A program made the position numbers and the translations under genes. Under the pieces are notes generated by a model, which had not been told where the DNA came from, made no database searches, and saw only the letters and a program-made list of their open reading frames with translations. Shown piece by piece: positions 1-64,000 of a stretch of 64,000 nucleotides of DNA. Position 1 is the first letter of the stretch. Each line of letters opens with the position of its first letter. Origin of the DNA: an uncultured delta proteobacterium (GTDB taxonomy: Bacteria; Myxococcota; Myxococcia; Myxococcales; Myxococcaceae); NCBI GenBank assembly GCA_963771175.1, contig CAVYSY010000023.1:1-64000 (forward strand), written 5' to 3'.

Positions 1-1
1 C

Positions 2-528
2 ATGGACATTGAGCAGTTCTGGAAGATGGACGGGTCGTCCCGGAGAGGGTTCAGACCCAGGCCGGCTCGACGGAAACATGCAGCAGCAACTCGAGGAACT
101 CAGGAGGCTGCTGTCGAAGCTGCCTCCCGGAGCTCATCGACTTTCGCAACCATCTCCTCGCGCAGATGAATCAGCCTATTCGTTGGGACCTGTGGGGGGC
201 TGCGTACCTCATCGCGGGCGGCTGCTCGGATGATGGCTTCGCGGATTTCCGGAGCTGGCTGATCTCGATGGGGCGCCGAGTCTTCGAGGACGCGGTGTCC
301 CATGCGGAATCACTCATCGATGTCGTCGATGCGCCTGGAATCGAAGACGTATTCTTCGAAGAGTTTCAATATGTGCCAGCGCAGGCCTACGAGGAGCTGA
401 CAGGGCAAGAGATTCCGGCTGCCCCGAGGCAGCCCCCCGTCGAGCCCGCGGGAGAGAAGTGGAGCGAAGACGACGGGAATCTCGAGCGGAGACTCCCCAG
501 GTTCTGGGCACGGTACCGACGGGGATGA
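2..528 (+). CDS. DUF4240 family protein (two apparent frameshifts in the 5' part)
   Basis: ATG at 2 gives MDIEQFWKM. The middle reads QQLEELRRLLSKLPP in another frame. The ORF 166..528 has the family motif WDLWGAAYLIAGGCSDDGFADFRSWLISMG. Confidence 0.75.
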
Positions 529-564
529 AACTCCCCGTCGGGAACGCCCCCCCGGCGCCCTGCC

Positions 565-795
565 CTACTTCAACAGCGAGCGATATTTCTCGTACAGGGC
601 GTGCTGGCGGCTGGTGAGCGGCACCTGCTTTCCGTCCAGCCACATGCCCAGCGGCCGACTGCTCGACTCCAGCGGGTCACCGTTCCACAGCACCAGGTCC
701 GCCACCTGACCCGGCGCTACCTGGCCGCCCTCCATCCCGAAGGCCTCCGTCACGGTGGAGGTGAGGGCCCGCAGCGCGTCCGCGTACGGCAGGCG
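565..795 (-). pseudogene. C-terminal remnant of an amidohydrolase-superfamily gene
   Basis: Reads LPYADALRALTSTVTEAFGMEGGQVAPGQVADLVLWNGDPLESSSRPLGMWLDG, the typical amidohydrolase C-terminus. There is no room for the rest of the gene before the divergent regulator. Confidence 0.65.
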
Positions 796-943
796 CCGGG
801 GCGGCGGCCCTGGCCACCAGCCAGGCGGAGGCGGGCTCCGCGGGAGAAGTGTTGGAAACGGTAGCGCAGGAGGCCAACCACAGCAGGGAGCGGTAGCGAG
901 GGCGCACGGCCGGCCTCGTATCACGGTAGAATCCAGGCCACCC

Positions 944-2308
<1,365 letters not shown>

Positions 2309-2309
2309 C

Positions 2310-3359
2310 TCAGGCCCCACCGAGCTGCCCGCGCACCGCGGCCGGCAGGTGGGCGCGGAGGGTGGCGATGGGGATGCCCTCGTTGTACTGGGCGGAGAAG
2401 CCCGGGTCTCCACTGTGGTGGAGCGCCACCAGCGTCCAGTCCTGGTTGAAGCAGGGCGAGCCGGACGAGCCCCCCAGGGTGTTGGTCCGGTACGTCACCC
2501 GGGTCCGGGCCGTGTTCATCCCGATGATGCCGTTCGTCTCGATGGCCAGTCGCAGCCGGTCGCCCTGTGGGTGCTGGACGATGATGATCGGCGACCCGGG
2601 CGGGAAGGCGTACGCGTCGGCGGGGACCTGAATCCACCCACGGGTCCGCGGCCCCTCGACGGACTCGTTGCCCGGCTGTCCCTTCACCCGCAGCAGGGCG
2701 TAGTCCAGCTCCTCCGTCGTCGCCTCGTGCGGCTTGGGGTTCATCAAGTCGACCGCGCTATGCGGGCTGGAAGCGAGCAGCCAGTCCTGCGCCAGCCCAT
2801 ACACCTTGCCCTCCAGCTCGGAGCCGTCCTCCAGGCGCTTGTAGTCGAAGCGCAGCCCCACGAGCTCCGAAGACACCGTCCCCTTGAGCACCTGATGCAC
2901 CACGTGGTGGTTGGTGAGCACGACGTCGGGAGCCACCAGGAAGCCCGTCCCCGCCGCCCTGCCCGCGAGCTCCACCCGGCACACCTGCCGCTCGATGGCC
3001 TCGAGCCGCTCGCGCCAGCGGACGGGGTCGAGGAAGGTGTTGGTGTCGATGACGATCTTCTCGAGCTTCGGGCCCGGGGCCTCGCGCTGGATGGAGGCCG
3101 AGTACTCCTGGACGAAGGCCTTGAGCCGGGGGTTGCCGGGAGTGTCCTGGAAGGCCCCCTGGATGAACTCGTGGGACCACCCCTCGCGCTCGGCCTCCTG
3201 GAGGAGCTGGAACACCCGGTCCCGCAGCGGCCCGTCCGTGAAGTCGTCCAGGTTCCGGTTCAGCTTGAACCGGACCATGCGCCGCAGCAGCTCCACGCGG
3301 GGAAAGGCGCTGAGGAGCGCCTCGGACAGCCGTGTCTGCTGGGTTCCCGTCAATTCCAT
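2310..3359 (-). CDS. Effector-associated domain 1 (EAD1) fused to a trypsin-like serine protease
   Basis: N-terminus MELTGTQQTRLSEALLSAFP...NLDDF...VFQLLQEAEREGW...PGNPRL is EAD1-like. Protease motifs are GTGFLV, LTNHHV (His), ELDYALLR (Asp) and TLGGSSGSP (Ser). Confidence 0.85.
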   Translation of the reverse strand: MELTGTQQTRLSEALLSAFPRVELLRRMVRFKLNRNLDDFTDGPLRDRVFQLLQEAEREGWSHEFIQGAFQDTPGNPRLKAFVQEYSASIQREAPGPKLEKIVIDTNTFLDPVRWRERLEAIERQVCRVELAGRAAGTGFLVAPDVVLTNHHVVHQVLKGTVSSELVGLRFDYKRLEDGSELEGKVYGLAQDWLLASSPHSAVDLMNPKPHEATTEELDYALLRVKGQPGNESVEGPRTRGWIQVPADAYAFPPGSPIIIVQHPQGDRLRLAIETNGIIGMNTARTRVTYRTNTLGGSSGSPCFNQDWTLVALHHSGDPGFSAQYNEGIPIATLRAHLPAAVRGQLGGA

Positions 3360-3447
3360 GCGCGGACTCCGTACCTGCCCCGTGTCTCACGGTATCACCC
3401 GGGCGCCCGGAGCAAGACAGGGCACCCGGGTGATACCGCCGGAGCGG

Positions 3448-5446
3448 CTACCGGGAGGACCGGCGGCGCCGAGCCATCAGCGGAGCGAACAGGCCCAGCA
3501 GCAGCCAGGGCGCATCCGCCGCGAAGCCCGAGGTGCAGCCACACCCGGAGTCCCCGCCCGAGGCGGCGTTCACCTTCACGTCGAAGGTGCAGCTCGCCGT
3601 ATTGCCCGAGGCGTCACTCGCGGTGACCTGCACCCGGTGGTCGCCCACGGGGAACTTGCTACCCGACGGGGTGGTGTAGCTGAGAGTGACCGACGAGATG
3701 GTGTCCGTCGCCTGCGCCGCCGGGTAGTCGACCACCACCCCATCCTCGCCGGTGGCGGAGCGCACCATGTTCGCCGGGCAGGTGATGGTGGGGGCCTTGC
3801 TGTCCTTCACCGCCACGATGAAGGAGCAGGTGTCGGAGTTGCCCGCGGCGTCGGTGGCCGTGACGGTCACCGTGTTGTCACCCACGGGGAAGGTGCTCCC
3901 GCGCGGGTGGCTGTAGCTCACGGTGGGAGGCGTCCCCGAGTCGTCGGTGGCCTTCGCCGCGGAGTAGCTCACATCCGCGCCCGCGGGCTTCGTGGCCTCC
4001 ACCGTCACACCCGCCGGGCAGGTGGTGATGACCGGCGGCGTGCAGTCGCCGAAGTAGGCCGGGTACACCGCGTACAGCTCGCGCCCCGAGCCCGCCTCCT
4101 CGGCGGAGTAGTAGAGGGTGCCTCCCGTGAACGTCAGCGCCCGCGGCCCGAGCGCCGCGGTGCTCGGCTCCACCAGCCGGGTGCCCACCTCCGTCCCGTT
4201 GCTCATCCACAGCTTGAGCCCGGTGCCGTCGTTCGCCACGAAGAAGAGCAGCGCGCCTCCAGCCGTCAGCCCCTGGGGCGACGAGCCGTCGATCCCCGCG
4301 ACGAGGTCCTTGACGCGCACCGTGCCCTCCGGCGTGCCGTCGCTCTTCCATAGCTCGGTGCCGCTGCTGCCATCATTGGCGGTGAAGTAGAGCGTCCCGC
4401 CCACGTCGGTGAGGTCATCCGGGAGCGAGCCCTCGGTGCCGGTACGGATGTCCTTGAGCAGCTTCGTGCCCAGCTCCGAGCCGTCGCTCACCCACAGCTC
4501 GGGGCCGTGGACCTCGTCGTCCAGACGGAAGAAGAGCTTGCCGCCCACGGCCGTCAGGCTCGCGGGCGAGGGGGGGAAGGTCTCCCGGGCAGGGGCCTTG
4601 ACGGGCACCGTGCCCGCCGCAGAGCCATCGCTCTTCCAGAGGCCGTCCGAGGTGGTGCCGTCGTTGGCCGTGAAGAAGAGCGTGCTGCCCACCACCGTCA
4701 TCTGGCCGATATTGGCAGTTGGAGTACGTGCCCGTCGCGATGTCCTTGACGAGCACCGTGCCCGCTTCCGTGCCGTCGCTCTTCCACAGCTCGAAGCCGA
4801 CATCGCGGTTGTTGGCGGCGGCGAAGAAGAGGGTGTCGCCCACCACCGTCAGCGACCCGGCACTGAGGGAGCTCTCGACACCGGGAGCGATGTCCTTGAC
4901 GCGCTTCGTTCCGCTGAACGTCCCGTCGCTCACCCACAGCTCGCGGCCCGCCACGTGGTCCGCGGCGTTGAAGTAGGCCTTGCCTCCCAGGGTGACCATG
5001 TCCGTGATGCCTGCGCCCTCACGGTCCCCGGCAATCTCCCGGAGCAGCAGCGTGCCCGTCGCCGTGCCGTCGGACATCCACAGCTCGGCGCCGGTGTAGC
5101 CGTCGTCCGCGACGAAGAGGAGTTTCTCCCCCAGGGGCGTCAGGAGCCAGGGCCACGAGGGCGGCACCCCGGCATTGATGTCCTTGAAGAGTACCGTGCC
5201 CGCCGCCGTCCCATCGCTCTTCCACAGCTCGGCGCCGTGGTCGCCGTCGTCCGCCACGAAATAGAGCGTCTCCCCAACACGCGCGAAGGAAGAGGGCGAG
5301 CCGCTGTCCACCCCGGGCCGCAGGTCCTTGATGACCGACGGGGGACGACACCCGGGAGCCGGGGTGCCCGCCAGGGCCGGGCCGGCACTCCCGCCCGCCA
5401 GCGCGAGCGCCAGGGGCCACAACCACTCCGCACACCGATGAGACAT
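3448..5446 (-). CDS. Secreted ELWxxDGT-repeat protein with two HYR domains and a MYXO-CTERM anchor (frameshift near 4717)
   Basis: Signal peptide, repeated ELWKSDGT/ELWVSDG, HYR repeats (FPVG..TVTVTATDAAGN...CSF) and C-terminal SGCGCTSG...hydrophobic...RRRR. Split over ORFs 4415..5593 and 3448..4803. Confidence 0.9.
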
Positions 5447-5632
5447 CCGCGGCTCTCCCTTCAACAGGAGTGCGCCTCTCCACACGCGCACCCAAAAGAA
5501 CAGGGGGCGCGGGCCTCGGGTTGCCCCGAGCACCTCGCGCCCCCTGCATGAAACCCCGGAAGGCTCCGCATTGCACCACCGGGAGGGCGACACGCGCCGC
5601 CCTCCCTGCCCCTCAGCCGGGGACCCTGACGC

Positions 5633-8455
5633 CTACAGCTCGTTCAGGTCGTAGTACTCCGCCGAGGCCTGGTCGTTGTTGCTCACGCCGCCCACCGCGA
5701 GCACCGTGCCGTTGTTGAGCAGGGTGGTGGTGGTGTGCTTGTAGCGGTCCACGTTCATCGCCGCCGTGACGCTCCACTGGCCCGTGGCCGGGTCATACAA
5801 CTCGGACTCGGTCATGATGCCCGGGTACTGGTGGTAGCCGCCCGCCACCAGTACCCGGCCGTCGGGCAGCAGGTTGGCGGTGTGGAACCGGCGAGGAGCC
5901 AGCAGGCTGCCCGTGGCCGACCAGGTGTCGGTGGCCGGGTCATACAGCTCGGCCGAGGCGCTGCGGACCGGGTCGATGTCCGAGCCACCCGCCACGAGCA
6001 CCTTGCCGTTGGGCAGCAGGGTGGCCGTGTGGTAGCTGCGGCCCGTGCCCATGCTCGCCACGGCCGTCCACGTCCCGGTGGCCGGGTCGTAGAGCTCCGC
6101 GGAGGCATGCAGCACGTTCTCCGAGGCATCGCTGCCACCCGTCACCAGCACCTTGCCGTTGGGCAGCAGGGTGATGGTGTGGTTGCGGCGGGCCGTGTTC
6201 AGGCTGCCGGTGTACGACCACTTGCCGGTGGCCGGGTCATACAGCTCGGACGAGGCCAGCACGCCGCCGTCGTACTCGCTGGTGGCACCACCCGTCACCA
6301 GGACCTTGCCATCAGGCAGCAGGACCGCGGCGTGGTAGTAGCGCTGGGTGTTGAGCACGCCCGCCGGCTTCCACTTGCCCAGCGCCGGGAAGTACAGCTC
6401 GGCGGTGGCGTTGGTGATGGGGCACTCGCCACCACCCGCGATGAGCACCCGGCCATCCTGCAGCCTGGTGGCCGTGTGACCGCGGTGGGTGCCGAGGTTG
6501 TTGCCCGTGGCGGACCAGGTCTTGGTCTCCGGGTTGTACAGCTCGGAGGTGACGTTGAAGCCACCGGCCACCAGCACCCGGCCGTCGTCCAGCAGGGTGG
6601 CGGTGTGCAGCAGCCGCGGCAGGGCCATGCTGCCGGTGAGGATCCAACCGCCGCCCCGGTCCTCGCAGGTGCCATCGGCGCCCGGAACGACGACCACCGT
6701 GCGGGTGGCGCTGCCCACGTTGCCGGAGCCGTCCGTCACCGAGTAGGTGAGGGTGTAGGTGCCCGGCACGTGGGTGTTGACGGAGCCGGAGACGGTCACC
6801 GCGGCGCTCAGGTCACCGAAGCAACTGTCGCTGGCGTTGGCGCCCGTCTCAACGTACGGCGTGCGGCACGTCTGGCTCACCGTGGAGTAGCCCACCAGCG
6901 ACACCACGGGGGCCTGGGTGTCGGCCACCGTCACGTTGAAGGTGCAGGCCGCGTTGTTGTCGGCGTCGTCCTGGGCGACGTGCGTCACCGGGGTGGTGCC
7001 CACCGGGAAGGTGAGCGCACCCTTGGGACCGCCCACGACCGCGGCGCAGTTGTCGGCGATGCTCGAGGTAGGCACGCTGACGGTGGCACGACGCTCCACG
7101 CACTCGGCGACGATGTCGGCCGGGCAGGTGATGGACGGAGGCGTGACGTCGGCGACCGATACCGTCGCGGTGCAGGTGGACTGCAGGCCCGTCGCGTCCA
7201 CGCAGCGCAGCGTCACGGTGGTGGAGCCCAAGCCGAAGGTGCTCTGCGACTGCTCGCAGCCCACCAGGTCCCCGTCCGGATCATACGAGCCGTTGTTCAC
7301 GGAGCCGGAGGCGCCGCAGGTGGAGTCGGCCGACAGGGTCAGGTCCTTGCACTGGGCCACCGGAGCACGGTTGAGGACCACGGCCTTGCAGGAAGCGCTG
7401 CAGGAGCCGGAGCCGTTGCTGGCGCCGGTGTCGCACTCCTCGCCGGAGTCCACCACGCCGTCACCGCACCAGTGCAGGCGGCACACGGAGGAGCAGAGGG
7501 AACCCGGCACGCCGTTGCTGGTGCCGGTGTCGCATTCCTCGGGGTACTGCAGGATGCCGTCGCCACAGCGCACGGGCACCGCGCCGCGGACCAGGATGTA
7601 GGGCACGCCGTGCGAGCCGTCCGCGAACTCCTGCGAGCCCGACAGGCGCGAGCCGGAGGCGGGGTCTCGGGCAATCACGAGCGGGGTGAAGTTGGCGGCC
7701 GGGTAGGTGTCGAAGGCCTCGTGAACCGAGCAGTTCCACTCGGAGAGCAAGCCGTCCGACAGGCCCGAGAGGGCCTCGTGGGAGGCAACGATGTGGGCGT
7801 CGTTGTTGCAGCCCACGCCCGTCACGGTGAAGTAACCGAACGGCTCGAGCACGGGCACCACCGTGCGCGACGCGGTGGCGTGGTAGTAGCAGCTCAGGCT
7901 GATGTAGGCGCCCGTCTTGCCCTCCTGAGCAGTGGCGAACTTGATGGCGTTGTTGAGAACCGGCGCTACCTTGTCCCCCTGCTGTTTCGGGTTCATGTGC
8001 AACACGGGGTCCGTGCCCACGACGATGACGTTACCGTCGACGACCGGGCCCCACACGTCGCGGGTGTTCACCGCCGCCTTGAGCAGCAAGCGGCTGGAGG
8101 CACAGCCGGGGTCGCCCAGGATGATGGCGCGATAGCTGGCGAAGTCCGCCGAGCTCTTCGCGGCCCAGGCCGCGTCCGTGACGACATCCACCGTATAGCC
8201 CAGGGCCGTCGCGGCTTGCGCCTCGAGGCTGCTCTGGCCCGAGAAGACCGTACTGGCCAGGATGAGCACCTTGTTGGTGCTGCCCAGTCCCTGCGGCCGC
8301 AGGCTGATGGCCGAGGGCGCCACGGATTGCTCCGGCGCCACGCCCTGGGTCTCCTCCGACGGCATCTCGACGCCGCAGGCCGCGACCAGCAGGACACTCA
8401 TGACCAGCAGCATCCGATGGCGAATCCCGTGACGGCTGTGGGTATCAGGCTGCAT
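5633..8455 (-). CDS. Lipoprotein with Cys-rich repeats, HYR/Ig-like domains and a kelch beta-propeller
   Basis: Lipobox LVAAC, CGDG..EECD myxobacterial Cys-rich repeats, HYR/DUF5011-like segments and about six kelch repeats (HTATLLPNGKVLVAGG...AELYDPATG). The true start may be the downstream ATG near 8416. Confidence 0.9.
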   Translation of the reverse strand: MQPDTHSRHGIRHRMLLVMSVLLVAACGVEMPSEETQGVAPEQSVAPSAISLRPQGLGSTNKVLILASTVFSGQSSLEAQAATALGYTVDVVTDAAWAAKSSADFASYRAIILGDPGCASSRLLLKAAVNTRDVWGPVVDGNVIVVGTDPVLHMNPKQQGDKVAPVLNNAIKFATAQEGKTGAYISLSCYYHATASRTVVPVLEPFGYFTVTGVGCNNDAHIVASHEALSGLSDGLLSEWNCSVHEAFDTYPAANFTPLVIARDPASGSRLSGSQEFADGSHGVPYILVRGAVPVRCGDGILQYPEECDTGTSNGVPGSLCSSVCRLHWCGDGVVDSGEECDTGASNGSGSCSASCKAVVLNRAPVAQCKDLTLSADSTCGASGSVNNGSYDPDGDLVGCEQSQSTFGLGSTTVTLRCVDATGLQSTCTATVSVADVTPPSITCPADIVAECVERRATVSVPTSSIADNCAAVVGGPKGALTFPVGTTPVTHVAQDDADNNAACTFNVTVADTQAPVVSLVGYSTVSQTCRTPYVETGANASDSCFGDLSAAVTVSGSVNTHVPGTYTLTYSVTDGSGNVGSATRTVVVVPGADGTCEDRGGGWILTGSMALPRLLHTATLLDDGRVLVAGGFNVTSELYNPETKTWSATGNNLGTHRGHTATRLQDGRVLIAGGGECPITNATAELYFPALGKWKPAGVLNTQRYYHAAVLLPDGKVLVTGGATSEYDGGVLASSELYDPATGKWSYTGSLNTARRNHTITLLPNGKVLVTGGSDASENVLHASAELYDPATGTWTAVASMGTGRSYHTATLLPNGKVLVAGGSDIDPVRSASAELYDPATDTWSATGSLLAPRRFHTANLLPDGRVLVAGGYHQYPGIMTESELYDPATGQWSVTAAMNVDRYKHTTTTLLNNGTVLAVGGVSNNDQASAEYYDLNEL

Positions 8456-8794
8456 CAGTACCCCCTCCCCTTTCGTTCAGACGCATCGCTCCCTACCGAA
8501 GAAGCTCTGCGACCATGGCGACCGGGTCTGACCCGTCGCCTGATGTTCTCGGCGCTCCCGCCAATGTCCGGACAACGAGCATTGCGGGCATTAAATTTTT
8601 ACACCGGGGATGCCGGGAAAATGAAATCAATCATCAAGGAGAACTTCCGGGCAATCCCCGGATATCGTCTTGACAAACGAGGGTGTCCACCCGGGCGCGC
8701 GTCGCCAAAGGGCCCGGTGCGCGTCGACTCGAGAAAGTTGCCCAATGTAGGGGCGTAGTCCTCGCCCAGGCGCAGGGGGACGTTGTCGGTGACG

Positions 8795-9319
8795 TCACGG
8801 CGGCGGCTCGGGGCCGAAGCCCGCGTCCGCCGCCATCGCCGAGAAGCGGCCGTTGAGGTTGCGGCCCGCGCCGTAGCCCTCGCCCTTCTGGAAGGACAGC
8901 GAGAAGTCCCCGCGCGTCGGCTCGCCCGGGTTGCCGCCCTCGTCCAGCACCAGGTCGCCCTTCTCCACCGGCGCGAGGACGCGCGCCGGCTCGCCCGCGG
9001 CCAGGTGCACCACCGTCGTCCGCGCGTGCCCACTGGGGGCCTGCCCCGCCAGGTCCACCGTCTTCCCCGGCTTCAGCTCCAGCCCCGCCGTGTCCACGCT
9101 CAGCCGCACCACCAGGTCCACGTCCGTGGCGGTGCTGCGGTAGTAGCTCACCTGCAGCGCCTCGGCGTTGCGCTGCACCTCCACCCGAGACACCTCCAGC
9201 GGGAAGAGCTCGCCCACACTGCCCGACAGCGAGTTGTCCGCCCCACACCCCACCAGCCCCACCCCCACCAGCGCGCCGGCCAGCCCTACCGCCACCAGCA
9301 CCCGCGCCACTCCTCTCAC
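8795..9319 (-). CDS. Uncharacterised lipoprotein (paralog of 51672..52151)
   Basis: GTG start overlapping the upstream stop (GTGA), lipobox GLVGC, beta-rich body ending GRNLNGRFSA. Confidence 0.75.
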   Translation of the reverse strand: MRGVARVLVAVGLAGALVGVGLVGCGADNSLSGSVGELFPLEVSRVEVQRNAEALQVSYYRSTATDVDLVVRLSVDTAGLELKPGKTVDLAGQAPSGHARTTVVHLAAGEPARVLAPVEKGDLVLDEGGNPGEPTRGDFSLSFQKGEGYGAGRNLNGRFSAMAADAGFGPEPPP

Positions 9320-10599
9320 GGCTCCACCGCCAGCTTCACCGCGCCCGTGTCCACGTCCCGGTAGGCCACCACCCGCTTGCCCGTGGACAGGAAGGCCAGC
9401 TTCGGCCCCCAGCCGCCCGCGGCGTCCACCAGCACGTCCTGCCAGTTCTGCTCGACGAACGCGGAGATGCGCAGCTCGTCCACGCGTGGATCGCACCCCT
9501 GCTCGTTGGCGCTCGCGTTGTTGGAGCAGATGTAGAAGACGATGTGCGGCTCGTGGTGCACCGGGTCGAAGGCCAGCGACGGGTACCAGCCGCCCGCGCC
9601 CGACTGGAACACCGGGTTCGCGCTCGACCAGGTGAGGCCGTCCTTCGAGGAGATATAGGTGAGCTCGTTGTCCGTGCGGTCCACCACCGCCACGCCGTAG
9701 CCGACCACGCTGTCCCACGCGAGGCTCCCGCCGAGCTGCGTGTCGTAGACCGTCTGCACCTTCAGCGGCGTCGTCCAGGTGCCGTCCGTCTTGCGCCGCT
9801 GGAAGAGGAGGTCGTGGCCCGTCCCGCTCGCGCTGTCCGGCACCTGGTCGTGGATCAGCGCCGGCTGCCGGTCCGCGCCCAGCACCATGGAGATGTGGCC
9901 GCCATAAGCCGACTTGGTGTCGCCCGACATGGCCAGGACCCGCTTCGCCCAGCTCGTCGGCCCGCCCTCGGCCAGCTCGAGGTCGCTCGACTCGTAGTCC
10001 TGCCTGCCGAACTGCCCGTTATGGCAGTCGCGGTACGCCACGTAGGCCTTCGTCCCGTCGAAGACGATGGCGGGGTTGATGCCCACCAGGAAGCCCGAGT
10101 CCGCCAGGGCGTTGCCGGCGACGGCCTCGTTGCCGCGGCGCACGGGGACCTGCTCCGTCCAGCTCCCGGGCGCGTCGCGGTACGACACGGCCAGGTCGCT
10201 CTGCGCCCAGCCCACGGTGGTGTCATCTCCCCCCCCGAGGTAGCTCACCGCCGCCTTCCCCGCCGAGTCGTACGCCACCGAGACGCCGTACACCTTCTGC
10301 ACCGTGGCCACGCGCTCGGGCTGGGTGGCCTGGCCGCTCTTCCACTCGACGAAGCGGAGCTCGTAGTCCTTCTCCCCCACCCGACTGAAGTAGACCACGC
10401 CCACCTGGTCCTGCGGCCCCACCGCGAGCGCGAGCGCCTGCCGCTCCGTGGCCGTCGCGTCGAGCACACTGCGCGTGAAGGGGGACAGCTCGTTGGGCGA
10501 GTCAGTGCCGCCGGCATCCGTCCCCGCGTCGGGGCGGTGCGTCTCCTCGGTACACGCCAACGCGAGCGCCAGACCCAGCGCCCATCCCTGCCGTCTCAT
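9316..10599 (-). CDS. Lipoprotein, probable beta-propeller
   Basis: MRRQGWALGLALALAC lipobox with a GGAG RBS, and repeated SLA(F/W)D..G..(V/I)(V/A)Y blades. Confidence 0.8.
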   Translation of the reverse strand: MRRQGWALGLALALACTEETHRPDAGTDAGGTDSPNELSPFTRSVLDATATERQALALAVGPQDQVGVVYFSRVGEKDYELRFVEWKSGQATQPERVATVQKVYGVSVAYDSAGKAAVSYLGGGDDTTVGWAQSDLAVSYRDAPGSWTEQVPVRRGNEAVAGNALADSGFLVGINPAIVFDGTKAYVAYRDCHNGQFGRQDYESSDLELAEGGPTSWAKRVLAMSGDTKSAYGGHISMVLGADRQPALIHDQVPDSASGTGHDLLFQRRKTDGTWTTPLKVQTVYDTQLGGSLAWDSVVGYGVAVVDRTDNELTYISSKDGLTWSSANPVFQSGAGGWYPSLAFDPVHHEPHIVFYICSNNASANEQGCDPRVDELRISAFVEQNWQDVLVDAAGGWGPKLAFLSTGKRVVAYRDVDTGAVKLAVEP

Positions 10600-10688
10600 G
10601 GAGCGTCTCCTTGGTTTCAACCCGTGAAAGGCCTTCCATCCTACGCGCTGTTTCCAAGACGAGGGGAGCATCCTAGGCTGGAGCCCTC

Positions 10689-11304
10689 ATGGACCGGCGT
10701 TCCTTCCTCCAGCGGCTGACCTTCTTCGGCGGTGGCGTGGTGCTGCTCGGCAGCGGTGGCTGCGCCAAGTGCGGCGCGTCCTCCGCGCCCCCCGAGGCCC
10801 AGGCCCCCACGGCACTCGACTCGCCCCACCTCACCTTCACCGAGGCCGAGTACGCCCTGGTGGCCGCCGCCTGCGAGCGCATCCTCCCGCGAGACGAGGA
10901 TCCCGGCGCCCAGGACGCGAACGTGCCCGTCTACATCGACCGGATGCTCCAGACGTCGGAGCTGAAGCAGATGCGCCACGACTTCGTCTCGGGCATGGCC
11001 GCGCTGGAGCGGCGCTCGCGGAGGATGTTCCAGGTGGGGTTCGCCCAGGCCACGCCCGCCCAGCAGGACGAGCTGCTCGGCATCTTCAAGGACAGCCCGG
11101 CCGGCAGCGGCGAGGCGCACTTCTTCGAGCTGCTGACGGTGCTGACGCTGGAGGGCTTCCTCGGAGACCCCTCCTACGGCGGCAACAAGGAGCAGGTGGG
11201 CTGGAAGCTGGTGGGCTTCGACACGGTGGGCACGGTGGCGTCGTGCCCCGCCCGAGGGCCACGACGGCATGAAGTGCTTGAAGACGTGCGGGAGGCACCC
11301 GTGA
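10689..11304 (+). CDS. Tat-exported gluconate 2-dehydrogenase subunit 3 family protein (frameshift near 11250)
   Basis: MDRRSFLQ twin-arginine signal, ERILP..DPGA.DANVPVYIDR and EGFLGDPSYGGN..GWKLVGF. The alternative frame ends ...KTCGRHP* with TGA at 11302-11304, overlapping the next GTG. Confidence 0.85.
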
Positions 11305-12960
11305 GCAAGGAGCCGGTGGACGTCTGCATCATCGGCAGCGGCGCGGGCGGAGCGCCCATGGCCCTGGAGCTGGGGCGCGCCGGCTTCAAGGTGGTGGTGC
11401 TGGAGAAGGGGGCGCACTACCAGCCCCAGGACTTCATCCACGACGAGATTCTCAACAGCCGCCGCAACTTCTTCATGCCGCTGCCCTGGGAGGAGCCGCA
11501 CCTGCTGCGCCAGGGCGCGGCGGGCCGCTACGAGCGCACCAACTCCGCGTGGACGGCCAACTGCGTGGGCGGCGGCACGGTGCACATGAGCGGCTACTTC
11601 TACCGGCTCAAGCCGGTGGACTTCCGGCTGCGCTCGACGCTCGGGGCGGTGAAGGGCAGCACGCTCGCGGACTGGCCCATCTCCTACGAGGAGCTGGCGC
11701 CCTTCTACGACGTGGCCGAGGCGGAGCTGGGCGTGTCCGGCGAGGCCGTGCCCCACCCCTTCGCCGAGCCGCGCAACGGGCCGTACCCGCTGCCACCTCT
11801 GGACGTACACCCCATCGCCCGGGAGCTGGACCGCGTCTGCGAGGAGATGAGCTGGCACAGCCTTGCCCACGGCACGCGGCATCATCAGCCGGCCGTACCG
11901 GGGCCGCGCGGGGTGCGCCTACTGCGCGCTGTGCGGCAGCTACGGCTGCGAGATGGGCGCCAAGAGCGGCACCAACGCGAGCCTCATCCCCGCGGCGCTG
12001 GCCACGGGGAACGTGGAGCTGCGCCCGCGATGCATGGCGCGCTCGGTGGAGGTGGACAAGGAGGGCCGGGCCCGGAGCGTGGTGTACCTGGACGCGGACG
12101 GGGTGGAGCAGGAGCAGCCGGCCCGCATGGTGGTGGTGTCCTGCACGGCGGTGGAGAGCGCGCGGCTGCTGCTCAACTCGGTGTCCAACCGCTTCCCCCG
12201 GGGACTGGCCAACGGCAGCGGGCTGGTGGGGAGGAATCTCCTCTTCAGCTCGTTCGGCGAGTCGCGCGCCACCTTCCGCGTGTCGAAGCAGCGCGCGGCC
12301 CGGCCATGGCTGACGGACCCGGCGCCCTTCGTGAACCGGAGCGTGCAGGACTTCTACCTCATGCCGGACGAGCGCTTCGGCTTCCGCAAGGGCGGGACGC
12401 TCGGCTTCATGTGGACGCACCCCAACCCCATCTTCGCGGCGGTGGGGCTCGCGGGCAGCGGCAAGGGCGCCGTCTTCGGCAAGGCGCTGAAGGACCGGAT
12501 GCGCGCATACCGGGACTCGCGCATCCTCCAGTTCGAGGTGTATGGCGAGTTCCTCCCCACCCCGGGCACCTACGTGACGGTGGAGCCCTCGGTGAAGGAC
12601 AAGTACGGGCTCCCGGTGGCCGCCATCACGATGGACCGGCACCCCATGGACTTCGCCGCCACGCGCTTCCTCGTGGAGCGGGGCGAGGAAATCCTGATGC
12701 GGCTCGACCCGGACGACGTGCAGCGCGTGGGCGTCGCCGGCGAGACGACCATCCTCCAGCACGGCACCTGCCGCTTCGGGAACGACCCGGCCACCTCGGT
12801 GCTGGACAAGGACTGCCGGGCCCACGAGGTGCCCAACCTCTACGTGGTGGACGGCAGCTTCATGCCCACCGCGGGCAGCGTGCCCTCCACGCTCACCATC
12901 GTCGCCAACAGCTTCCGCGTGGCGCGCGGCCTGGTGGCGAGGATGAAGCGCGAGGGGTGA
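11301..12960 (+). CDS. GMC-family FAD oxidoreductase (frameshift near 11862)
   Basis: DVCIIGSGAGG FAD motif, VGGGTVH, CAYCALCGSYGC cluster, HGTCRFG and NLYVVDGSFMPT. Confidence 0.92.
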
Positions 12961-12975
12961 GGGTCCGTCCCCCGC

Positions 12976-15387
12976 TCACCCCATCCAGATGGCCTCGACC
13001 CGGGCGCGCACCTTGCGTCGCCCCTCCGTGAAGCCCGGCAGCGCCCTCAGCGACTGGAGCGCCGGGCAGCGGTCTATCCACTCCAGGTCGATGAGCGCCG
13101 TGTCCGCGGCCCGCTGGAAGTACTCCAGCGCCTTCTCCGGTTCACCGCAGAGGCACAGAATCTCCGTGGCGATCTGGCACATCATCGAGATGAACCGTGG
13201 GCTCTCCGTCTGGGAGAGCGCCTTGTCGAACATGGGGAACAGCTCGCTCACCGGCACCTCGCCAAGCGCCGCGGCGGCATAGCGACCCACCAGTCGGGAG
13301 ATGAAGTCCGACTCATCGGCCGCCGCGGCCCGACACCGCCGCAGCTCCTCCACATCCCGGTTCCACGCGGCGACACGCCCTCGCAGGGACCGTGCCACGG
13401 CGCTGTGCGTCGGCGACGCGGCCAGCCGCTCAATCGCCCACCGGTAATCATCCATCTGCCCGCGCAGCGCGCTGCAGCGGGCGAGCTCGAACAGCGCCGT
13501 CACCAGGGCGGGCGACAGGTCATAGGCCAGGCGCAGCCGCACAAGCCCCTCGTCCGCGCGTCCCGCCTCGCACTGGATGTTGCCCAGGTACTGCAGCGAC
13601 GGAGCGTGGCTGGGCGCGATGTCCAGGGCCATCCGCAGGGACCTGACCGCCGTGCGCCAGTCATTCTCCTGGGCGGCGAGCATCGCCCGAGCCAGGTGCG
13701 TATCCGCCATATCCGGCGCCAGGCGCAGGGCCCGCTCGACGCTGGCGCGCGCGGCCGCGGCGGGGTCGCGCGCGGGGTTCTTCTCCCACATGAACATCAC
13801 GCGCAGGCTGGCGATGGCATGCAGCGCCAGGGCCGGCAAGAAGTCCGGCGCCTGCTCCAAGCACGAGTCGAGCAGGGCCAGCGGCTCCCCGTCGTGCCCT
13901 CCCCGGAACACCGCATACAACTGGGTGCTCGCCTGGCGGTACTGCTCCAGTGCCTCGGGCGGGGTGTTCGCGCGCCAGGCCGAGAGGATGACCTCTCCGC
14001 GCAGCTCCTCGGCGATGCGCGGCACCAGCCGGTCCTGCAGCTCGAAGGCATCGTTGGAGGCGTACTCGAACCGACCGCTCCAGAGCTGGGTGCCGGACTG
14101 GACCTCGAGCAGCCGCACGGAGACCCGTGTCATCGCGCCCGCGCACTGCACTGTCCCGTCCACCACCGTCCGCGCCCCGAGCTCGCGCCCCACCGTCCGG
14201 GGATCTCTCTCGTCGCGGAAGCGCGCCATGACCCCGCTGCCGGGCACGCGCAGCCCGCGCACGCGGGAGAGCTGGTCGATGAGGGCCTCGGACAGCGTCT
14301 CCCCGAGGTACTCGTGCTCGCGAGGGCCCTGGAAGCGCAGCGGCAGCAGCGCCACGCCCTGCTTCTCCGCCGGAGTGGTGGAGGTGCGCGGCGTGCCGCT
14401 CGTGGTCGACGTGGCGGGCGCGGGGGTATGCGAGTCCGTCATGGGCCCGGGGGTGGCATGCGGGGCCGACAGGGTGGGCTCCCCGACACTGACCAGCCAC
14501 TGCCGCAGCGCCCCGGCCACTTCGAGCGCACTCGTCGGCCGCTCCTCCGGGGAGCGGGCGAGGCAGTGGTGGACCACCTCGGCGAGAGGCACCGGGATGG
14601 AGGCACGCTGGCGCAGGTCCGGCGGGGGCTGACGCAGGCGGGCCATGGCGGCGGCCCACGGGGTGTCCCCGGTGAAGGGGGCCTCGCCGGTGAGCATCTC
14701 GTGCAGCAGCAGCCCCACCGCGTAGAGGTCCGCGCGCGCGTCCACCGGGTCACCCGACACCTGCTCCGGCGCCATGTACATGGGCGTGCCGACGGTGCCC
14801 ATGGTGCGCGAGGCGACCTCCCCCGCCACCGCACGGGCGATGCCGAAGTCGGTGAGCACCACGCGGCCGCCCTTCTCGACGAGGACATTGGCCGGCTTGA
14901 GGTCCCTGTGCACCACGCCAGCGGCATGGGCCGCGGCCAGCCCCTCGCAGACGGCCAGGGCGATGCGCGCGGCCCGAGGCGGCGTCAGCGGGCGCTCGCG
15001 AGCGAGCAGCGTCCGGAGGTCCTCCCCCTCCACGAACTCCATGGTGAGGAAGGACTGGCCCTCGTGGGTGCCCAGGTCATGCATCCGCGCCACGTGGGGG
15101 TGGGTGATGCGACGGGCGAGGCGCACCTCGCGGCTGAAGCGCTCGAGCGCGTCCGGGCTGGCGTCCTTGCCGAGCTCCAGCGTCTTGAGAGCGACCACGT
15201 CGCCCACGAGGCTGTCGCGCGCCTCATACACGGTGCCCATGCCGCCCCGGCCGAGCATGCGTAGCAGGGCGTAGCGCCCGGCGAAGAGGGGCGAGCCCTC
15301 CTGGGTGACGGGGGCACCCGAGGGGCGGATGACGGTTTTGTCGCCCCCATCGAGGGCGGAATCGGGAGATAGGTGGTTCTCAGGCAC
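12976..15387 (-). CDS. Ser/Thr protein kinase with TolB-like and TPR C-terminal regions
   Basis: LGRGGMGTVY, VALK, HRDLKPANV, DFG, GTPMYMAPEQ, followed by VALLPL...TVVDGTVQ and helical repeats. Confidence 0.95.
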   Translation of the reverse strand: MPENHLSPDSALDGGDKTVIRPSGAPVTQEGSPLFAGRYALLRMLGRGGMGTVYEARDSLVGDVVALKTLELGKDASPDALERFSREVRLARRITHPHVARMHDLGTHEGQSFLTMEFVEGEDLRTLLARERPLTPPRAARIALAVCEGLAAAHAAGVVHRDLKPANVLVEKGGRVVLTDFGIARAVAGEVASRTMGTVGTPMYMAPEQVSGDPVDARADLYAVGLLLHEMLTGEAPFTGDTPWAAAMARLRQPPPDLRQRASIPVPLAEVVHHCLARSPEERPTSALEVAGALRQWLVSVGEPTLSAPHATPGPMTDSHTPAPATSTTSGTPRTSTTPAEKQGVALLPLRFQGPREHEYLGETLSEALIDQLSRVRGLRVPGSGVMARFRDERDPRTVGRELGARTVVDGTVQCAGAMTRVSVRLLEVQSGTQLWSGRFEYASNDAFELQDRLVPRIAEELRGEVILSAWRANTPPEALEQYRQASTQLYAVFRGGHDGEPLALLDSCLEQAPDFLPALALHAIASLRVMFMWEKNPARDPAAAARASVERALRLAPDMADTHLARAMLAAQENDWRTAVRSLRMALDIAPSHAPSLQYLGNIQCEAGRADEGLVRLRLAYDLSPALVTALFELARCSALRGQMDDYRWAIERLAASPTHSAVARSLRGRVAAWNRDVEELRRCRAAAADESDFISRLVGRYAAAALGEVPVSELFPMFDKALSQTESPRFISMMCQIATEILCLCGEPEKALEYFQRAADTALIDLEWIDRCPALQSLRALPGFTEGRRKVRARVEAIWMG

Positions 15388-15568
15388 GGCGCCTGCAATC
15401 TAACCTGGGCCCCCCTGCCCTGCCATTCACTCTGGGCACAAAAGCCCGACGGGTGGAGAGCAGCCAGGCATGAGGGGCAGCCCCTCGCGAGCGGACGTGC
15501 CTACACTCGGCGCGCGAAGACCCACCACCCGCTCGGCGTTCACGGGCCGAGATACGAGAGGCCCCCCG

Positions 15569-16904
15569 ATGACGGATACCTGCATCCGCGATTGTCACGC
15601 GCTCGTCCCCGACGCGAGCGGAGCGCTCACCCTCGCTCGCCACCAGGACATCCTCGTCCGCGGCAACCGGATCGCCGAAATCCGCCCCACCGGGCGCCCG
15701 CCCGAACCTGGCACCACGGTGCTCGAGGGGAAACGGATGCTCGCCATGCCCGGGCTCATCAACACCCACGCCCACGTGCCCATGGTGCTCTTCCGGGGGC
15801 TGGCCGAGGACGTGCCCATCGAGCGCTGGTTCAACGAGTTCATCTGGCCGCTGGAGAGCAACCTCACCGAGACGGACGTCTACTGGGGCGCGCTCCTGGG
15901 CCTCATCGGAGATGATTGAAGGTGGCGTCACCACGGTGGCCGACCACTACTTCTTCATGGACCAGGTGGCGCGAGCCGTCGAGGAGGCCGGCACCCGGGC
16001 CCACCTGGGACAGGCCGTGTTCTCCAGCCGCGGCTACCCCGCGCTCGCCGAGACGGCCGCCTTCGCCGAGCGCTGGAAGGGCGGTGCGAGTGGCCGCATC
16101 ACCACCTGCATGGCCCCGCACGCGCCCTACACCTGCGATGACGGGTTCCTGCGCGCCGCGGTCGGGCACGCCAACCGGCTCGGCATCGGCATCCACATCC
16201 ACGCCGCCGAGGAGATGAACCAGACGAACGCCAGCATGGCGAAGCGGGGACTGACGCCCATCCAGGTGCTCAGGGACACCGGCGTCCTCAGCGTGCCCGC
16301 CCTGATTGCCCATGGCTGCGGCCTGCTGCCCCAGGATATCGAACTGCTCGCCCGCCACCGGGCGACCGTGGGCATCGCCCACGCGCCGAAGACGTACCTC
16401 AAGCTGGGCATGGGCATCACCCCCATCCGAGCCTTGCGCAAGGCGGGAGTCGCGGTGGGCCTGGCCACCGACGGCGCGGTCAGCAACAACACCTTGGACA
16501 TTTTCGAGAGCCTGCGCCTCATGACGCTGATGCAGAAGCACGAGGCGATGGACCCCGAGGTGATGCCGATTCCCGAGGCGCTCGACATCGCCACGCGAGG
16601 CAGCGCGACGGCGCTGGGCCTGGGAGAGCGCATCGGCACGCTCGCGCCCGGCTACCAGGCGGACCTCATCCTCGTGGACACCCGAGGCGCCCACTGGCAG
16701 CCGCCCCACAACCTCACCGCCGGGCTGGTGTACAGCGCTCGCGCCAGCGACGTGGATACCGTCATGGTGGACGGCCGCGTCATCCTGCGCGAGCGCCGAC
16801 TGCTCACCCTCGACAAGGAGCGCGTCCTCACCGAGGTGGCGAGCACCATGGAGCGCCTGGCCCAGCGCGTGCCCGAGGCCCGCATCCAACGCTACCAGCC
16901 GTGA
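15569..16904 (+). CDS. Metal-dependent amidohydrolase, MtaD/TRZ-ATZ deaminase family (frameshift near 15908)
   Basis: MPGLINTHAH, MAPHAPYTC, IHIHAAE, AHGC, VGLATDGAVSNN and GTLAPGYQADLI. Confidence 0.9.
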
Positions 16905-16955
16905 AACTCGCGGTGGACGAGGGGGAATAGCGAGTCAGGCTCACGAGCGACGCTC

Positions 16956-17630
16956 TCACCCCGCCGAGCGCACGAGCTGGGGCTGGAAGCCATCCATGAG
17001 CGCCTCCATGAGCCGCTCCATCTCCTCCAGCGGCACGCCCTGGATGGTGAGGAGCGTCTTGCCGCGCAGGACGCTCGTCTTGAGCTCCACGCGAGCGCCC
17101 TTGGCGAAGTGCCGCGAGAAGCTGTCGCGCATGAACTGGATGCGGGCGGCATCCGTGGCGGGCATGGTCACCCGGGACGGCTTCCGCTTGTGCTTCACGG
17201 CCTGCCGCAGCTCCTCCAGGCTGCACTCGGCGAAGGGCTTCTGCGCCACGGCCCCGCTCTCCTGGGGGACGTCGATGAGCATCGAGTCCGGCCCGCCAGC
17301 CGAAAGCGGGAGGTCGGCCTCCTTCGCGTAGGCACGCAGCGTGAGCAGCTTCATCACCCCATGCGCCCGGCACGCCTCCTCGGTGAACTCCCGAGCCACG
17401 GCGCCGTACCGGCTCAAGGTGGACTGCGAGAGTTCCTGGATGTGCTGGCTGAAGTACGCCTGGGCGTTCTCGTATTTCTTCTCTTCCGCCAGCTTGTGGT
17501 CCACGACGTAGTTGTAGAGGCAACCGATGTTGTAGTGCCCGGCGTTCCCCTCCTTCAGGTGCGCGCGGATGGAGTCCCGCGCCTGCTCGATGGTCCAACC
17601 GGAAAACCTGCTGCTTGCGTTCGTTTCCAT
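16956..17630 (-). CDS. Hypothetical protein, possibly HTH DNA-binding
   Basis: Intact 224-aa ORF with GGGGGGA RBS-like purine run. The segment YENAQAYFSQHIQELSQSTLSRYGAVAREF looks HTH-like (inference). Confidence 0.7.
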   Translation of the reverse strand: METNASSRFSGWTIEQARDSIRAHLKEGNAGHYNIGCLYNYVVDHKLAEEKKYENAQAYFSQHIQELSQSTLSRYGAVAREFTEEACRAHGVMKLLTLRAYAKEADLPLSAGGPDSMLIDVPQESGAVAQKPFAECSLEELRQAVKHKRKPSRVTMPATDAARIQFMRDSFSRHFAKGARVELKTSVLRGKTLLTIQGVPLEEMERLMEALMDGFQPQLVRSAG

Positions 17631-17802
17631 GATTCCCCCCAGTGAGGATGGAGAAGCCGCGACGGAGCGCCGCGGCTGCTCGAACGCATGGCACATACCG
17701 GGCCAGGGAATTCACCACGTGGATTCGCTCACTTACGAGCGGGGTGCCCGCAGAAGCGTCCCATCCCCCAGAGACACCGTCCGAGAAACGAGACAGTCCA
17801 CG

Positions 17803-17961
17803 TTCCACTTGTCACCGGTGACAAGTGAAACCGCGCGGACGCATTCCGCTTGTCACCGGTGACAAGTGAAACCGCGCGAACGCATTCCGCTTGTCACCGG
17901 TGACAAGTGAAACCGCGCGGACGCATTCCGCTCGTCACCAGTGACAAGTGAAACCGCGCGG
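17803..17961. repeat. Tandem array of four 41-bp units, each containing the palindrome CTTGTCACCGGTGACAAG
   Basis: Units begin TTCC at 17803, 17844, 17885 and 17926. Consensus is TTCCGCTTGTCACCGGTGACAAGTGAAACCGCGCGGACGCA. Unit 1 holds a perfect 22-bp palindrome (17806-17827). Unit 4 has two substitutions in the palindrome. Confidence 0.97.
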
Positions 17962-18010
17962 GCAACCTCCACTCCAAGCATGGAGAAGTGGTTGCTGATA
18001 GGTGTGGTGT

Positions 18011-18580
18011 ATGAACTTCCATCCCATCGCGGGCGTCGTCTGGTACGCCATCGGGCGCTTCTACGAGTCGCAGGACGGCAAGGTGCGGGACGTGGGCTAC
18101 TTCGCCCACCTCGGGGGCATCTCACCCCTCTTCGACGGCCCTCCTGGCGAGGCCACCGCCTTCTTCACCTTCCGCGCCGAGCCCTTCACCGTTCAGACCA
18201 TCCAGAACGGAGACCTCTCGGTGTCGCTCGACGCCACGGGCCGCTTCACGCTGTACCTCCAGCGCGAGCCTCGCGGTGACTTCTCGCGTCCGGAGACGTT
18301 CTCCCAGGGCGAGCCCATCGCCACCTTCGAGCGCCTCTACACCGCCGTGGGAACGTCCGTGGGGCCGCTCGCGAGCAACCTGTTCTCGGCGGCGCTGCGC
18401 TCCAGCGTGGACTTCACGCACGGCGGCAAGACCTGGAACCTCGCGCGGCTGATACCCGAGGGAATCACCCAGTTCGGCACCGCCAGCACCACCGAGCTGC
18501 CTCCTCCAAAGGGATACACGCGGGTGCTCCCCTTCGTCGGCTCGGCCATGGCGCTCGGCGGCAACGTCCGCGGGCGGTGA
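18011..18580 (+). CDS. Hypothetical protein
   Basis: Open frame with strong GC3 bias (MNFHPIAGVVWYAIGRFY...). No recognised motif. Confidence 0.7.
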   Translation: MNFHPIAGVVWYAIGRFYESQDGKVRDVGYFAHLGGISPLFDGPPGEATAFFTFRAEPFTVQTIQNGDLSVSLDATGRFTLYLQREPRGDFSRPETFSQGEPIATFERLYTAVGTSVGPLASNLFSAALRSSVDFTHGGKTWNLARLIPEGITQFGTASTTELPPPKGYTRVLPFVGSAMALGGNVRGR

Positions 18581-18610
18581 GGAAGCCCACCCGCGGACGA
18601 TTCCTCGGCG

Positions 18611-19969
18611 TCAGTTCTCCGCCGCTCCGGCGACGAAGATCCAGTTCTCGATGGACTGGCGATCCGCGTCGGGCAGCGCGGCGTTCCCGTTGAGCGGGTT
18701 GATGGGCATGCGGCTGCCGATGATGCTGCCGTCGCCCGTGAGCTTGAGGTACAGGTAGCTCTTGTCCAGGCTGCCGGGCTGGATGAGGTTGAGCGCGGGA
18801 TTCTGGCTCGAGGGCTTCAGCACCAGGCGCTGGTAGACGTCGTGCGCGGTGCCGAGCAGGTTCAACCCCGCCTGCGGGTTGTCACCGCCGTGGCAGCCAC
18901 CGCAGTTGGACTGGAGCAGCGGCAGCACGCGCCCGCTCCACGTGTCCCCGGTGCCCGCGAGGCTCAGGGCCGACGGGTCCGCCGAGTACGAGCACTTGTT
19001 GTAGTCGATGGCCGAGGACAGGTTCCACTGCGTGGCCGTCGGATCCAGTCCCTCGATGAGGCACATCAACGCCAGCATGTCCTGCACGTTGGGCGGCTGG
19101 TTGGCCAGCGGCATGCGCGTGCCGGGCACCGGCTGGCCCCCCATGGACCCGCGCAGGCGCGCCACCAGGTAGCTCTCCTCGGGCTTGCCCGGGTTGATGA
19201 GCGGCACCGTGTTGCCGGCGATGCGCGCGCCAAAGACGCCATTGCGGTTCTGGTCACCCTGCACGATGCCGGTGGTCACCAGGCTCTCCACCGTGTCGCG
19301 CTGGTACTCGGTCACCTCGGCGAAGAGGTGGCGCCGGTCGTCGAGAATCCACCAGCGCGTCTCGTAGCTGGCGAAGGACAGCGCCTGCACGTTGCCCTGG
19401 TCGTCGATGAAGTTGCGGATGAACGTACCCGTGGCGCCGAGGCTCTCCCGCTCCACGGGCACCGGGTCGTGCAGGTACAGGTGCAACCCCGGGGTGGTGG
19501 CGTCCGGCCGCACGTTCTCCGGAGTCTCTCCCAGGACGAGCTCGAACCAGCCGATCTCAATCTCGCGGAAGGCCGGCTCGGTGAAGCGGAAGCGGTCGCC
19601 CAGGCGCTCGCACCGGTCGAACACGCCCTCCGGGCTGCCCGACTGGACGTTACACGGAGCGCCAATGGCGGCCGTGAAGGTGGCCGCCGTGTGCAGGTCC
19701 GGGTACTCCTTCTGGTTGTGGCACACCCCGTTGGTGCCGCTGCAGGTGCGCATCACCAGCTTGCGGTGCACGTCGAGCCCGGTGGGGTACGTCTTCTGTG
19801 CCGACAGCACGTCCGCGTTCGAGCCCGAGTACGCGGCCACCTCCGAGGGGGAGCTCGGCGTGGGGCGCTTCGGGTCGAAGGGGATGGTGCCCTCGTCCGT
19901 GGGGGGATTCGAGGAACCACAGGCCAGCGACAGGGCCGCGAGAGTGGAAACGAGGAGGGAGCGCTTCAT
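18611..19969 (-). CDS. Lipoprotein with two planctomycete-type cytochrome c-like domains
   Basis: MKRSLL...LSLAC lipobox and ATGA coupling. Motifs CSGTNGVCH and CGGCH are each followed by I.PG....SYL...L.G....RMP. Confidence 0.8.
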   Translation of the reverse strand: MKRSLLVSTLAALSLACGSSNPPTDEGTIPFDPKRPTPSSPSEVAAYSGSNADVLSAQKTYPTGLDVHRKLVMRTCSGTNGVCHNQKEYPDLHTAATFTAAIGAPCNVQSGSPEGVFDRCERLGDRFRFTEPAFREIEIGWFELVLGETPENVRPDATTPGLHLYLHDPVPVERESLGATGTFIRNFIDDQGNVQALSFASYETRWWILDDRRHLFAEVTEYQRDTVESLVTTGIVQGDQNRNGVFGARIAGNTVPLINPGKPEESYLVARLRGSMGGQPVPGTRMPLANQPPNVQDMLALMCLIEGLDPTATQWNLSSAIDYNKCSYSADPSALSLAGTGDTWSGRVLPLLQSNCGGCHGGDNPQAGLNLLGTAHDVYQRLVLKPSSQNPALNLIQPGSLDKSYLYLKLTGDGSIIGSRMPINPLNGNAALPDADRQSIENWIFVAGAAEN

Positions 19970-21381
19970 GCGAAGAAGTCCTGGATGGGGGCATCCGCGG
20001 GGAAGATGCCCTCGTGGTCCGCACCGAGCATGTCCAGCATCGTCTTGAGCACCGAGCGGTACGAGTACACCTTGCCGGTGGCCTTGAGGTCCGAGGCGCG
20101 CACCGAGCCGAGGCTCTTCCCGCCCTTGCCGGCGCGCGGAGATGACCCCGCCCATGAAGGGCATGGACATCCACCGGGTGGCCAGGTCGGGGCCATGGTC
20201 GCTGCCGTTGGCGGAGTTGAAGCGGCTGCCGCCCGTGGTGCGGCCGAACTCGCTGCCGAGCACCACCAGCGTCTTGTCCCAGTAGGTGCCGCCCTCGGGG
20301 TGCTGCATCTTCTGGAGGGCCGTGCGCAAGCCACTCACCAGCCGGTTGGCCGAGTCCATCTCGCCCGGCAGCTCCGCCTCCTCGCGCGAGTGGAAGTCGT
20401 AGCCACCCTGGTTGAGGAACACCGCCGGGCAGCCGAAGTGGAACAGGCGCAGCCCGAGCGCCGCCCGCTGGCCCGTGGTGTCCGTGCCCAGCAGCGTCCG
20501 CAGCTCGCGGTTGCTGATGCCGTCCACCACGTCGTTGGAGTCGGTGCTCACCCGGAGCAGCGGGTCGCGGAAGATGCGGCCGTACTCGCGCGTGGCCTCG
20601 CGCGTCTGCTGGTACGTCTCCACCCCGCCGCGCAGCGCCGTGTGGAGCCGCGCGTGGAAGCGGGTGTCCATCTGGTTGGCGACCTTCGCCGCCCAGGGTG
20701 GCAGGCTCGACTCCGGGTCCACGCTGAAGCGCTCGAAGCCGGCGCCCTCCAGCACCGGCGGCCGGTAGGTGGCGTAGTTGCCCGCGCCCGGTGGCCATGC
20801 CCGCCTCGCCGAGGCTGAAGGCCGGCAGGAGAATCTTCCCCTGGGCCGCCGCATCCGCCACGCGCTGGCGCAGGCCGTAGTTGACGAGCGTGAGGAAGCC
20901 GGTGGCGCCGCCCACGTAGCCCGTGAGGAAGCGCTCCAGGCCCGTGCCGTGGCCACCGTCCGCGCGCGCCGAGAAGGGCTCGTGGTCCACGCACGGCAGC
21001 ACGCACAGCTCGTTGGTGAAGTCCGTCACCGGCTTCATGCCGAGGTCGCGGCGGACCTTGTTGTCCTCGCCCTCCAGCCAGCTCGCGCGCTCCAGCAGCT
21101 TCGTGGCACCCCACTCGGTGTCCGGGCGCGCGTTTGTCCGAGCGGCCGAAGGGGTTGAACTCATCCGCCACGTCGCCGTTGAAGGCGGTGGTGAAGCGGA
21201 AGCCGCCGGACAGGCGGATGTAGATGAGGTGGCGCACCTCGCCGCGCCCGGCCGTCTGGGCACGGGCCTCGGTCGGCAACCACAGGTGGGGGAAGGCCAG
21301 CGCGGCGGCGCCGGCGCCCAGGCCCTGCAGCAGCCGTCGGCGGCCGAGGGTGACAGGCTTCGTGTCGTCGGAGTCGGACAT
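19966..21381 (-). CDS. Tat-exported DUF1501 family protein (frameshifts near 21130-21150, 20790 and 20140)
   Basis: GRRRLLQGLGAGAAAL Tat signal, LIYIRLSGG, GGYDFH, KTLVVLGSEFGRT and GSDHG. Confidence 0.85.
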
Positions 21382-21400
21382 GGGACGGGGGCTCCGTGGG

Positions 21401-23199
21401 CTAGTAGAAGACACGCTCGGCGCTCGACAGCAGCGCGAAGCAGAAGGGACGGGCGAACGCCTCGGCCGAGCACAGGGTGAGGGCGCACTCCGTGCCCGCC
21501 TCGCGCGCCTCGGCCAGCTCACTCGCATCCGGCGAGCGGCCGAGCAGCATCCGGTACTGGTGGGTGGCGATCTCCGCGGCCAGGTCCGCGTTCACCGCGC
21601 GGTTGGCGCCCATGCCCTCGGGCAGCAGCTTCTCCACCGGCGCGCCCTGCACCTCCGGGTCCAACGCGGGGTTGCACAGCGTCTGCACGGCGGAGAGCTG
21701 GGTGGCGGTGGTGAGGATGCTCACCACGCGGAAGCGCCCGCCCGTCACGTTCTCCGGGCAGCCGCCCAGCGTGCGCGCCAGCTCCGCGTAGCGCTCGTCC
21801 ACCTCGCCCTCCTCGTCCAGCTTCCAGCGCGAGCTCTGCAGCAGCCGGTAGCCGGCGACGCTGCCCGAACGCAGCAGGTCCTCCGGCTGGCTGATGCGGT
21901 GGTCGCACCCGGGCAGGCTGTAGCCCGTGTTGCGGAACATGGAGTCAATCCACACCTCCGCGTCCACCTGCTTCAGCGGGCCGTACGTCCACCGGTAGGT
22001 GGAGGACGAGGCGCCCTCGGCGGACTGGAGGTAGGCCACGGAGGTGGCCACCGCGTAGTGCACCGAGCGGATGTCTCCGTTGTTGGCGAGCAGGAAGCGC
22101 ACCAGCTCCTCGCGCACCTCGGGCACCTTCGCGGACAGCTCGTAGCCCAGGTACTGCAGGAGCACGTCGTCCACCGCGCGCTCCCAGAAGGCCAGGTCGC
22201 GGGCGATGATGCGGCCCGGGGCCTGCAGCTTCGCCCACTCCTCCGCGCTTCAGCAGCCCGCTCCACATCGTCAGCTCGTTATCGAGGCGCGGGTCCCGCG
22301 CGGCACGCAGGTCCGGGGTGAAGATGAGCTCGTTGTAGCCCCACAGCACGCTGGCGCACTCGCCCCGGGCCACCTCGTCCACCTTGCCCTCCTCGTCCAG
22401 GCAGCGGAAGCGGATGAAGGCGTCCGGCAGGCGCATGCCGAGCTGCGGGTGGTCGTAGTAGCCCGAGTGCCACAGCTTGTAGAGGCGCGACATGTCCGCG
22501 CGCTCGTGCTCGAAGGGAGGCCGGCCCAGGAAGTGGCGGAAGAGCGCCTCCGCCTTGTCGCCCGGGTCCGCGAAGCGGCGGGTGAACACCGGGTGGGCGC
22601 TCACCACCGCGGCGAACAGGTCATACGGCACCTTGCCCTGGTAGAGCTTCGCCACCAGGCGGTCCATGTCGTAGATGGCCTGGAGGCTCGTCACCTCGTT
22701 GCTGTAGAGGAAGCGGTCCGCGGCGAGGCGCTGCTGGACGGCGATGAACTCCTCGCTGTCCATCAGCCGCTTCACCGTGGCACCCCACCCGCCCGCGCAC
22801 GTGGCCTCGGCCTCGTCCGCGGTGGGCACGCGCCCCAGCATGTCCACGAAGAGCCGGCGGCAGGCCTCGGCGTACTGGATGGGACGGTTGGGCAGGCCCA
22901 CGCCCCACAGGCTGCGGCACAGCCCGCGGTTGACGGGGTTGTGCAGGGCCGCGCCGTTGCAGTGCGCCACGCAGTCCGCGCCGCAGTCCGGCGGGCGCGT
23001 GTCGTTGGGCGGGGGCACGTCGCAGCGGCGGAGGCAGGACGTCGTCACCGCCTTCGAAGGTGCCCGGCGTGAGGGGCTCGCCATTGCCCACCATGCCTCC
23101 GGGACCGGAGGCCATCTGCTCCGGCTCGAAGGTGTAGGTGGGCTGGCACGCGGCCAGCGCGGCGAGCACGGGGAGGATCAGCGTGCGACGGACAGCCAT
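21401..23199 (-). CDS. Cys-rich lipoprotein, DUF1549/1553-like helical partner of DUF1501 (frameshifts near 23030 and 22240)
   Basis: Lipobox ALAAC, CRRLFVDMLGRVPT, LFRHFLGRPP, YRMLLGRSPDASE and a C-terminal ALLSSAERVFY. Confidence 0.7.
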
Positions 23200-23226
23200 G
23201 CGCGACTCCCGAGTAGGAGCAGTTCC

Positions 23227-24185
23227 TCAGAGGGCGAACTCGGCCCCGAGGGTGAGCCCCAGGCGCAGCGCCAGGGTGCTCCAGTTCTTGGTGAAACGAA
23301 GCCCGGAGATCTCCTGGCTCGTGGCGAAGAGGTACTGCTGCTCGACCTGGGCGAGCAGGTCGGCACGCAACCAGATGCGCTCGGACATCCGCCGCCGGCC
23401 GCCCACGGAGGGACCCGCCAGCCAGCCCACGCGCGGCAGGCTCCACACGCTCACGCCCTGCTCCTGGAGCCGGCGGATCTCCTCCTGGAGCTCGCGGCCA
23501 GGCACCAGGAAGGAGAGCCCCGCGCGCCCGCCGAGGAGGAGCTCCGTCTTGTTGGCCACCGGCAGCCCGTACTCCCCGTTGACGAACACCTCGTTGAGCA
23601 GGCCGAAGCCGAACTGCCGGCCGCCGCCCGCCGCGTAGTTGCCGAAGATGCGCAGGCCGGCGCCCACCCGCAGCCGCTCGCTCACCGTCGACACGGGGAC
23701 GGTCATCCAGGCCGTGGCGGACAGGAAGCCCAGGCTGTTGTAGTCGAAGGACTCGTCGGTGCGCGAGGCGTTGATGCCCTGCTCACCCATCATCCGCGAG
23801 CTCTCGAAGAAGAGGTCGCCGCCCAGGCCGATGCGCATCTGGCCCGGGTTGGCCACGCTCATCACCGTGGGGGCCCCGAAATGGACCGGGAGACCAGGGA
23901 GCGTGGCACGGGAGCGGGCCGGCTCTCCGCGGCGGGCTTGGGCTCCGGAGCGGGCCGAGGAGCCTCCACGGCGGGCTTGCTGGCGGGCGCGGGCTCCGGA
24001 GCTGCGGCGGGCGCGGGCTCCGGCGTGGACGATGCGGGCGGAGAGGTCGGAGCCGCCGCGGGCGTCTTGGACGACTTCGACGACTTGGACGTCCGGGACT
24101 TCGCCGAAGCGGCCTGGACCGCCGGGGCGAGCAGCAGCAGCGCGGAGAGGACTCCGCAGCAGACGCGGGAGAGCGGCTGGATCAT
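23227..24185 (-). CDS. Outer-membrane beta-barrel protein with Pro/Ala-rich N-terminal linker (frameshift near 23870)
   Basis: Signal peptide MIQPLSRV...AVQA, PEPAPA repeats, alternating beta-strands and C-terminal LGLTLGAEFAL. Confidence 0.7.
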
Positions 24186-24317
24186 GGTGCGCGAGCGGAG
24201 GGAGGGCGACACGGAAGACTCGGGTTCAGGGGGCACGGACCGGGGAGGTCCACTTCAGGGGGGCTCCTCCTCCCGGGTTTCAACCGCACACGGGAGGAAG
24301 GAGGGACAGCGGGGGAA

Positions 24318-24947
24318 TCAGCTCCGACGGCGGCGGAACCGGTTCAGGGTGAGCGCGGACAGCGCGAACACCAGCATCGGCGCGCCACCGGTGGCGGAGC
24401 AGCCGCCCTCGTCCTCGTTGCCAGTGCCCGGGTCGGTGCCCGTGGCGCCGGTGACGGTCACGTCCAGCTTCGCGGTCGACGAACGGTCTCCGCTCTCGAT
24501 GGCATTCCCGTTGGTCGAATTGCCAGCGCCGAAGATCGTGAGGGTGCCTCCGGTGGAGGGCGCCGTCAGCGAGAAGTCGAAGCTGACCTCGCCGTTGGCG
24601 AAGTCCTTGGGCGCATTGTGGATGATCTCGCTGCCAATCTTCTGGAGACCCGCCCCCGGCACGAGCGAGGCCGCGGTGTTGCTCACCGCCACGTTCATGC
24701 CGCCCTTCACCGCGGCACCGCCACGAATGGTGAGCTTGTACTGGCCCGTCGCCCCCGCTTCGAGCGTCGCGGGGCCGGTGATCTCGACGGTCGGTGATGC
24801 ACCACCCTGGTGACAGGTGTTGCACGTCATCGACGCGGTCTTGCCGGAATTGCCAGTGGCGCCAGTGCCCTTGCTGTTGGCGAGGACCGGAGTGGACAGC
24901 ATGCACACCGCGAGCACTCCAGCGGCACCGTACGACGGGAACTTCAT
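24318..24947 (-). CDS. MYXO-CTERM-anchored Reeler-like protein (MXAN_6652-like family) with CxxCH
   Basis: Signal peptide, GNSGKTASMTCNTCH, FDFSLTAP and C-terminal EGGCSATGG-hydrophobic-RRRRS. GGAGG RBS upstream. Confidence 0.8.
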   Translation of the reverse strand: MKFPSYGAAGVLAVCMLSTPVLANSKGTGATGNSGKTASMTCNTCHQGGASPTVEITGPATLEAGATGQYKLTIRGGAAVKGGMNVAVSNTAASLVPGAGLQKIGSEIIHNAPKDFANGEVSFDFSLTAPSTGGTLTIFGAGNSTNGNAIESGDRSSTAKLDVTVTGATGTDPGTGNEDEGGCSATGGAPMLVFALSALTLNRFRRRRS

Positions 24948-25209
24948 ACAACCTCCGTGAGTGGGGGGGTTCTTTCTAACCCGTTTGGCTCCTTCCTCCC
25001 ATGGCCCCCTGACACACCGAGGCTGTCTCACTCCGCACGGGACCGTCACGTCGAAGAAGAGCGGTGTGACCGTAAAACCCCCCGTCTTGACAGCCCCGAG
25101 GACTCGACAGGAATCGCGCGCGGACCGTTCCGTGACCTCGTTGCGACAAGGGCCCACGGGTAATGTGGCGGCCTCGCTCACACCACACTCCGCTGGAGAG
25201 CAGGCAGAC

Positions 25210-27864
25210 ATGCGCAAGCTCATCATCGCCCTGGCACTCCTCGTGGGACTGGGACTCGTGCTCCTCTTCACCTCGCGCTCGGCAGAGCCGGGAGCCTCGG
25301 AGGAGAACGGCCAGGAGGCCACGGCGGAGCGGGCCGGCACGGTGCCGCAGCCGGAGAGCCCCGAGGACGTGGGCGCGCGAGGCACCGCGGACGCGGGCAG
25401 CACGCCGTCCCTGGCCCAGGCTCCCCAGCGAGGAAGACGGGGTGCTGGAGGTGGAGGTCCTCGCGGGCGAGCAGCCCGGTGCCCGGCGCCAGCGTGAGGC
25501 TGTACTGGCGCGGCCCGCGCGACCCGAACCTCGGCGAGGTGTCCTGGCGACTGGCGAGCGCCGGCACCACGGATGAGCGGGGACGAGTGCGGCTCGCCTC
25601 GCGGCCCGGCGGCTACCTGGTGGCGGTGCACGCGCGGGGCCTACGCGCCGCTGCTGCGCGACGTGGTGCGCCCCTACGGCGAGGCGCGCACGCAGTTGCG
25701 TCTCTCGTTGGAAGCGGGCCAGTCCCTCACCGGCCGCACGGTGGTGCGGGGCACGAACGAGCCGCTGCCGCTGGTGGAGCTCGCCCTCACGGCCCACGGC
25801 CGGAAGCTGGAGCCCTGGCAGAGCGCCGAGGCCCCCGCCGAGGAGCGCGTGTACGCCTCGAGCGACGAGCGGGGAAACTTCCGCGTGGAGGGGCTCGCTC
25901 CCGGGCAGCTACCTGCTGGAGGCCCGGGCGCCGGGGCACGCACGCGCGGTGCTGCGCGACGTGAAGGTGCCCGCGGCGGCCCCGCTGACGGTGGCCCTCC
26001 AGGTGGCGGGTGTCATCGAGGGCTTCGTCGTGGACGCGCGGGGCCGCCCGGCCTCGGGCGCCGAGGTGCAGGTGAGCGGGCGCTCGCCCCAGGTGGCCAC
26101 CACCGGCGAGGGCGGTGGTTTCTCCGTCGAGGTGGAGGCCGGCGCCTACACCGTGTCCGCCCGGCGCGGCGACGAGGCGGGCTCGCTGGACAGGCCCGGT
26201 CACCGTGAGCGCGGGGAAGACGGTGCGCGACGTGCGGGTGCGGCTCGGGCAGGGCGCGGTGCTGGAGGGCCGTGTGGTGGCGCGCGCCTCGGGGGCGCCC
26301 GTGGCGGGAGCCAGCGTGGACGTCAGCCCCTTTGGCGACAACGGCGACTCCGGCCGCGCGGTGACGGACGGCACGGGCCACTTCTCCGTGAGCGGACTGG
26401 CGCCTGGTAGCTATGACGTGGTGGTGAGTGCCCCGGGCTTCTCCCCCACCACCCGGCGCGGACTGACGGTGGCCTCGGGCGAGCGCTTCCCCGTCGACCT
26501 CCAGCTCGCGGGCACCGGCTCGGTGGAGGGCCAGGTGCGGGATGGCGCGGGCCAGCCCGTGGCGGGCGCGCAGGTGGTGGGCGGCAACCGCTGGGGCGGC
26601 GGACTGGGCAACACCCCCGCCGAGTCCCGCACCGATGCCGAGGGACACTACCGGCTCGACGGGCTCGCCGCCGGCCGCCTGTACCTCACCGCTCGCCGGG
26701 AGGGCTCCACGCTCGGGGTGGGCCAGTCGGTGGAGGTGACGGAGGGCGGCACGGCGCAGGCGGACTTCACCCTGGAGGAGACGGGCACCGTGGAGGGGGT
26801 GGTGCGCGCGGCCTCGGGCTCGCTCCCCGCCGAGCCGCTGACGGTGAGGGCCTTCCAGCATGGGCCCAATCGCTTCGGCCCCTCGGACATGGGCCGGACC
26901 GAGGTGGACGCGTCCGGCGGCTTCCGGATGACGCTGCCGCCGGGCACCTACGGGCTGAGCGTCATGTCCGTGGGTCGTCGCGCCTTCGACGCCTCGGTGC
27001 CGACGGGGGTGACAGGTGGAGGCGGGGAAGACCGTCCGCGTGGAGCTCACCTGGCAGGAGGAGCCAATCGAGACGAACGGGCTGCGGGGCATCGTCCTCG
27101 AGCCGGACGGCGCGCCCTCCCCTGGCGCCTTCGTCACGGTCTCCGCCAAGGAGCATGCCGGCAGTGATGTACCCCACGGACGAGGAGGGGCGCTTCTCCT
27201 TCTCCCTGCCCTCCGCGATGAAGGCCACCACGAGCCGCCTCACGGTGAGCGCTCGCAACGGAGGGCGCAGCGGCGAGCTCGACGGGCGTGAAGCTCGGGG
27301 AGCAGGAGGTGGTGGTGAAGCTGCGGCCCGCGGCCTCGGTGCGGGGCCGGGTGGTGCGCACCAGCGGAAGCCCCGTGAAGGGCTTCACCCTCAGCCGTCC
27401 AGTCCCAGGGCCAGGGACTCTTCCCCCAGGGCAGCGGCACCTGGGAGTTCCCGGGCGATCGCTTCGAGCTGCGGGACGTGCCCGCCGAGCCCGTGCGGCT
27501 GGTGGTGCGGACGGTGGACGGCGCGGGCGGCGAGGCCCAGGTGTCGCCCAGCTCCGGTGCATTCACCGAGGTGGACGTCACGGTGAGGGCCACGGCCGGC
27601 GTGCGGGGCCGGGTGGTGGACGCGGCCACGAAGGCGCCGGTGGCCGAGGCGCTCGTCTTCCTCGAGGGTGAGCGGCCCTCGGTGCCAGACGACGGGACGG
27701 CCGCCGATGGACGCTTCGTCCTCGAAGGAGTGACCGCGGGCCAGCGCACGCTGATCATCGCCGCGGGTCCGCTCAGGGCGACCGAGCGCCGCCCGGTGAC
27801 GCTGGAGGAGGGCCAGGTGCTCGACCTGGGCGACATCGCGCTCGGCCCGCGGGACTCCAGGTAG
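25210..27864 (+). CDS. Membrane-anchored protein with multiple carboxypeptidase-regulatory-like domains (many frameshifts)
   Basis: Repeated GRVV...G.PVAGA.V...TD..G.F...GLAPG.Y units spread over several frames, plus an N-terminal TM segment. Confidence 0.8.
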
Positions 27865-27873
27865 GGTGCGGCG

Positions 27874-28386
27874 TCAGCGGTTGCGCTGGGGCACCACCTC
27901 CACCTTCATCACGTAGCGCGCCTGCATGTCGGAGGAGAACTCGATGAGGTGGTCCCCCTCGCCGGTGAGGTCCGCCTCGCGGGAGAACTCGCCCTGCTTC
28001 TCCACCATGTCCAGCGCGTTGCGCCCGCTGACGGACTGGCGGATGCGGGCACGGCAGCCCTCCTCGTGGAAGCTGACGACCGTCTCCTCGCCCGCGGCGA
28101 TGACCTCCTCGAGGAAGAAGCGCACGCGCACCGTGGAGGCCTCGGGCACCTGGACGATGAAGCGCCCCTGGCCGGGGAAGCGGCCCTCGGCGTAGCTCTC
28201 CGACCCGAGGATGCAGCCGGCCATGGTGCCACACACGGGCCAGGCGGCATCGCACGTGTCGGCCACGCGGCTGCCGATGAAGTCGGCGCGCGAGCCCCCA
28301 CAGCCCATCCCCAGCGCCAAAACCAACCAGATGCCCCCCAGCCAGTGGGAGGCCCTGCCAAAGGTTGTTAGAAAACGAGTCATCAT
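27874..28386 (-). CDS. Uncharacterised lipoprotein
   Basis: LALGMGC lipobox, Cys cluster CDAAWPVCGTMAGC and a beta-sandwich-like body. Confidence 0.75.
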   Translation of the reverse strand: MMTRFLTTFGRASHWLGGIWLVLALGMGCGGSRADFIGSRVADTCDAAWPVCGTMAGCILGSESYAEGRFPGQGRFIVQVPEASTVRVRFFLEEVIAAGEETVVSFHEEGCRARIRQSVSGRNALDMVEKQGEFSREADLTGEGDHLIEFSSDMQARYVMKVEVVPQRNR

Positions 28387-28414
28387 TCGAACCTCACCCA
28401 AGCAGGAGCCGTCC

Positions 28415-28846
28415 ATGCGTCTGCGTCCCTTGTGGCTGTCCGTCATCTTCCTCGCTCTGGCGGCTTGTGGAAACGAGGAGGATCCACCCGTGGAGCCCAC
28501 GCTCTTCCTGGACCGGGAGTCGCTCGGTTTCGGGCAGGAGTTCGGGCTCAACGCGTACGTGAAGCAGGAGATCACCGAGTCGCTCTACATCGAGAACCAG
28601 GGCCAGCAACCGCTGGAGATCACCGAGGTGACGAAGTCGGGCGCGAGCCAGTTCACCCTCGTCCTGCCCGAGCAGCTCGCCCGGGGAGAGCCGGTGAAAC
28701 TGGAGTATGGCAAGCGCACCTTCCTCCAGGTGGTCTTCAAGCCCACCGAGGCGAAGAAGTACGAGGGCAAGCTCCTCATCAAGTCCAACGCCCCCAACGC
28801 GCCGCAGAAGGAAATCCTCCTCTCCGGCATCGGCGTCAACCCGTGA
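28415..28846 (+). CDS. Lipoprotein with a single Ig-like (ASH/choice-of-anchor D-like) domain
   Basis: GGAG RBS, LALAAC lipobox and IENQGQQPLEI...F...VVFKPT..KYEGKLLIKSN...LSGIG. Confidence 0.85.
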   Translation: MRLRPLWLSVIFLALAACGNEEDPPVEPTLFLDRESLGFGQEFGLNAYVKQEITESLYIENQGQQPLEITEVTKSGASQFTLVLPEQLARGEPVKLEYGKRTFLQVVFKPTEAKKYEGKLLIKSNAPNAPQKEILLSGIGVNP

Positions 28847-28888
28847 GGAGAGGGGCGGGGACTCCAGCGTGGGCCCCCGCCCTCCTCC
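28847..28888. terminator. GC-rich hairpin between convergent genes
   Basis: Imperfect inverted repeat GGAGAGGGGCGGGG...CCCCGCCCTCCTCC. Confidence 0.45.
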
Positions 28889-28892
28889 GGAC

Positions 28893-31184
28893 TCACGGCT
28901 GCCGGGAGAAGACACACCCGGGCGTGTAGAACGTCCCGCCATCCGAGGCCACGCCCGCATCCGGACGCGGACAGGTAGCGGTACCACCGTCGGTGGTGGT
29001 GAAGGACTTCGGGTAGGCGGTGTGCGCGGTGCGCAGCGTGTAGTCCGCCTGTCCGTAGTCCAGCCGGTCCACGCCGCTCACGGCCACCTTGAGGGTGCCC
29101 CCGCGCAGGAAGCGTGGCTCCAGGCAGGAGCAGGCATAGGGCTGCACCGTCACCCGGGTGAAGCCACCGCTCCGCTCCAACCCGTACAACGGCTGGAGGT
29201 TGCTGAGGCTGCCAGCCGGCGAGTGCCAGGCGCGCAGCGACTCCCCGCGGTACGCGAGCGTCAGCGGCTGCCCGGCGCTACCGGTGGACACCGGCGTGCA
29301 GGTGGCCCCAGCCATCCGGCCGGTCCCCATCGCAGAAGGTCAGGTCCAGCGCGAGCCCGTAAGGCGTGCCGCCGTCGGGCAGGTTCGCCACCTCCCACTG
29401 CAGTTCCCAGGTGCGGTCCATCGGCTCGGCAGGGGGACGGCAGCGAGAAGTCGAAGGTGTCCACGTCGGTGGGTACGGCGTCGTAGTCCGTGGGGCCACG
29501 CACGCCCTGCCCCTTCACGGGGTCATTGTTCACGAGCCGCCCCTGGCCGTGGGAGATGGCGCCATGCACCTCGAAGGCATCACCGGTGGGCGGCTTGGGG
29601 AAGGAAGCGGCGCCGTCGTCGCTGGCCAACGGCTTCGAGCCCACCTGCGGAGCGGCCTCGTCGGGGTCGGCCAGCCACTCCACCTCCAGGCGGTAGTCCT
29701 TGTCCTCCGCCCAGTCGGTGCCCTCGTCCTGGACGAGGAAGTAGTAGCGGACGTTGGTGGCGTGCGAGGCCACCGGCAGCGTGCCCTCGAAGTTGCGCAG
29801 GTTGGAGAAATACTCGGACTCCTCGCGCGAGGAGTGCAGGCACAGGGGCGTGCTCTGGTTGCACCAGCCACTCACCAGGGGCTCGAAGAGTGCCCGGTTC
29901 GCGCCGTAGCCCTTGGGGCACACCTCCGCCTTGGTGGCGCAGTCGGTGGCCGAGAAGCCCGGCACCTCGGCGAGGACGTACACCAGCCGATTCTGCAGCG
30001 AGGGCAGCGCCGGGAAGCGGCCCCCCGTGCCGGCCAGCGACACCAGACGGTAGTGCAGCACGCTGGGGGCGGTGTAGGTGGGCACCGTCCACCGCGTACC
30101 AGTCCAGGTCCTTCTCCGAGCCCAGACGCCCGGTGAACTCAGCCGTCGTCACCTTCGCCGGAGGCGCGGCCTTGTCCATGACGCCCACCCGGGCCTTCGC
30201 CATCACCTCGTTGCCGCCGGCCTTGTCGTTCGGGTCCGCCTCGTCCACCACCCGCACGTCCAGCGTGTACCGCAGGCGCACATCCCCGGGTGGAGGCTCA
30301 TTGCCGGGACCATCGCTGTCCCAGGCCTGCACCAGCACCTGCCACGTGCCCCCGGTCTCCACCCTGCGCGCGGTGGCCAGGTCCACGGCCACCACGTTGG
30401 TGCGGGCGCGGCGGTCCACCTCCGCCGTCTGGTCCGGGCGCAGCAGCTTGTACGAGAAGATGTAGGCGGGAGGCTGCTCGGGCGGCGCGAGGTAGGGCGC
30501 CGTCAGGTGCACGTAGACGATCTTCCCCACCGGCACGTTGAAGGAGAAGCGGTCCACGTCCCCCGGGGTGGCGAGGTACCCGGTGCTGCTGCCCACCAGG
30601 ACACCATTCTGGTTCGTCAGAGCCACAGGCGTGGCCAGTTCGGGCGCGTCGTTGGGCTCGAGGGAGTCCGGGTTCTCCAGCACCTCCACCTTGAGGAAGT
30701 ACGGGTTGCGCACGTCGAAGCCAGGACGGCTGGGGTTGGAGGGCTTGTCGGCGAGCAGGAGGAGCAGCTTCGCGCCGGGCTCGGTGAAGGGGATGGTGAA
30801 CTCGATGGGCCTGGGCTGCCCCTGGCCGTGCATGTCCACCTTCTCGAGCACCAACGAGTCGCCATTCTCACGCTGGAACTTGACGGACAGGTTCACCGCG
30901 GTGAAGGGCGTGTCGTAGAGCGCGGTGACGCGCACCAGCGAGCGGACCCCGACGGTGGAGGGCATCTGCACGCTGTACCAGTCCTGGTCCCCTCCGAAGG
31001 AGATGTAGCGCTCCATCTGCTGGCCGAGCACGAGCTGGCACTCGGGCGAGCTGAGCGCCTCCTCCTTGGAGTTGCAGAGGTCGGGGACCTCCTGCTCACC
31101 CGCGTCCGGAGTGTCGTCCGGGTTGTCCGGACAGGCGGTGAGCACGAGCAGCACGAGCGACAGCAGTCGAACGGAGTAAGGCAT
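28893..31184 (-). CDS. mtsF: Cell-cell cohesion lipoprotein, MtsF-like, with PPC-like domains (frameshifts near 30085, 29440 and 29320)
   Basis: LVLTAC lipobox, repeated G.I...GD.DWY / DVDRFSF modules and last position in the mts-type cluster. Confidence 0.7.
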
Positions 31185-31240
31185 GGCAACCCTGCGAGGC
31201 CCCGCCGGAGCGGGGGTGGGGGGAGTTCCAGGCGCCCGGC

Positions 31241-32990
31241 TCAGGGCGTCGGGGGGACGGTGCGGCCGGGACAGCCGTCGACGAAGTCCTCCGGGGTGAC
31301 GCGGATGACGCCGTCCACGGGGGACTTGATGCCGCCCAGCGGGTAGCGCGCACCCTGGAAGCGGAAGTGGCGCACGAGGGTGCGCGCGGTGGGGTCGTCC
31401 GCGGGCACCATGGCGGCGGAGAGGTAGAGGTCGTTGTAGCCAGCGCCGTGCACCACCGTGCCCGCGTCGTCGGTGTCGCCCTGGGTAGGGGCCAACAGCA
31501 CGTTGTCCACGCGGAAGTCGTAGCACTGGCGGCCCGTCGAGTCCGGGGGCCCCGCCGCCTCCAACGTGTAGCGGTAGCCGTCCGTGGACAGGTGCGCGAT
31601 GTCCACCTCCACCGGGTGCGTGTGCAGGCGCAGCTCGGAGCGGCTCGTCACGCCGTCGTTGTCCGGGTCCTGCTCCAGGTCGTCGCTCGCGCCCTGCGTG
31701 CCCCCGAGCCACTCCACCCCGTCCGGCACGCCGTCCCGGTCACTGTCCACCCGCTCGGAGTTGGTGCCGATGAACTGCTCATCGCAGTCCAGCAGCCCGT
31801 CACAGTCCGAGTCCACGCCGCGCAGCGCGGGCGGGCAGCCCGGGTCCAGACCGCCACCGTCCGGCCGCATGAAGCCGAGCGGGTTGAAGTCCACGCCCAG
31901 CTGCCGGTAGTGGACCTCCACCCCGTCGCTGAAGCCATCCCCGTCGGTGTCCGCCTTCGCCGGGTCGGTGCCCACCGCGTCCTCACGCACGTCGGTGAGG
32001 GCGTCGCCGTCCGTGTCCGCCTCGTCCAGGGGGCTGCCCGGGGGCGCGGAGAAGTTGGAGGCCACCATCTCCTTGAGGAGGAAGGAGCGCCGCACCTGGC
32101 CGAAGCGGAAGTCCAGGAAGTTGATGGGCTCGTTGTTGCGGAAGTCGCGGAAGTTGCCGCCGCCCAGCTCCGCCATCTGCTCCAGCCGCTCCGCGTTCTG
32201 GTTGATGAGGAGCATGGGGCAGCCGCCATCGCCCGACAGGTCGCACACCGAGCTCACCGGCTGGAGGGGCTGGAAGACGTGCACCGTGTTGACGCGCACG
32301 TCCTCCACCAGGTCCCGGAGCTGGCGGATGCGCACCACGGCGTCGCCTCGCAGGAGCTGGTCGTCCTGGTCCACGGTGGGCCGTCCATCCGACAGGAAGA
32401 TGACGGAGTAGCGCGCCTGGGCCAGCGCCTGCGCCCCGTCCGGATCCAGCCGGCTGAGGGAGATGTCGCGGTTGATGAGCGCGTAGATGTCCGCCAGCGG
32501 CTTCACGAAGTCGGTGGCGTCGCGGTTGGGCGCGGTGTCCGTGTTGCGGAAGGTGAGCAGCCGCTCGATGAGGTTGAGGCGCGTGGTGCTGTCCAGCGAG
32601 GACACCTGCACGAAGCCGTCCTGCAGCGTCCCCGAGGACGTGAGAGCCTTCGTGAGATAGGTCGAGGTGCTGCCCGCGAACACCATCACCGCCAGTTGCA
32701 CCTCGTCGTCCTGGGGCAGGCTGTCGATGAGCTGCACCAGCGCGGTGGCGCGAGTCCCGTCCGGATCGCTCACGTTCATGGACTGGCTGGCGTCCAGGGC
32801 GACGACGATCTTGATGGGCCGCACCACCTGGTTGGTGCCCAGCGGTGCACACCTGCCCCACGAGGGAGACGGCGCGGTCCACCGGCACCTCCTGGTCCCG
32901 CCGCTCGTCATAGAGGTAGGCGTCCGTGCAGGCCACCACCGCCACCAGGGCCGCCAGCCCCAGCGTCACCGCGACTCCCGCTCGCCTCAT
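31241..32990 (-). CDS. mtsE: VWA + thrombospondin type 3 repeat lipoprotein, MtsE-like (frameshift near 32845)
   Basis: VVACTD lipobox, MIDAS LDASQS, IFLSDG and DTDGDG repeats. ATGA-coupled to the upstream gene. Confidence 0.7.
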
Positions 32991-34948
32991 GGGCGGACCC
33001 CCACGCAGCGGCTGCGGTACTCGCTGTCCTCGTTGAGTCGGTCGGGCGACACGAAGTTGCCGTCCTCCAGCGTCAGCTCGGGGCCGAGCGGCACGCGCAC
33101 GCCCGGCGGCGCGTACTGGGCCCAGGCGCAGGCGGTGCGCCACACGCCGTAGTCGGTGGACACGCCACTCTCGGGCGCCTCGGCGAACCACACCTTGAAG
33201 AGGTTGTAGCCCTGCTGGCACGCCCGCGCGCGACGGCGGAGTGACGAGCTGCAGGTTGGAGATGGTGAAGTCGTAGCAGACGCTGCCGTTGGCCTGCACC
33301 TCGGCGTGCACCTCGTACTGGTAGCCGTAGCGCTCGTAGAAGGACCGGTCCCGCCGCGTGGGGTTGCTCGCCGCGCGCAGCTCCGAGTCGTCGGGAATCC
33401 CGTCCCCGTCCGTGTCGATGCCGGCCGCGTGAGGGTGAGCGGGTCCAGCCCGTAGCGGGCCTCCAGCGCAGTCCGGCATGCCGTCCCCGTCCTGTCCACG
33501 ATGCCGGAGCGCGTGCGCAGGTAGTCCTCGGCGAACTGGGACAGCCCGTCTCCGTCCGTGTCCGCGCACCGGCAGTCGAGCGTCAGCGGGGACGCCGGGT
33601 CACACCCGCGCGCGTCCTTGTCGTTGCCCGCCGACGAAGCCCTGGTCCGCGCGCAGCGACTCGAAGCCGTCCGTGAAGCAGTCCCCGTCGCTGTCCAGGG
33701 TGAAGGTGTTGGTGCCCAGGGTGAAGCCGTTGTCCAAGGCGTCCGACACGCCGTCGCCGTCGCTGTCCGGCTCGCGCTTGTCCTCGGCCGGCACCGACGC
33801 AGAGCGACTCCACCATCAGCGTCTTCATCACGTTGCGCGAGGCGAAGGACGAGTAGTCCAGCGAGCCCAGGCCGAGCTGGGAGATTTCCGTCGTGTTGTT
33901 GAACTCCTGGTACACGCCGCCGCCCATCTCCGCGAAGCTTCTGAGCAGCCAGGAGGAAATCTTCTTCGCCTCCGCCGGGTACTCGCGCCGGGCTCACGCC
34001 CGGGTAGGTGCCATACAGGTCCTGGCAGATGGGGCCGCAGGCGCGCACCGCCTCCTCGTTGAAGAGGAGCACCGAGTGCATCCGGATGTCGCCCACGTTG
34101 TGCTGCTGCTTGAGCTCCATGAGCTGCCGCACGTAGCTGAAGAGCTGGTAGTTCTGGTTGCGGTCCGTGCCGGCGATGTAGCCGAGGATGGCATCCGGAT
34201 CGCTCGGGTCCATCAGGTTGCAGAACTCGCGCGCGCTGGACGAGTCCTCCCACGTCAGGTCCGGCTGGTCCGGCGAGGCGTACTGGCCAAGGGTGTCGTT
34301 GGCCGAGCAGCGAGGGTACGGGGTGCCGTCGGTGAGGAAGACGACGACGTAGCGGGTGCGCGGCAGCTCCGCCGGACGCGTCTTGGCCACGTCGGTGATG
34401 TCGGCCGAGATGATCTTGTACGCCTCGGCGAGCGCGCCCTGGTAGTCGGTGCCCTTGCCGAGCTGCTCATGCAGGGCGCCGATGTACGTGTCGACACCGG
34501 AGGCGCTGGTGGGCCGGGCGAAGCGGTTGCCCGTGTTGGAGGGCCAGGCATCGCGGATGTTCGTCTCGAAGGGGACGATGGAGACCTGCACGTTGGGCTG
34601 GGCGCGGAACTGCTGCACCAGCCGGCGCAGGGCCCGCACGCGCCCGGGCTCGGTGACGCCGGGCGGGACGATGGCCTGAATCTCCGCGCGCTCGCAGAAG
34701 CCGGAGCCCTCCTGCGAGCCCGGCGGGTCCGACACGCACATGCTGCCGGACTGGTCGATGACGATGACCACCTTCACCGGGAAGCCATCCGCGCTGGGTG
34801 TGGAGGTGCAGAGCCGGCCCTTGAGGGAGAGCCGGTCATCGGTGTTCGTCTGCTCCTGCGCGAGCGACTCGACGAGGGTGTCGGTGCAGCCCCCGAGGGC
34901 CGCCAGGACGCCCACCACGAACAGCATCTGGAGTTTCAGGTGGCGCAT
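32987..34948 (-). CDS. mtsD: VWA + TSP3 repeat lipoprotein, MtsD-like (several frameshifts between 33200 and 34000)
   Basis: LGGCTD lipobox, MIDAS IDQSGS, VFLTDG and DSDGDG repeats in shifting frames. Confidence 0.75.
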   Translation of the reverse strand: MRHLKLQMLFVVGVLAALGGCTDTLVESLAQEQTNTDDRLSLKGRLCTSTPSADGFPVKVVIVIDQSGSMCVSDPPGSQEGSGFCERAEIQAIVPPGVTEPGRVRALRRLVQQFRAQPNVQVSIVPFETNIRDAWPSNTGNRFARPTSASGVDTYIGALHEQLGKGTDYQGALAEAYKIISADITDVAKTRPAELPRTRYVVVFLTDGTPYPRCSANDTLGQYASPDQPDLTWEDSSSAREFCNLMDPSDPDAILGYIAGTDRNQNYQLFSYVRQLMELKQQHNVGDIRMHSVLLFNEEAVRACGPICQDLYGTYPGVSPARVPGGGEEDFLLAAQKLRGDGRRRVPGVQQHDGNLPARPGLAGLLVLRLAQRDEDADGGVALRRCRPRTSASRTATATACRTPWTTASPWAPTPSPWTATGTASRTASSRCARTRASSAGNDKDARGCDPASPLTLDCRCADTDGDGLSQFAEDYLRTRSGIVDRTGTACRTALEARYGLDPLTLTRPASTRTGTGFPTTRSCARRATPRGGTGPSTSATATSTRCTPRCRPTAASATTSPSPTCSSSLRRRARACQQGYNLFKVWFAEAPESGVSTDYGVWRTACAWAQYAPPGVRVPLGPELTLEDGNFVSPDRLNEDSEYRSRCVGVRP

Positions 34949-34978
34949 CCGGTGCGGACCTCCGAGGAAGAGCGGGAC

Positions 34979-36293
34979 TTAGGAGCGCCGACGGCGGCGC
35001 AGCAGGGTGAGGAGCGCGGCGCCCAGGGCGAAGCCACCGCCCGTCGCGGGGAACGCGGAGCAGTTCCATCCGCTGACGCTCTCCTGGGCCACCTGGAGGG
35101 CCAGCTCCGAGGTGGAGTCACGCCGGCCGGGGTAGGCCCGGTCATCGAAGGCCAGCTTCGCGGAGAGCTGCAGGACGTAGTCGCCGTCCTCGTCCGCGGT
35201 GAACGTGGGCTTGTTGCCGTCGACATAGGCGTACTCCCAGTGGCGACTCATCGTCACCGCGCCACGAGGATTCTCCACCACGGACTTGGAGCCGGAGGGG
35301 CGCTTCGTGACGGTCCAATTGTACTCGATGGCCGCGCCGTTGCGGTTGGCGAACAGGGGCAGGCGCACCTGCTCGCCCTTCTTCAGCGCCAGCGTGCCGC
35401 CGCCGTGGACGGCGAAGGGGCCCTTGGGATCCAGGCAGTCGTCGGGGCGGTTCGGGTCGATGACGACGCAGTAGCGGGCATCGCACGCATCCCCCACGTG
35501 GTCCCCATCGTCATCCGCCTGGTCGGCGTTGACGTGCTGGGGGCAGTTGTCCTTCTCGTTGAGGACGCTGTCGTTATCCTTGTCCGTGTCGCACGGGTCT
35601 CCCACACCGTCCTGGTCCGCGTCGTTCTGGTCGGCGCTGGCCAGCGTGGGGCAGGTGTCATACCGGTCCAGGACGTTGTCGCCGTCCGAGTCCACGTTGC
35701 ACAGGCTCGGGTCGGACACGGGGCACCTGGTCCGCGTTCTTCACGCGCGGGCAGTTGTCGCTGCCGTCCACCACGCCGTCGTTGTCATCGTCCAGGTCGC
35801 ACACGTCGCCCTGGGCATCCCCGTCCAGGTTGTCCTGCCCCTTGTTGGGCACCAGCGGGCAGTTGTCCTGGCCGTTGTCGAAGCCGTCGTTGTCCTGGTC
35901 CGGATCGCAGTCGTCGCCGAGCCCGTCGCCGTCCGCGTCCTTCTGCTGGAGATTGGCGAGCGCGGAGCAGTTGTCGCAGACGTTGCCCACCCCATCCGCG
36001 TCGTCGTCCTCCTGGAAGCGGTTGGAGGAGAACGGGCAGTTGTCGTGGCCGTCCGACTTGCCGTCGCCGTCCCCGTCGTCCGTGTAGGACAGCGTCTTGC
36101 CGTCGTCGGTGTAGGCCACCCACACCGAGCAGCCACAGCCACAGCCGCAGCCGCCGCCCTCCTCCTTGGGACGACCACACTGGTCGCCCAGGCACTCGGG
36201 GTTGTCCGCGCCGTCGGTCTGCGCCGACGCGGTGGCCGGCAGGAAGAAGAGCGCCCCGAGGAGCAGCGTGGGGGCGAGTCGATTGAGCGTCAT
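34979..36293 (-). CDS. mtsC: Thrombospondin type 3 repeat MYXO-CTERM protein, MtsC-like (frameshift near 35720)
   Basis: Signal peptide, many DNCP..N..Q.D.D.DG.GD.CD repeats and C-terminal SGWNCSAFP...LLRRRRRS. Confidence 0.8.
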
Positions 36294-36458
36294 GGTGACT
36301 CCTTTCATCGCCGGGCCTCTAGCAAGAGGCGATCCGCCGGCCGGGCCTGGAAAAGGGCTGGAATTCCAAGAGGTTGGCGACGAGGTGAGGCGCGGTGGAC
36401 AACGGGTGTGGGGAGCACTCCCCAGCGGTTTGTGGGGGAGACTCCACATGATGAGGGA

Positions 36459-38056
36459 TCAGGTCCCCAGGATGAAGTCATCAGGGGTGAAGGTGCGGGT
36501 GCCGGCGGGGGTGCGCCCCTCCTCCTCGGTGTAGCGCAGGGATTCAATCCGCAGCGCGCCAATGCCGGAGCCGCGCGGGTCGTTGTCCCGGCCCACCTGC
36601 ATATAGAGGTAGACGTCATTGGTGCCGGCGGGGATGTCCGCGCCCGGGGTAGACGGGGTTGGGGACGCTCGAGCGTGGGCACGAGGGTGATGTTCTCCGC
36701 GCGCACCGCGTAGCAGGCCCGGCCGTCCGCGGTGGGCTCGGCGTCCGCGATGGAGTAGCCGTAGCCACGCTCGGCGCGGAAGGCGATGTCGGCGCTGAGC
36801 GGATCCCCATGGGCCTCCACCTCGGAGATGTTGGGGAGGCCGTCGCGGTCGCTGTCCAGCAGGTCCTCGGGGACGAGCGGGTTGGTGTAGGCCAGGGCCT
36901 CGACGAGGTCCGGCAGGCCGTCGCCGTCCGTGTCGGCGACACACGGGTCGGTGCCCAGCACGCGCTCCTCGCAGGTGTTGAGCCGGTCCCCGTCCTCGTC
37001 GAGCGCGGCGTTGCAGCCGGGGATGGCGTCCACGTGCCCCGGCGGGGGTCCAGCCCCATGCGCAGCTCGATGCCGTCCATGAGCCCGTCCTGGTCGGTGT
37101 CCGGGAGCGTGGGGTCCAGGCCGCGCGCCAGCTCGTCCGGGTCCGCCACGCCGTCGCCGTCGCTGTCGGCGAGGAACTGACCGGCGCGCACCACCACGTT
37201 GCGGTTGAAGGCGAGGAAGCGCTTCAGCTTGAGCGTTGCTCTGCAGCGACGCGTAGTTGAGGCCGCCGAGGGCGGTGCTCAGGTTGGAGAAGTCCGTCGT
37301 CACCGGCGCGGAGCCACCGGCGTTGGCGATGGCGGCCACCTGGGCGGCGGTGGTGGCGTCGGCCGTGTTGCGCACGTAGACGGGCTGCACCGTCACCTCG
37401 CCAGCGCCGAACTGCTCGACGAGCGCCTTGAGCTGACCGGTGACGGCCGCCAGCTCGCACTGGCTGCACGCGGCGGGGTCCGTCAGCTTGCTGCAGCGCG
37501 AGTCGATGCCCGCGTTGAAGGCGGGGTTCTCGCAGCTCAGGTCCGCGCTCGTCACCACGAGGACGACGAGGTAGCGGGTGCGGGCCACCTCGCCCGGGCA
37601 GCCCGTCTGCATGTCGCCGGAGAGGATGCTCTTCGCCAGCTTCAGCGCCGAGCGCATGCTGATGGGGCCCGACTCCTGGTAGCTGGCGTAGCGCGGGATG
37701 GCGGCCTGGAGGGCGGAGGCATCCTCGAAGCGGCCCAGCAGGCCCGTGGCCACGGTGTGGAAGGCCACCAGGCTGAACTTGATGTAGGGCAGCGAGAAGC
37801 GGCTGGAGAGCGTGCCGAGTGCGTCGGAGACGGCGCCGGGCATGTCCGCGGGCAGGCCCGCCCCGCCCTGCACGGCGAAGAGGACCTTCACGGGGAAGGC
37901 CTCGCCGCCGGCCAGTGGCACGCAGACGTTGCCGGCGAAGTCCGCGCGGTCCTGGCCGCTCGGACCCCGCCCGTCGAGTGCATAGAGGCCCGCGTCGGAG
38001 CACGACAGCAGGAGCACGGGCACCAGGAGACAGGCAATCCGCGGGAGGACGCTCAT
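36459..38056 (-). CDS. mtsB: VWA-like + TSP3/Ca-binding repeat lipoprotein, MtsB-like (frameshifts near 37235, 37040 and 36650)
   Basis: LLSCSD lipobox, FPVKVLF...RTRYLVVLV like its two neighbours, DSDGDG repeats and the shared C-terminal CY..R.ENITLVPT. Confidence 0.65.
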
Positions 38057-38261
38057 TGGGTGGGATTGTAGACCCCAGCCCAGGAGGCGAGCGCAAGGGC
38101 CCAGCACCTCCGGGTGAGACGAAAGTGCGCCGGCCCCTGCATCCAGCGAGCCGCTGGAAGCTCGGCTGACACTCGGAACCCCGTGATACAGCGCCTACAC
38201 CGACCGCAATGGCGACGCCAGGTCAACAGGAGGACACCCGCCCACATGCGAACGAGCTTCG

Positions 38262-38882
38262 ATGCCTCGGAGGCTCCTGGCCACGAGCCTCTGCCTCCTG
38301 ATTGTTGCTTGTAGTGCGACCCGTTCCTCCGTCCCCCATCCCACGAGCGTCCAGGAGCTTTCCCGCCGGGTGCTCGTCCTCGAGGAGACGCCGGACGGTC
38401 AGGTCACCCACTCATGGGAGCCCTTGAGCGACTTCGACCTGTCGAAGTACCCGTACCGCGCGAGAAACAGCACCGTGCAAGCCCCCATCATCCGCGCCAC
38501 CTGGACTCGCAGTTGCGAGGACGAACGCGATGCCTGCGAGGACATGTGCATGCAGTCTCTCCGGGGCCGGAATTGGAGCCACGCGAGTAAAGGCTCGAAG
38601 GAGGAACACTGTCGCGGCAAGTGCAGACCCGCGTACCTTGACTGTTGCCGGCTCCACGAGCAGGCGGAAGCCCTGGAATTCTCAGCCGCCGACGAGGCAG
38701 TCAGTTGGTTGAAGCAGCACCACGAGGAGCTGTTGGTAGGGACCGTGGTCGTCATCGCCGGAGTGGCCTTCGTCGCGGTCGTCGTGGGTAGCGGCGGCAG
38801 TGCTCTGGTCCTCGTGCCGGCCATCTTGCTGGTCTCACCCGAGATGCCTTCCGAGCCCCAACTCGCGGCGGTGAAGCCATGA
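38262..38882 (+). CDS. Cys-rich lipoprotein with hydrophobic C-terminal hairpin
   Basis: LIVAC lipobox, C.....DAC...C / HC..KC...YLDC and C-terminal LLVGTVVVIAGVAFVAVVVG. Confidence 0.75.
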   Translation: MPRRLLATSLCLLIVACSATRSSVPHPTSVQELSRRVLVLEETPDGQVTHSWEPLSDFDLSKYPYRARNSTVQAPIIRATWTRSCEDERDACEDMCMQSLRGRNWSHASKGSKEEHCRGKCRPAYLDCCRLHEQAEALEFSAADEAVSWLKQHHEELLVGTVVVIAGVAFVAVVVGSGGSALVLVPAILLVSPEMPSEPQLAAVKP

Positions 38883-39708
38883 CGAACCACACCCTCCTTT
38901 CAGATCCACAAGAGGTGATTGGGAGGCAATGGAGCGAGGATCAGTCACCGGAACAGGCGCGAATTCTGGGTCTCGCGCGAGACGCTCTCCTCTTCGTTTC
39001 TCATTACCGGCCAACGGTATCGCTTCGAGGACTTCCGCGAGAGTCTCCAAGCTGGCGCTCGCCCACCAGCAGGAGCGTCTCCCCTCCTACTCCGCCCCTC
39101 CGGCGCCTTCGAGTTACCTCGCGATGACATCCTGAGTCTCAAGGAACGCCTGCACGAAACGGAAGCCTTCTTCACGAAGATCCGCGATGAAACCGATGCT
39201 GCCAGAGAGAAGGAATTGAGCCAGGTCATTCTCGACACGCTCCATTTCATCTCCTCGACCGATCAGCACAGGGCTTTCGGTGAGTACCTCGAGCACCTCG
39301 AGGCCGACGCGCCTCCTTATGTCATGGCATCTTTCGCGACGAGGGAGGAGGCGGAATCCTGGCTCAGGAATCATCCCAGTCCCCCTGATTTCGCCTACGT
39401 GCTGATCGCGAACGCCTACCATGACGTGGTAGCTATGACCGCGAATCGAACTTCCGTCGCCTGCCTCGCAGCCGCCGTATGGAGCACTACCTCGCGGATC
39501 TCCAACAGAGAAGCCCCCCAGTCCCGTCGCGTCTTTCGCCAGCATCGAGGAGGCGGAGACCTGGCTGAAGGCACAGCCCAAGCCCGCCCGATGGGCGTGG
39601 GTGTCGGTTGCCGGTGAGCCCTACCTCGCGGTGTACTACCCCAACATCGACCACCGGACCCTCTACCCTCTCTCCTTGGCCAGGGGCTACGAGGAGCCCT
39701 CCGACTGA
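38879..39708 (+). CDS. Hypothetical protein with internal duplication (about three frameshifts)
   Basis: ATGA-coupled to the lipoprotein. Duplicated motifs ASFATREEAESWLRNHPSPP and ASFASIEEAETWLKAQPKPA. Ends ...RGYEEPSD* at 39708. Confidence 0.65.
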
Positions 39709-39860
39709 AGTCCGGGGGCCTCCCAGGGTGGGGAAGCCCCTACGCCGGGTGCCAGATGGGGGGTGGGAGGGCACCCGAAAGGTCCGGTCTCTCGCGAATA
39801 CCCACAAGTCGGCCGGGTGAGGATATGGTGGGCGCCTACCCGCTCACGACGGCCCTCCGC

Positions 39861-41108
39861 ATGTACCTGCGCAGCCTCACCCTCCACAACCTCAAGCTCC
39901 TGAAGGAAGTCGCCATCTCCTTCACCCGCGAGGACGGGGAAATCCGCCCGTGGACCGTTTTCGTGGGAGAGAACGGCTCGTGCAAAACGGCCATCCTCCA
40001 GGCCATCGCGCTCGCCGCGAGTGGCGCCACCCTGGGCAGTGAGCTCGCGGACGTCACCTCGCTGCCGGACCGGCGGCAGCCCTCCACCGAGCTGATGTTG
40101 ATCGGCGCCGAGTTCACCTTCGGACAGGGGGGACACAAGGCCCGCGTGTATCCCGGCCTGGAGGAGAAGCGCGCGCTCGCGCCCTACATGCGCAGCTCCA
40201 TCGCCGCCAAGAGCACCTGGAGGGACCTGGTCGGCAGCTCGAGGTACGTCGGCTCCGAGCACACCCGCGTCTTCGACCCCATCCGCGAGGCGCGCAGGAC
40301 CCAGCTCCCGGGCTGGTTCGTCGCGGGCTACGGGACGATGCGCAACCTGCCTCGCCCCAAGGCCATTCAAGGGGAAGGGCTGTCGGACCCCATCAAGCAG
40401 CGCCTGGAGAACCTCTTCGACCGGGGGAGTCTGATCGCCACCGGCTTCGCCGACCTGTTCGAGCCCGCCCAGGCCAAGGCCTACAACCGGGTCCTCAAGC
40501 AGGTGCTCGTCGAGGGCAACCTCCTCCCGGGCATCGTGGACCTGGAGCTCCAGAGCCAGGGCATGGTGCGCACCCGGCAGGATCTGCTGGAGGCCCACCG
40601 CTTCGAGTTCGACGTGGGAGGCCAGCGCATCAAGGTCCCCGCCACCTGGCTGTCTCACGGCTACCAGGGGACCATTGCCTGGCTCGCCGACCTCATCGGC
40701 CACATCCTCCTCGAGGCCGGAAAGCCGGTGGCGCCCGAGAAGATGGAGGGACTCGTCCTCATCGACGAGCTCGACCTCCACATCCACCCGCGCTGGCAGG
40801 CCTCGCTCATCCCCGCGCTGAAGGCCGTCTTCCCCAGGCTCCAGTTCATCGCCACGACCCACTCGGCGATGCTCCTGCCGGGTCTGTCCCAGGACGAGGT
40901 CCTCCTGCTCCGCCCGGATGAGGAGGGCAACGTGAATGTCGTCCCGGCGCCCGCCTCGCCGGAGCGGATGACGGGCAGCGAGCTCTTCGACACCTTCTTC
41001 GATGGCCAGCTGAAGCCCGCGAGGGGCCCGGCGGCCCGGAAGCAGCGGCCCGCGCCGAGGAAGCAGCAGCGCTCCGGCGGTGCCGCGACCCGGACGAAGC
41101 GGAAGTGA
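39861..41108 (+). CDS. AAA_21/AAA_15-type ABC ATPase (PtuA/OLD-like defence-associated family)
   Basis: MYLRSLTLHNLK, Walker A VGENGSCKT, signature LSHGYQ, Walker B LVLIDELDLHIHPRWQ and H-loop IATTHS. Confidence 0.9.
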   Translation: MYLRSLTLHNLKLLKEVAISFTREDGEIRPWTVFVGENGSCKTAILQAIALAASGATLGSELADVTSLPDRRQPSTELMLIGAEFTFGQGGHKARVYPGLEEKRALAPYMRSSIAAKSTWRDLVGSSRYVGSEHTRVFDPIREARRTQLPGWFVAGYGTMRNLPRPKAIQGEGLSDPIKQRLENLFDRGSLIATGFADLFEPAQAKAYNRVLKQVLVEGNLLPGIVDLELQSQGMVRTRQDLLEAHRFEFDVGGQRIKVPATWLSHGYQGTIAWLADLIGHILLEAGKPVAPEKMEGLVLIDELDLHIHPRWQASLIPALKAVFPRLQFIATTHSAMLLPGLSQDEVLLLRPDEEGNVNVVPAPASPERMTGSELFDTFFDGQLKPARGPAARKQRPAPRKQQRSGGAATRTKRK

Positions 41109-41111
41109 CCG

Positions 41112-43373
41112 TCACAGCGTGAGGAGCCAGGCCAGCAGGTCGTCCTGCTCCTCGGGCGAGAGCGCCTTCATGTCGCCGTGCGCGGGGCCGGACATCTCCA
41201 GCACCGCGCGCAGCGGGAAGCGCGTGCCCACGACGAGCCGGTTGCCATCGCGCACCTCGAAGCCCGCGGCGCCGCTGCCCAGCATGGGCCAGATGTCCCA
41301 GGCCCCCACGAGCGAGGGCGGCGCGAAGCCCGGCACCAGGTCCTGCTGCGCCAGCCGCAGGGGCAGCGCGTTGGGAGTCCCCACCTCCAGGTAGCGCCCG
41401 CGCGTCTTCGGGTCCTGGTCCGTGGTGAAGAGGGGCGCGGGGTGGCACGCGAGGCAGCCGCCCTTGCCCTCGAAAATCCCGCGCCCCCTCGCCGGACTCC
41501 CGCGCCGACCATCCGGCAGCACCACCGTCTCCAGGGGGGCGCCATCCTCGCCCCGGAAGGGGTTGGGCGGCGTGGGCAGCAGGGACACGTAGAGGGTGAG
41601 TGCCTCCACCTCCGACGCCGTGAGGTCCGAGTTGTGGAAGCGGTTGCGGCTGCCCACCGTGCGCATCGTCTCCGCGAGGCTGTGCGTGCTGGCCGGAGTG
41701 AAGTACGGCGGCGTGTCGCGGCTGCCGAGCGCCGTGGTCGAGCGGTAGATGCGCAGGGGCCGGGTCTTCGCGAAGAAGACGTCCCCGGTGTGGCCCTCGA
41801 GGTGGCACGCATCGCAGCTCATCGCCGTGCGCCCGAGGTCCGCGTCATAGAGCACCTGCCCCAGCCGCCGCTTCGCCTGGGTGCGCATGTCCGTCACCGG
41901 CCACTGCCGCACCACCCGAGCACGGCCGGCACGAGCCTCGGACACGTCCACCACCGCCACCGTGCCGGTGTGCCGGTTGAGCACGTAGAGGGTGCGCCCG
42001 TCCGGCGCCAGCGCGAGCGCTTTCGGGCCCGCGTGCAGCTCCACCCCGGCGCGGCCGCCCGTCCCGAAGTCCGCTTCCGGACGTATCAGGGGTGTGCCCT
42101 CCAGCAGGGGCATGGCCACCTCTTGCAGCACCTCCAGCCGGCGCGCGTCCAGCACGCGCACCCGGCCCAGCCCCACGTCCGCCGCGTACAGCAGCCCCGT
42201 CCCGTCATCGAGCGCCAGCCCCTCGGTGATGCCCGCCCCGAAGCCCCGGTGCCGCACCACCTCGCCGCGCTCCGGGTCCAACTCCGCCACACCACCGTTG
42301 GCGGTCACCTCCATGCGCTCGGCGTTGGGTCCCACGTTGGGCCCCAGGCTCGCCAGGAAGAGGCGCCCCAACTCCTCCGAGGCCACCAGTCCCCGTACTG
42401 CCTTGCCTCCCATCACCTGCGCGGAGAAGCGCTCCGTCCCCCCGCCCACGATGGGCACGCCCGGCTTCGGCACCAGCGTCGCCACGGACGCGCCGTCCTC
42501 CTGCCGCAGCAGCTCCACCTGACCCGTCTGCAGGCTGCCCACGGCGAGCAGCCCCTTCCAGCGAGCCAGTGCCCGCGGGTTCGGGTCCACCCGCGCCGTC
42601 CACACCGCGTGCCCGTCCTCCAGGGAGAGCGCCTGGACCGTGTCCCGCACGTGCTCGGCCACGAAGGCCACACCACGAGCCCCATCCACCGCGAGCCCCA
42701 GGGCCCCGGCCGGCGCGGGCAGCACCCGAGGCGCGCTCGCGGGCGCATCCAGCGCGTACAGGTGCAGCGCTCCGCTCCAGCGGTGGGCCACCGCCAGCCA
42801 CGAGCGCCCCGCCGCATCCTCATAGGTGGCGAGCGCGCTCGGCCCGTCCCCCGCCGCCAGGGACTCCACGCGCCCGCTGGCCACGTCCAGCGCGTACACC
42901 GTGTCCGTGGGCGGCGAGGCGATGAACAGCATGCGCCCATCCGGCGCGAGCACCAGGTCCTTCAGGTCCGGGAAGGCCGCGTCGTTCACCACGGTGAGGC
43001 GGGCCTCGCCCTCGGGTGCCAGCTCCGGAGGTCCGGCCAGCCGCACCGTGACGACGGCCTGCACTTGATCCGCGGGAAGCCCCAGTCCCGCGGGCAGGCG
43101 CGCATGGGCGTGCCGCGAGTCCACCACCGTGAGCGGCAATTCGCGCGACAGCGGAGGCCCCAGTACCAGCCGCAACCCGGGCACCAGCCCCTCGCCGTAG
43201 AGGGAGAGCGGCTGCGAGGTCTGGTTGCTCGTCAGACGCGGGCCCACAGAGCCGAGCACCGGGTGCGGTGCGGGAGCCGGCCGCGCATGGTGGCGCCACA
43301 GCACCCCACCGCCAGCGGCCAGGATGAGACAGAGCGCGACAAGCGCCACGAGGAGACGAATGGGTTGTGTCAC
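41112..43373 (-). CDS. mtsA: MtsA-like membrane-anchored YncE-type beta-propeller with a di-haem cytochrome c (peroxidase-like) domain
   Basis: N-terminal TM, beta-propeller blades (GPKALALAPDGRTLYVLNR), and haem motifs SCDACH and GCLACH. Confidence 0.7.
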   Translation of the reverse strand: MTQPIRLLVALVALCLILAAGGGVLWRHHARPAPAPHPVLGSVGPRLTSNQTSQPLSLYGEGLVPGLRLVLGPPLSRELPLTVVDSRHAHARLPAGLGLPADQVQAVVTVRLAGPPELAPEGEARLTVVNDAAFPDLKDLVLAPDGRMLFIASPPTDTVYALDVASGRVESLAAGDGPSALATYEDAAGRSWLAVAHRWSGALHLYALDAPASAPRVLPAPAGALGLAVDGARGVAFVAEHVRDTVQALSLEDGHAVWTARVDPNPRALARWKGLLAVGSLQTGQVELLRQEDGASVATLVPKPGVPIVGGGTERFSAQVMGGKAVRGLVASEELGRLFLASLGPNVGPNAERMEVTANGGVAELDPERGEVVRHRGFGAGITEGLALDDGTGLLYAADVGLGRVRVLDARRLEVLQEVAMPLLEGTPLIRPEADFGTGGRAGVELHAGPKALALAPDGRTLYVLNRHTGTVAVVDVSEARAGRARVVRQWPVTDMRTQAKRRLGQVLYDADLGRTAMSCDACHLEGHTGDVFFAKTRPLRIYRSTTALGSRDTPPYFTPASTHSLAETMRTVGSRNRFHNSDLTASEVEALTLYVSLLPTPPNPFRGEDGAPLETVVLPDGRRGSPARGRGIFEGKGGCLACHPAPLFTTDQDPKTRGRYLEVGTPNALPLRLAQQDLVPGFAPPSLVGAWDIWPMLGSGAAGFEVRDGNRLVVGTRFPLRAVLEMSGPAHGDMKALSPEEQDDLLAWLLTL

Positions 43374-43478
43374 GAAGAAGTCACCCCCTGTGAACGGTCC
43401 CCCACCTTTTACAGCCTAACCGCAAGTTAGGGGCATGCGTTGACAGGTTGGTGCGCCCATCGCTTAACTGGCGGCCTG

Positions 43479-43912
43479 ATGCGGCGCTTCATACTCTCCG
43501 TGGCGGTCGCCGGCCTGGTCGGCTTCGTCCTGTCCCCCCTGGCTCCGATGCGTGGGCCCAGGGGCGTACGCGCGCGACCCGGGCAGCTGCAAAGGGCAAG
43601 AGCCGCAAGGTCCCGCCCAAGGTCAACAAGGCCGAGAAGGTCGAGACGTCGACCAACAAGGTCGAGCCCGCCTCCGCCCGGGTGAGCGACCCCGTCTCCG
43701 GCGAGTCCGCCCCGGCCTCCGCCTCGGGAGCGCCGCCCACGCGAGGCCCCGCCCGCATCGACTTCGATGATCGGCTCATCCAGGGACAGACCAACAAGTC
43801 CGGGGCCGTCTACTTGTATGACCGCAAGGAACTGAAGACGCGGTCGATGATCCGCGAGCGAGAGAACTTCCGCTCGGAGATTCTGTCCACCGTCTACGAC
43901 CAACAGCCGTAG
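43479..43912 (+). CDS. GltF/CglF-like small exported protein (frameshift near 43545)
   Basis: Signal peptide and C-terminal IDFDDRLIQGQ...YLYDRK....MIRERENFRSEI resembling the GltF family motif. Confidence 0.65.
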
Positions 43913-43949
43913 GCACCCGACGCGGGGCCTATGTCAGGGAGGATGAGCG

Positions 43950-46196
43950 TTGAGCGGTCAGCAGGCGGTTCTCCAGGTCGTCATCCTTCGCGACGGGCTC
44001 CTCGTGGGCACGGAGGTGTTCACGCCGGGCACGTACGCGCTCGGCTCGGACCCCTCCGCTGACCTGCGGCTGGACGACGTCACCATCACCCGGCGCCACG
44101 CCGTCCTCTATTTCCAGAACGGGCGCGCTGCCATCCAGGACGCGGGCTCGGGCTCGGGTGTCTACGTCAACGGCCACCGCATCTCCGCGTGTGAGATCCG
44201 CTCGACGGACGAGGTGCTCTGCGGTCCCTTCGTCCTGAAGACCCGCGTGCTCTCGCAGCAACCTCGGGACACCCGGCCGCAGCCGCCTCCGGAGGTGGCC
44301 GCCCTGCTCGGAGCCTCGCCGCCCCCGGCCGCGCCGCTGCCGCCCCGGGCCGCCGCCCCGGTGCCTCCCGTCCCCTCGCCGCAGCAGCTCGCCGCCACCC
44401 AGCCCATCGCGAGGCCCTCGGGTTCGATGCGGCCCGCGTCGGCCGTGCCACCACCGCCGCCCCCGGCCACCGTGCCCCTGGCACGCGCCAGCGTGGCCCC
44501 GACGATTCCGGGCGACACCGCCGTCTATGGTGAGAGCCCCACGGACGTCTCGCCACCGCCGAGAGCCGCCGCCAGCCCTGGCCCTGGAGCCTCGGCCGCT
44601 CCGGTGCGAGCCGTCCCACCTTCCGAGCCCCCCGCCCCGCCCGTGTCGACCGGCACCCTGCCCTCGGCGCGGCGCCGCACGCCCCAGCCGGTGCGGCCCC
44701 CGGCTCCGTCGCTCGTGCTGGCGGATGAGCTGCTCGCGGACCTGCCGCCGGACCTGCGACCCACGCAGGCGCCGGCCACCGAGCAGCCGTGGAGGAACGC
44801 ACCGCTCGCCCGACCCACGCACGCGCCGCGCCTGGACCCGGCCCGGGGTCCCGCGCACCTCTACCTGGAGCTCTACTGGGGCGCCGTGCGTCGAGAGGCG
44901 CGCCGCTTCGCTCCGGGCCGCAAGCCGGTGAAGGCGGCCGCGGACGAGCAGGCACCCATGCCGCTGTGGGGCTTCAACCTCCCGGCGGAGCCCTTCACGC
45001 TGGCCGAGTCCGTCAACGGCGCCTTCCGCCTCTACGTGCCGAAGGGCACGCAGGTGGAGCGCAGCGGACAGGATGGCCGCTTCACGCCGGTGGCCGCCAA
45101 CGCGCTGGAGGCCGAGGGAGAGCGCCGCTATCTCACCCTGCGCGCGGGTACCGCCGCGCGCCTCACCCAGGGCGAGATGTCGCTGGTGGCCTGCGCCGCC
45201 CCGCTGCCCGAGAAGGTGCGCGTCAACCCGCTCAAGGGGCTGCCCTGGCTGGCGCTCGGGAGCTTCTTCTTCCTCGCCTCGGCACTGGGTGGCTTCATCG
45301 CCGTCATGCCCAAGACGCCGGAGGGCGCGGACTTCACCCAGAAGAACCTGCCGCCCGTGGCCCTGCGCCTCATCGCGCCCCAGCCGAAGAAGAAGGAAGA
45401 GGCCCGGAAGAAGCTCGAGGCCATCAAGAAGGCCAACCCGAAGCAGGTGGCCAACAAGGACACCCAGAAGCCCGTGACTCCGGAGCCTCCCACGCCCAAG
45501 CCCCAGCGGCAGCGGAAGCCACAGCCCAAGGAGGAGGCGGTGGCGGCGGCGCCCGAGTCCAATGCCCTCAAGGCCCTGTCGAAGCTGTCAGCCGCCGGCC
45601 CGGCCACGAAGGACATGCTGGCCGCGGTGGACAAGCTGGGCAGCGGCCCGGGCAGCAAGAACGCGAAGAACTCCAACTTCAAGCTCTCCGGACTGATCGG
45701 CAAGGCGCCCATCGCCAACGCGGGCCTGGGAACCTTCGGGCTGGGCGGCGGGGGCAAGGGCGGCGGGGCCACGCTGGGCGCGGAGATTCTGCGAGGCAAG
45801 GGCGGTGGCGGCATCGGCGCGCTGGGCGCTGGTGGCGTGGGCAAGGGCAAGGTGGGCGGCACGGTGACGAGGGCCACCGCGCGCACCATCGCCGCGCAGG
45901 GCTCCATCGACAGAGATGCCGTGGCCAAGGTGGTGAACAGCCACCTGCAGGAGGTGTACGCCTGCTATGAGCGCGCGCTGCTCAAGGACCCGGGGCTCGC
46001 CGGCAAGGTGGTGCTGGAGTGGACCATCGGCACCAACGGCCGCGTGGTGGCCACCAAGACGAAGTCCTCCACCCTGCGTAGCCCCTCCGTCGAGGCCTGC
46101 ATCCTCGGGGGCCTCAAGACGTGGACGTTCCCGCCCGCCAAGGGCGGCGCCGTCATCATCACCTACCCGTTCATCTTCAACTCGGTCGGCTACTGA
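43950..46196 (+). CDS. GltG/PglI-like protein: FHA domain, Pro-rich linker, TM, Gly-rich region and TonB-C-like (AgmX/PglI) C-terminus
   Basis: FHA (LGSD...RRHA...GSGVYVNG), a TM near aa 430-450, and C-terminal CYERALLKDPGLAGKVVLEWTIG...WTFPPAKGG...ITYPFIF. Confidence 0.88.
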   Translation: MSGQQAVLQVVILRDGLLVGTEVFTPGTYALGSDPSADLRLDDVTITRRHAVLYFQNGRAAIQDAGSGSGVYVNGHRISACEIRSTDEVLCGPFVLKTRVLSQQPRDTRPQPPPEVAALLGASPPPAAPLPPRAAAPVPPVPSPQQLAATQPIARPSGSMRPASAVPPPPPPATVPLARASVAPTIPGDTAVYGESPTDVSPPPRAAASPGPGASAAPVRAVPPSEPPAPPVSTGTLPSARRRTPQPVRPPAPSLVLADELLADLPPDLRPTQAPATEQPWRNAPLARPTHAPRLDPARGPAHLYLELYWGAVRREARRFAPGRKPVKAAADEQAPMPLWGFNLPAEPFTLAESVNGAFRLYVPKGTQVERSGQDGRFTPVAANALEAEGERRYLTLRAGTAARLTQGEMSLVACAAPLPEKVRVNPLKGLPWLALGSFFFLASALGGFIAVMPKTPEGADFTQKNLPPVALRLIAPQPKKKEEARKKLEAIKKANPKQVANKDTQKPVTPEPPTPKPQRQRKPQPKEEAVAAAPESNALKALSKLSAAGPATKDMLAAVDKLGSGPGSKNAKNSNFKLSGLIGKAPIANAGLGTFGLGGGGKGGGATLGAEILRGKGGGGIGALGAGGVGKGKVGGTVTRATARTIAAQGSIDRDAVAKVVNSHLQEVYACYERALLKDPGLAGKVVLEWTIGTNGRVVATKTKSSTLRSPSVEACILGGLKTWTFPPAKGGAVIITYPFIFNSVGY

Positions 46197-46238
46197 CGCG
46201 CTTCCCCGCGTCGTACCGGCCTCCGCCAGGACCGAACC

Positions 46239-46877
46239 GTGCGATACGCCCTGCTCCTCCTCTTGAGCCTCCTGCTCCCCGGCCTGGCCCGGGCCCAGGC
46301 CGAGGCGCTCGAGAACCCCGGCACCGTCTCCGCCGTCCAGGAGCGGCTGTACCGGATGAACCACGAACTGACGCTCGGCGTGGGCGTGCTGCCCGCGGAT
46401 GCCTTCTACAAGGGAGTGCTCGGCAGCGTCGGCTACACCTACCACTTCAGCGACAGCTTCGCCTGGCAGGTGGGCCGCGGCAGCTACAGCTACAACCTGA
46501 AGACGAGCCTGCGCGAGCAACTCGAGCGCGACTTCGAGGTGTCCCCCACCAACACCGCCTTCGAGGAGCAGGTGCAGTGGATGGTGGGCTCGGACCTGGT
46601 GTGGAGCCCCATCTACGGGAAGATGGCGATCAACAACCGCTCGGTGGTGCACTTCGCCGGCTTCCTGCTGGGCGGCGCGACGGTGATGAAGCTCGAGCGC
46701 GCCGACGGCTTCCGCCCCGCCGTCAACCTGGGCCTGGGCGTGCGCGTCTTCACCGGCCGCAACGTCTCCTTCCGGTTCGACGTGACGAACAACGTCGTCT
46801 TCGTGGGCGCCACCCGCATCATCCAAGTGCCCACGCTGCAGCTCTCAACCGCGCTCAACTTCGGCGCCACGGAATGA
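46239..46877 (+). CDS. Outer-membrane beta-barrel protein, GltA/B/H-like
   Basis: Signal peptide, AVQERLY..HEL, DAFYK, YHFSD, WSPIYGK and NLGLGVRVF. Confidence 0.82.
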   Translation: MRYALLLLLSLLLPGLARAQAEALENPGTVSAVQERLYRMNHELTLGVGVLPADAFYKGVLGSVGYTYHFSDSFAWQVGRGSYSYNLKTSLREQLERDFEVSPTNTAFEEQVQWMVGSDLVWSPIYGKMAINNRSVVHFAGFLLGGATVMKLERADGFRPAVNLGLGVRVFTGRNVSFRFDVTNNVVFVGATRIIQVPTLQLSTALNFGATE

Positions 46878-48430
46878 CTCCCCGCTCACTGCTCGCCGCG
46901 CTCGTCTCCGCCGCGCTGCTCGCCGCGCCCGCTCGGGCCCAGGCGGGGGAGGCGCCAGCGGACTCCCCTGCCCCCGCTCCCGCCAACGGCGCCCCGGCTC
47001 CGAAGCCGGCCGCGCCCGCCGAGGCCGCACCCGCGGAGGAAGCCCCTCCGCCCCCGGCCGAGAAGGTGCCGGACGAGGTGTTCGACAAGGCGCTGGCGGA
47101 CTACTTCGCCGGCAACCCGCGCGCCGCCGCCGGGCCGCTCTACGCGTGGCTCTCCGCGGCGCCCCGGACGCACGAGAACTACGCCTGGGCGCAGTACTTC
47201 CTGGCGCGCAGCCTCATCGACCTGGGCTTCACCCACGCGGGCGGCGTGTACCTGGCCCGCATCGCCCGGGAGCGCTCCAACCCCAACGTGCTGCCCCGCG
47301 CACTGGAGACGCTGCGCGAGCTGACGGACCGGCCGCACGACGAGGTGATGATCGACGAGCAGGTGTTCGGGGCGCTCGACCTGGGCTTCCTGCCGGAGGA
47401 GACGGGGGCCTACGCGCACTACCAGCAGGGACTGGTGGACCTGCGCGTGGGCAACGAGCGCTGGGCCAGCACGCACTTCTCCAAGCTGCCCGAGGGCAGC
47501 GCCGAGGCCAGTCGCGCCCGCTACGCGCTGCTCGTCACCCGGCTGCGCGAGGTGAAGGAGCCCAACGACGAGCTCATCGAGGATTTCCTCGCGCTGTCCA
47601 AGGACGAGAAGCTCACCCGCGAGTCGCGCAACGAGGCGGCTCTGGCGGTGGCTCGCCTGCGCTACGAGCGCAATGACTACAAGCGAGCGCTGGAGGCCTA
47701 CGAACTGGTGAAGCTGCCGGAGCTCGACCCGGGCCGGGCCACGCTGTACCTGGAGGAGGCGTGGACGCGCTACAAGCTGGGCGAGCCGCGCGCCTCGATG
47801 GGCATCCTCACCACGCTGGACGCGCCCGCCTTCCGGGACGAGTTCCTCCCGGACAAGTACCTGCTGCGCGCCCTCATCTACCGGGATTTGTGCCACTACC
47901 TGCCGGCCAAGCGCGCGGCGAAGGAACTGACGCGGCGCTTCGCGGACTCGCTGGAGGCCGTCCACAGCCGCGAGGACCTGACGCAGGACGCGCGCCTGCG
48001 CCGGGCGGCGAGCGCCCATGGCACCACGAGGCGGGCCGCGAAGTTCCTGGAGGTGCTGGAGCTGGAGGGTGAGCGCCTGGGCCGCTACGCCGGCAGCTTC
48101 GGCGAGCGCCTCTACAAGCACCTGACCAAGACGTATGACCTGTCGCACGCCGAGGCCCGGCGCGTGTACCAGACGCGACTGGAGGAGGCGGTGCGCCAGG
48201 AGGCGGACACGCTGCTGCGCGCGGCCGAGCAGGTTCGACTGATGGAGTACGAAGTGGGCCTGAAGCTGTACGAGCGCGTGAAGAAGGGCGCGAAGGTGGT
48301 GGCACCGCCCGAGGAGGAGCTGCTGTCGCCCTCGCAGGTGGGCTTCCGTTTCGATGGCGAGTACTGGAACGACGAGCTGCGCTCGTACCGCGTCCGCCTC
48401 GAGAGCCGCTGCATCGAGGAGAACCCATGA
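46874..48430 (+). CDS. GltC-like exported TPR protein
   Basis: ATGA coupling, signal peptide, LEEAWTRYK, ALIYRDLCHY and C-terminal FDGEYWNDELRSYRV.LESRC. Confidence 0.8.
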   Translation: MTPRSLLAALVSAALLAAPARAQAGEAPADSPAPAPANGAPAPKPAAPAEAAPAEEAPPPPAEKVPDEVFDKALADYFAGNPRAAAGPLYAWLSAAPRTHENYAWAQYFLARSLIDLGFTHAGGVYLARIARERSNPNVLPRALETLRELTDRPHDEVMIDEQVFGALDLGFLPEETGAYAHYQQGLVDLRVGNERWASTHFSKLPEGSAEASRARYALLVTRLREVKEPNDELIEDFLALSKDEKLTRESRNEAALAVARLRYERNDYKRALEAYELVKLPELDPGRATLYLEEAWTRYKLGEPRASMGILTTLDAPAFRDEFLPDKYLLRALIYRDLCHYLPAKRAAKELTRRFADSLEAVHSREDLTQDARLRRAASAHGTTRRAAKFLEVLELEGERLGRYAGSFGERLYKHLTKTYDLSHAEARRVYQTRLEEAVRQEADTLLRAAEQVRLMEYEVGLKLYERVKKGAKVVAPPEEELLSPSQVGFRFDGEYWNDELRSYRVRLESRCIEENP

Positions 48431-51400
48431 CCGGCCCCCTGACCGGCCTGCTCATCGCGGCGATGCTCGCCGCCGGCCCCGTCAACCCCATCGCGTCCAA
48501 GGCGAAGGAGCGCGAGGAGCTCATCGAGAAGCTCAAGCGCGACATCTTCAAGGTGGACCGCGCCCTTGGCGAGACGGAGCGGCTCATCACGAAGAGCCGC
48601 AACGCGCCCTACCTGCCGGACCTGCAGTTCCGGCTGGCCGAGCTGTACGTGGAGAAGAGCCGCTACGTGTACTACCTCCAGGCGGAGCAGCGTCCGCCCG
48701 GGGCGAGCGGTGCCCTGGTCTCGCCCGAGACGCGCCTGCTGAAGCAGAAGGCCGTGCAGATGTACTACCGGCTGCAGCGCGAGTGGCCGGACTTCCACGA
48801 CGGCGACAAGGTGCACTTCTACCTCGCGCACGAGCAGCGCGAGCTGGGCTCCTTCGACGAGATGCTCAAGACGCTGGACGACCTGGTGCGCAAGTACCCG
48901 ACCAGCCCGCTGCGACTGGAGGCGCTGCAGATTCTCGGCGACCACCACTTCGACAAGGCGGACCTGGCCACCGCGGAGAAGCACTACGCGATGATTCTGG
49001 AGGCCCCGCCCTCGCCGGTGCACGACCTGGCCCGCTACAAGATGGGGTGGATTCGCGTGAACCAGAGCAAGCACGCGGAGGCGGTGCCCTTCTTCGAGGC
49101 CGCCGCGGCGAGCGCTCCGCTGCCCGGGGTGGACGTGCAGAAGTCGCTCAACGTGAAGCGCGAGGCGCTGTTGGATCTCGTCTACAGCTACACGGAGGCG
49201 AGGCCGGCACGCGGCGCGCTCAACTACTTCGAGAAGCTCAGCGACAGCCGGGCCACCTACGCGCTCGCGCTGGACAAGCTGGGCAACCGCTACTTCATCA
49301 AGGCGCAGTACGAGTACGCCATCCCCGCGCTGCGCAAGCTGATGGAGCTGCAGCACGACCCGGAGCTGGACCTGGAGCGCGGGCAGCGGCTGTACGACGC
49401 GCTCAAGGCGGCCAAGGGCAAGGTGCTGCCGGAGCCGGAGGACCTCCGCTTCCTGGTGCGCGCGGCGGTGACGAGCAAGACGGACCCGGAGCTGGACGAG
49501 GCCGAGCGCAAGAAGCACCTGGCGGAGATGGAGGAGATGGCGCGAGACCTGGCCACACAGCTCCACGTGGCGGCACAAGCGCAGAAGAAGGAGGACAAGG
49601 CGCTGTACGTGAAGGCGGCGGCGGCCTACCAGGAGTACCTCGGGCTCTTCCGGCCGGAGCAGTACGTGCGGACGATGATGAAGAACCGCGCGGAGGCACT
49701 CTTCGCCGCCAGGGAGTTCCCCGAGGCGGCGCGCCAGTTCGAGGAGCTGGCCCGCTACGAGGAGAAGGCGAAGGACGACAAGGGCGTGGAAGCGGCGATG
49801 TACGGCGCGCTGCTGGCGCACTTCTCCACGGTGAAGCCGGACGAGGCGCAGCGCCGCAATGCCTTCGAGGTGGCGGACGCACGGCAGGCGCTCAAGCTGC
49901 TGGGGGCGGACTACGTGTCGCGCTACCCGCAGAGTCCCAACGTGCTGGAGGTGAAGTTCAACATCGCCCGCGCCTGGTACGAGGACGGCGAGTTCCCCAA
50001 GGCGGCCGAGCTCTTCACCGCCTTCGCGCTGACGCACCCCACGCACAAGGACGCCGCGGCGGCGGGCAACCTCGCGCTCGACAGCCTGCGGCAGGTGAGC
50101 GACTTCAAGGGGATGGAGGAGACGGGCCAGAAGTTCATCGGCTCGCCGCTGCCGGTGGCCTTCCAGAACGACGTGAAGCGCATCCTCGCCCAGACGAAGG
50201 CCGAGGCCCTGGACGAGCTGGCGCTGAAGAGCTCGCAGGAGACGGGCGACGTCATCGAGGGCCTGATGAAGGTGGCCAACGAGAACAAGGGCGCGGAGCT
50301 GGGCGAGAAGGCCCTCTACGGCGCCTTCACGGCGGCGCGTGACAAGCGGGACTTGGGGCGCGAGCGGGAGATTGGCAAGCGACTCACGGACGAGTACCCG
50401 AAGAGCCAGTACGTGCCGGACGTGCTGCTGACGCTGGGCCGGCACGCGGCGGAGGCCGCGGCCTTCAACGAGGCGGCGAGCGCGTTCGAGACGGTGGGAG
50501 TGAAGCTGGGCTCGGACGTGGCGGCGGTGGACGGCTGGCTGACGGGCGCGCGGCTGCGGCAGGCCATGGGCCAGTTCCGCGAGGCGGCGCGTGACTTGGA
50601 GGCGGCGGCGGAGGTGGCGGGGGCGCGCAAGGCGGAGGTGATGGTGCTGCTGGCGGAGGCGCACCTGAAGAGCCGGGACTACGTGAAGGCGAAGACGGCG
50701 GCGGACCTGGCGCTGAAGCTGGACAGGACGAGCGCGGCGGCGGTGGCGGTGCTGGCGGAGGTGCAGGCCACCACGGCGGTGAAGGACGCGCCGGACGGCC
50801 TCATCAAGACGCTGACGGCGGCGGTGCAGGGCCCCAACGGGCAGACGGAGGAGGCGGCCAGGGGACTCTGGTACCTGGGTGAAATCCTCTATCGCTCCTA
50901 CAAGGACCTGCCGGCGGACAAGGTGGAGGAGAAGGTGTCGGCTCTGCAGGGGCTGGAGGGCGTGTACACGCAGGCCGCGTCGCTGGGCTATCCCGAGTGG
51001 GCGGTGGCCTCGCTGTGGAAGGTGGGCCTCTCGTACGCGCACCTGGCGGACGTGGTGGAGGCGACGCCGACTCCGGCGGGGGCATCCGCGGCGGACGCAC
51101 AGGCGTTCCGCAAGGCGGTGGCCGAGCAGGTGGGGTCGCTGCGGGAGCGGGCACAGAGTGCCTTCGAGGCGTGCGTGTCGCGCGCGGAGTCGCTGGAGGT
51201 GTTCAACGCGGCGGTGGTGGGTTGCCGCTCGAAGAACGAGGCGGTGGCGCTGCCGGTACCGGTGCCGGGAACGTCCACCCAGCCCGCCTCTCTGGAAGAG
51301 CTGCGCAAGAAGGCGGAGGCCACGCTGACGGCCGAGGCGCTGGAGTCGCTGGGCCTGGGCTACCTGGGCGCGAACCAGTTCGGCCTGGCGCAGCTCACGC

Positions 51401-51675
51401 TGGGGCGGGTGACGGAGCTGCAGGACACGCGGGCCTCGGCTCACAGCGCGCTGGGCTGGGCGCTGCTGAACCAGGGGGACGCGATGGGGGCGCGCGAGGC
51501 GTACGCGAAGGCGCTGGAGGCGGACCCCACGTATGACAAGGCGCGGCTGAACCTGGCGTCGCTGCGCTGCCGCTTCGGGGACACCGAGGGGGCGCGGCGC
51601 GAGCTGTCGGTGCTCAAGGACGTGGGCGGCCTGTCGGGCCCCGACGTGGACACCGGGTGGAAGGCCTGCAAATGA
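48427..51675 (+). CDS. GltD-like large TPR protein
   Basis: 1082-aa helical repeat protein with DLQFRLAELYVEKSRY, LVRKYPTS, LARYKMGW and EWAVASLWKVG. Confidence 0.8.
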   Translation: MTGPLTGLLIAAMLAAGPVNPIASKAKEREELIEKLKRDIFKVDRALGETERLITKSRNAPYLPDLQFRLAELYVEKSRYVYYLQAEQRPPGASGALVSPETRLLKQKAVQMYYRLQREWPDFHDGDKVHFYLAHEQRELGSFDEMLKTLDDLVRKYPTSPLRLEALQILGDHHFDKADLATAEKHYAMILEAPPSPVHDLARYKMGWIRVNQSKHAEAVPFFEAAAASAPLPGVDVQKSLNVKREALLDLVYSYTEARPARGALNYFEKLSDSRATYALALDKLGNRYFIKAQYEYAIPALRKLMELQHDPELDLERGQRLYDALKAAKGKVLPEPEDLRFLVRAAVTSKTDPELDEAERKKHLAEMEEMARDLATQLHVAAQAQKKEDKALYVKAAAAYQEYLGLFRPEQYVRTMMKNRAEALFAAREFPEAARQFEELARYEEKAKDDKGVEAAMYGALLAHFSTVKPDEAQRRNAFEVADARQALKLLGADYVSRYPQSPNVLEVKFNIARAWYEDGEFPKAAELFTAFALTHPTHKDAAAAGNLALDSLRQVSDFKGMEETGQKFIGSPLPVAFQNDVKRILAQTKAEALDELALKSSQETGDVIEGLMKVANENKGAELGEKALYGAFTAARDKRDLGREREIGKRLTDEYPKSQYVPDVLLTLGRHAAEAAAFNEAASAFETVGVKLGSDVAAVDGWLTGARLRQAMGQFREAARDLEAAAEVAGARKAEVMVLLAEAHLKSRDYVKAKTAADLALKLDRTSAAAVAVLAEVQATTAVKDAPDGLIKTLTAAVQGPNGQTEEAARGLWYLGEILYRSYKDLPADKVEEKVSALQGLEGVYTQAASLGYPEWAVASLWKVGLSYAHLADVVEATPTPAGASAADAQAFRKAVAEQVGSLRERAQSAFEACVSRAESLEVFNAAVVGCRSKNEAVALPVPVPGTSTQPASLEELRKKAEATLTAEALESLGLGYLGANQFGLAQLTLGRVTELQDTRASAHSALGWALLNQGDAMGAREAYAKALEADPTYDKARLNLASLRCRFGDTEGARRELSVLKDVGGLSGPDVDTGWKACK

Positions 51676-52151
51676 GCGCTCGCGCGTTGCTGGGGCTGCT
51701 CCTCGCGGCCCCCCTCACCTCTTGTGCCCCTCCCAAGGCCCTCGAGGGCAGTGTCACCCCGCTGCTGGACCTCAGCTACGAGCGGGTGGAGGCCCAGGCC
51801 ACGAAGTCCGAGGTCTCGGTGCGCTTCCTGCGTCCCCAGGGCGCGGGCGAGGACACCCTCCTCAAGGTGGCGGCGAAGCTGGAGGGCGTGGCCCTGGAGC
51901 CCCGCGCCGCCATCCCCCTGGGGCAGCGGGTCGGCGGCCCCGAGGGCCCGCTGCGAGGAATCGTGAGCCGAAGCGTGCTGGACGAGCCGGTCCGCGCGTT
52001 CCCGGACATCGCCCGGGGGGAGCTCGTGTTCGACGGATACCTGGACTCGGGGAAGACCGTGACGGGCGAGCTCCGCGTCACCTTCGCCAACGGCACCGAC
52101 GTCTACTCTGGCCGTACCATCTTTGGCCGCTTCGAGGCGACCGTTCCATGA
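51672..52151 (+). CDS. Uncharacterised lipoprotein (paralog of 8795..9319)
   Basis: ATGA coupling, LTSC lipobox and C-terminal GRTIFGRFEA. Confidence 0.8.
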   Translation: MSARALLGLLLAAPLTSCAPPKALEGSVTPLLDLSYERVEAQATKSEVSVRFLRPQGAGEDTLLKVAAKLEGVALEPRAAIPLGQRVGGPEGPLRGIVSRSVLDEPVRAFPDIARGELVFDGYLDSGKTVTGELRVTFANGTDVYSGRTIFGRFEATVP

Positions 52152-52786
52152 AGCGCACTGTCCTGCCCCTGCTGCTGCTGCTCGCCGCCGCGTGCGGTCC
52201 CCGCTACGGGATGCGCGTCCCGGACGCGATGGTGACGAAGCTCCCCTACGAGACGCGCATCGAGTTGCTGGAGTCGGAGAACGACCTGGCGCTCGCCATC
52301 GACCGGATGGACGAGGCCAGCAACGAAATCCTCCGCACGCGAGATGCCCTGCGCCGGGCCAAGGGCCGCGAGTCGGCGGCCGAGAACGAGGAGGACCGGG
52401 CGCCGGACGAGGCCTCGCGCGAGGTGGCGAAGCTGGCCATCGAGGAGGCACGGTCGCGGGTGGAGTACCTGCGGGCGAAGCAGCGTCTCAACGTGGGGCT
52501 GCGGGAGGTGGAGGAGCTGGCGCTGCGCTGTGCCTTCGCGCGCTTCGAGCTGGCGCGGCTGCAGGCGGCGCGCAAGGCGAAGGTGGAGGGCAGCGAGGAG
52601 CTGGACCCGAAGGAGTACGAGGCGCAGGTGTCCGAGTGTGAGACAGAGGTCAAAGAGGAGCGGACGACATTGGCGGCGGACACTGCCCAGGAGAAGACAG
52701 CGCGAGAGGCCTGGGAGGTGAAGAAGGCGACCCTGGCGAAGAAGACTTTCGACGCACGCGCGAGTCCCTACGTGGAGAACCTGTGA
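52148..52786 (+). CDS. Coiled-coil lipoprotein
   Basis: ATGA coupling, LAAAC lipobox and an Ala/Glu/Arg-rich helical body. Confidence 0.8.
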   Translation: MKRTVLPLLLLLAAACGPRYGMRVPDAMVTKLPYETRIELLESENDLALAIDRMDEASNEILRTRDALRRAKGRESAAENEEDRAPDEASREVAKLAIEEARSRVEYLRAKQRLNVGLREVEELALRCAFARFELARLQAARKAKVEGSEELDPKEYEAQVSECETEVKEERTTLAADTAQEKTAREAWEVKKATLAKKTFDARASPYVENL

Positions 52787-54699
52787 TGACGCGAGCCGGC
52801 CTCCTGGTCTTCCAGCTCCTGACAGCCCAGACACCCGTCCCGGATGCAACGCCTCCGGAGGACGCCGCCGTGGAGGCCGCGTCGAGAGCCCAGGCGCCAG
52901 CCGACGCGGAGCGGCTGTACCGGCTGGGGACGGCCTTCCTGAAGCGGGGCCAGCCCCAGAAGGCGGTGGAGCCCCTGACGAAGCTGGTGGAGCGGGCGCC
53001 GGACCTCCTGGCACCGCAGGTGGCGTTGGCGCGGGCGCTACGGCTGACGGGGGACACGGACAAGGCGAGGGCCCTGCTGGACACGGCCATCGAGACCTGG
53101 CCCAAGGAAGAAGGGCTGCGGGCGGAGCGAGGGCTGCTGGCGCGGATGCTGGACGAGCGGGACACGGCCATCGCCCAGTTCTCCCTGGCGGCGGAGCTGT
53201 CGCCGAAGGACGCGGAGCTGCGCTTCAACCTGGGCGAGGCGCTGCAGCACGCGGGGAAGACGGACGAGGCCATCGCCGCCTACCGCGCGGCGTTGAAGCT
53301 GGACGAGACGCTGACGGCGGCGCGGGTGAACCTGGGCAAGGCGCTGGCGGACAAGGGGCGGAGCGGCGAGGCCAAGGAGGTGCTGCAGGAGGCCACGCGC
53401 GTGGCGCCGAAGGACGCGGAGGCGCACTACAACCTGGGCGTGCTGCTGATGCGCGAGGGCCTGCTGGACGGGGCCGTCTCCGAGTACGAGAAGGCCCTGG
53501 CGGCGGTGCCGAGGCACGCCCTGGCGCTCAACAACCTGGGCGTGGCACTGGACGCGCAAGAGAAGCACGCGAAGGCGCTGGAGTGCTTCCGCAAGGCGGT
53601 GGCGGCGGACCCGAAGTACGCGGAGGCGCACTTCAATCTGGGGATGGCGTACTTCCGGAAGGACGACACCATCCGGGCAACGCGGCACTTCGAGAAGGCG
53701 CTGGCGCTGGAGCCGCGAAGGGCGAGCGGCCCGTACACGCAGCTCGGGGCGAGCTACCTGGCGCAGGGCAAGCGGGACCGGGCGGTGGAGGCCTTCAAGA
53801 AGGCGCTGGCGGCGAGCGCGGAGGACGGCAAGCCGAATACCGAGGCCTACCAGGGGCTGGCGCGGGCCTACCTGGGGCTGGGCCAGGTGGACGAGGCGTT
53901 GGCCACGCTGAAGACGGCGGTGGAAGCTTTCCCCAGGGATGCGAGCGCGAAGGCGGCCTACGGAGACGCGCTGCTGGCGAAGGGGGACCTGGACGGAGCC
54001 CTCGCGCAGTACGAGGAGCGGCTGGAGCTGGAGCCGACGACGGACGCGCGGCTGGCGCTGGCGAAGGCGTACGCGCGCAAGCGGGTGAGCGAGAAGGCCG
54101 TGCCCCTGTACGAGGCGGTGCTGGCGGAGGAGCCGGAGCACTCGGCGGCGAGGCTGGCGCTGGCGGACCTGTACCTGGCGATGGGAAACCACGACGGGGC
54201 GGAGAAGCTGCTGAAGCCGAAGGAGGGCGAGGAGGCGGACACGGCGGCGCTGGCGCGGCTGGGCATCCTGCACTCGCGGCGGGGGCGGCCGGACCTGGCG
54301 GTGCCGGAACTGGAGGAAGTGACGAAGAGGGACCCCTCACAACTGGAGGCGCGGGCGGAGCTGGGCTTCCTGTACCTGCGAGGCGGGGACAAGGAAAAGG
54401 CGGTGAAGGTGCTGAGGGAGGTGGTGGCGGTGGAGCCGAGGCACGCGCTCGGGCTGCTGTACCTCGGACACGCGCTGTTCCAGGCCGGGAAGGCGAAGGA
54501 AGCGGAACAGTCCTTCCGGGGCGCGTCTCAGGTGGACCCGTCCTTCGGAGAGCCGCACTACGCGCTGGGCCAGCTCCTGGAAGCGGCGGGCAAGCTGCCG
54601 GAGGCGAAAGCGGAGTATGAGAAGGCGGCGGAGCTACAGAAGAACCACCCGGAGGCGGCGGCGGCGGCGAAGCGCCTGAGCAGCGCGGGTATGCAGTAG
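52783..54699 (+). CDS. Multi-TPR protein
   Basis: Numerous canonical TPRs (AEAHYNLGV, ALNNLGV, AEAHFNLG). Overlaps the upstream stop. Confidence 0.9.
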   Translation: MMTRAGLLVFQLLTAQTPVPDATPPEDAAVEAASRAQAPADAERLYRLGTAFLKRGQPQKAVEPLTKLVERAPDLLAPQVALARALRLTGDTDKARALLDTAIETWPKEEGLRAERGLLARMLDERDTAIAQFSLAAELSPKDAELRFNLGEALQHAGKTDEAIAAYRAALKLDETLTAARVNLGKALADKGRSGEAKEVLQEATRVAPKDAEAHYNLGVLLMREGLLDGAVSEYEKALAAVPRHALALNNLGVALDAQEKHAKALECFRKAVAADPKYAEAHFNLGMAYFRKDDTIRATRHFEKALALEPRRASGPYTQLGASYLAQGKRDRAVEAFKKALAASAEDGKPNTEAYQGLARAYLGLGQVDEALATLKTAVEAFPRDASAKAAYGDALLAKGDLDGALAQYEERLELEPTTDARLALAKAYARKRVSEKAVPLYEAVLAEEPEHSAARLALADLYLAMGNHDGAEKLLKPKEGEEADTAALARLGILHSRRGRPDLAVPELEEVTKRDPSQLEARAELGFLYLRGGDKEKAVKVLREVVAVEPRHALGLLYLGHALFQAGKAKEAEQSFRGASQVDPSFGEPHYALGQLLEAAGKLPEAKAEYEKAAELQKNHPEAAAAAKRLSSAGMQ

Positions 54700-54713
54700 C
54701 CCCCCAGGAGCCC

Positions 54714-55895
54714 ATGCCTCGTCGTCCCCCACCCTCCCCCGCTGAAGGAAAACCGCCACTCGCCACCCTGCCGCCCGAGCTCGCGAGAGGAGACGCGTTC
54801 ACCTGGCACTCGGAGAGTGACGAGCCCAAGCCCACGCGCCTGTCGCCCGTGGATGACCGGCTCAGCGCCGACGCGGCGCTCAAGCGCGTCCGCCGTGGCG
54901 AGTTCCTCCTCTACACCGGCGACTTCCACAACGCGAAGCAGCTCCTCGGTGCCCTGAGCCGGCGGCTCTCCCGTCCGGTGGGCGCCCGCTCGCCGCTGGA
55001 GGCGTTCCGGGCCGAGCGTCGGGCGCGGCAGCTCGAGCACGAGACCCTGTCGCGCATCGTGGTGGCGCTCGACCGCTCCTACCAGCTCGGCCTCTCGCGG
55101 GCACCGGACGTGTCGCTGGCCTGCCGCCAGGTGTGGGGAGAGCCCGAATCCGACGTCACCGTCGTCCCCCTCAAGCAGTTGCTCGGCATGCTCGGGGCCG
55201 CGGAGTGGCGACGCAAGGGCCTCGCCGTCCCCGGCCTCACGGGCCTGCTCCATCCGTACTACGGCGTCTACCTGCCAACCCGCACCGATTACGTGGAGCT
55301 GCTGCTCTCCGTCCCTGACGTGAAGGGCAAGCGCGTGTTCGACGTGGGCACCGGGACCGGTGTGCTCTCGTTCATCCTGCTGCAGCGCGGAGCGGCATCC
55401 GTGGTGGCCACCGACTGCGACAGCCGGGCGGTAGCGTGTGCGCGAGAGAACGCGGAGCGGCTCGGTCTCGCGAAGCGCTTCCAGGTGCTGGAGGCCGACC
55501 TGTTCCCGGAGGGGAAGGCGGACCTGGTGGTCTGCAACCCTCCATGGATTCCCGAGCCCCCCAAGAATCGGGTGGACCGCGCGGTGTTCGACGAGGGCAA
55601 CCAGTTCCTGCGGCGCTTCCTCGAAGGGCTCCCCACCCACCTCACGCCCGGAGGCGAGGGGCTGCTGCTCATCTCGGATCTCGCGGTGCTGCTGGGCCTG
55701 CGCCCACCCGGGTGGCTCGAGGAGCAGTTCGCGCGCTGTGGCCTGACGGTGAAGTGGAAGCGGTCGACCCCGGCGCGCCACTCCAAGGCGAAGGACCAGT
55801 CGGATCCATTGCACGCGGCGCGCTCGCGCGAGGTCACCACCCTCTACTGCCTCACGTCCGAGGCAACCCCAGCATCACAGCCCCGAGCAGGATGA
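54714..55895 (+). CDS. Class I SAM-dependent methyltransferase (MTS/HemK-like)
   Basis: VFDVGTGTGVLS and DLVVCNPPW. Confidence 0.9.
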   Translation: MPRRPPPSPAEGKPPLATLPPELARGDAFTWHSESDEPKPTRLSPVDDRLSADAALKRVRRGEFLLYTGDFHNAKQLLGALSRRLSRPVGARSPLEAFRAERRARQLEHETLSRIVVALDRSYQLGLSRAPDVSLACRQVWGEPESDVTVVPLKQLLGMLGAAEWRRKGLAVPGLTGLLHPYYGVYLPTRTDYVELLLSVPDVKGKRVFDVGTGTGVLSFILLQRGAASVVATDCDSRAVACARENAERLGLAKRFQVLEADLFPEGKADLVVCNPPWIPEPPKNRVDRAVFDEGNQFLRRFLEGLPTHLTPGGEGLLLISDLAVLLGLRPPGWLEEQFARCGLTVKWKRSTPARHSKAKDQSDPLHAARSREVTTLYCLTSEATPASQPRAG

Positions 55896-56018
55896 GCGCG
55901 AGCAATGGCAGCGCTACGCCGAGCGGCAGGGTGAACAGCGCGGGAGGCTGAGCCCCGGCGCCCAGGGCGCGCTTGTAGCTGAGTAGCTGACATTGAACCC
56001 GGCGATGCTCGCTCGCCC

Positions 56019-56047
56019 AAAAACATGTATTCCAAATGCACGTTTTT
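56019..56047. promoter_or_regulatory. Putative NsrR (Rrf2-family) operator upstream of the NO reductase
   Basis: AT-rich imperfect palindrome AAAAACATGTATT-CCA-AATGCACGTTTTT, close to the NsrR consensus AAGATGYATTTNAAATRCATCTT. Confidence 0.6.
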
Positions 56048-56175
56048 CACAACCCCGGCCCGAGGGCGCATCCTTTGCGCGCACGTGCGAGCGGACCCGA
56101 GGGGACTCGGCGTGGAATGGGGCTTGCTCTGGGAGGCCCCAATTCCACGACACCACCTCCGTAGGAGCTCCCGTC

Positions 56176-58476
56176 ATGAAACACCGCAAGCTCTGGATAG
56201 GCCTGGGCGCCGTCGTCCTCCTCTCCTTCCTCGTCCTGGGCGGACAGGGAGTCCGCATCTCACGCACGCTCCCGCCCATCCCCGAGAAGGTGGTGACGTC
56301 CGAGGGCACGGTGCTGCTCACGGGCGAGTCCATCATGCGCGGGCAGAACGTGTGGCAGTCCATCGGCGGGCAGCAGGTGGGCTCGGTGTGGGGCCACGGG
56401 GCATACGTGGCGCCGGACTGGAGCGCGGACTGGCTGCACCGCGAGAGCGTGTTCGTGCTGGACACGTGGGCGCGAGCGGAGGGCCTCTCCTCCCATGCCG
56501 AGGCTCCGGCCGAACGGCAGGCGGCCCTTCGCACGCGGCTCGCCACGATGATGCGCACCAACACGTATGACGCGAATACGGGCACGGTGACGCTGGCCCC
56601 GGTGCGTGCCGAGGCGATGCAGGTCAACGCCGCCCATTACGCGGACGTCTTCGCCAAGGGTCGCTCCGCCTACGCCATTCCCGAGGGCGCGCTGACGGAC
56701 CCGGAGAAGCTGAAGGACCTCGCGAACTTCTTCTGGTGGACGAGCTGGGTGGCCTCGACGAACCGGCCCGGGGACACGATCTCCTACACGCAGAACTGGC
56801 CGCATGAGCCGCTGGTGGCCAACCAGCCCGCGTCGGGCGTGATGATGTGGAGCCTGGCCTCGGTGGTGCTGCTGCTCGCGGGCATTGGCGGGCTCGTCTG
56901 GTACCTGAGCGGCAAGAAGGAGGACGAGGAGGAGAAGCACCCCGAGACGGACCCCTTCGCGAGCCTCCAGCTCACCCCGAGCCAGCGGGCCACGGGCAAG
57001 TACTTCCTGGTGGTGGTGGCGCTCTTCCTGGCGCAGGTGGGGCTGGGCGGCGTGACGGCGCACTTCGGCGTGGAGGGCGCGGGCTTCTATGGCATCCCAC
57101 TGGCGAAGTACCTGCCGTACGCGGTGACGCGGAGCTGGCACACGCAGCTCGGCATCTTCTGGATTGCCACGGCGTGGCTGGCCACGGGCCTCTTCGTGGG
57201 CCCGGCGGTGAGCGGGGTGGAGCCGAAGTACCAGCGGGCCGGGGTGAACTTCCTCTTCGTGTGCCTGCTCATCATCGTGGTGGGCGCGCTCTTCGGACAA
57301 TGGGCGTCGGTGCAGCAGCGCATGGGTAGCGGGGACTACTGGTACTGGTTCGGCCACCAGGGCTGGGAGTACGTGGACCTGGGCCGCTTCTGGCAGATCT
57401 TCCTGTTCGTGGGCCTCTTCGTGTGGCTGTTCCTGACGGCGCGGGCGGTGTGGCCGGCGCTGAAGAAGCCGGGCGAGGGCCGGCCGCTGCTGGTGCTCTT
57501 CGTCATCTCCTCGATGGCCATCGCTTCCTTCTACGGGGCGGGGCTGATGTACGGGCAGCGCAGCCACATGGGCATGGTGGAGTACTGGCGCTGGTGGGTG
57601 GTGCACCTGTGGGTGGAGGGCTTCTTCGAGGTGTTCGCCACGGTGGTGATGGCCTTCCTCTTCACGAAGCTGGGGGTGCTGTCGGCGCGCACGGCGGTGC
57701 CAGCGGTGCTCTTCTCCACCCTGCTCTTCCTGGGCAGCGGCATCATCGGCACGTTCCACCACCTGTACTTCTCGGGCACGCCGGCGGCGGCGATGGCGCT
57801 GGGCGCGACGTTCAGCGCGCTGGAGGTGGTGCCGCTGGTGCTGGTGGGCCGGGAGGTGTGGAGCCACATCCGCCTGTCGCGGCTCCAGGGGTGGATGGAG
57901 CAATACCGCTGGCCCATCCTCTTCTTCATCTCGGTGGCCTTCTGGAACCTGGTGGGCGCGGGCCTGTTCGGCTTCCTCATCAACCCGCCCATTGCCCTCT
58001 ACTACATGCAGGGCCTGAACCTGACGCCGCTGCATGGCCACACGGCGCTCTTCGGGGTGTACGGGATGCTGGGCATCGCGCTGATGCTCTTCTCCTTCCG
58101 GATGATGCAGCCGGAGGCGCGGTGGAAGACGCGTCCGCTGGCGTGGGCGTACTGGAGCATCAACGCGGGCCTGCTGCTGATGTCGGTGCTGTCGCTGCTG
58201 CCCATCGGGGTGCTGCAGACAAAGGCGGCCATAGAGCAGGGCACGTGGTGGGCGCGCAGCGCGGAGTTCCTCCAGACGCCGCTGATGGACACGCTGCGCT
58301 GGCTGCGGGTCCCTGGTGACGTGCTCTTCGCGGTGGGCGCGGTGCTGCTGGCCTGGTTCATCGTGGGCCTGAAGACGGGCTGGTCGCTGGAGCCCGCCAA
58401 CGAGCCCCAGACCCAGCCTGGGCCCGAGCGGCTCGGAGCGGGGACCCCGGCCCACGCCATGCTGCGCCGCCGCTGA
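56176..58476 (+). CDS. norB: Quinol-dependent nitric oxide reductase (qNor)
   Basis: GSVWGHGAYVAPDWSADWLHRE, WWVVHLWVEGFFEVF, GTFHHLYF and HGHTALFGVYG. AGGAG RBS upstream. Confidence 0.95.
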   Translation: MKHRKLWIGLGAVVLLSFLVLGGQGVRISRTLPPIPEKVVTSEGTVLLTGESIMRGQNVWQSIGGQQVGSVWGHGAYVAPDWSADWLHRESVFVLDTWARAEGLSSHAEAPAERQAALRTRLATMMRTNTYDANTGTVTLAPVRAEAMQVNAAHYADVFAKGRSAYAIPEGALTDPEKLKDLANFFWWTSWVASTNRPGDTISYTQNWPHEPLVANQPASGVMMWSLASVVLLLAGIGGLVWYLSGKKEDEEEKHPETDPFASLQLTPSQRATGKYFLVVVALFLAQVGLGGVTAHFGVEGAGFYGIPLAKYLPYAVTRSWHTQLGIFWIATAWLATGLFVGPAVSGVEPKYQRAGVNFLFVCLLIIVVGALFGQWASVQQRMGSGDYWYWFGHQGWEYVDLGRFWQIFLFVGLFVWLFLTARAVWPALKKPGEGRPLLVLFVISSMAIASFYGAGLMYGQRSHMGMVEYWRWWVVHLWVEGFFEVFATVVMAFLFTKLGVLSARTAVPAVLFSTLLFLGSGIIGTFHHLYFSGTPAAAMALGATFSALEVVPLVLVGREVWSHIRLSRLQGWMEQYRWPILFFISVAFWNLVGAGLFGFLINPPIALYYMQGLNLTPLHGHTALFGVYGMLGIALMLFSFRMMQPEARWKTRPLAWAYWSINAGLLLMSVLSLLPIGVLQTKAAIEQGTWWARSAEFLQTPLMDTLRWLRVPGDVLFAVGAVLLAWFIVGLKTGWSLEPANEPQTQPGPERLGAGTPAHAMLRRR

Positions 58477-58582
58477 GCCCACGACCCAGACATGCCGCTG
58501 GCTCTCTGACACTCCTCCGCATCCCGCTGTAGCCGGCGCCGTGCGCTCCCCGTAGGCTCCGGGGCCACCAGAGGGGAGCCCG

Positions 58583-59095
58583 ATGTTCCAGGTCGACGGA
58601 AGTACCGTGGTGCGGCTCGGAGCGGAGCACGTGCCGGCCCTGCGCGAGCTGCTCGAGCGCTGCCACGTCTTCATGACGCTGGTCTTCGGGGCCCTGGAGC
58701 CCGATGCCGCGGAGCTGCTCCTGGAGGGCCTGCCTCCGGGCAAGGCACCCGAGGACAAGTTCCTCCTCGGGCTGTACGCGGATGGGACGAAGGAGCTGCT
58801 CGGCGTGCTCGATGCCGTCCGCGGCTTTCCCGAGGACGACGAGTGGATCATCGGTCTGCTGCTGCTCGACCCGGACCGCCGCCGGGCCGGGCTCGGGGCC
58901 CGCTTCCTCGCCGCCTTCGAGCAGTGGGTGCGCGGCCAGGGCGCGGCCGGAATCCGGCTCGTCGTACAGGAGCAGAATCCGGACGCGCTCCGCTTCTGGA
59001 TGCGGGAGGGCTACGCCGTCACCGGCCTGACGCACCAGAAGACGCCCCGGCGGGAGAACATCATCCAACTGCTGCACAAGCCGCTCGCCCCCTGA
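58583..59095 (+). CDS. GNAT family N-acetyltransferase
   Basis: IGLLLLDPDRRRAGLG and N..ALRFW.REGY. Confidence 0.88.
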   Translation: MFQVDGSTVVRLGAEHVPALRELLERCHVFMTLVFGALEPDAAELLLEGLPPGKAPEDKFLLGLYADGTKELLGVLDAVRGFPEDDEWIIGLLLLDPDRRRAGLGARFLAAFEQWVRGQGAAGIRLVVQEQNPDALRFWMREGYAVTGLTHQKTPRRENIIQLLHKPLAP

Positions 59096-59241
59096 TCAAC
59101 GCACTGCACGCAGCGTCAGGGTAGACAGCAGAGATGCGGCACGGCCCCCCGGAAGCCCCATGCAGCGGACTGAGGGCGGAGCGTTTAGAGATACGCGGAT
59201 TCCAAGTCAATACGTGAACCCCCTCAGCCGCGGTGCGAAAG

Positions 59242-59970
59242 TTATCCCCGAGGGTGCCTCGACGACGCGACCTCCAGGTCCGCGGAGGCTTCGTTGTCTA
59301 GAGGGTTCTCCTCGATGAATTCCGATTCAGCCCTGACCGTGAACGAGAGGGTCCCCGTCGCCGTGGGCTTCAACCGCAGGATGGCGGTCTTCGCGGCGCC
59401 CGGCGCGATGTCGTCGACCATGCAGGTGACGTGGTAGTCATCCGCCTCGAGCGCGCAGGTCCACGGAGTACCGGACCCGTTGCCCACGAACCGCACATCC
59501 TCGGGGAGCTCCACTTGCGCGGTCACGGGACCGGAGGCAGTGGCACCGGTGTTCTTGGCGGTGACCCGGAGCTCGACCGTCCGGTTGACCCGGCTCGGGT
59601 TGGAGGAGAACGCGAGGGATGTCGAGAGCTCCACCGACACCGGGGCGAACTCGCATGCGTCCCCGAAACCGTCCCCGTCCGCATCGGACTGCTCCGGGTT
59701 GGCCGTCTCGATGCAGTTGTCCGCGCCGTCCTTGATGCCATCCCCGTCGTAGTCCAGCTGCATAGGGAGCTGCGCGGCGACGTCATGGGACAACTCGGGG
59801 ATGTTCCTGATGGTGGGACCCCTGCCCTCCTGCAAGCCCCCCCCGCCATCCGACACGAGCAGGGGCGGTGCGGAGAACGCAGCGGCCGGGGTGGAGCCAC
59901 TGAGCTCCAGCCCCGGAACCAGCGCCAGCAGGAGGAGGCGCCAGCGCACGACCGCGTGTGACGTCTTCAT
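59242..59970 (-). CDS. Secreted TSP3-repeat + DUF11 domain protein
   Basis: DYDGDGIKDGADNCIETANPEQSDADGDGFGDACE, then V.N.G...ELP....F...NPLDNEAS. Confidence 0.8.
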   Translation of the reverse strand: MKTSHAVVRWRLLLLALVPGLELSGSTPAAAFSAPPLLVSDGGGGLQEGRGPTIRNIPELSHDVAAQLPMQLDYDGDGIKDGADNCIETANPEQSDADGDGFGDACEFAPVSVELSTSLAFSSNPSRVNRTVELRVTAKNTGATASGPVTAQVELPEDVRFVGNGSGTPWTCALEADDYHVTCMVDDIAPGAAKTAILRLKPTATGTLSFTVRAESEFIEENPLDNEASADLEVASSRHPRG

Positions 59971-60049
59971 GGTGTCACCGAGACCAACCCACTTGACTTC
60001 GTAAGGCCGTGCCCCGGAAGGCCGGGCATCAACCCGCCCTCCGCGGCGC

Positions 60050-60691
60050 TCAACTGTCCCGGGGCGTGCCGCAGTCGGCGCAGAAGCGGGCCTTGGGCGC
60101 CAGCTCCGTGCCGCACTGGGTGCAGTGCGCCTTGGCGGCGGCCATGGGCTTGCCGCACTCGGAGCAGAACTTGCCCCCAGTGCTGCGCGCGTTGCAGTGA
60201 GGGCACGTGGACACCGAGCGCTGGGCCTTCATGTCCAGCGACTCCACCTGGTCCACATTGCGCGCCTTGTCCCAGGCCTGCTCCACGGCCACCTTGGACT
60301 GGATGTGCGCGGCCTCCTCCTGCATGTCCGGGGCACAGTCCTCGCACAGGCCGCGCGCCTCGTTCCAGCACGCCTCCGGGCACACCCAGTGGCCACAGCG
60401 CGTGCAGTGCTTGAAGTGACCCTTGGCCTCGCCCACCGCCTCGGCGAAGGCATCGTCCCACGCGCCCCCGCGCAGCGCGTCCTTCACGTGCTCACCCGCG
60501 TACGCCGCACGCGACAGCGCCCCTCCGAAGAACGAGCCCGCCGCCTTCAGGAAGCCCGCGGCCATGCCGAGCTTGCTGGCGATGAACGGGGACATGTGCC
60601 CGTTGCCGCACTTGTCGCACTGGAACTCGAACTGGAAGCCACTGTCGTTGGAACGGTCAGTGTAATTCCGGGTGAACTGGATCATCGCCAT
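60050..60691 (-). CDS. Double zinc-ribbon domain protein
   Basis: Many CxxC pairs (CDKC, CTRC, CPEAC, CEDC, CPHC, CSEC, CTQC, CADC). Confidence 0.85.
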   Translation of the reverse strand: MAMIQFTRNYTDRSNDSGFQFEFQCDKCGNGHMSPFIASKLGMAAGFLKAAGSFFGGALSRAAYAGEHVKDALRGGAWDDAFAEAVGEAKGHFKHCTRCGHWVCPEACWNEARGLCEDCAPDMQEEAAHIQSKVAVEQAWDKARNVDQVESLDMKAQRSVSTCPHCNARSTGGKFCSECGKPMAAAKAHCTQCGTELAPKARFCADCGTPRDS

Positions 60692-60848
60692 GATGTGAAA
60701 AACTCCCCTCTGCGCAACGAAGTGCACCCAGAGTAACACGGGCGTCCGCGTGCCTTCAGCGCCCACCCCGAACCATGGGGGACTTGCCCCAGGAGGCCCG
60801 CCGGGGATAGCACCGTGCCCAGACATTTCCTTTCAGAGGGGGAAGTTC

Positions 60849-61676
60849 ATGAGCACGACGAAGAAGGTTCTGGTGGGAGTGGGTATTGGCTGCGGCTCCC
60901 TGGTGCTGCTGGGTCTCATCGCCATGGGCGTGGGGGCCTGGTGGGTCAAGGGCAAGGTCAGCGGCATCGTGGAATCGGGTCAGAAGATGCAGGCGGTCGG
61001 GCAGGATCTGGCGGCGCTCGACAAGAGCTACCCCTTCACGCCTCCGCCCGAGGGCGAGGTGCTCACCATTGCCGAGGCGCGCCTGCTCGACTACCTCGCC
61101 GTGCGTGAGACGGCCCTGCCGGTGTACGCCGAGTTCGAGAAGAAGGCCGAGTCCTTCAAGATGGAGCACCCGGACGACCAGAAGCCGGACCTGAGCGCCG
61201 CGATGCAGGCCACCACCATGATGACCGAGCTCCTCACCCAGGTGCACGGCGCCTACGTCGAGGGCCTGAAGAAGCACAGCATGTCGCCGAGCGAGTTCCG
61301 CACCATCACCCAGACGCTCTACTCCTCGATGATCACGGGCGTGACGGACCAGGCGCAGAAGATGGGCGAGCAGGCCCGGGAGCAGGCGCTCCAGGCGGTG
61401 CGCAAGCAGCTCGAGGACGAGTCGCTCCCCGAGGAGCAGCGCACCTCGCTGGAGGAGCAGGAGCGGGAGCTGCTGGCCGCCAATGACGAGGCGGGCGACG
61501 CCGCCCCCGCGCTGTCGGAGGCCTCCAAGGCCGCGGCCGCCGCCAACCTGGCGCTGATGGACAAGTACAAGGACCGCATCAACAACGCGGGCAGCCTCGC
61601 GATGGACGCCATCCTCTTCGGCAGCGAGGGCGCGGACCTGTCGGGCATGGACGACGTCGCGAAGGAGCAGGAGTAG
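60849..61676 (+). CDS. Membrane-anchored hypothetical protein
   Basis: N-terminal TM (KKVLVGVGIGCG...) and a helical body. Confidence 0.8.
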   Translation: MSTTKKVLVGVGIGCGSLVLLGLIAMGVGAWWVKGKVSGIVESGQKMQAVGQDLAALDKSYPFTPPPEGEVLTIAEARLLDYLAVRETALPVYAEFEKKAESFKMEHPDDQKPDLSAAMQATTMMTELLTQVHGAYVEGLKKHSMSPSEFRTITQTLYSSMITGVTDQAQKMGEQAREQALQAVRKQLEDESLPEEQRTSLEEQERELLAANDEAGDAAPALSEASKAAAAANLALMDKYKDRINNAGSLAMDAILFGSEGADLSGMDDVAKEQE

Positions 61677-61705
61677 TCCCTCCCCCCTGCTCCACGGGCG
61701 GGGAG

Positions 61706-62968
61706 CTACTTCTTCCAGACGGCCCAGTTGGTCCCGGAGTTGACCAGGGTCCAGCCGGTGCCCGGCGACCAGGAGTTGGGGCCGAGCTTCATCGCCAGGC
61801 TGCCGGTGTTGCCGGTGATGATGGCCGCGTACAGGCCGGTCTGCGCGGCCACGATGTTCACGGCCGAGGTGGAGGTGACGCCCTTCTCCTTGCGAGCCGC
61901 CATGAGGCTCTTGATGGCGGCGCCGTGGCCCCAGTCATAGAAGTGGACCCAGTAGACGCAGGGGACGCCCGGGTGGGTGAGGATGTAGGCGTAGCCCTGC
62001 ATCACCTTGTCGGAGGGGAACGGCCAGTGGTTCTGGCCGCCGCTCGGGTGACTCGGACCGGTGTCGTGGTTGTCCACGAAGGTCACCGCCTTGGCGGCCC
62101 ACCAGCCGATGGCGCCCGAGGGCTTGCCCGCGCTGTCCTTCAGCCGCCAGTGCTCGTTGTACTGCACGGCCTGCTGGAGGATGCCCTTGGTGGTGAAGTC
62201 GAACACCGCCGACCTACCGCCCGTGGCGTCGATCCAGTTCATCAGGAGCTGGCGGTGGGCGTCGGGGTTGCCGAGGTTGAGGTCCGTCCAGACCTCGCCC
62301 ACGGAGAAGTAGGGCACGGTGGCGGTGTTGTAGCTGCCCACGTACGAGCCGGCGTAGCCCTTCACGTAGTCATAGCGCCAGCCGTCGTAGCCGATGCTGG
62401 ACTTGAGCCAGTTCATCCAGCTCTTGAGGTCGCTCTGGACGGTGCCGTGGGTGTGGTCCAGGTCGCGCGCGGCGCTGTAACCGTCACCGGTGTCGGAGCC
62501 GCCGGTGGCGCCGGTCCACTCATCGCCCGTCACCACCGCCCACGAGCCCCAGGTGGGGTTGGTGAAGTCCGCCCAGTTGGTGGAACCCACGCGGTGGTTG
62601 ATGACGATGTCGGCGATGGCCTTCACACCGTAGGTGTGCAGCGAGCCGATGGCCGACTTGAGCTGCACATCCGTGCCGTACATGCTGCTCTGCACGTAGA
62701 GCTGCCGCGGCAGGTAGCCCTCATTGGAAGCCGCGTCCTGGGAGGGCGGCAGCCACACCATGGTGAAGCCACTGGCCTTGATGTCCGAGGCCTTGCCCTG
62801 GACGACGTTCCACCACGGGTACGTCTCGTAGGAGCGCCAGTGGAAGCCCTGCAGCATCACGTCGCTGCTGTTGCCATCCAGCGGGCCGGCGTAGGCGGCC
62901 GACGACACCACCAGGCCCAGGGCCCACGACAGGGACAGGACTGCGCCAAGCACCTTGTTCTTGAGCAT
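61706..62968 (-). CDS. Secreted alpha-amylase, GH13 (plant-like subgroup)
   Basis: VMLQGFHW, ADIVINHR, DGWRYDYVKGY (nucleophile), VGEVW, FVDNHDT and a C-terminal beta-sheet domain. Confidence 0.93.
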   Translation of the reverse strand: MLKNKVLGAVLSLSWALGLVVSSAAYAGPLDGNSSDVMLQGFHWRSYETYPWWNVVQGKASDIKASGFTMVWLPPSQDAASNEGYLPRQLYVQSSMYGTDVQLKSAIGSLHTYGVKAIADIVINHRVGSTNWADFTNPTWGSWAVVTGDEWTGATGGSDTGDGYSAARDLDHTHGTVQSDLKSWMNWLKSSIGYDGWRYDYVKGYAGSYVGSYNTATVPYFSVGEVWTDLNLGNPDAHRQLLMNWIDATGGRSAVFDFTTKGILQQAVQYNEHWRLKDSAGKPSGAIGWWAAKAVTFVDNHDTGPSHPSGGQNHWPFPSDKVMQGYAYILTHPGVPCVYWVHFYDWGHGAAIKSLMAARKEKGVTSTSAVNIVAAQTGLYAAIITGNTGSLAMKLGPNSWSPGTGWTLVNSGTNWAVWKK

Positions 62969-63182
62969 TCGGCTCTCCGGGAAGCGGGGAAGAGACGAAC
63001 TGGCGCTTTACAGGTTGTTTGCTTGTTAAGCGAGCAACCCACCCTGTTGAGCCTGTAACGGGACTGTCAATGTCCGCCAACCGCCCCTTTTCACACTCAC
63101 ATTAGAATATTTTGACAGGGCTCCACTCCAGGGGACGCGGAAACGGGTGGGGAGCGTGTCCCGAGGCGGTTAGGATGAAGCA

Positions 63183-63527
63183 ATGGCCGACCAGTCACCC
63201 CCCTACTGGGTTCTCATCTCGGTCCTGTTCAGCTCGCAGCCGTTGACCCCCTCACTGGCGATGACGCTGCATCAGGCGGCGTATGACCTCTACCGGCGCG
63301 GCGACTCGGCGCAGAAGGTGGCGGGAGATCTGCTCAGCGGCACGGTGCGCAACCTGAGCAAGGACGTGCAGATGGGAGCCATCACCGGCCCCGCCTTCGA
63401 GGCGGAGATCGAAACGGAGCGAGGCTCCGGCGTGGTGCGCTTCCTGCTCACCCGCCAGGGGCTGGAGATGATGGAGGCCGGGCCTCCGCAGCCGCCCGCG
63501 CAGCCCCGCCCGAAGTACCTCAACTGA
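63183..63527 (+). CDS. Hypothetical protein
   Basis: Intact ORF with GC3 bias and a TAGGAT -10-like hexamer 6 nt upstream. Confidence 0.75.
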   Translation: MADQSPPYWVLISVLFSSQPLTPSLAMTLHQAAYDLYRRGDSAQKVAGDLLSGTVRNLSKDVQMGAITGPAFEAEIETERGSGVVRFLLTRQGLEMMEAGPPQPPAQPRPKYLN

Positions 63528-63555
63528 GTGGACCGGGCCCCGGTGGGCCCCGCCC

Positions 63556-64000
63556 TCAGTGCAGCCGCACCTTCTCCGCCTGCTCCTTGCGCCGGGGCCT
63601 CGGCTCCCGGATGGAGCGGGGCTTCTTGTGCGTCACCATGCGGACAATGCCGTAGTAGAGCTGCTCCTCGGTGTACACCTTGCGCACCCGGGGCGTACCG
63701 GGGAGGTAGGCGGGCCCGGGCCGCTGCAGCCACTGCAGCACCCGCAGCTCCCCCGTGTACGCGAACGCCTTGAGCAGCTCGGGCGGGCACTGCCTGAGGT
63801 AGCGGCGCACCAGCGGCCGCAGCTTGCGGGGGAACTCCTTGCCCAGCACCGAGTGCCTCCGCCCCGCGTGCAGCGTGCCGTCGAAGCGCCGCGACATGTG
63901 GAAGAGCTCGTGCATGCACCGTCTCGATGCGCGACTTGGGCGTCGAGGAGCGGAAGAAGAGCGGGCGCAGGGTGATGCAGTAGAGCATCCGCTTGCCCTT
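63556..64000 (-). CDS. Putative HExxH metallopeptidase (5' end outside the window, frameshift near 63917)
   Basis: LYCITLRPLFF...RIETV in one frame continues as MHELFHMS..FDGTL in another. Confidence 0.65.
   Translation of the reverse strand, partial: RASGCSTASPCARSSSAPRRPSRASRRCMHELFHMSRRFDGTLHAGRRHSVLGKEFPRKLRPLVRRYLRQCPPELLKAFAYTGELRVLQWLQRPGPAYLPGTPRVRKVYTEEQLYYGIVRMVTHKKPRSIREPRPRRKEQAEKVRLH

Follow-up and report, generated by a model that had tools for sequence, protein, structure and literature searches.

The closest described systems are the Agl-Glt machine, in which GltABCHK binds CglB, a VWA lipoprotein, and exposes it, and the Agl-Nfs spore-coat machine (PMC3858216). To these may be added the M. 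xanthus G5 cluster, MXAN_1327-1331, listed as five genes of unknown function (PMC3169522), and the M2 motor (MXAN_3003-3005), for which no partner is known and which showed no binding to GltG or NfsG. Since 2011-2013, G5 and M2 have both been listed without a known role; deletion of MXAN_3004 and insertion in MXAN_1327 did not appreciably change motility, with soft-agar motility given in insets. Neither "mts" nor MXAN_1332 appears in the supplement files searched for the G5 paper (PMC3169522), and the literature searched does not connect the mts locus with a Glt-type machine or a motor.

All coordinates refer to the window, the whole stretch of 64,000 nt that was analysed (positions 1 to 64,000 of CAVYSY010000023.1, GCA_963771175.1, forward strand). 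Many of its genes, unrelated ones included, carry single-base frameshifts, which the earlier note does not mention. In X1, a run of a close relative, one contig covers 28.8-44 kb of the window, and a base is absent from that contig at nine of the 12 indels listed out of 64, most of these nine being inferred frameshift breaks. Among those listed, six of the nine missing bases are common to a second run, and the three mtsF breaks were seen in X1 alone. The frameshifts probably stem from assembly error.

The glt-like operon (43479-54699, plus strand) matches the M. xanthus G5 cluster in order, strand and sizes, likewise adjoins MXAN_1332, and is thus a paralogue of Glt/Nfs with three more genes beyond gltD. 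Every gene that the earlier note had listed for it is present (F, G, barrel, C, D, two lipoproteins, TPR). The first codes for a GltF-like small secreted protein (43479-43912, = MXAN_1331; NCBIfam CglF, E 7e-9, below the cut-off); it has one frameshift near its 5' end and precedes G in all 44 loci whose flank is long enough. The GltG-like transducer (43950-46196, = MXAN_1330; 226 bits against a cut-off of 650) has 748 amino acids versus 749 in MXAN_1330 and comprises an FHA domain, one membrane helix, a Pro-rich linker and a TonB-like (AgmX/PglI) C-terminal domain. It is followed by an outer-membrane barrel of the GltA/B family (46239-46877, = MXAN_1329; TIGR04565, 111 bits, above the cut-off), whose profile matches canonical GltA/B and NfsA/B and whose gene stands in two tandem copies in many relatives. 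Next are a GltC-like periplasmic TPR protein (46874-48430, = MXAN_1328; 74 bits, cut-off 450) and a GltD-like TPR scaffold (48427-51675, = MXAN_1327; 1082 versus 1089 amino acids) that aligns at 24-28% identity with the genome's three other GltD paralogues. The homologues of GltC, GltD and GltG thus lie in one cluster and all score below the canonical-model cut-offs, as expected of a paralogue. The three remaining genes, all plus strand like the rest, specify the lipoprotein lipA1 (51672-52151), a helical lipoprotein matching no known family, whose gene adjoins D or TPR in almost every locus (52148-52786), and a long TPR protein that may take the part of GltE (52786-54699), for which the GltE model gives 98 bits against a cut-off of 225, one of many generic TPR matches. 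As a candidate for GltK, lipA1 was ruled out, as hhalign pairs the signal peptides only.

Gaps of 37 and 42 bp follow the first and second genes of the operon; the last six genes overlap by 1-4 bases. A sigma-70-like promoter (43440-43469, plus strand), with a TTGAC -35 and a T-rich -10, ends some 10 bp short of the start codon; all 52 loci with at least 400 bases upstream of the G5 operon have TTGAC there, mostly at one spacing, against a background of 0.16 per 520 bases. It was claimed in the earlier note that the operon lies head-to-head, about 105 bp apart, with an mts cluster. The gap is exactly 105 bp (43374-43478; 100 bp between MXAN_1331 and MXAN_1332), and the description is right because the divergent gene is annotated MtsA in public records.

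Agl-Glt with CglB and CglD likewise pairs GltA/B, C, D, F and G counterparts with VWA lipoproteins. It differs in its H, I, J and K components, for which family-model, profile and hhalign comparisons revealed no counterpart in the G5 locus, and while the latter encodes three VWA paralogues, cglD never clusters with glt genes. The source genome carries three other clusters (G1/G2, Nfs and G4), and in the tree G5 GltC forms a clade separate from the GltC of G2, Nfs and G4 (SH-aLRT 100). G5 was rejected as the canonical Glt gliding machine on this separate clade, on the canonical clusters lying elsewhere and on a GltK profile that pairs signal peptides only. It was also rejected as Nfs, the genome's nfs cluster being on contig C39 and the GltC tree placing G5 apart. 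Agl-Nfs is, like G5, a Glt paralogue in one cluster, lacks I, J and K and depends on a borrowed motor in the host family; G5 differs in its deeply separate clade, in a predicted cargo of protein rather than polysaccharide, and in transcripts that are low and flat through development in DK1622.

The divergent genes correspond to the mts locus (MtsA-F), which reportedly goes back to Zhang et al. 2007. MtsA, C and D were identified by names and models, and B, E and F by position and size, in order; all are on the minus strand. In the source genome mtsA is separated from mtsB by 3055 bp containing two unrelated plus-strand genes. The five genes after mtsA, all frameshifted, code for MtsB (36459-38056, = MXAN_1333), a VWA and TSP3 lipoprotein that is a whole-length paralogue of MtsD and MtsE; MtsC (34979-36293, = MXAN_1334), with TSP3 repeats and a MYXO-CTERM (NF047638 in two pieces of 254 and 326 bits); MtsD (32987-34948, = MXAN_1335; NF047639, matched in pieces) and, from domain models, MtsE (31241-32990, = MXAN_1336), both VWA and TSP3 lipoproteins; and MtsF (28893-31184, = MXAN_1337 by position and size), a large lipoprotein with predicted PPC-like domains, for which look-alikes in the Atlas, at a score of 0.94 and with PF04151 on 30-52% of their members, serve as a lead only. 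Adjoining are an Ig-fold lipoprotein conserved beside mtsF (28415-28846, plus strand, = MXAN_1338; Pfam Cep192_D4/VesB-like) and a small Cys-containing lipoprotein conserved in the loci (27874-28308, minus strand, = MXAN_1339), whose true start may be further upstream. NCBIfam labels MtsC and MtsD cell-cell cohesion proteins, and a citing paper links MtsC to motility of a kind other than A-motility. CglD, too, joins a VWA domain with DxDxDG repeats, in a domain order that differs from that of the Mts proteins.

The metal-dependent adhesion site (MIDAS) is divided among the paralogues: DxSxS is found in 17 of 17 MtsD and 17 of 18 MtsE sequences, the site of MtsE here being intact, and in one of 17 MtsB, where it is degenerate. 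In MtsD the residues D64, S66, S68, T165 and D205 (DxSxS...T...D) are invariant. The model of an intact MtsD orthologue (pLDDT 92) shows a VWA fold, with structure matches of Z up to 19, inserted in a beta-sandwich of N- and C-terminal strands. This division of the MIDAS and the build of MtsA given below are shown by the present analysis. The insertion, together with the C-terminal domain common to MtsB, D and E, would suit an energised export or assembly machine that takes Mts lipoproteins across the outer membrane or into a VWA-tipped fibril, as in type IX secretion or type V pili, and both parts of MtsD are spanned in matches to SpaC, Mfa5 and PitA, adhesins of pilus tips (Z 14.9-16.1, rmsd 8-11 A). 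These matches are, however, driven by the common VWA fold; CglB gets to the surface without GltABH, proteins with a MYXO-CTERM, like MtsC, go through type II secretion, and a barrel of about 190 residues would be small for protein export. We regard such a machine as rather unlikely.

MtsA (41112-43373, minus strand, = MXAN_1332), the first gene product of the mts cluster by public annotation, is an accessory member, absent from 53 of 153 Mts genomes. It consists of a membrane helix, an Ig-like domain, a 7-bladed propeller and a dihaem c domain (model pLDDT 85.6), with two CXXCH motifs and a distal His that are all invariant. A propeller with dihaem layout recalls hydrazine synthase beta/gamma and bacterial dihaem peroxidases, although the matches are weak or generic: profile hits of the haem domain to dihaem enzymes of the bCcP/MauG/hydrazine synthase gamma kind have E of about 1e-5 to 1e-6, and the propeller's Z of 34.1 is tied with 33.5 for a surface-layer protein. 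The other accessory member is a dehydrogenase encoded by two frameshifted plus-strand genes, a Tat-signal small subunit (10689-11304, = MXAN_1341; PF13618), which is a separate gene in relatives, and, from domain models, a GMC FAD/Fe-S large subunit (11301-12960, = MXAN_1340) with CxxCxxCxxxxC in 10 of 10 sequences. The nearest solved relatives of the latter are glucose and fructose dehydrogenases, and the pair fits the FAD subunit with Cys cluster and the Tat small subunit of these three-subunit enzymes. Unlike them, it has no adjacent multihaem (trihaem) cytochrome c subunit gene in the loci examined; MtsA, adjacent to the pair in some loci, could stand in for it. The earlier note had taken the pair for a later insertion, which must be reversed, as it is a conserved accessory member across loci.

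Beyond the dehydrogenase lie two coupled minus-strand genes for a predicted beta-propeller lipoprotein (9316-10599, = MXAN_1342), for which the Atlas gives a lead to BNR-type propellers, and the lipoprotein lipA2 (8795-9319, = MXAN_1343), by alignment a paralogue of lipA1. MXAN1342 appears in a published outer-membrane protein table. The propeller gene is present in 28 of 32 system genomes versus two of 29 others, which bears out the earlier assignment of this pair to the system. An FHA sigma-54 activator (944-2308, plus strand, = MXAN_1345 by size and place), also assigned there, stood up in part: it is a frequent neighbour, near the locus in 9 of 18 close system genomes and in 3 of 20 distant ones, but it is retained in two genomes without the system (G008 and G015). 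A search for sigma-54 sites ahead of the G5 operon (strict pattern in 6 of 52), mtsA (0 of 11), mtsB (0 of 17) and the GMC pair (0 of 9) revealed none that is conserved.

These genes bear on a TonB-type energised capture or sensing system, in which Mts proteins would bind a polymer or cell-surface ligand, the dehydrogenase would oxidise freed sugar, MtsA would read the redox state and the activator would relay it. The GMC pair does resemble periplasmic sugar dehydrogenases; MtsA and GMC stay together even where the locus is split, GMC being present in all 27 MtsA genomes among 61 relatives; and FHA domains occur in both the GltG-like protein and the often adjacent activator. Against this, MtsA and GMC are optional, the sigma-54 sites just mentioned are not conserved, and no TonB-dependent transporter or hydrolase recurs across loci, so that we judge such a system improbable.

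Profiling was undertaken with G5 GltC and MtsD-type genes as markers in 61 relatives and 251 genomes of the phylum. Both markers were found in the same 32 relatives and neither in the other 29; across the phylum 148 genomes have both, none has G5 alone, five have Mts alone (all fragmented drafts of 210-1270 contigs) and 98 have neither, counts that overstate independence because the genomes are kin. The system thus occurs in about 60% of the sampled phylum. As a control, canonical GltC was above the cut-off in 50 of the 61 relatives; the pattern is therefore not one of general gene loss. An mts gene is present in 42 of 44 loci with at least 8.5 kb upstream of GltC. In distant families Mts genes lie within 20 kb in 14 of 20 loci, in shuffled and interleaved orders; the six with no Mts gene in that range include two with the GMC pair only and two at a contig edge. 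Four near-complete genomes of the source genus are missing three separate blocks of the system and keep the passengers between them. By synteny and phylogenetic profiling, the glt-like genes, the mts genes and the lipoprotein pair, which the earlier note had joined, prove linked and co-inherited through rearrangements. We are highly confident that they form, with the other members named, one system of about 20 genes, extending beyond the published G5 cluster to MXAN_1343 on one side and by three genes past gltD on the other. That G5 and mts are instead separate functions on one travelling island would agree with the published G5 mutant without a motility defect and with two promoters that point apart, but is very unlikely given halves interleaved in several orders across distant families and profiles that agree even where the genes are unlinked.

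A block at 12976-27864 lies outside the system; it holds a kinase, an amidohydrolase, the barrel/DUF1549-like/DUF1501/haem operon (18611-23862, minus strand), an MXAN_6652-family gene and a carboxypeptidase-repeat gene. It is absent from the locus outside the source genus and is mostly kept in genomes that lost the system. The DUF1501 operon is present as the earlier note had described, and its place inside the locus in system-bearing genomes of the source genus is what favours counting it in the same machine. Its haem lipoprotein, however, occurs in 18 of 18 genomes of that genus, 10 of them without the system. Among the 61 relatives it is in 9 of the 32 with the system versus 14 of the 29 others, and among the 251 genomes in 12 of 148 with G5 versus 8 of 103 others, being absent from 136 of the 148; in G204 and G211 it lies about 700 kb from G5. 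Membership of the machine is thus exceedingly improbable. The operon is an independent passenger, and the redox partners of the system are MtsA and the GMC pair, both optional.

The locus had also been called motorless. This holds in the source genome and its family, but eight loci elsewhere (G045, G050, G055, G065, G088, G095, G101 and G166) have an AglRQS-like triad inside or one gene away, and in G065 motor, adhesins and redox arm form a single co-oriented run. Seven of the eight triads were placed in the tree, where they group with a topA-linked triad (96/94); grouping with AglR is weakly rejected (p-AU 0.042). The other motor class matches the AglR/Q/S lengths of 245/162/194. The topA-linked triad has a TsaP-sized gene on one side and, on the other, one for a "gliding motility protein", which fits tsaP (MXAN_3001) and aglU (MXAN_3008) and identifies it as M2. 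M2 thus shares a clade with the locus-encoded triads but is unlinked to G5 in the host family. Some genomes that lack G5 retain M2-type motors (e.g. G001, G004, G008 and G015), and none was found in G049, a G5 genome; hence M2 is not exclusive to G5.

Because G5 is co-inherited with, and usually lies beside, the Mts genes, we lean towards G5 and mts being a third Agl-Glt-type motor-driven platform, one that would display VWA/thrombospondin Mts lipoproteins. A MotA/TolQ-type proton motor, locus-encoded in some lineages and, to go by the tree, the M2 triad in the host family, would grip the GltG-like protein. By analogy with Glt and Nfs, GltG, GltD, GltC and the TPR protein would relay force through the periplasm to the GltA/B-like barrel. 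On the model of GltABCHK and CglB, this barrel platform would hold and expose MtsB, D, E and F, the propeller and the small lipoproteins, with MtsC anchored through its MYXO-CTERM. MtsD and MtsE, whose adhesion sites are intact in sequence and model, would then bind neighbour cells or matrix, the outcome being cohesion and not gliding or spore coat. Perhaps, more speculatively, there is an optional redox arm, in which the Tat-exported FAD/Fe-S dehydrogenase would oxidise a sugar and the dihaem propeller protein MtsA accept the electrons. The mutant phenotypes offer no obvious match, since MXAN_1327 and MXAN_3004 mutants are motile while MtsC is tied to non-A-motility.

More tentatively, and with some doubt, we suggest that G5, Mts and an M2-type motor could be one ancient phylum-wide motor-adhesin machine that would actively move VWA adhesins, or put them under tension, where cells touch, which would give M2 its job, with MtsA and the dehydrogenase modifying adhesins or matrix. 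The analysis ties together three M. xanthus orphans, G5, mts and M2, and names about 20 genes. If true, the Agl-Glt design would have a third use, cohesion through protein cargo, in which the cargo, and sometimes the motor, is encoded beside the transducer.

The glt-like operon of the window, at 43479-54699 (+), is the G5 cluster, defined as MXAN_1327-1331 by Luciano et al. (PMC3169522), who stated its function to be unknown and gave lengths of 1089, 538 and 749 amino acids for MXAN_1327, MXAN_1328 and MXAN_1330. All the genes listed in an earlier note on this DNA are present; the head-to-head gap to the divergent gene, put there at about 105 bp, is 105 bp, the divergent gene being MtsA by public names, and its established points on Glt, CglB, Nfs and their common motor are consistent with the accessible text of the publications. 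The DK1622 table in the supplement of PMC6791715 gives strands and sizes for MXAN_1331-1345, which agree gene for gene with the conserved order of the locus: F, MtsA-F, an Ig lipoprotein, a small lipoprotein, the GMC large and small subunits, a propeller lipoprotein, lipA2, one other gene and the FHA sigma-54 activator (944-2308). The order is identical in M. xanthus AM003. The canonical G1, G2, Nfs and G4 clusters of the source genome lie on contigs other than the window's, and in a quick tree with long branches the window GltC clusters with mts-linked GltCs, separate from the canonical ones. The names MtsB, MtsE and MtsF are assigned by position, and G5, in a less likely reading as an export machine, would be comparable to type IX secretion. 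MXAN_1327 is filed among Tad genes in the available part of PMC10196010, for which the gene content here gives no support. No counterpart of GltK, GltH, GltI or GltJ was found in the locus, lipA and other small lipoproteins being rejected as GltK. A paper on PopA-type barrels mentions neither Glt nor Myxococcus, and term searches of PMC11980579 and PMC12228718 gave no relevant match.

The glt-like operon, the mts genes and the lipoprotein pair had been proposed to form one unit, and they do stay together. Among 61 relatives, the 32 with MtsD are also the 32 with the G5 GltC, and the other 29 have neither, leaving out of the GltC count G054 (2e-21) and out of the MtsD count a partial Mts match in G024 (1e-27) and weaker matches; canonical GltC is above the cut-off in 50 of the 61. 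Across the phylum, 148 of 251 genomes have both the G5 GltC and Mts, 0 have G5 only, 5 have Mts only and 98 have neither; these counts take in one unpublished genome with both (G221) and leave out 11 weak GltC matches with E above 1e-50, regarded as paralogues of the canonical kind, and the two samples overlap and contain kin that are not independent. The best 80 of 319 yielded 79 loci, all from close relatives, and an mts gene is present in 42 of the 44 with enough flank; one of the remaining two has GMC, propeller and lipoprotein genes and the other has none. Among 20 distant loci, picked for long contigs, Mts genes lie within 20 kb in 14, with shuffled gene order, the GMC pair only in two, and neither in four. 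The locus is nearly or wholly free of insertions in five genomes (G022, G026, G029, G023 and G031). Three separate blocks of the system are missing from four near-complete genomes of the window's genus, in which the passengers between the blocks are kept and, in three, a copy or remnant of mtsF is left; few events may lie behind these losses.

Membership was judged gene by gene. The propeller lipoprotein (9316-10599), whose counterpart MXAN1342 appears in an outer-membrane table (PMC3222651), is found in 28/32 system genomes versus 2/29 others, and the four lacking it have weak homologues in the locus. The GMC large subunit (pair at 10689-12960) is found in 30/32 versus 3/29, leaving out G044 (8e-77). 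LipA1 (51672-52151) and lipA2 (8795-9319) are paralogues. MtsA is dependent on the system yet optional, occurring in 27/32 versus 0/29 among the relatives and in 100/153 Mts genomes versus 0/98 in the phylum. The DUF1501/haem operon, which the earlier note had included, does not belong: its haem lipoprotein is present in 9/32 system genomes versus 14/29 others (leaving out G038, 8e-16), in 12/148 G5 genomes versus 8/103 others in the phylum, and in 18/18 genomes of the window's genus, and lies about 700 kb from G5 in two complete genomes. This one protein served as the query for the operon, the other three genes adjoining it in 8/8 relatives' regions examined. The operon (18611-23862, -) is a four-gene unit of its own, comprising a barrel, a DUF1549-like protein, a Tat-signal DUF1501 protein and the haem lipoprotein, which has one CXXCH and one atypical CX6CH; the unit occurs in 20/251 genomes, all of one family. 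A MXAN_6652-family MYXO-CTERM protein with CXXCH (24318-24947, -) lies 5' of the operon and co-travels with it within the genus.

The source genome is myxobacterial (70% GC, 9.8 Mb, 82% complete), and a codon model trained on it revealed numerous single-base frameshifts, in system genes and in others. Since the extra base is absent from close relatives' contigs at most of the breaks shown, these are likely to be assembly errors, and intact orthologues were therefore taken for models. GMC as a fused protein was ruled out; there are two genes, which a frameshift joins in the source genome. The codon-model gene caller passed over four genomes, of which G072, G095 and G107 were redone in six frames and G039 by tblastn.

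MtsB, MtsD and MtsE are lipoproteins, paralogous over their whole length, and share a domain set with CglD (bioRxiv 10.1101/2023.10.19.562135). In the MtsD model (pLDDT 92) a beta-sandwich carries an inserted VWA domain, and there are TSP3 loops as well; the nearest matches of a fold search were VWA domains and, over the wider span, pilus tip adhesins, with integrin beta-3, of interest for a hypothetical integrin-like pairing of propeller and VWA, at rank 49. The MIDAS is intact in MtsD and MtsE and lost in MtsB, so that MtsB, the VWA gene most often retained next to the G5 operon, may be structural. CglB is bound and exposed by GltABCHK (PMC9946355). MtsC, which is MXAN_1334, belongs to the MYXO-CTERM proteins and has a role in motility outside A-motility (PMC12475490). 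Insertion in MXAN_1327 and deletion of MXAN_3004 did not appreciably change motility, cohesion not being among the assays in the accessible text. Extra mtsD-like genes stand alone, off-locus, in G030, G026 and G022 (L078, L079 and L080), and G030 has a partial second copy (L020, C60:85-93 kb) from which F and G are missing and in which a VWA gene, a barrel, GltC, GltD and two lipoproteins are present.

MtsA consists of a membrane helix, an Ig-like domain and a propeller, with two invariant CXXCH motifs, and its likeness to dihaem peroxidases and to the beta plus gamma subunits of hydrazine synthase is weak. The GMC pair is similar to the glucose and fructose dehydrogenases of the periplasm but lacks their cytochrome subunit. 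Electron transfer between MtsA and the GMC pair, and any role in cross-linking, are speculation.

Motor genes occur in some loci. In G045, G050 and G055, of one genus, a TolQ/ExbB gene and two TolR/ExbD genes lie one gene from mtsB, and G065, G088, G095, G101 and G166 have a triad within the G5 run. Two such triads occur in Myxococcales, one AglR/Q/S-like in length and one by topA. The latter is M2, the orphan triad MXAN_3003-3005, because its flanks, a TsaP-sized gene and one named 'gliding motility protein', match tsaP (MXAN_3001) and aglU (MXAN_3008; bioRxiv 10.64898/2026.08.28.747804). Seven locus-linked AglR homologues cluster with M2 at a support of 96/94 in an 18-row tree (92/92 in an earlier 17-row tree). 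M2 is kept in genomes that lost G5, which counts against its being exclusive to G5, and no motor class tracking G5 across genomes was found. Wartel et al. (PMC3858216) report that M2 is dispensable for motility and sporulation and binds neither GltG nor NfsG. In the source genome M2 (C24:57.6-59.4 kb) was the only triad found; an AglR-type gene was not found with the query used, which the 82% completeness of the assembly probably explains.

Control of the operon by sigma-54, through a GG-N10-GC site at 43449, was set aside in favour of a sigma-70-type promoter, because the strict sigma-54 pattern was found upstream at 6 of 52 loci and a loose one at 31, versus TTGAC at all 52. A palindrome at 43417 is kept in 1/52 loci. 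DK1622 transcripts of system genes (about 25-110 RPKM; PMC6791715) are similar to those of unrelated neighbours, and we therefore claim no support for co-regulation.

Several other genes lie in or near the locus. A lower-GC insert (38262-41108, +) separates mtsA and mtsB and encodes a lipoprotein and an AAA_21 ATPase, the latter being similar, below the cut-off, to anti-phage ATPases, for example PtuA, and being retained where the system is lost. In the genus, the stretch from the activator to the lipoprotein pair holds an insertion (3448-8413, -) that encodes a kelch-repeat protein and a MYXO-CTERM protein with ELWxxDGT repeats. A long membrane protein (56176-58476, +), conserved close to the locus within the genus, is by its motifs presumably similar to quinol-dependent nitric oxide reductase. 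Two more unnamed lipoprotein families near distant loci (L160-L199, L017, L033), of about 330-420 amino acids in 12 genomes and about 300 in 6, are candidate lineage-specific members.

Each of the component pieces was already known on its own. The literature searched, from which subscription journals were mostly absent, yielded no account of their combination, of a unit bounded at about 20 genes, of motors in the locus or of the link to M2, nor any publication connecting G5 to mts. The system is real and conserved, of a kind already known and new in its composition.
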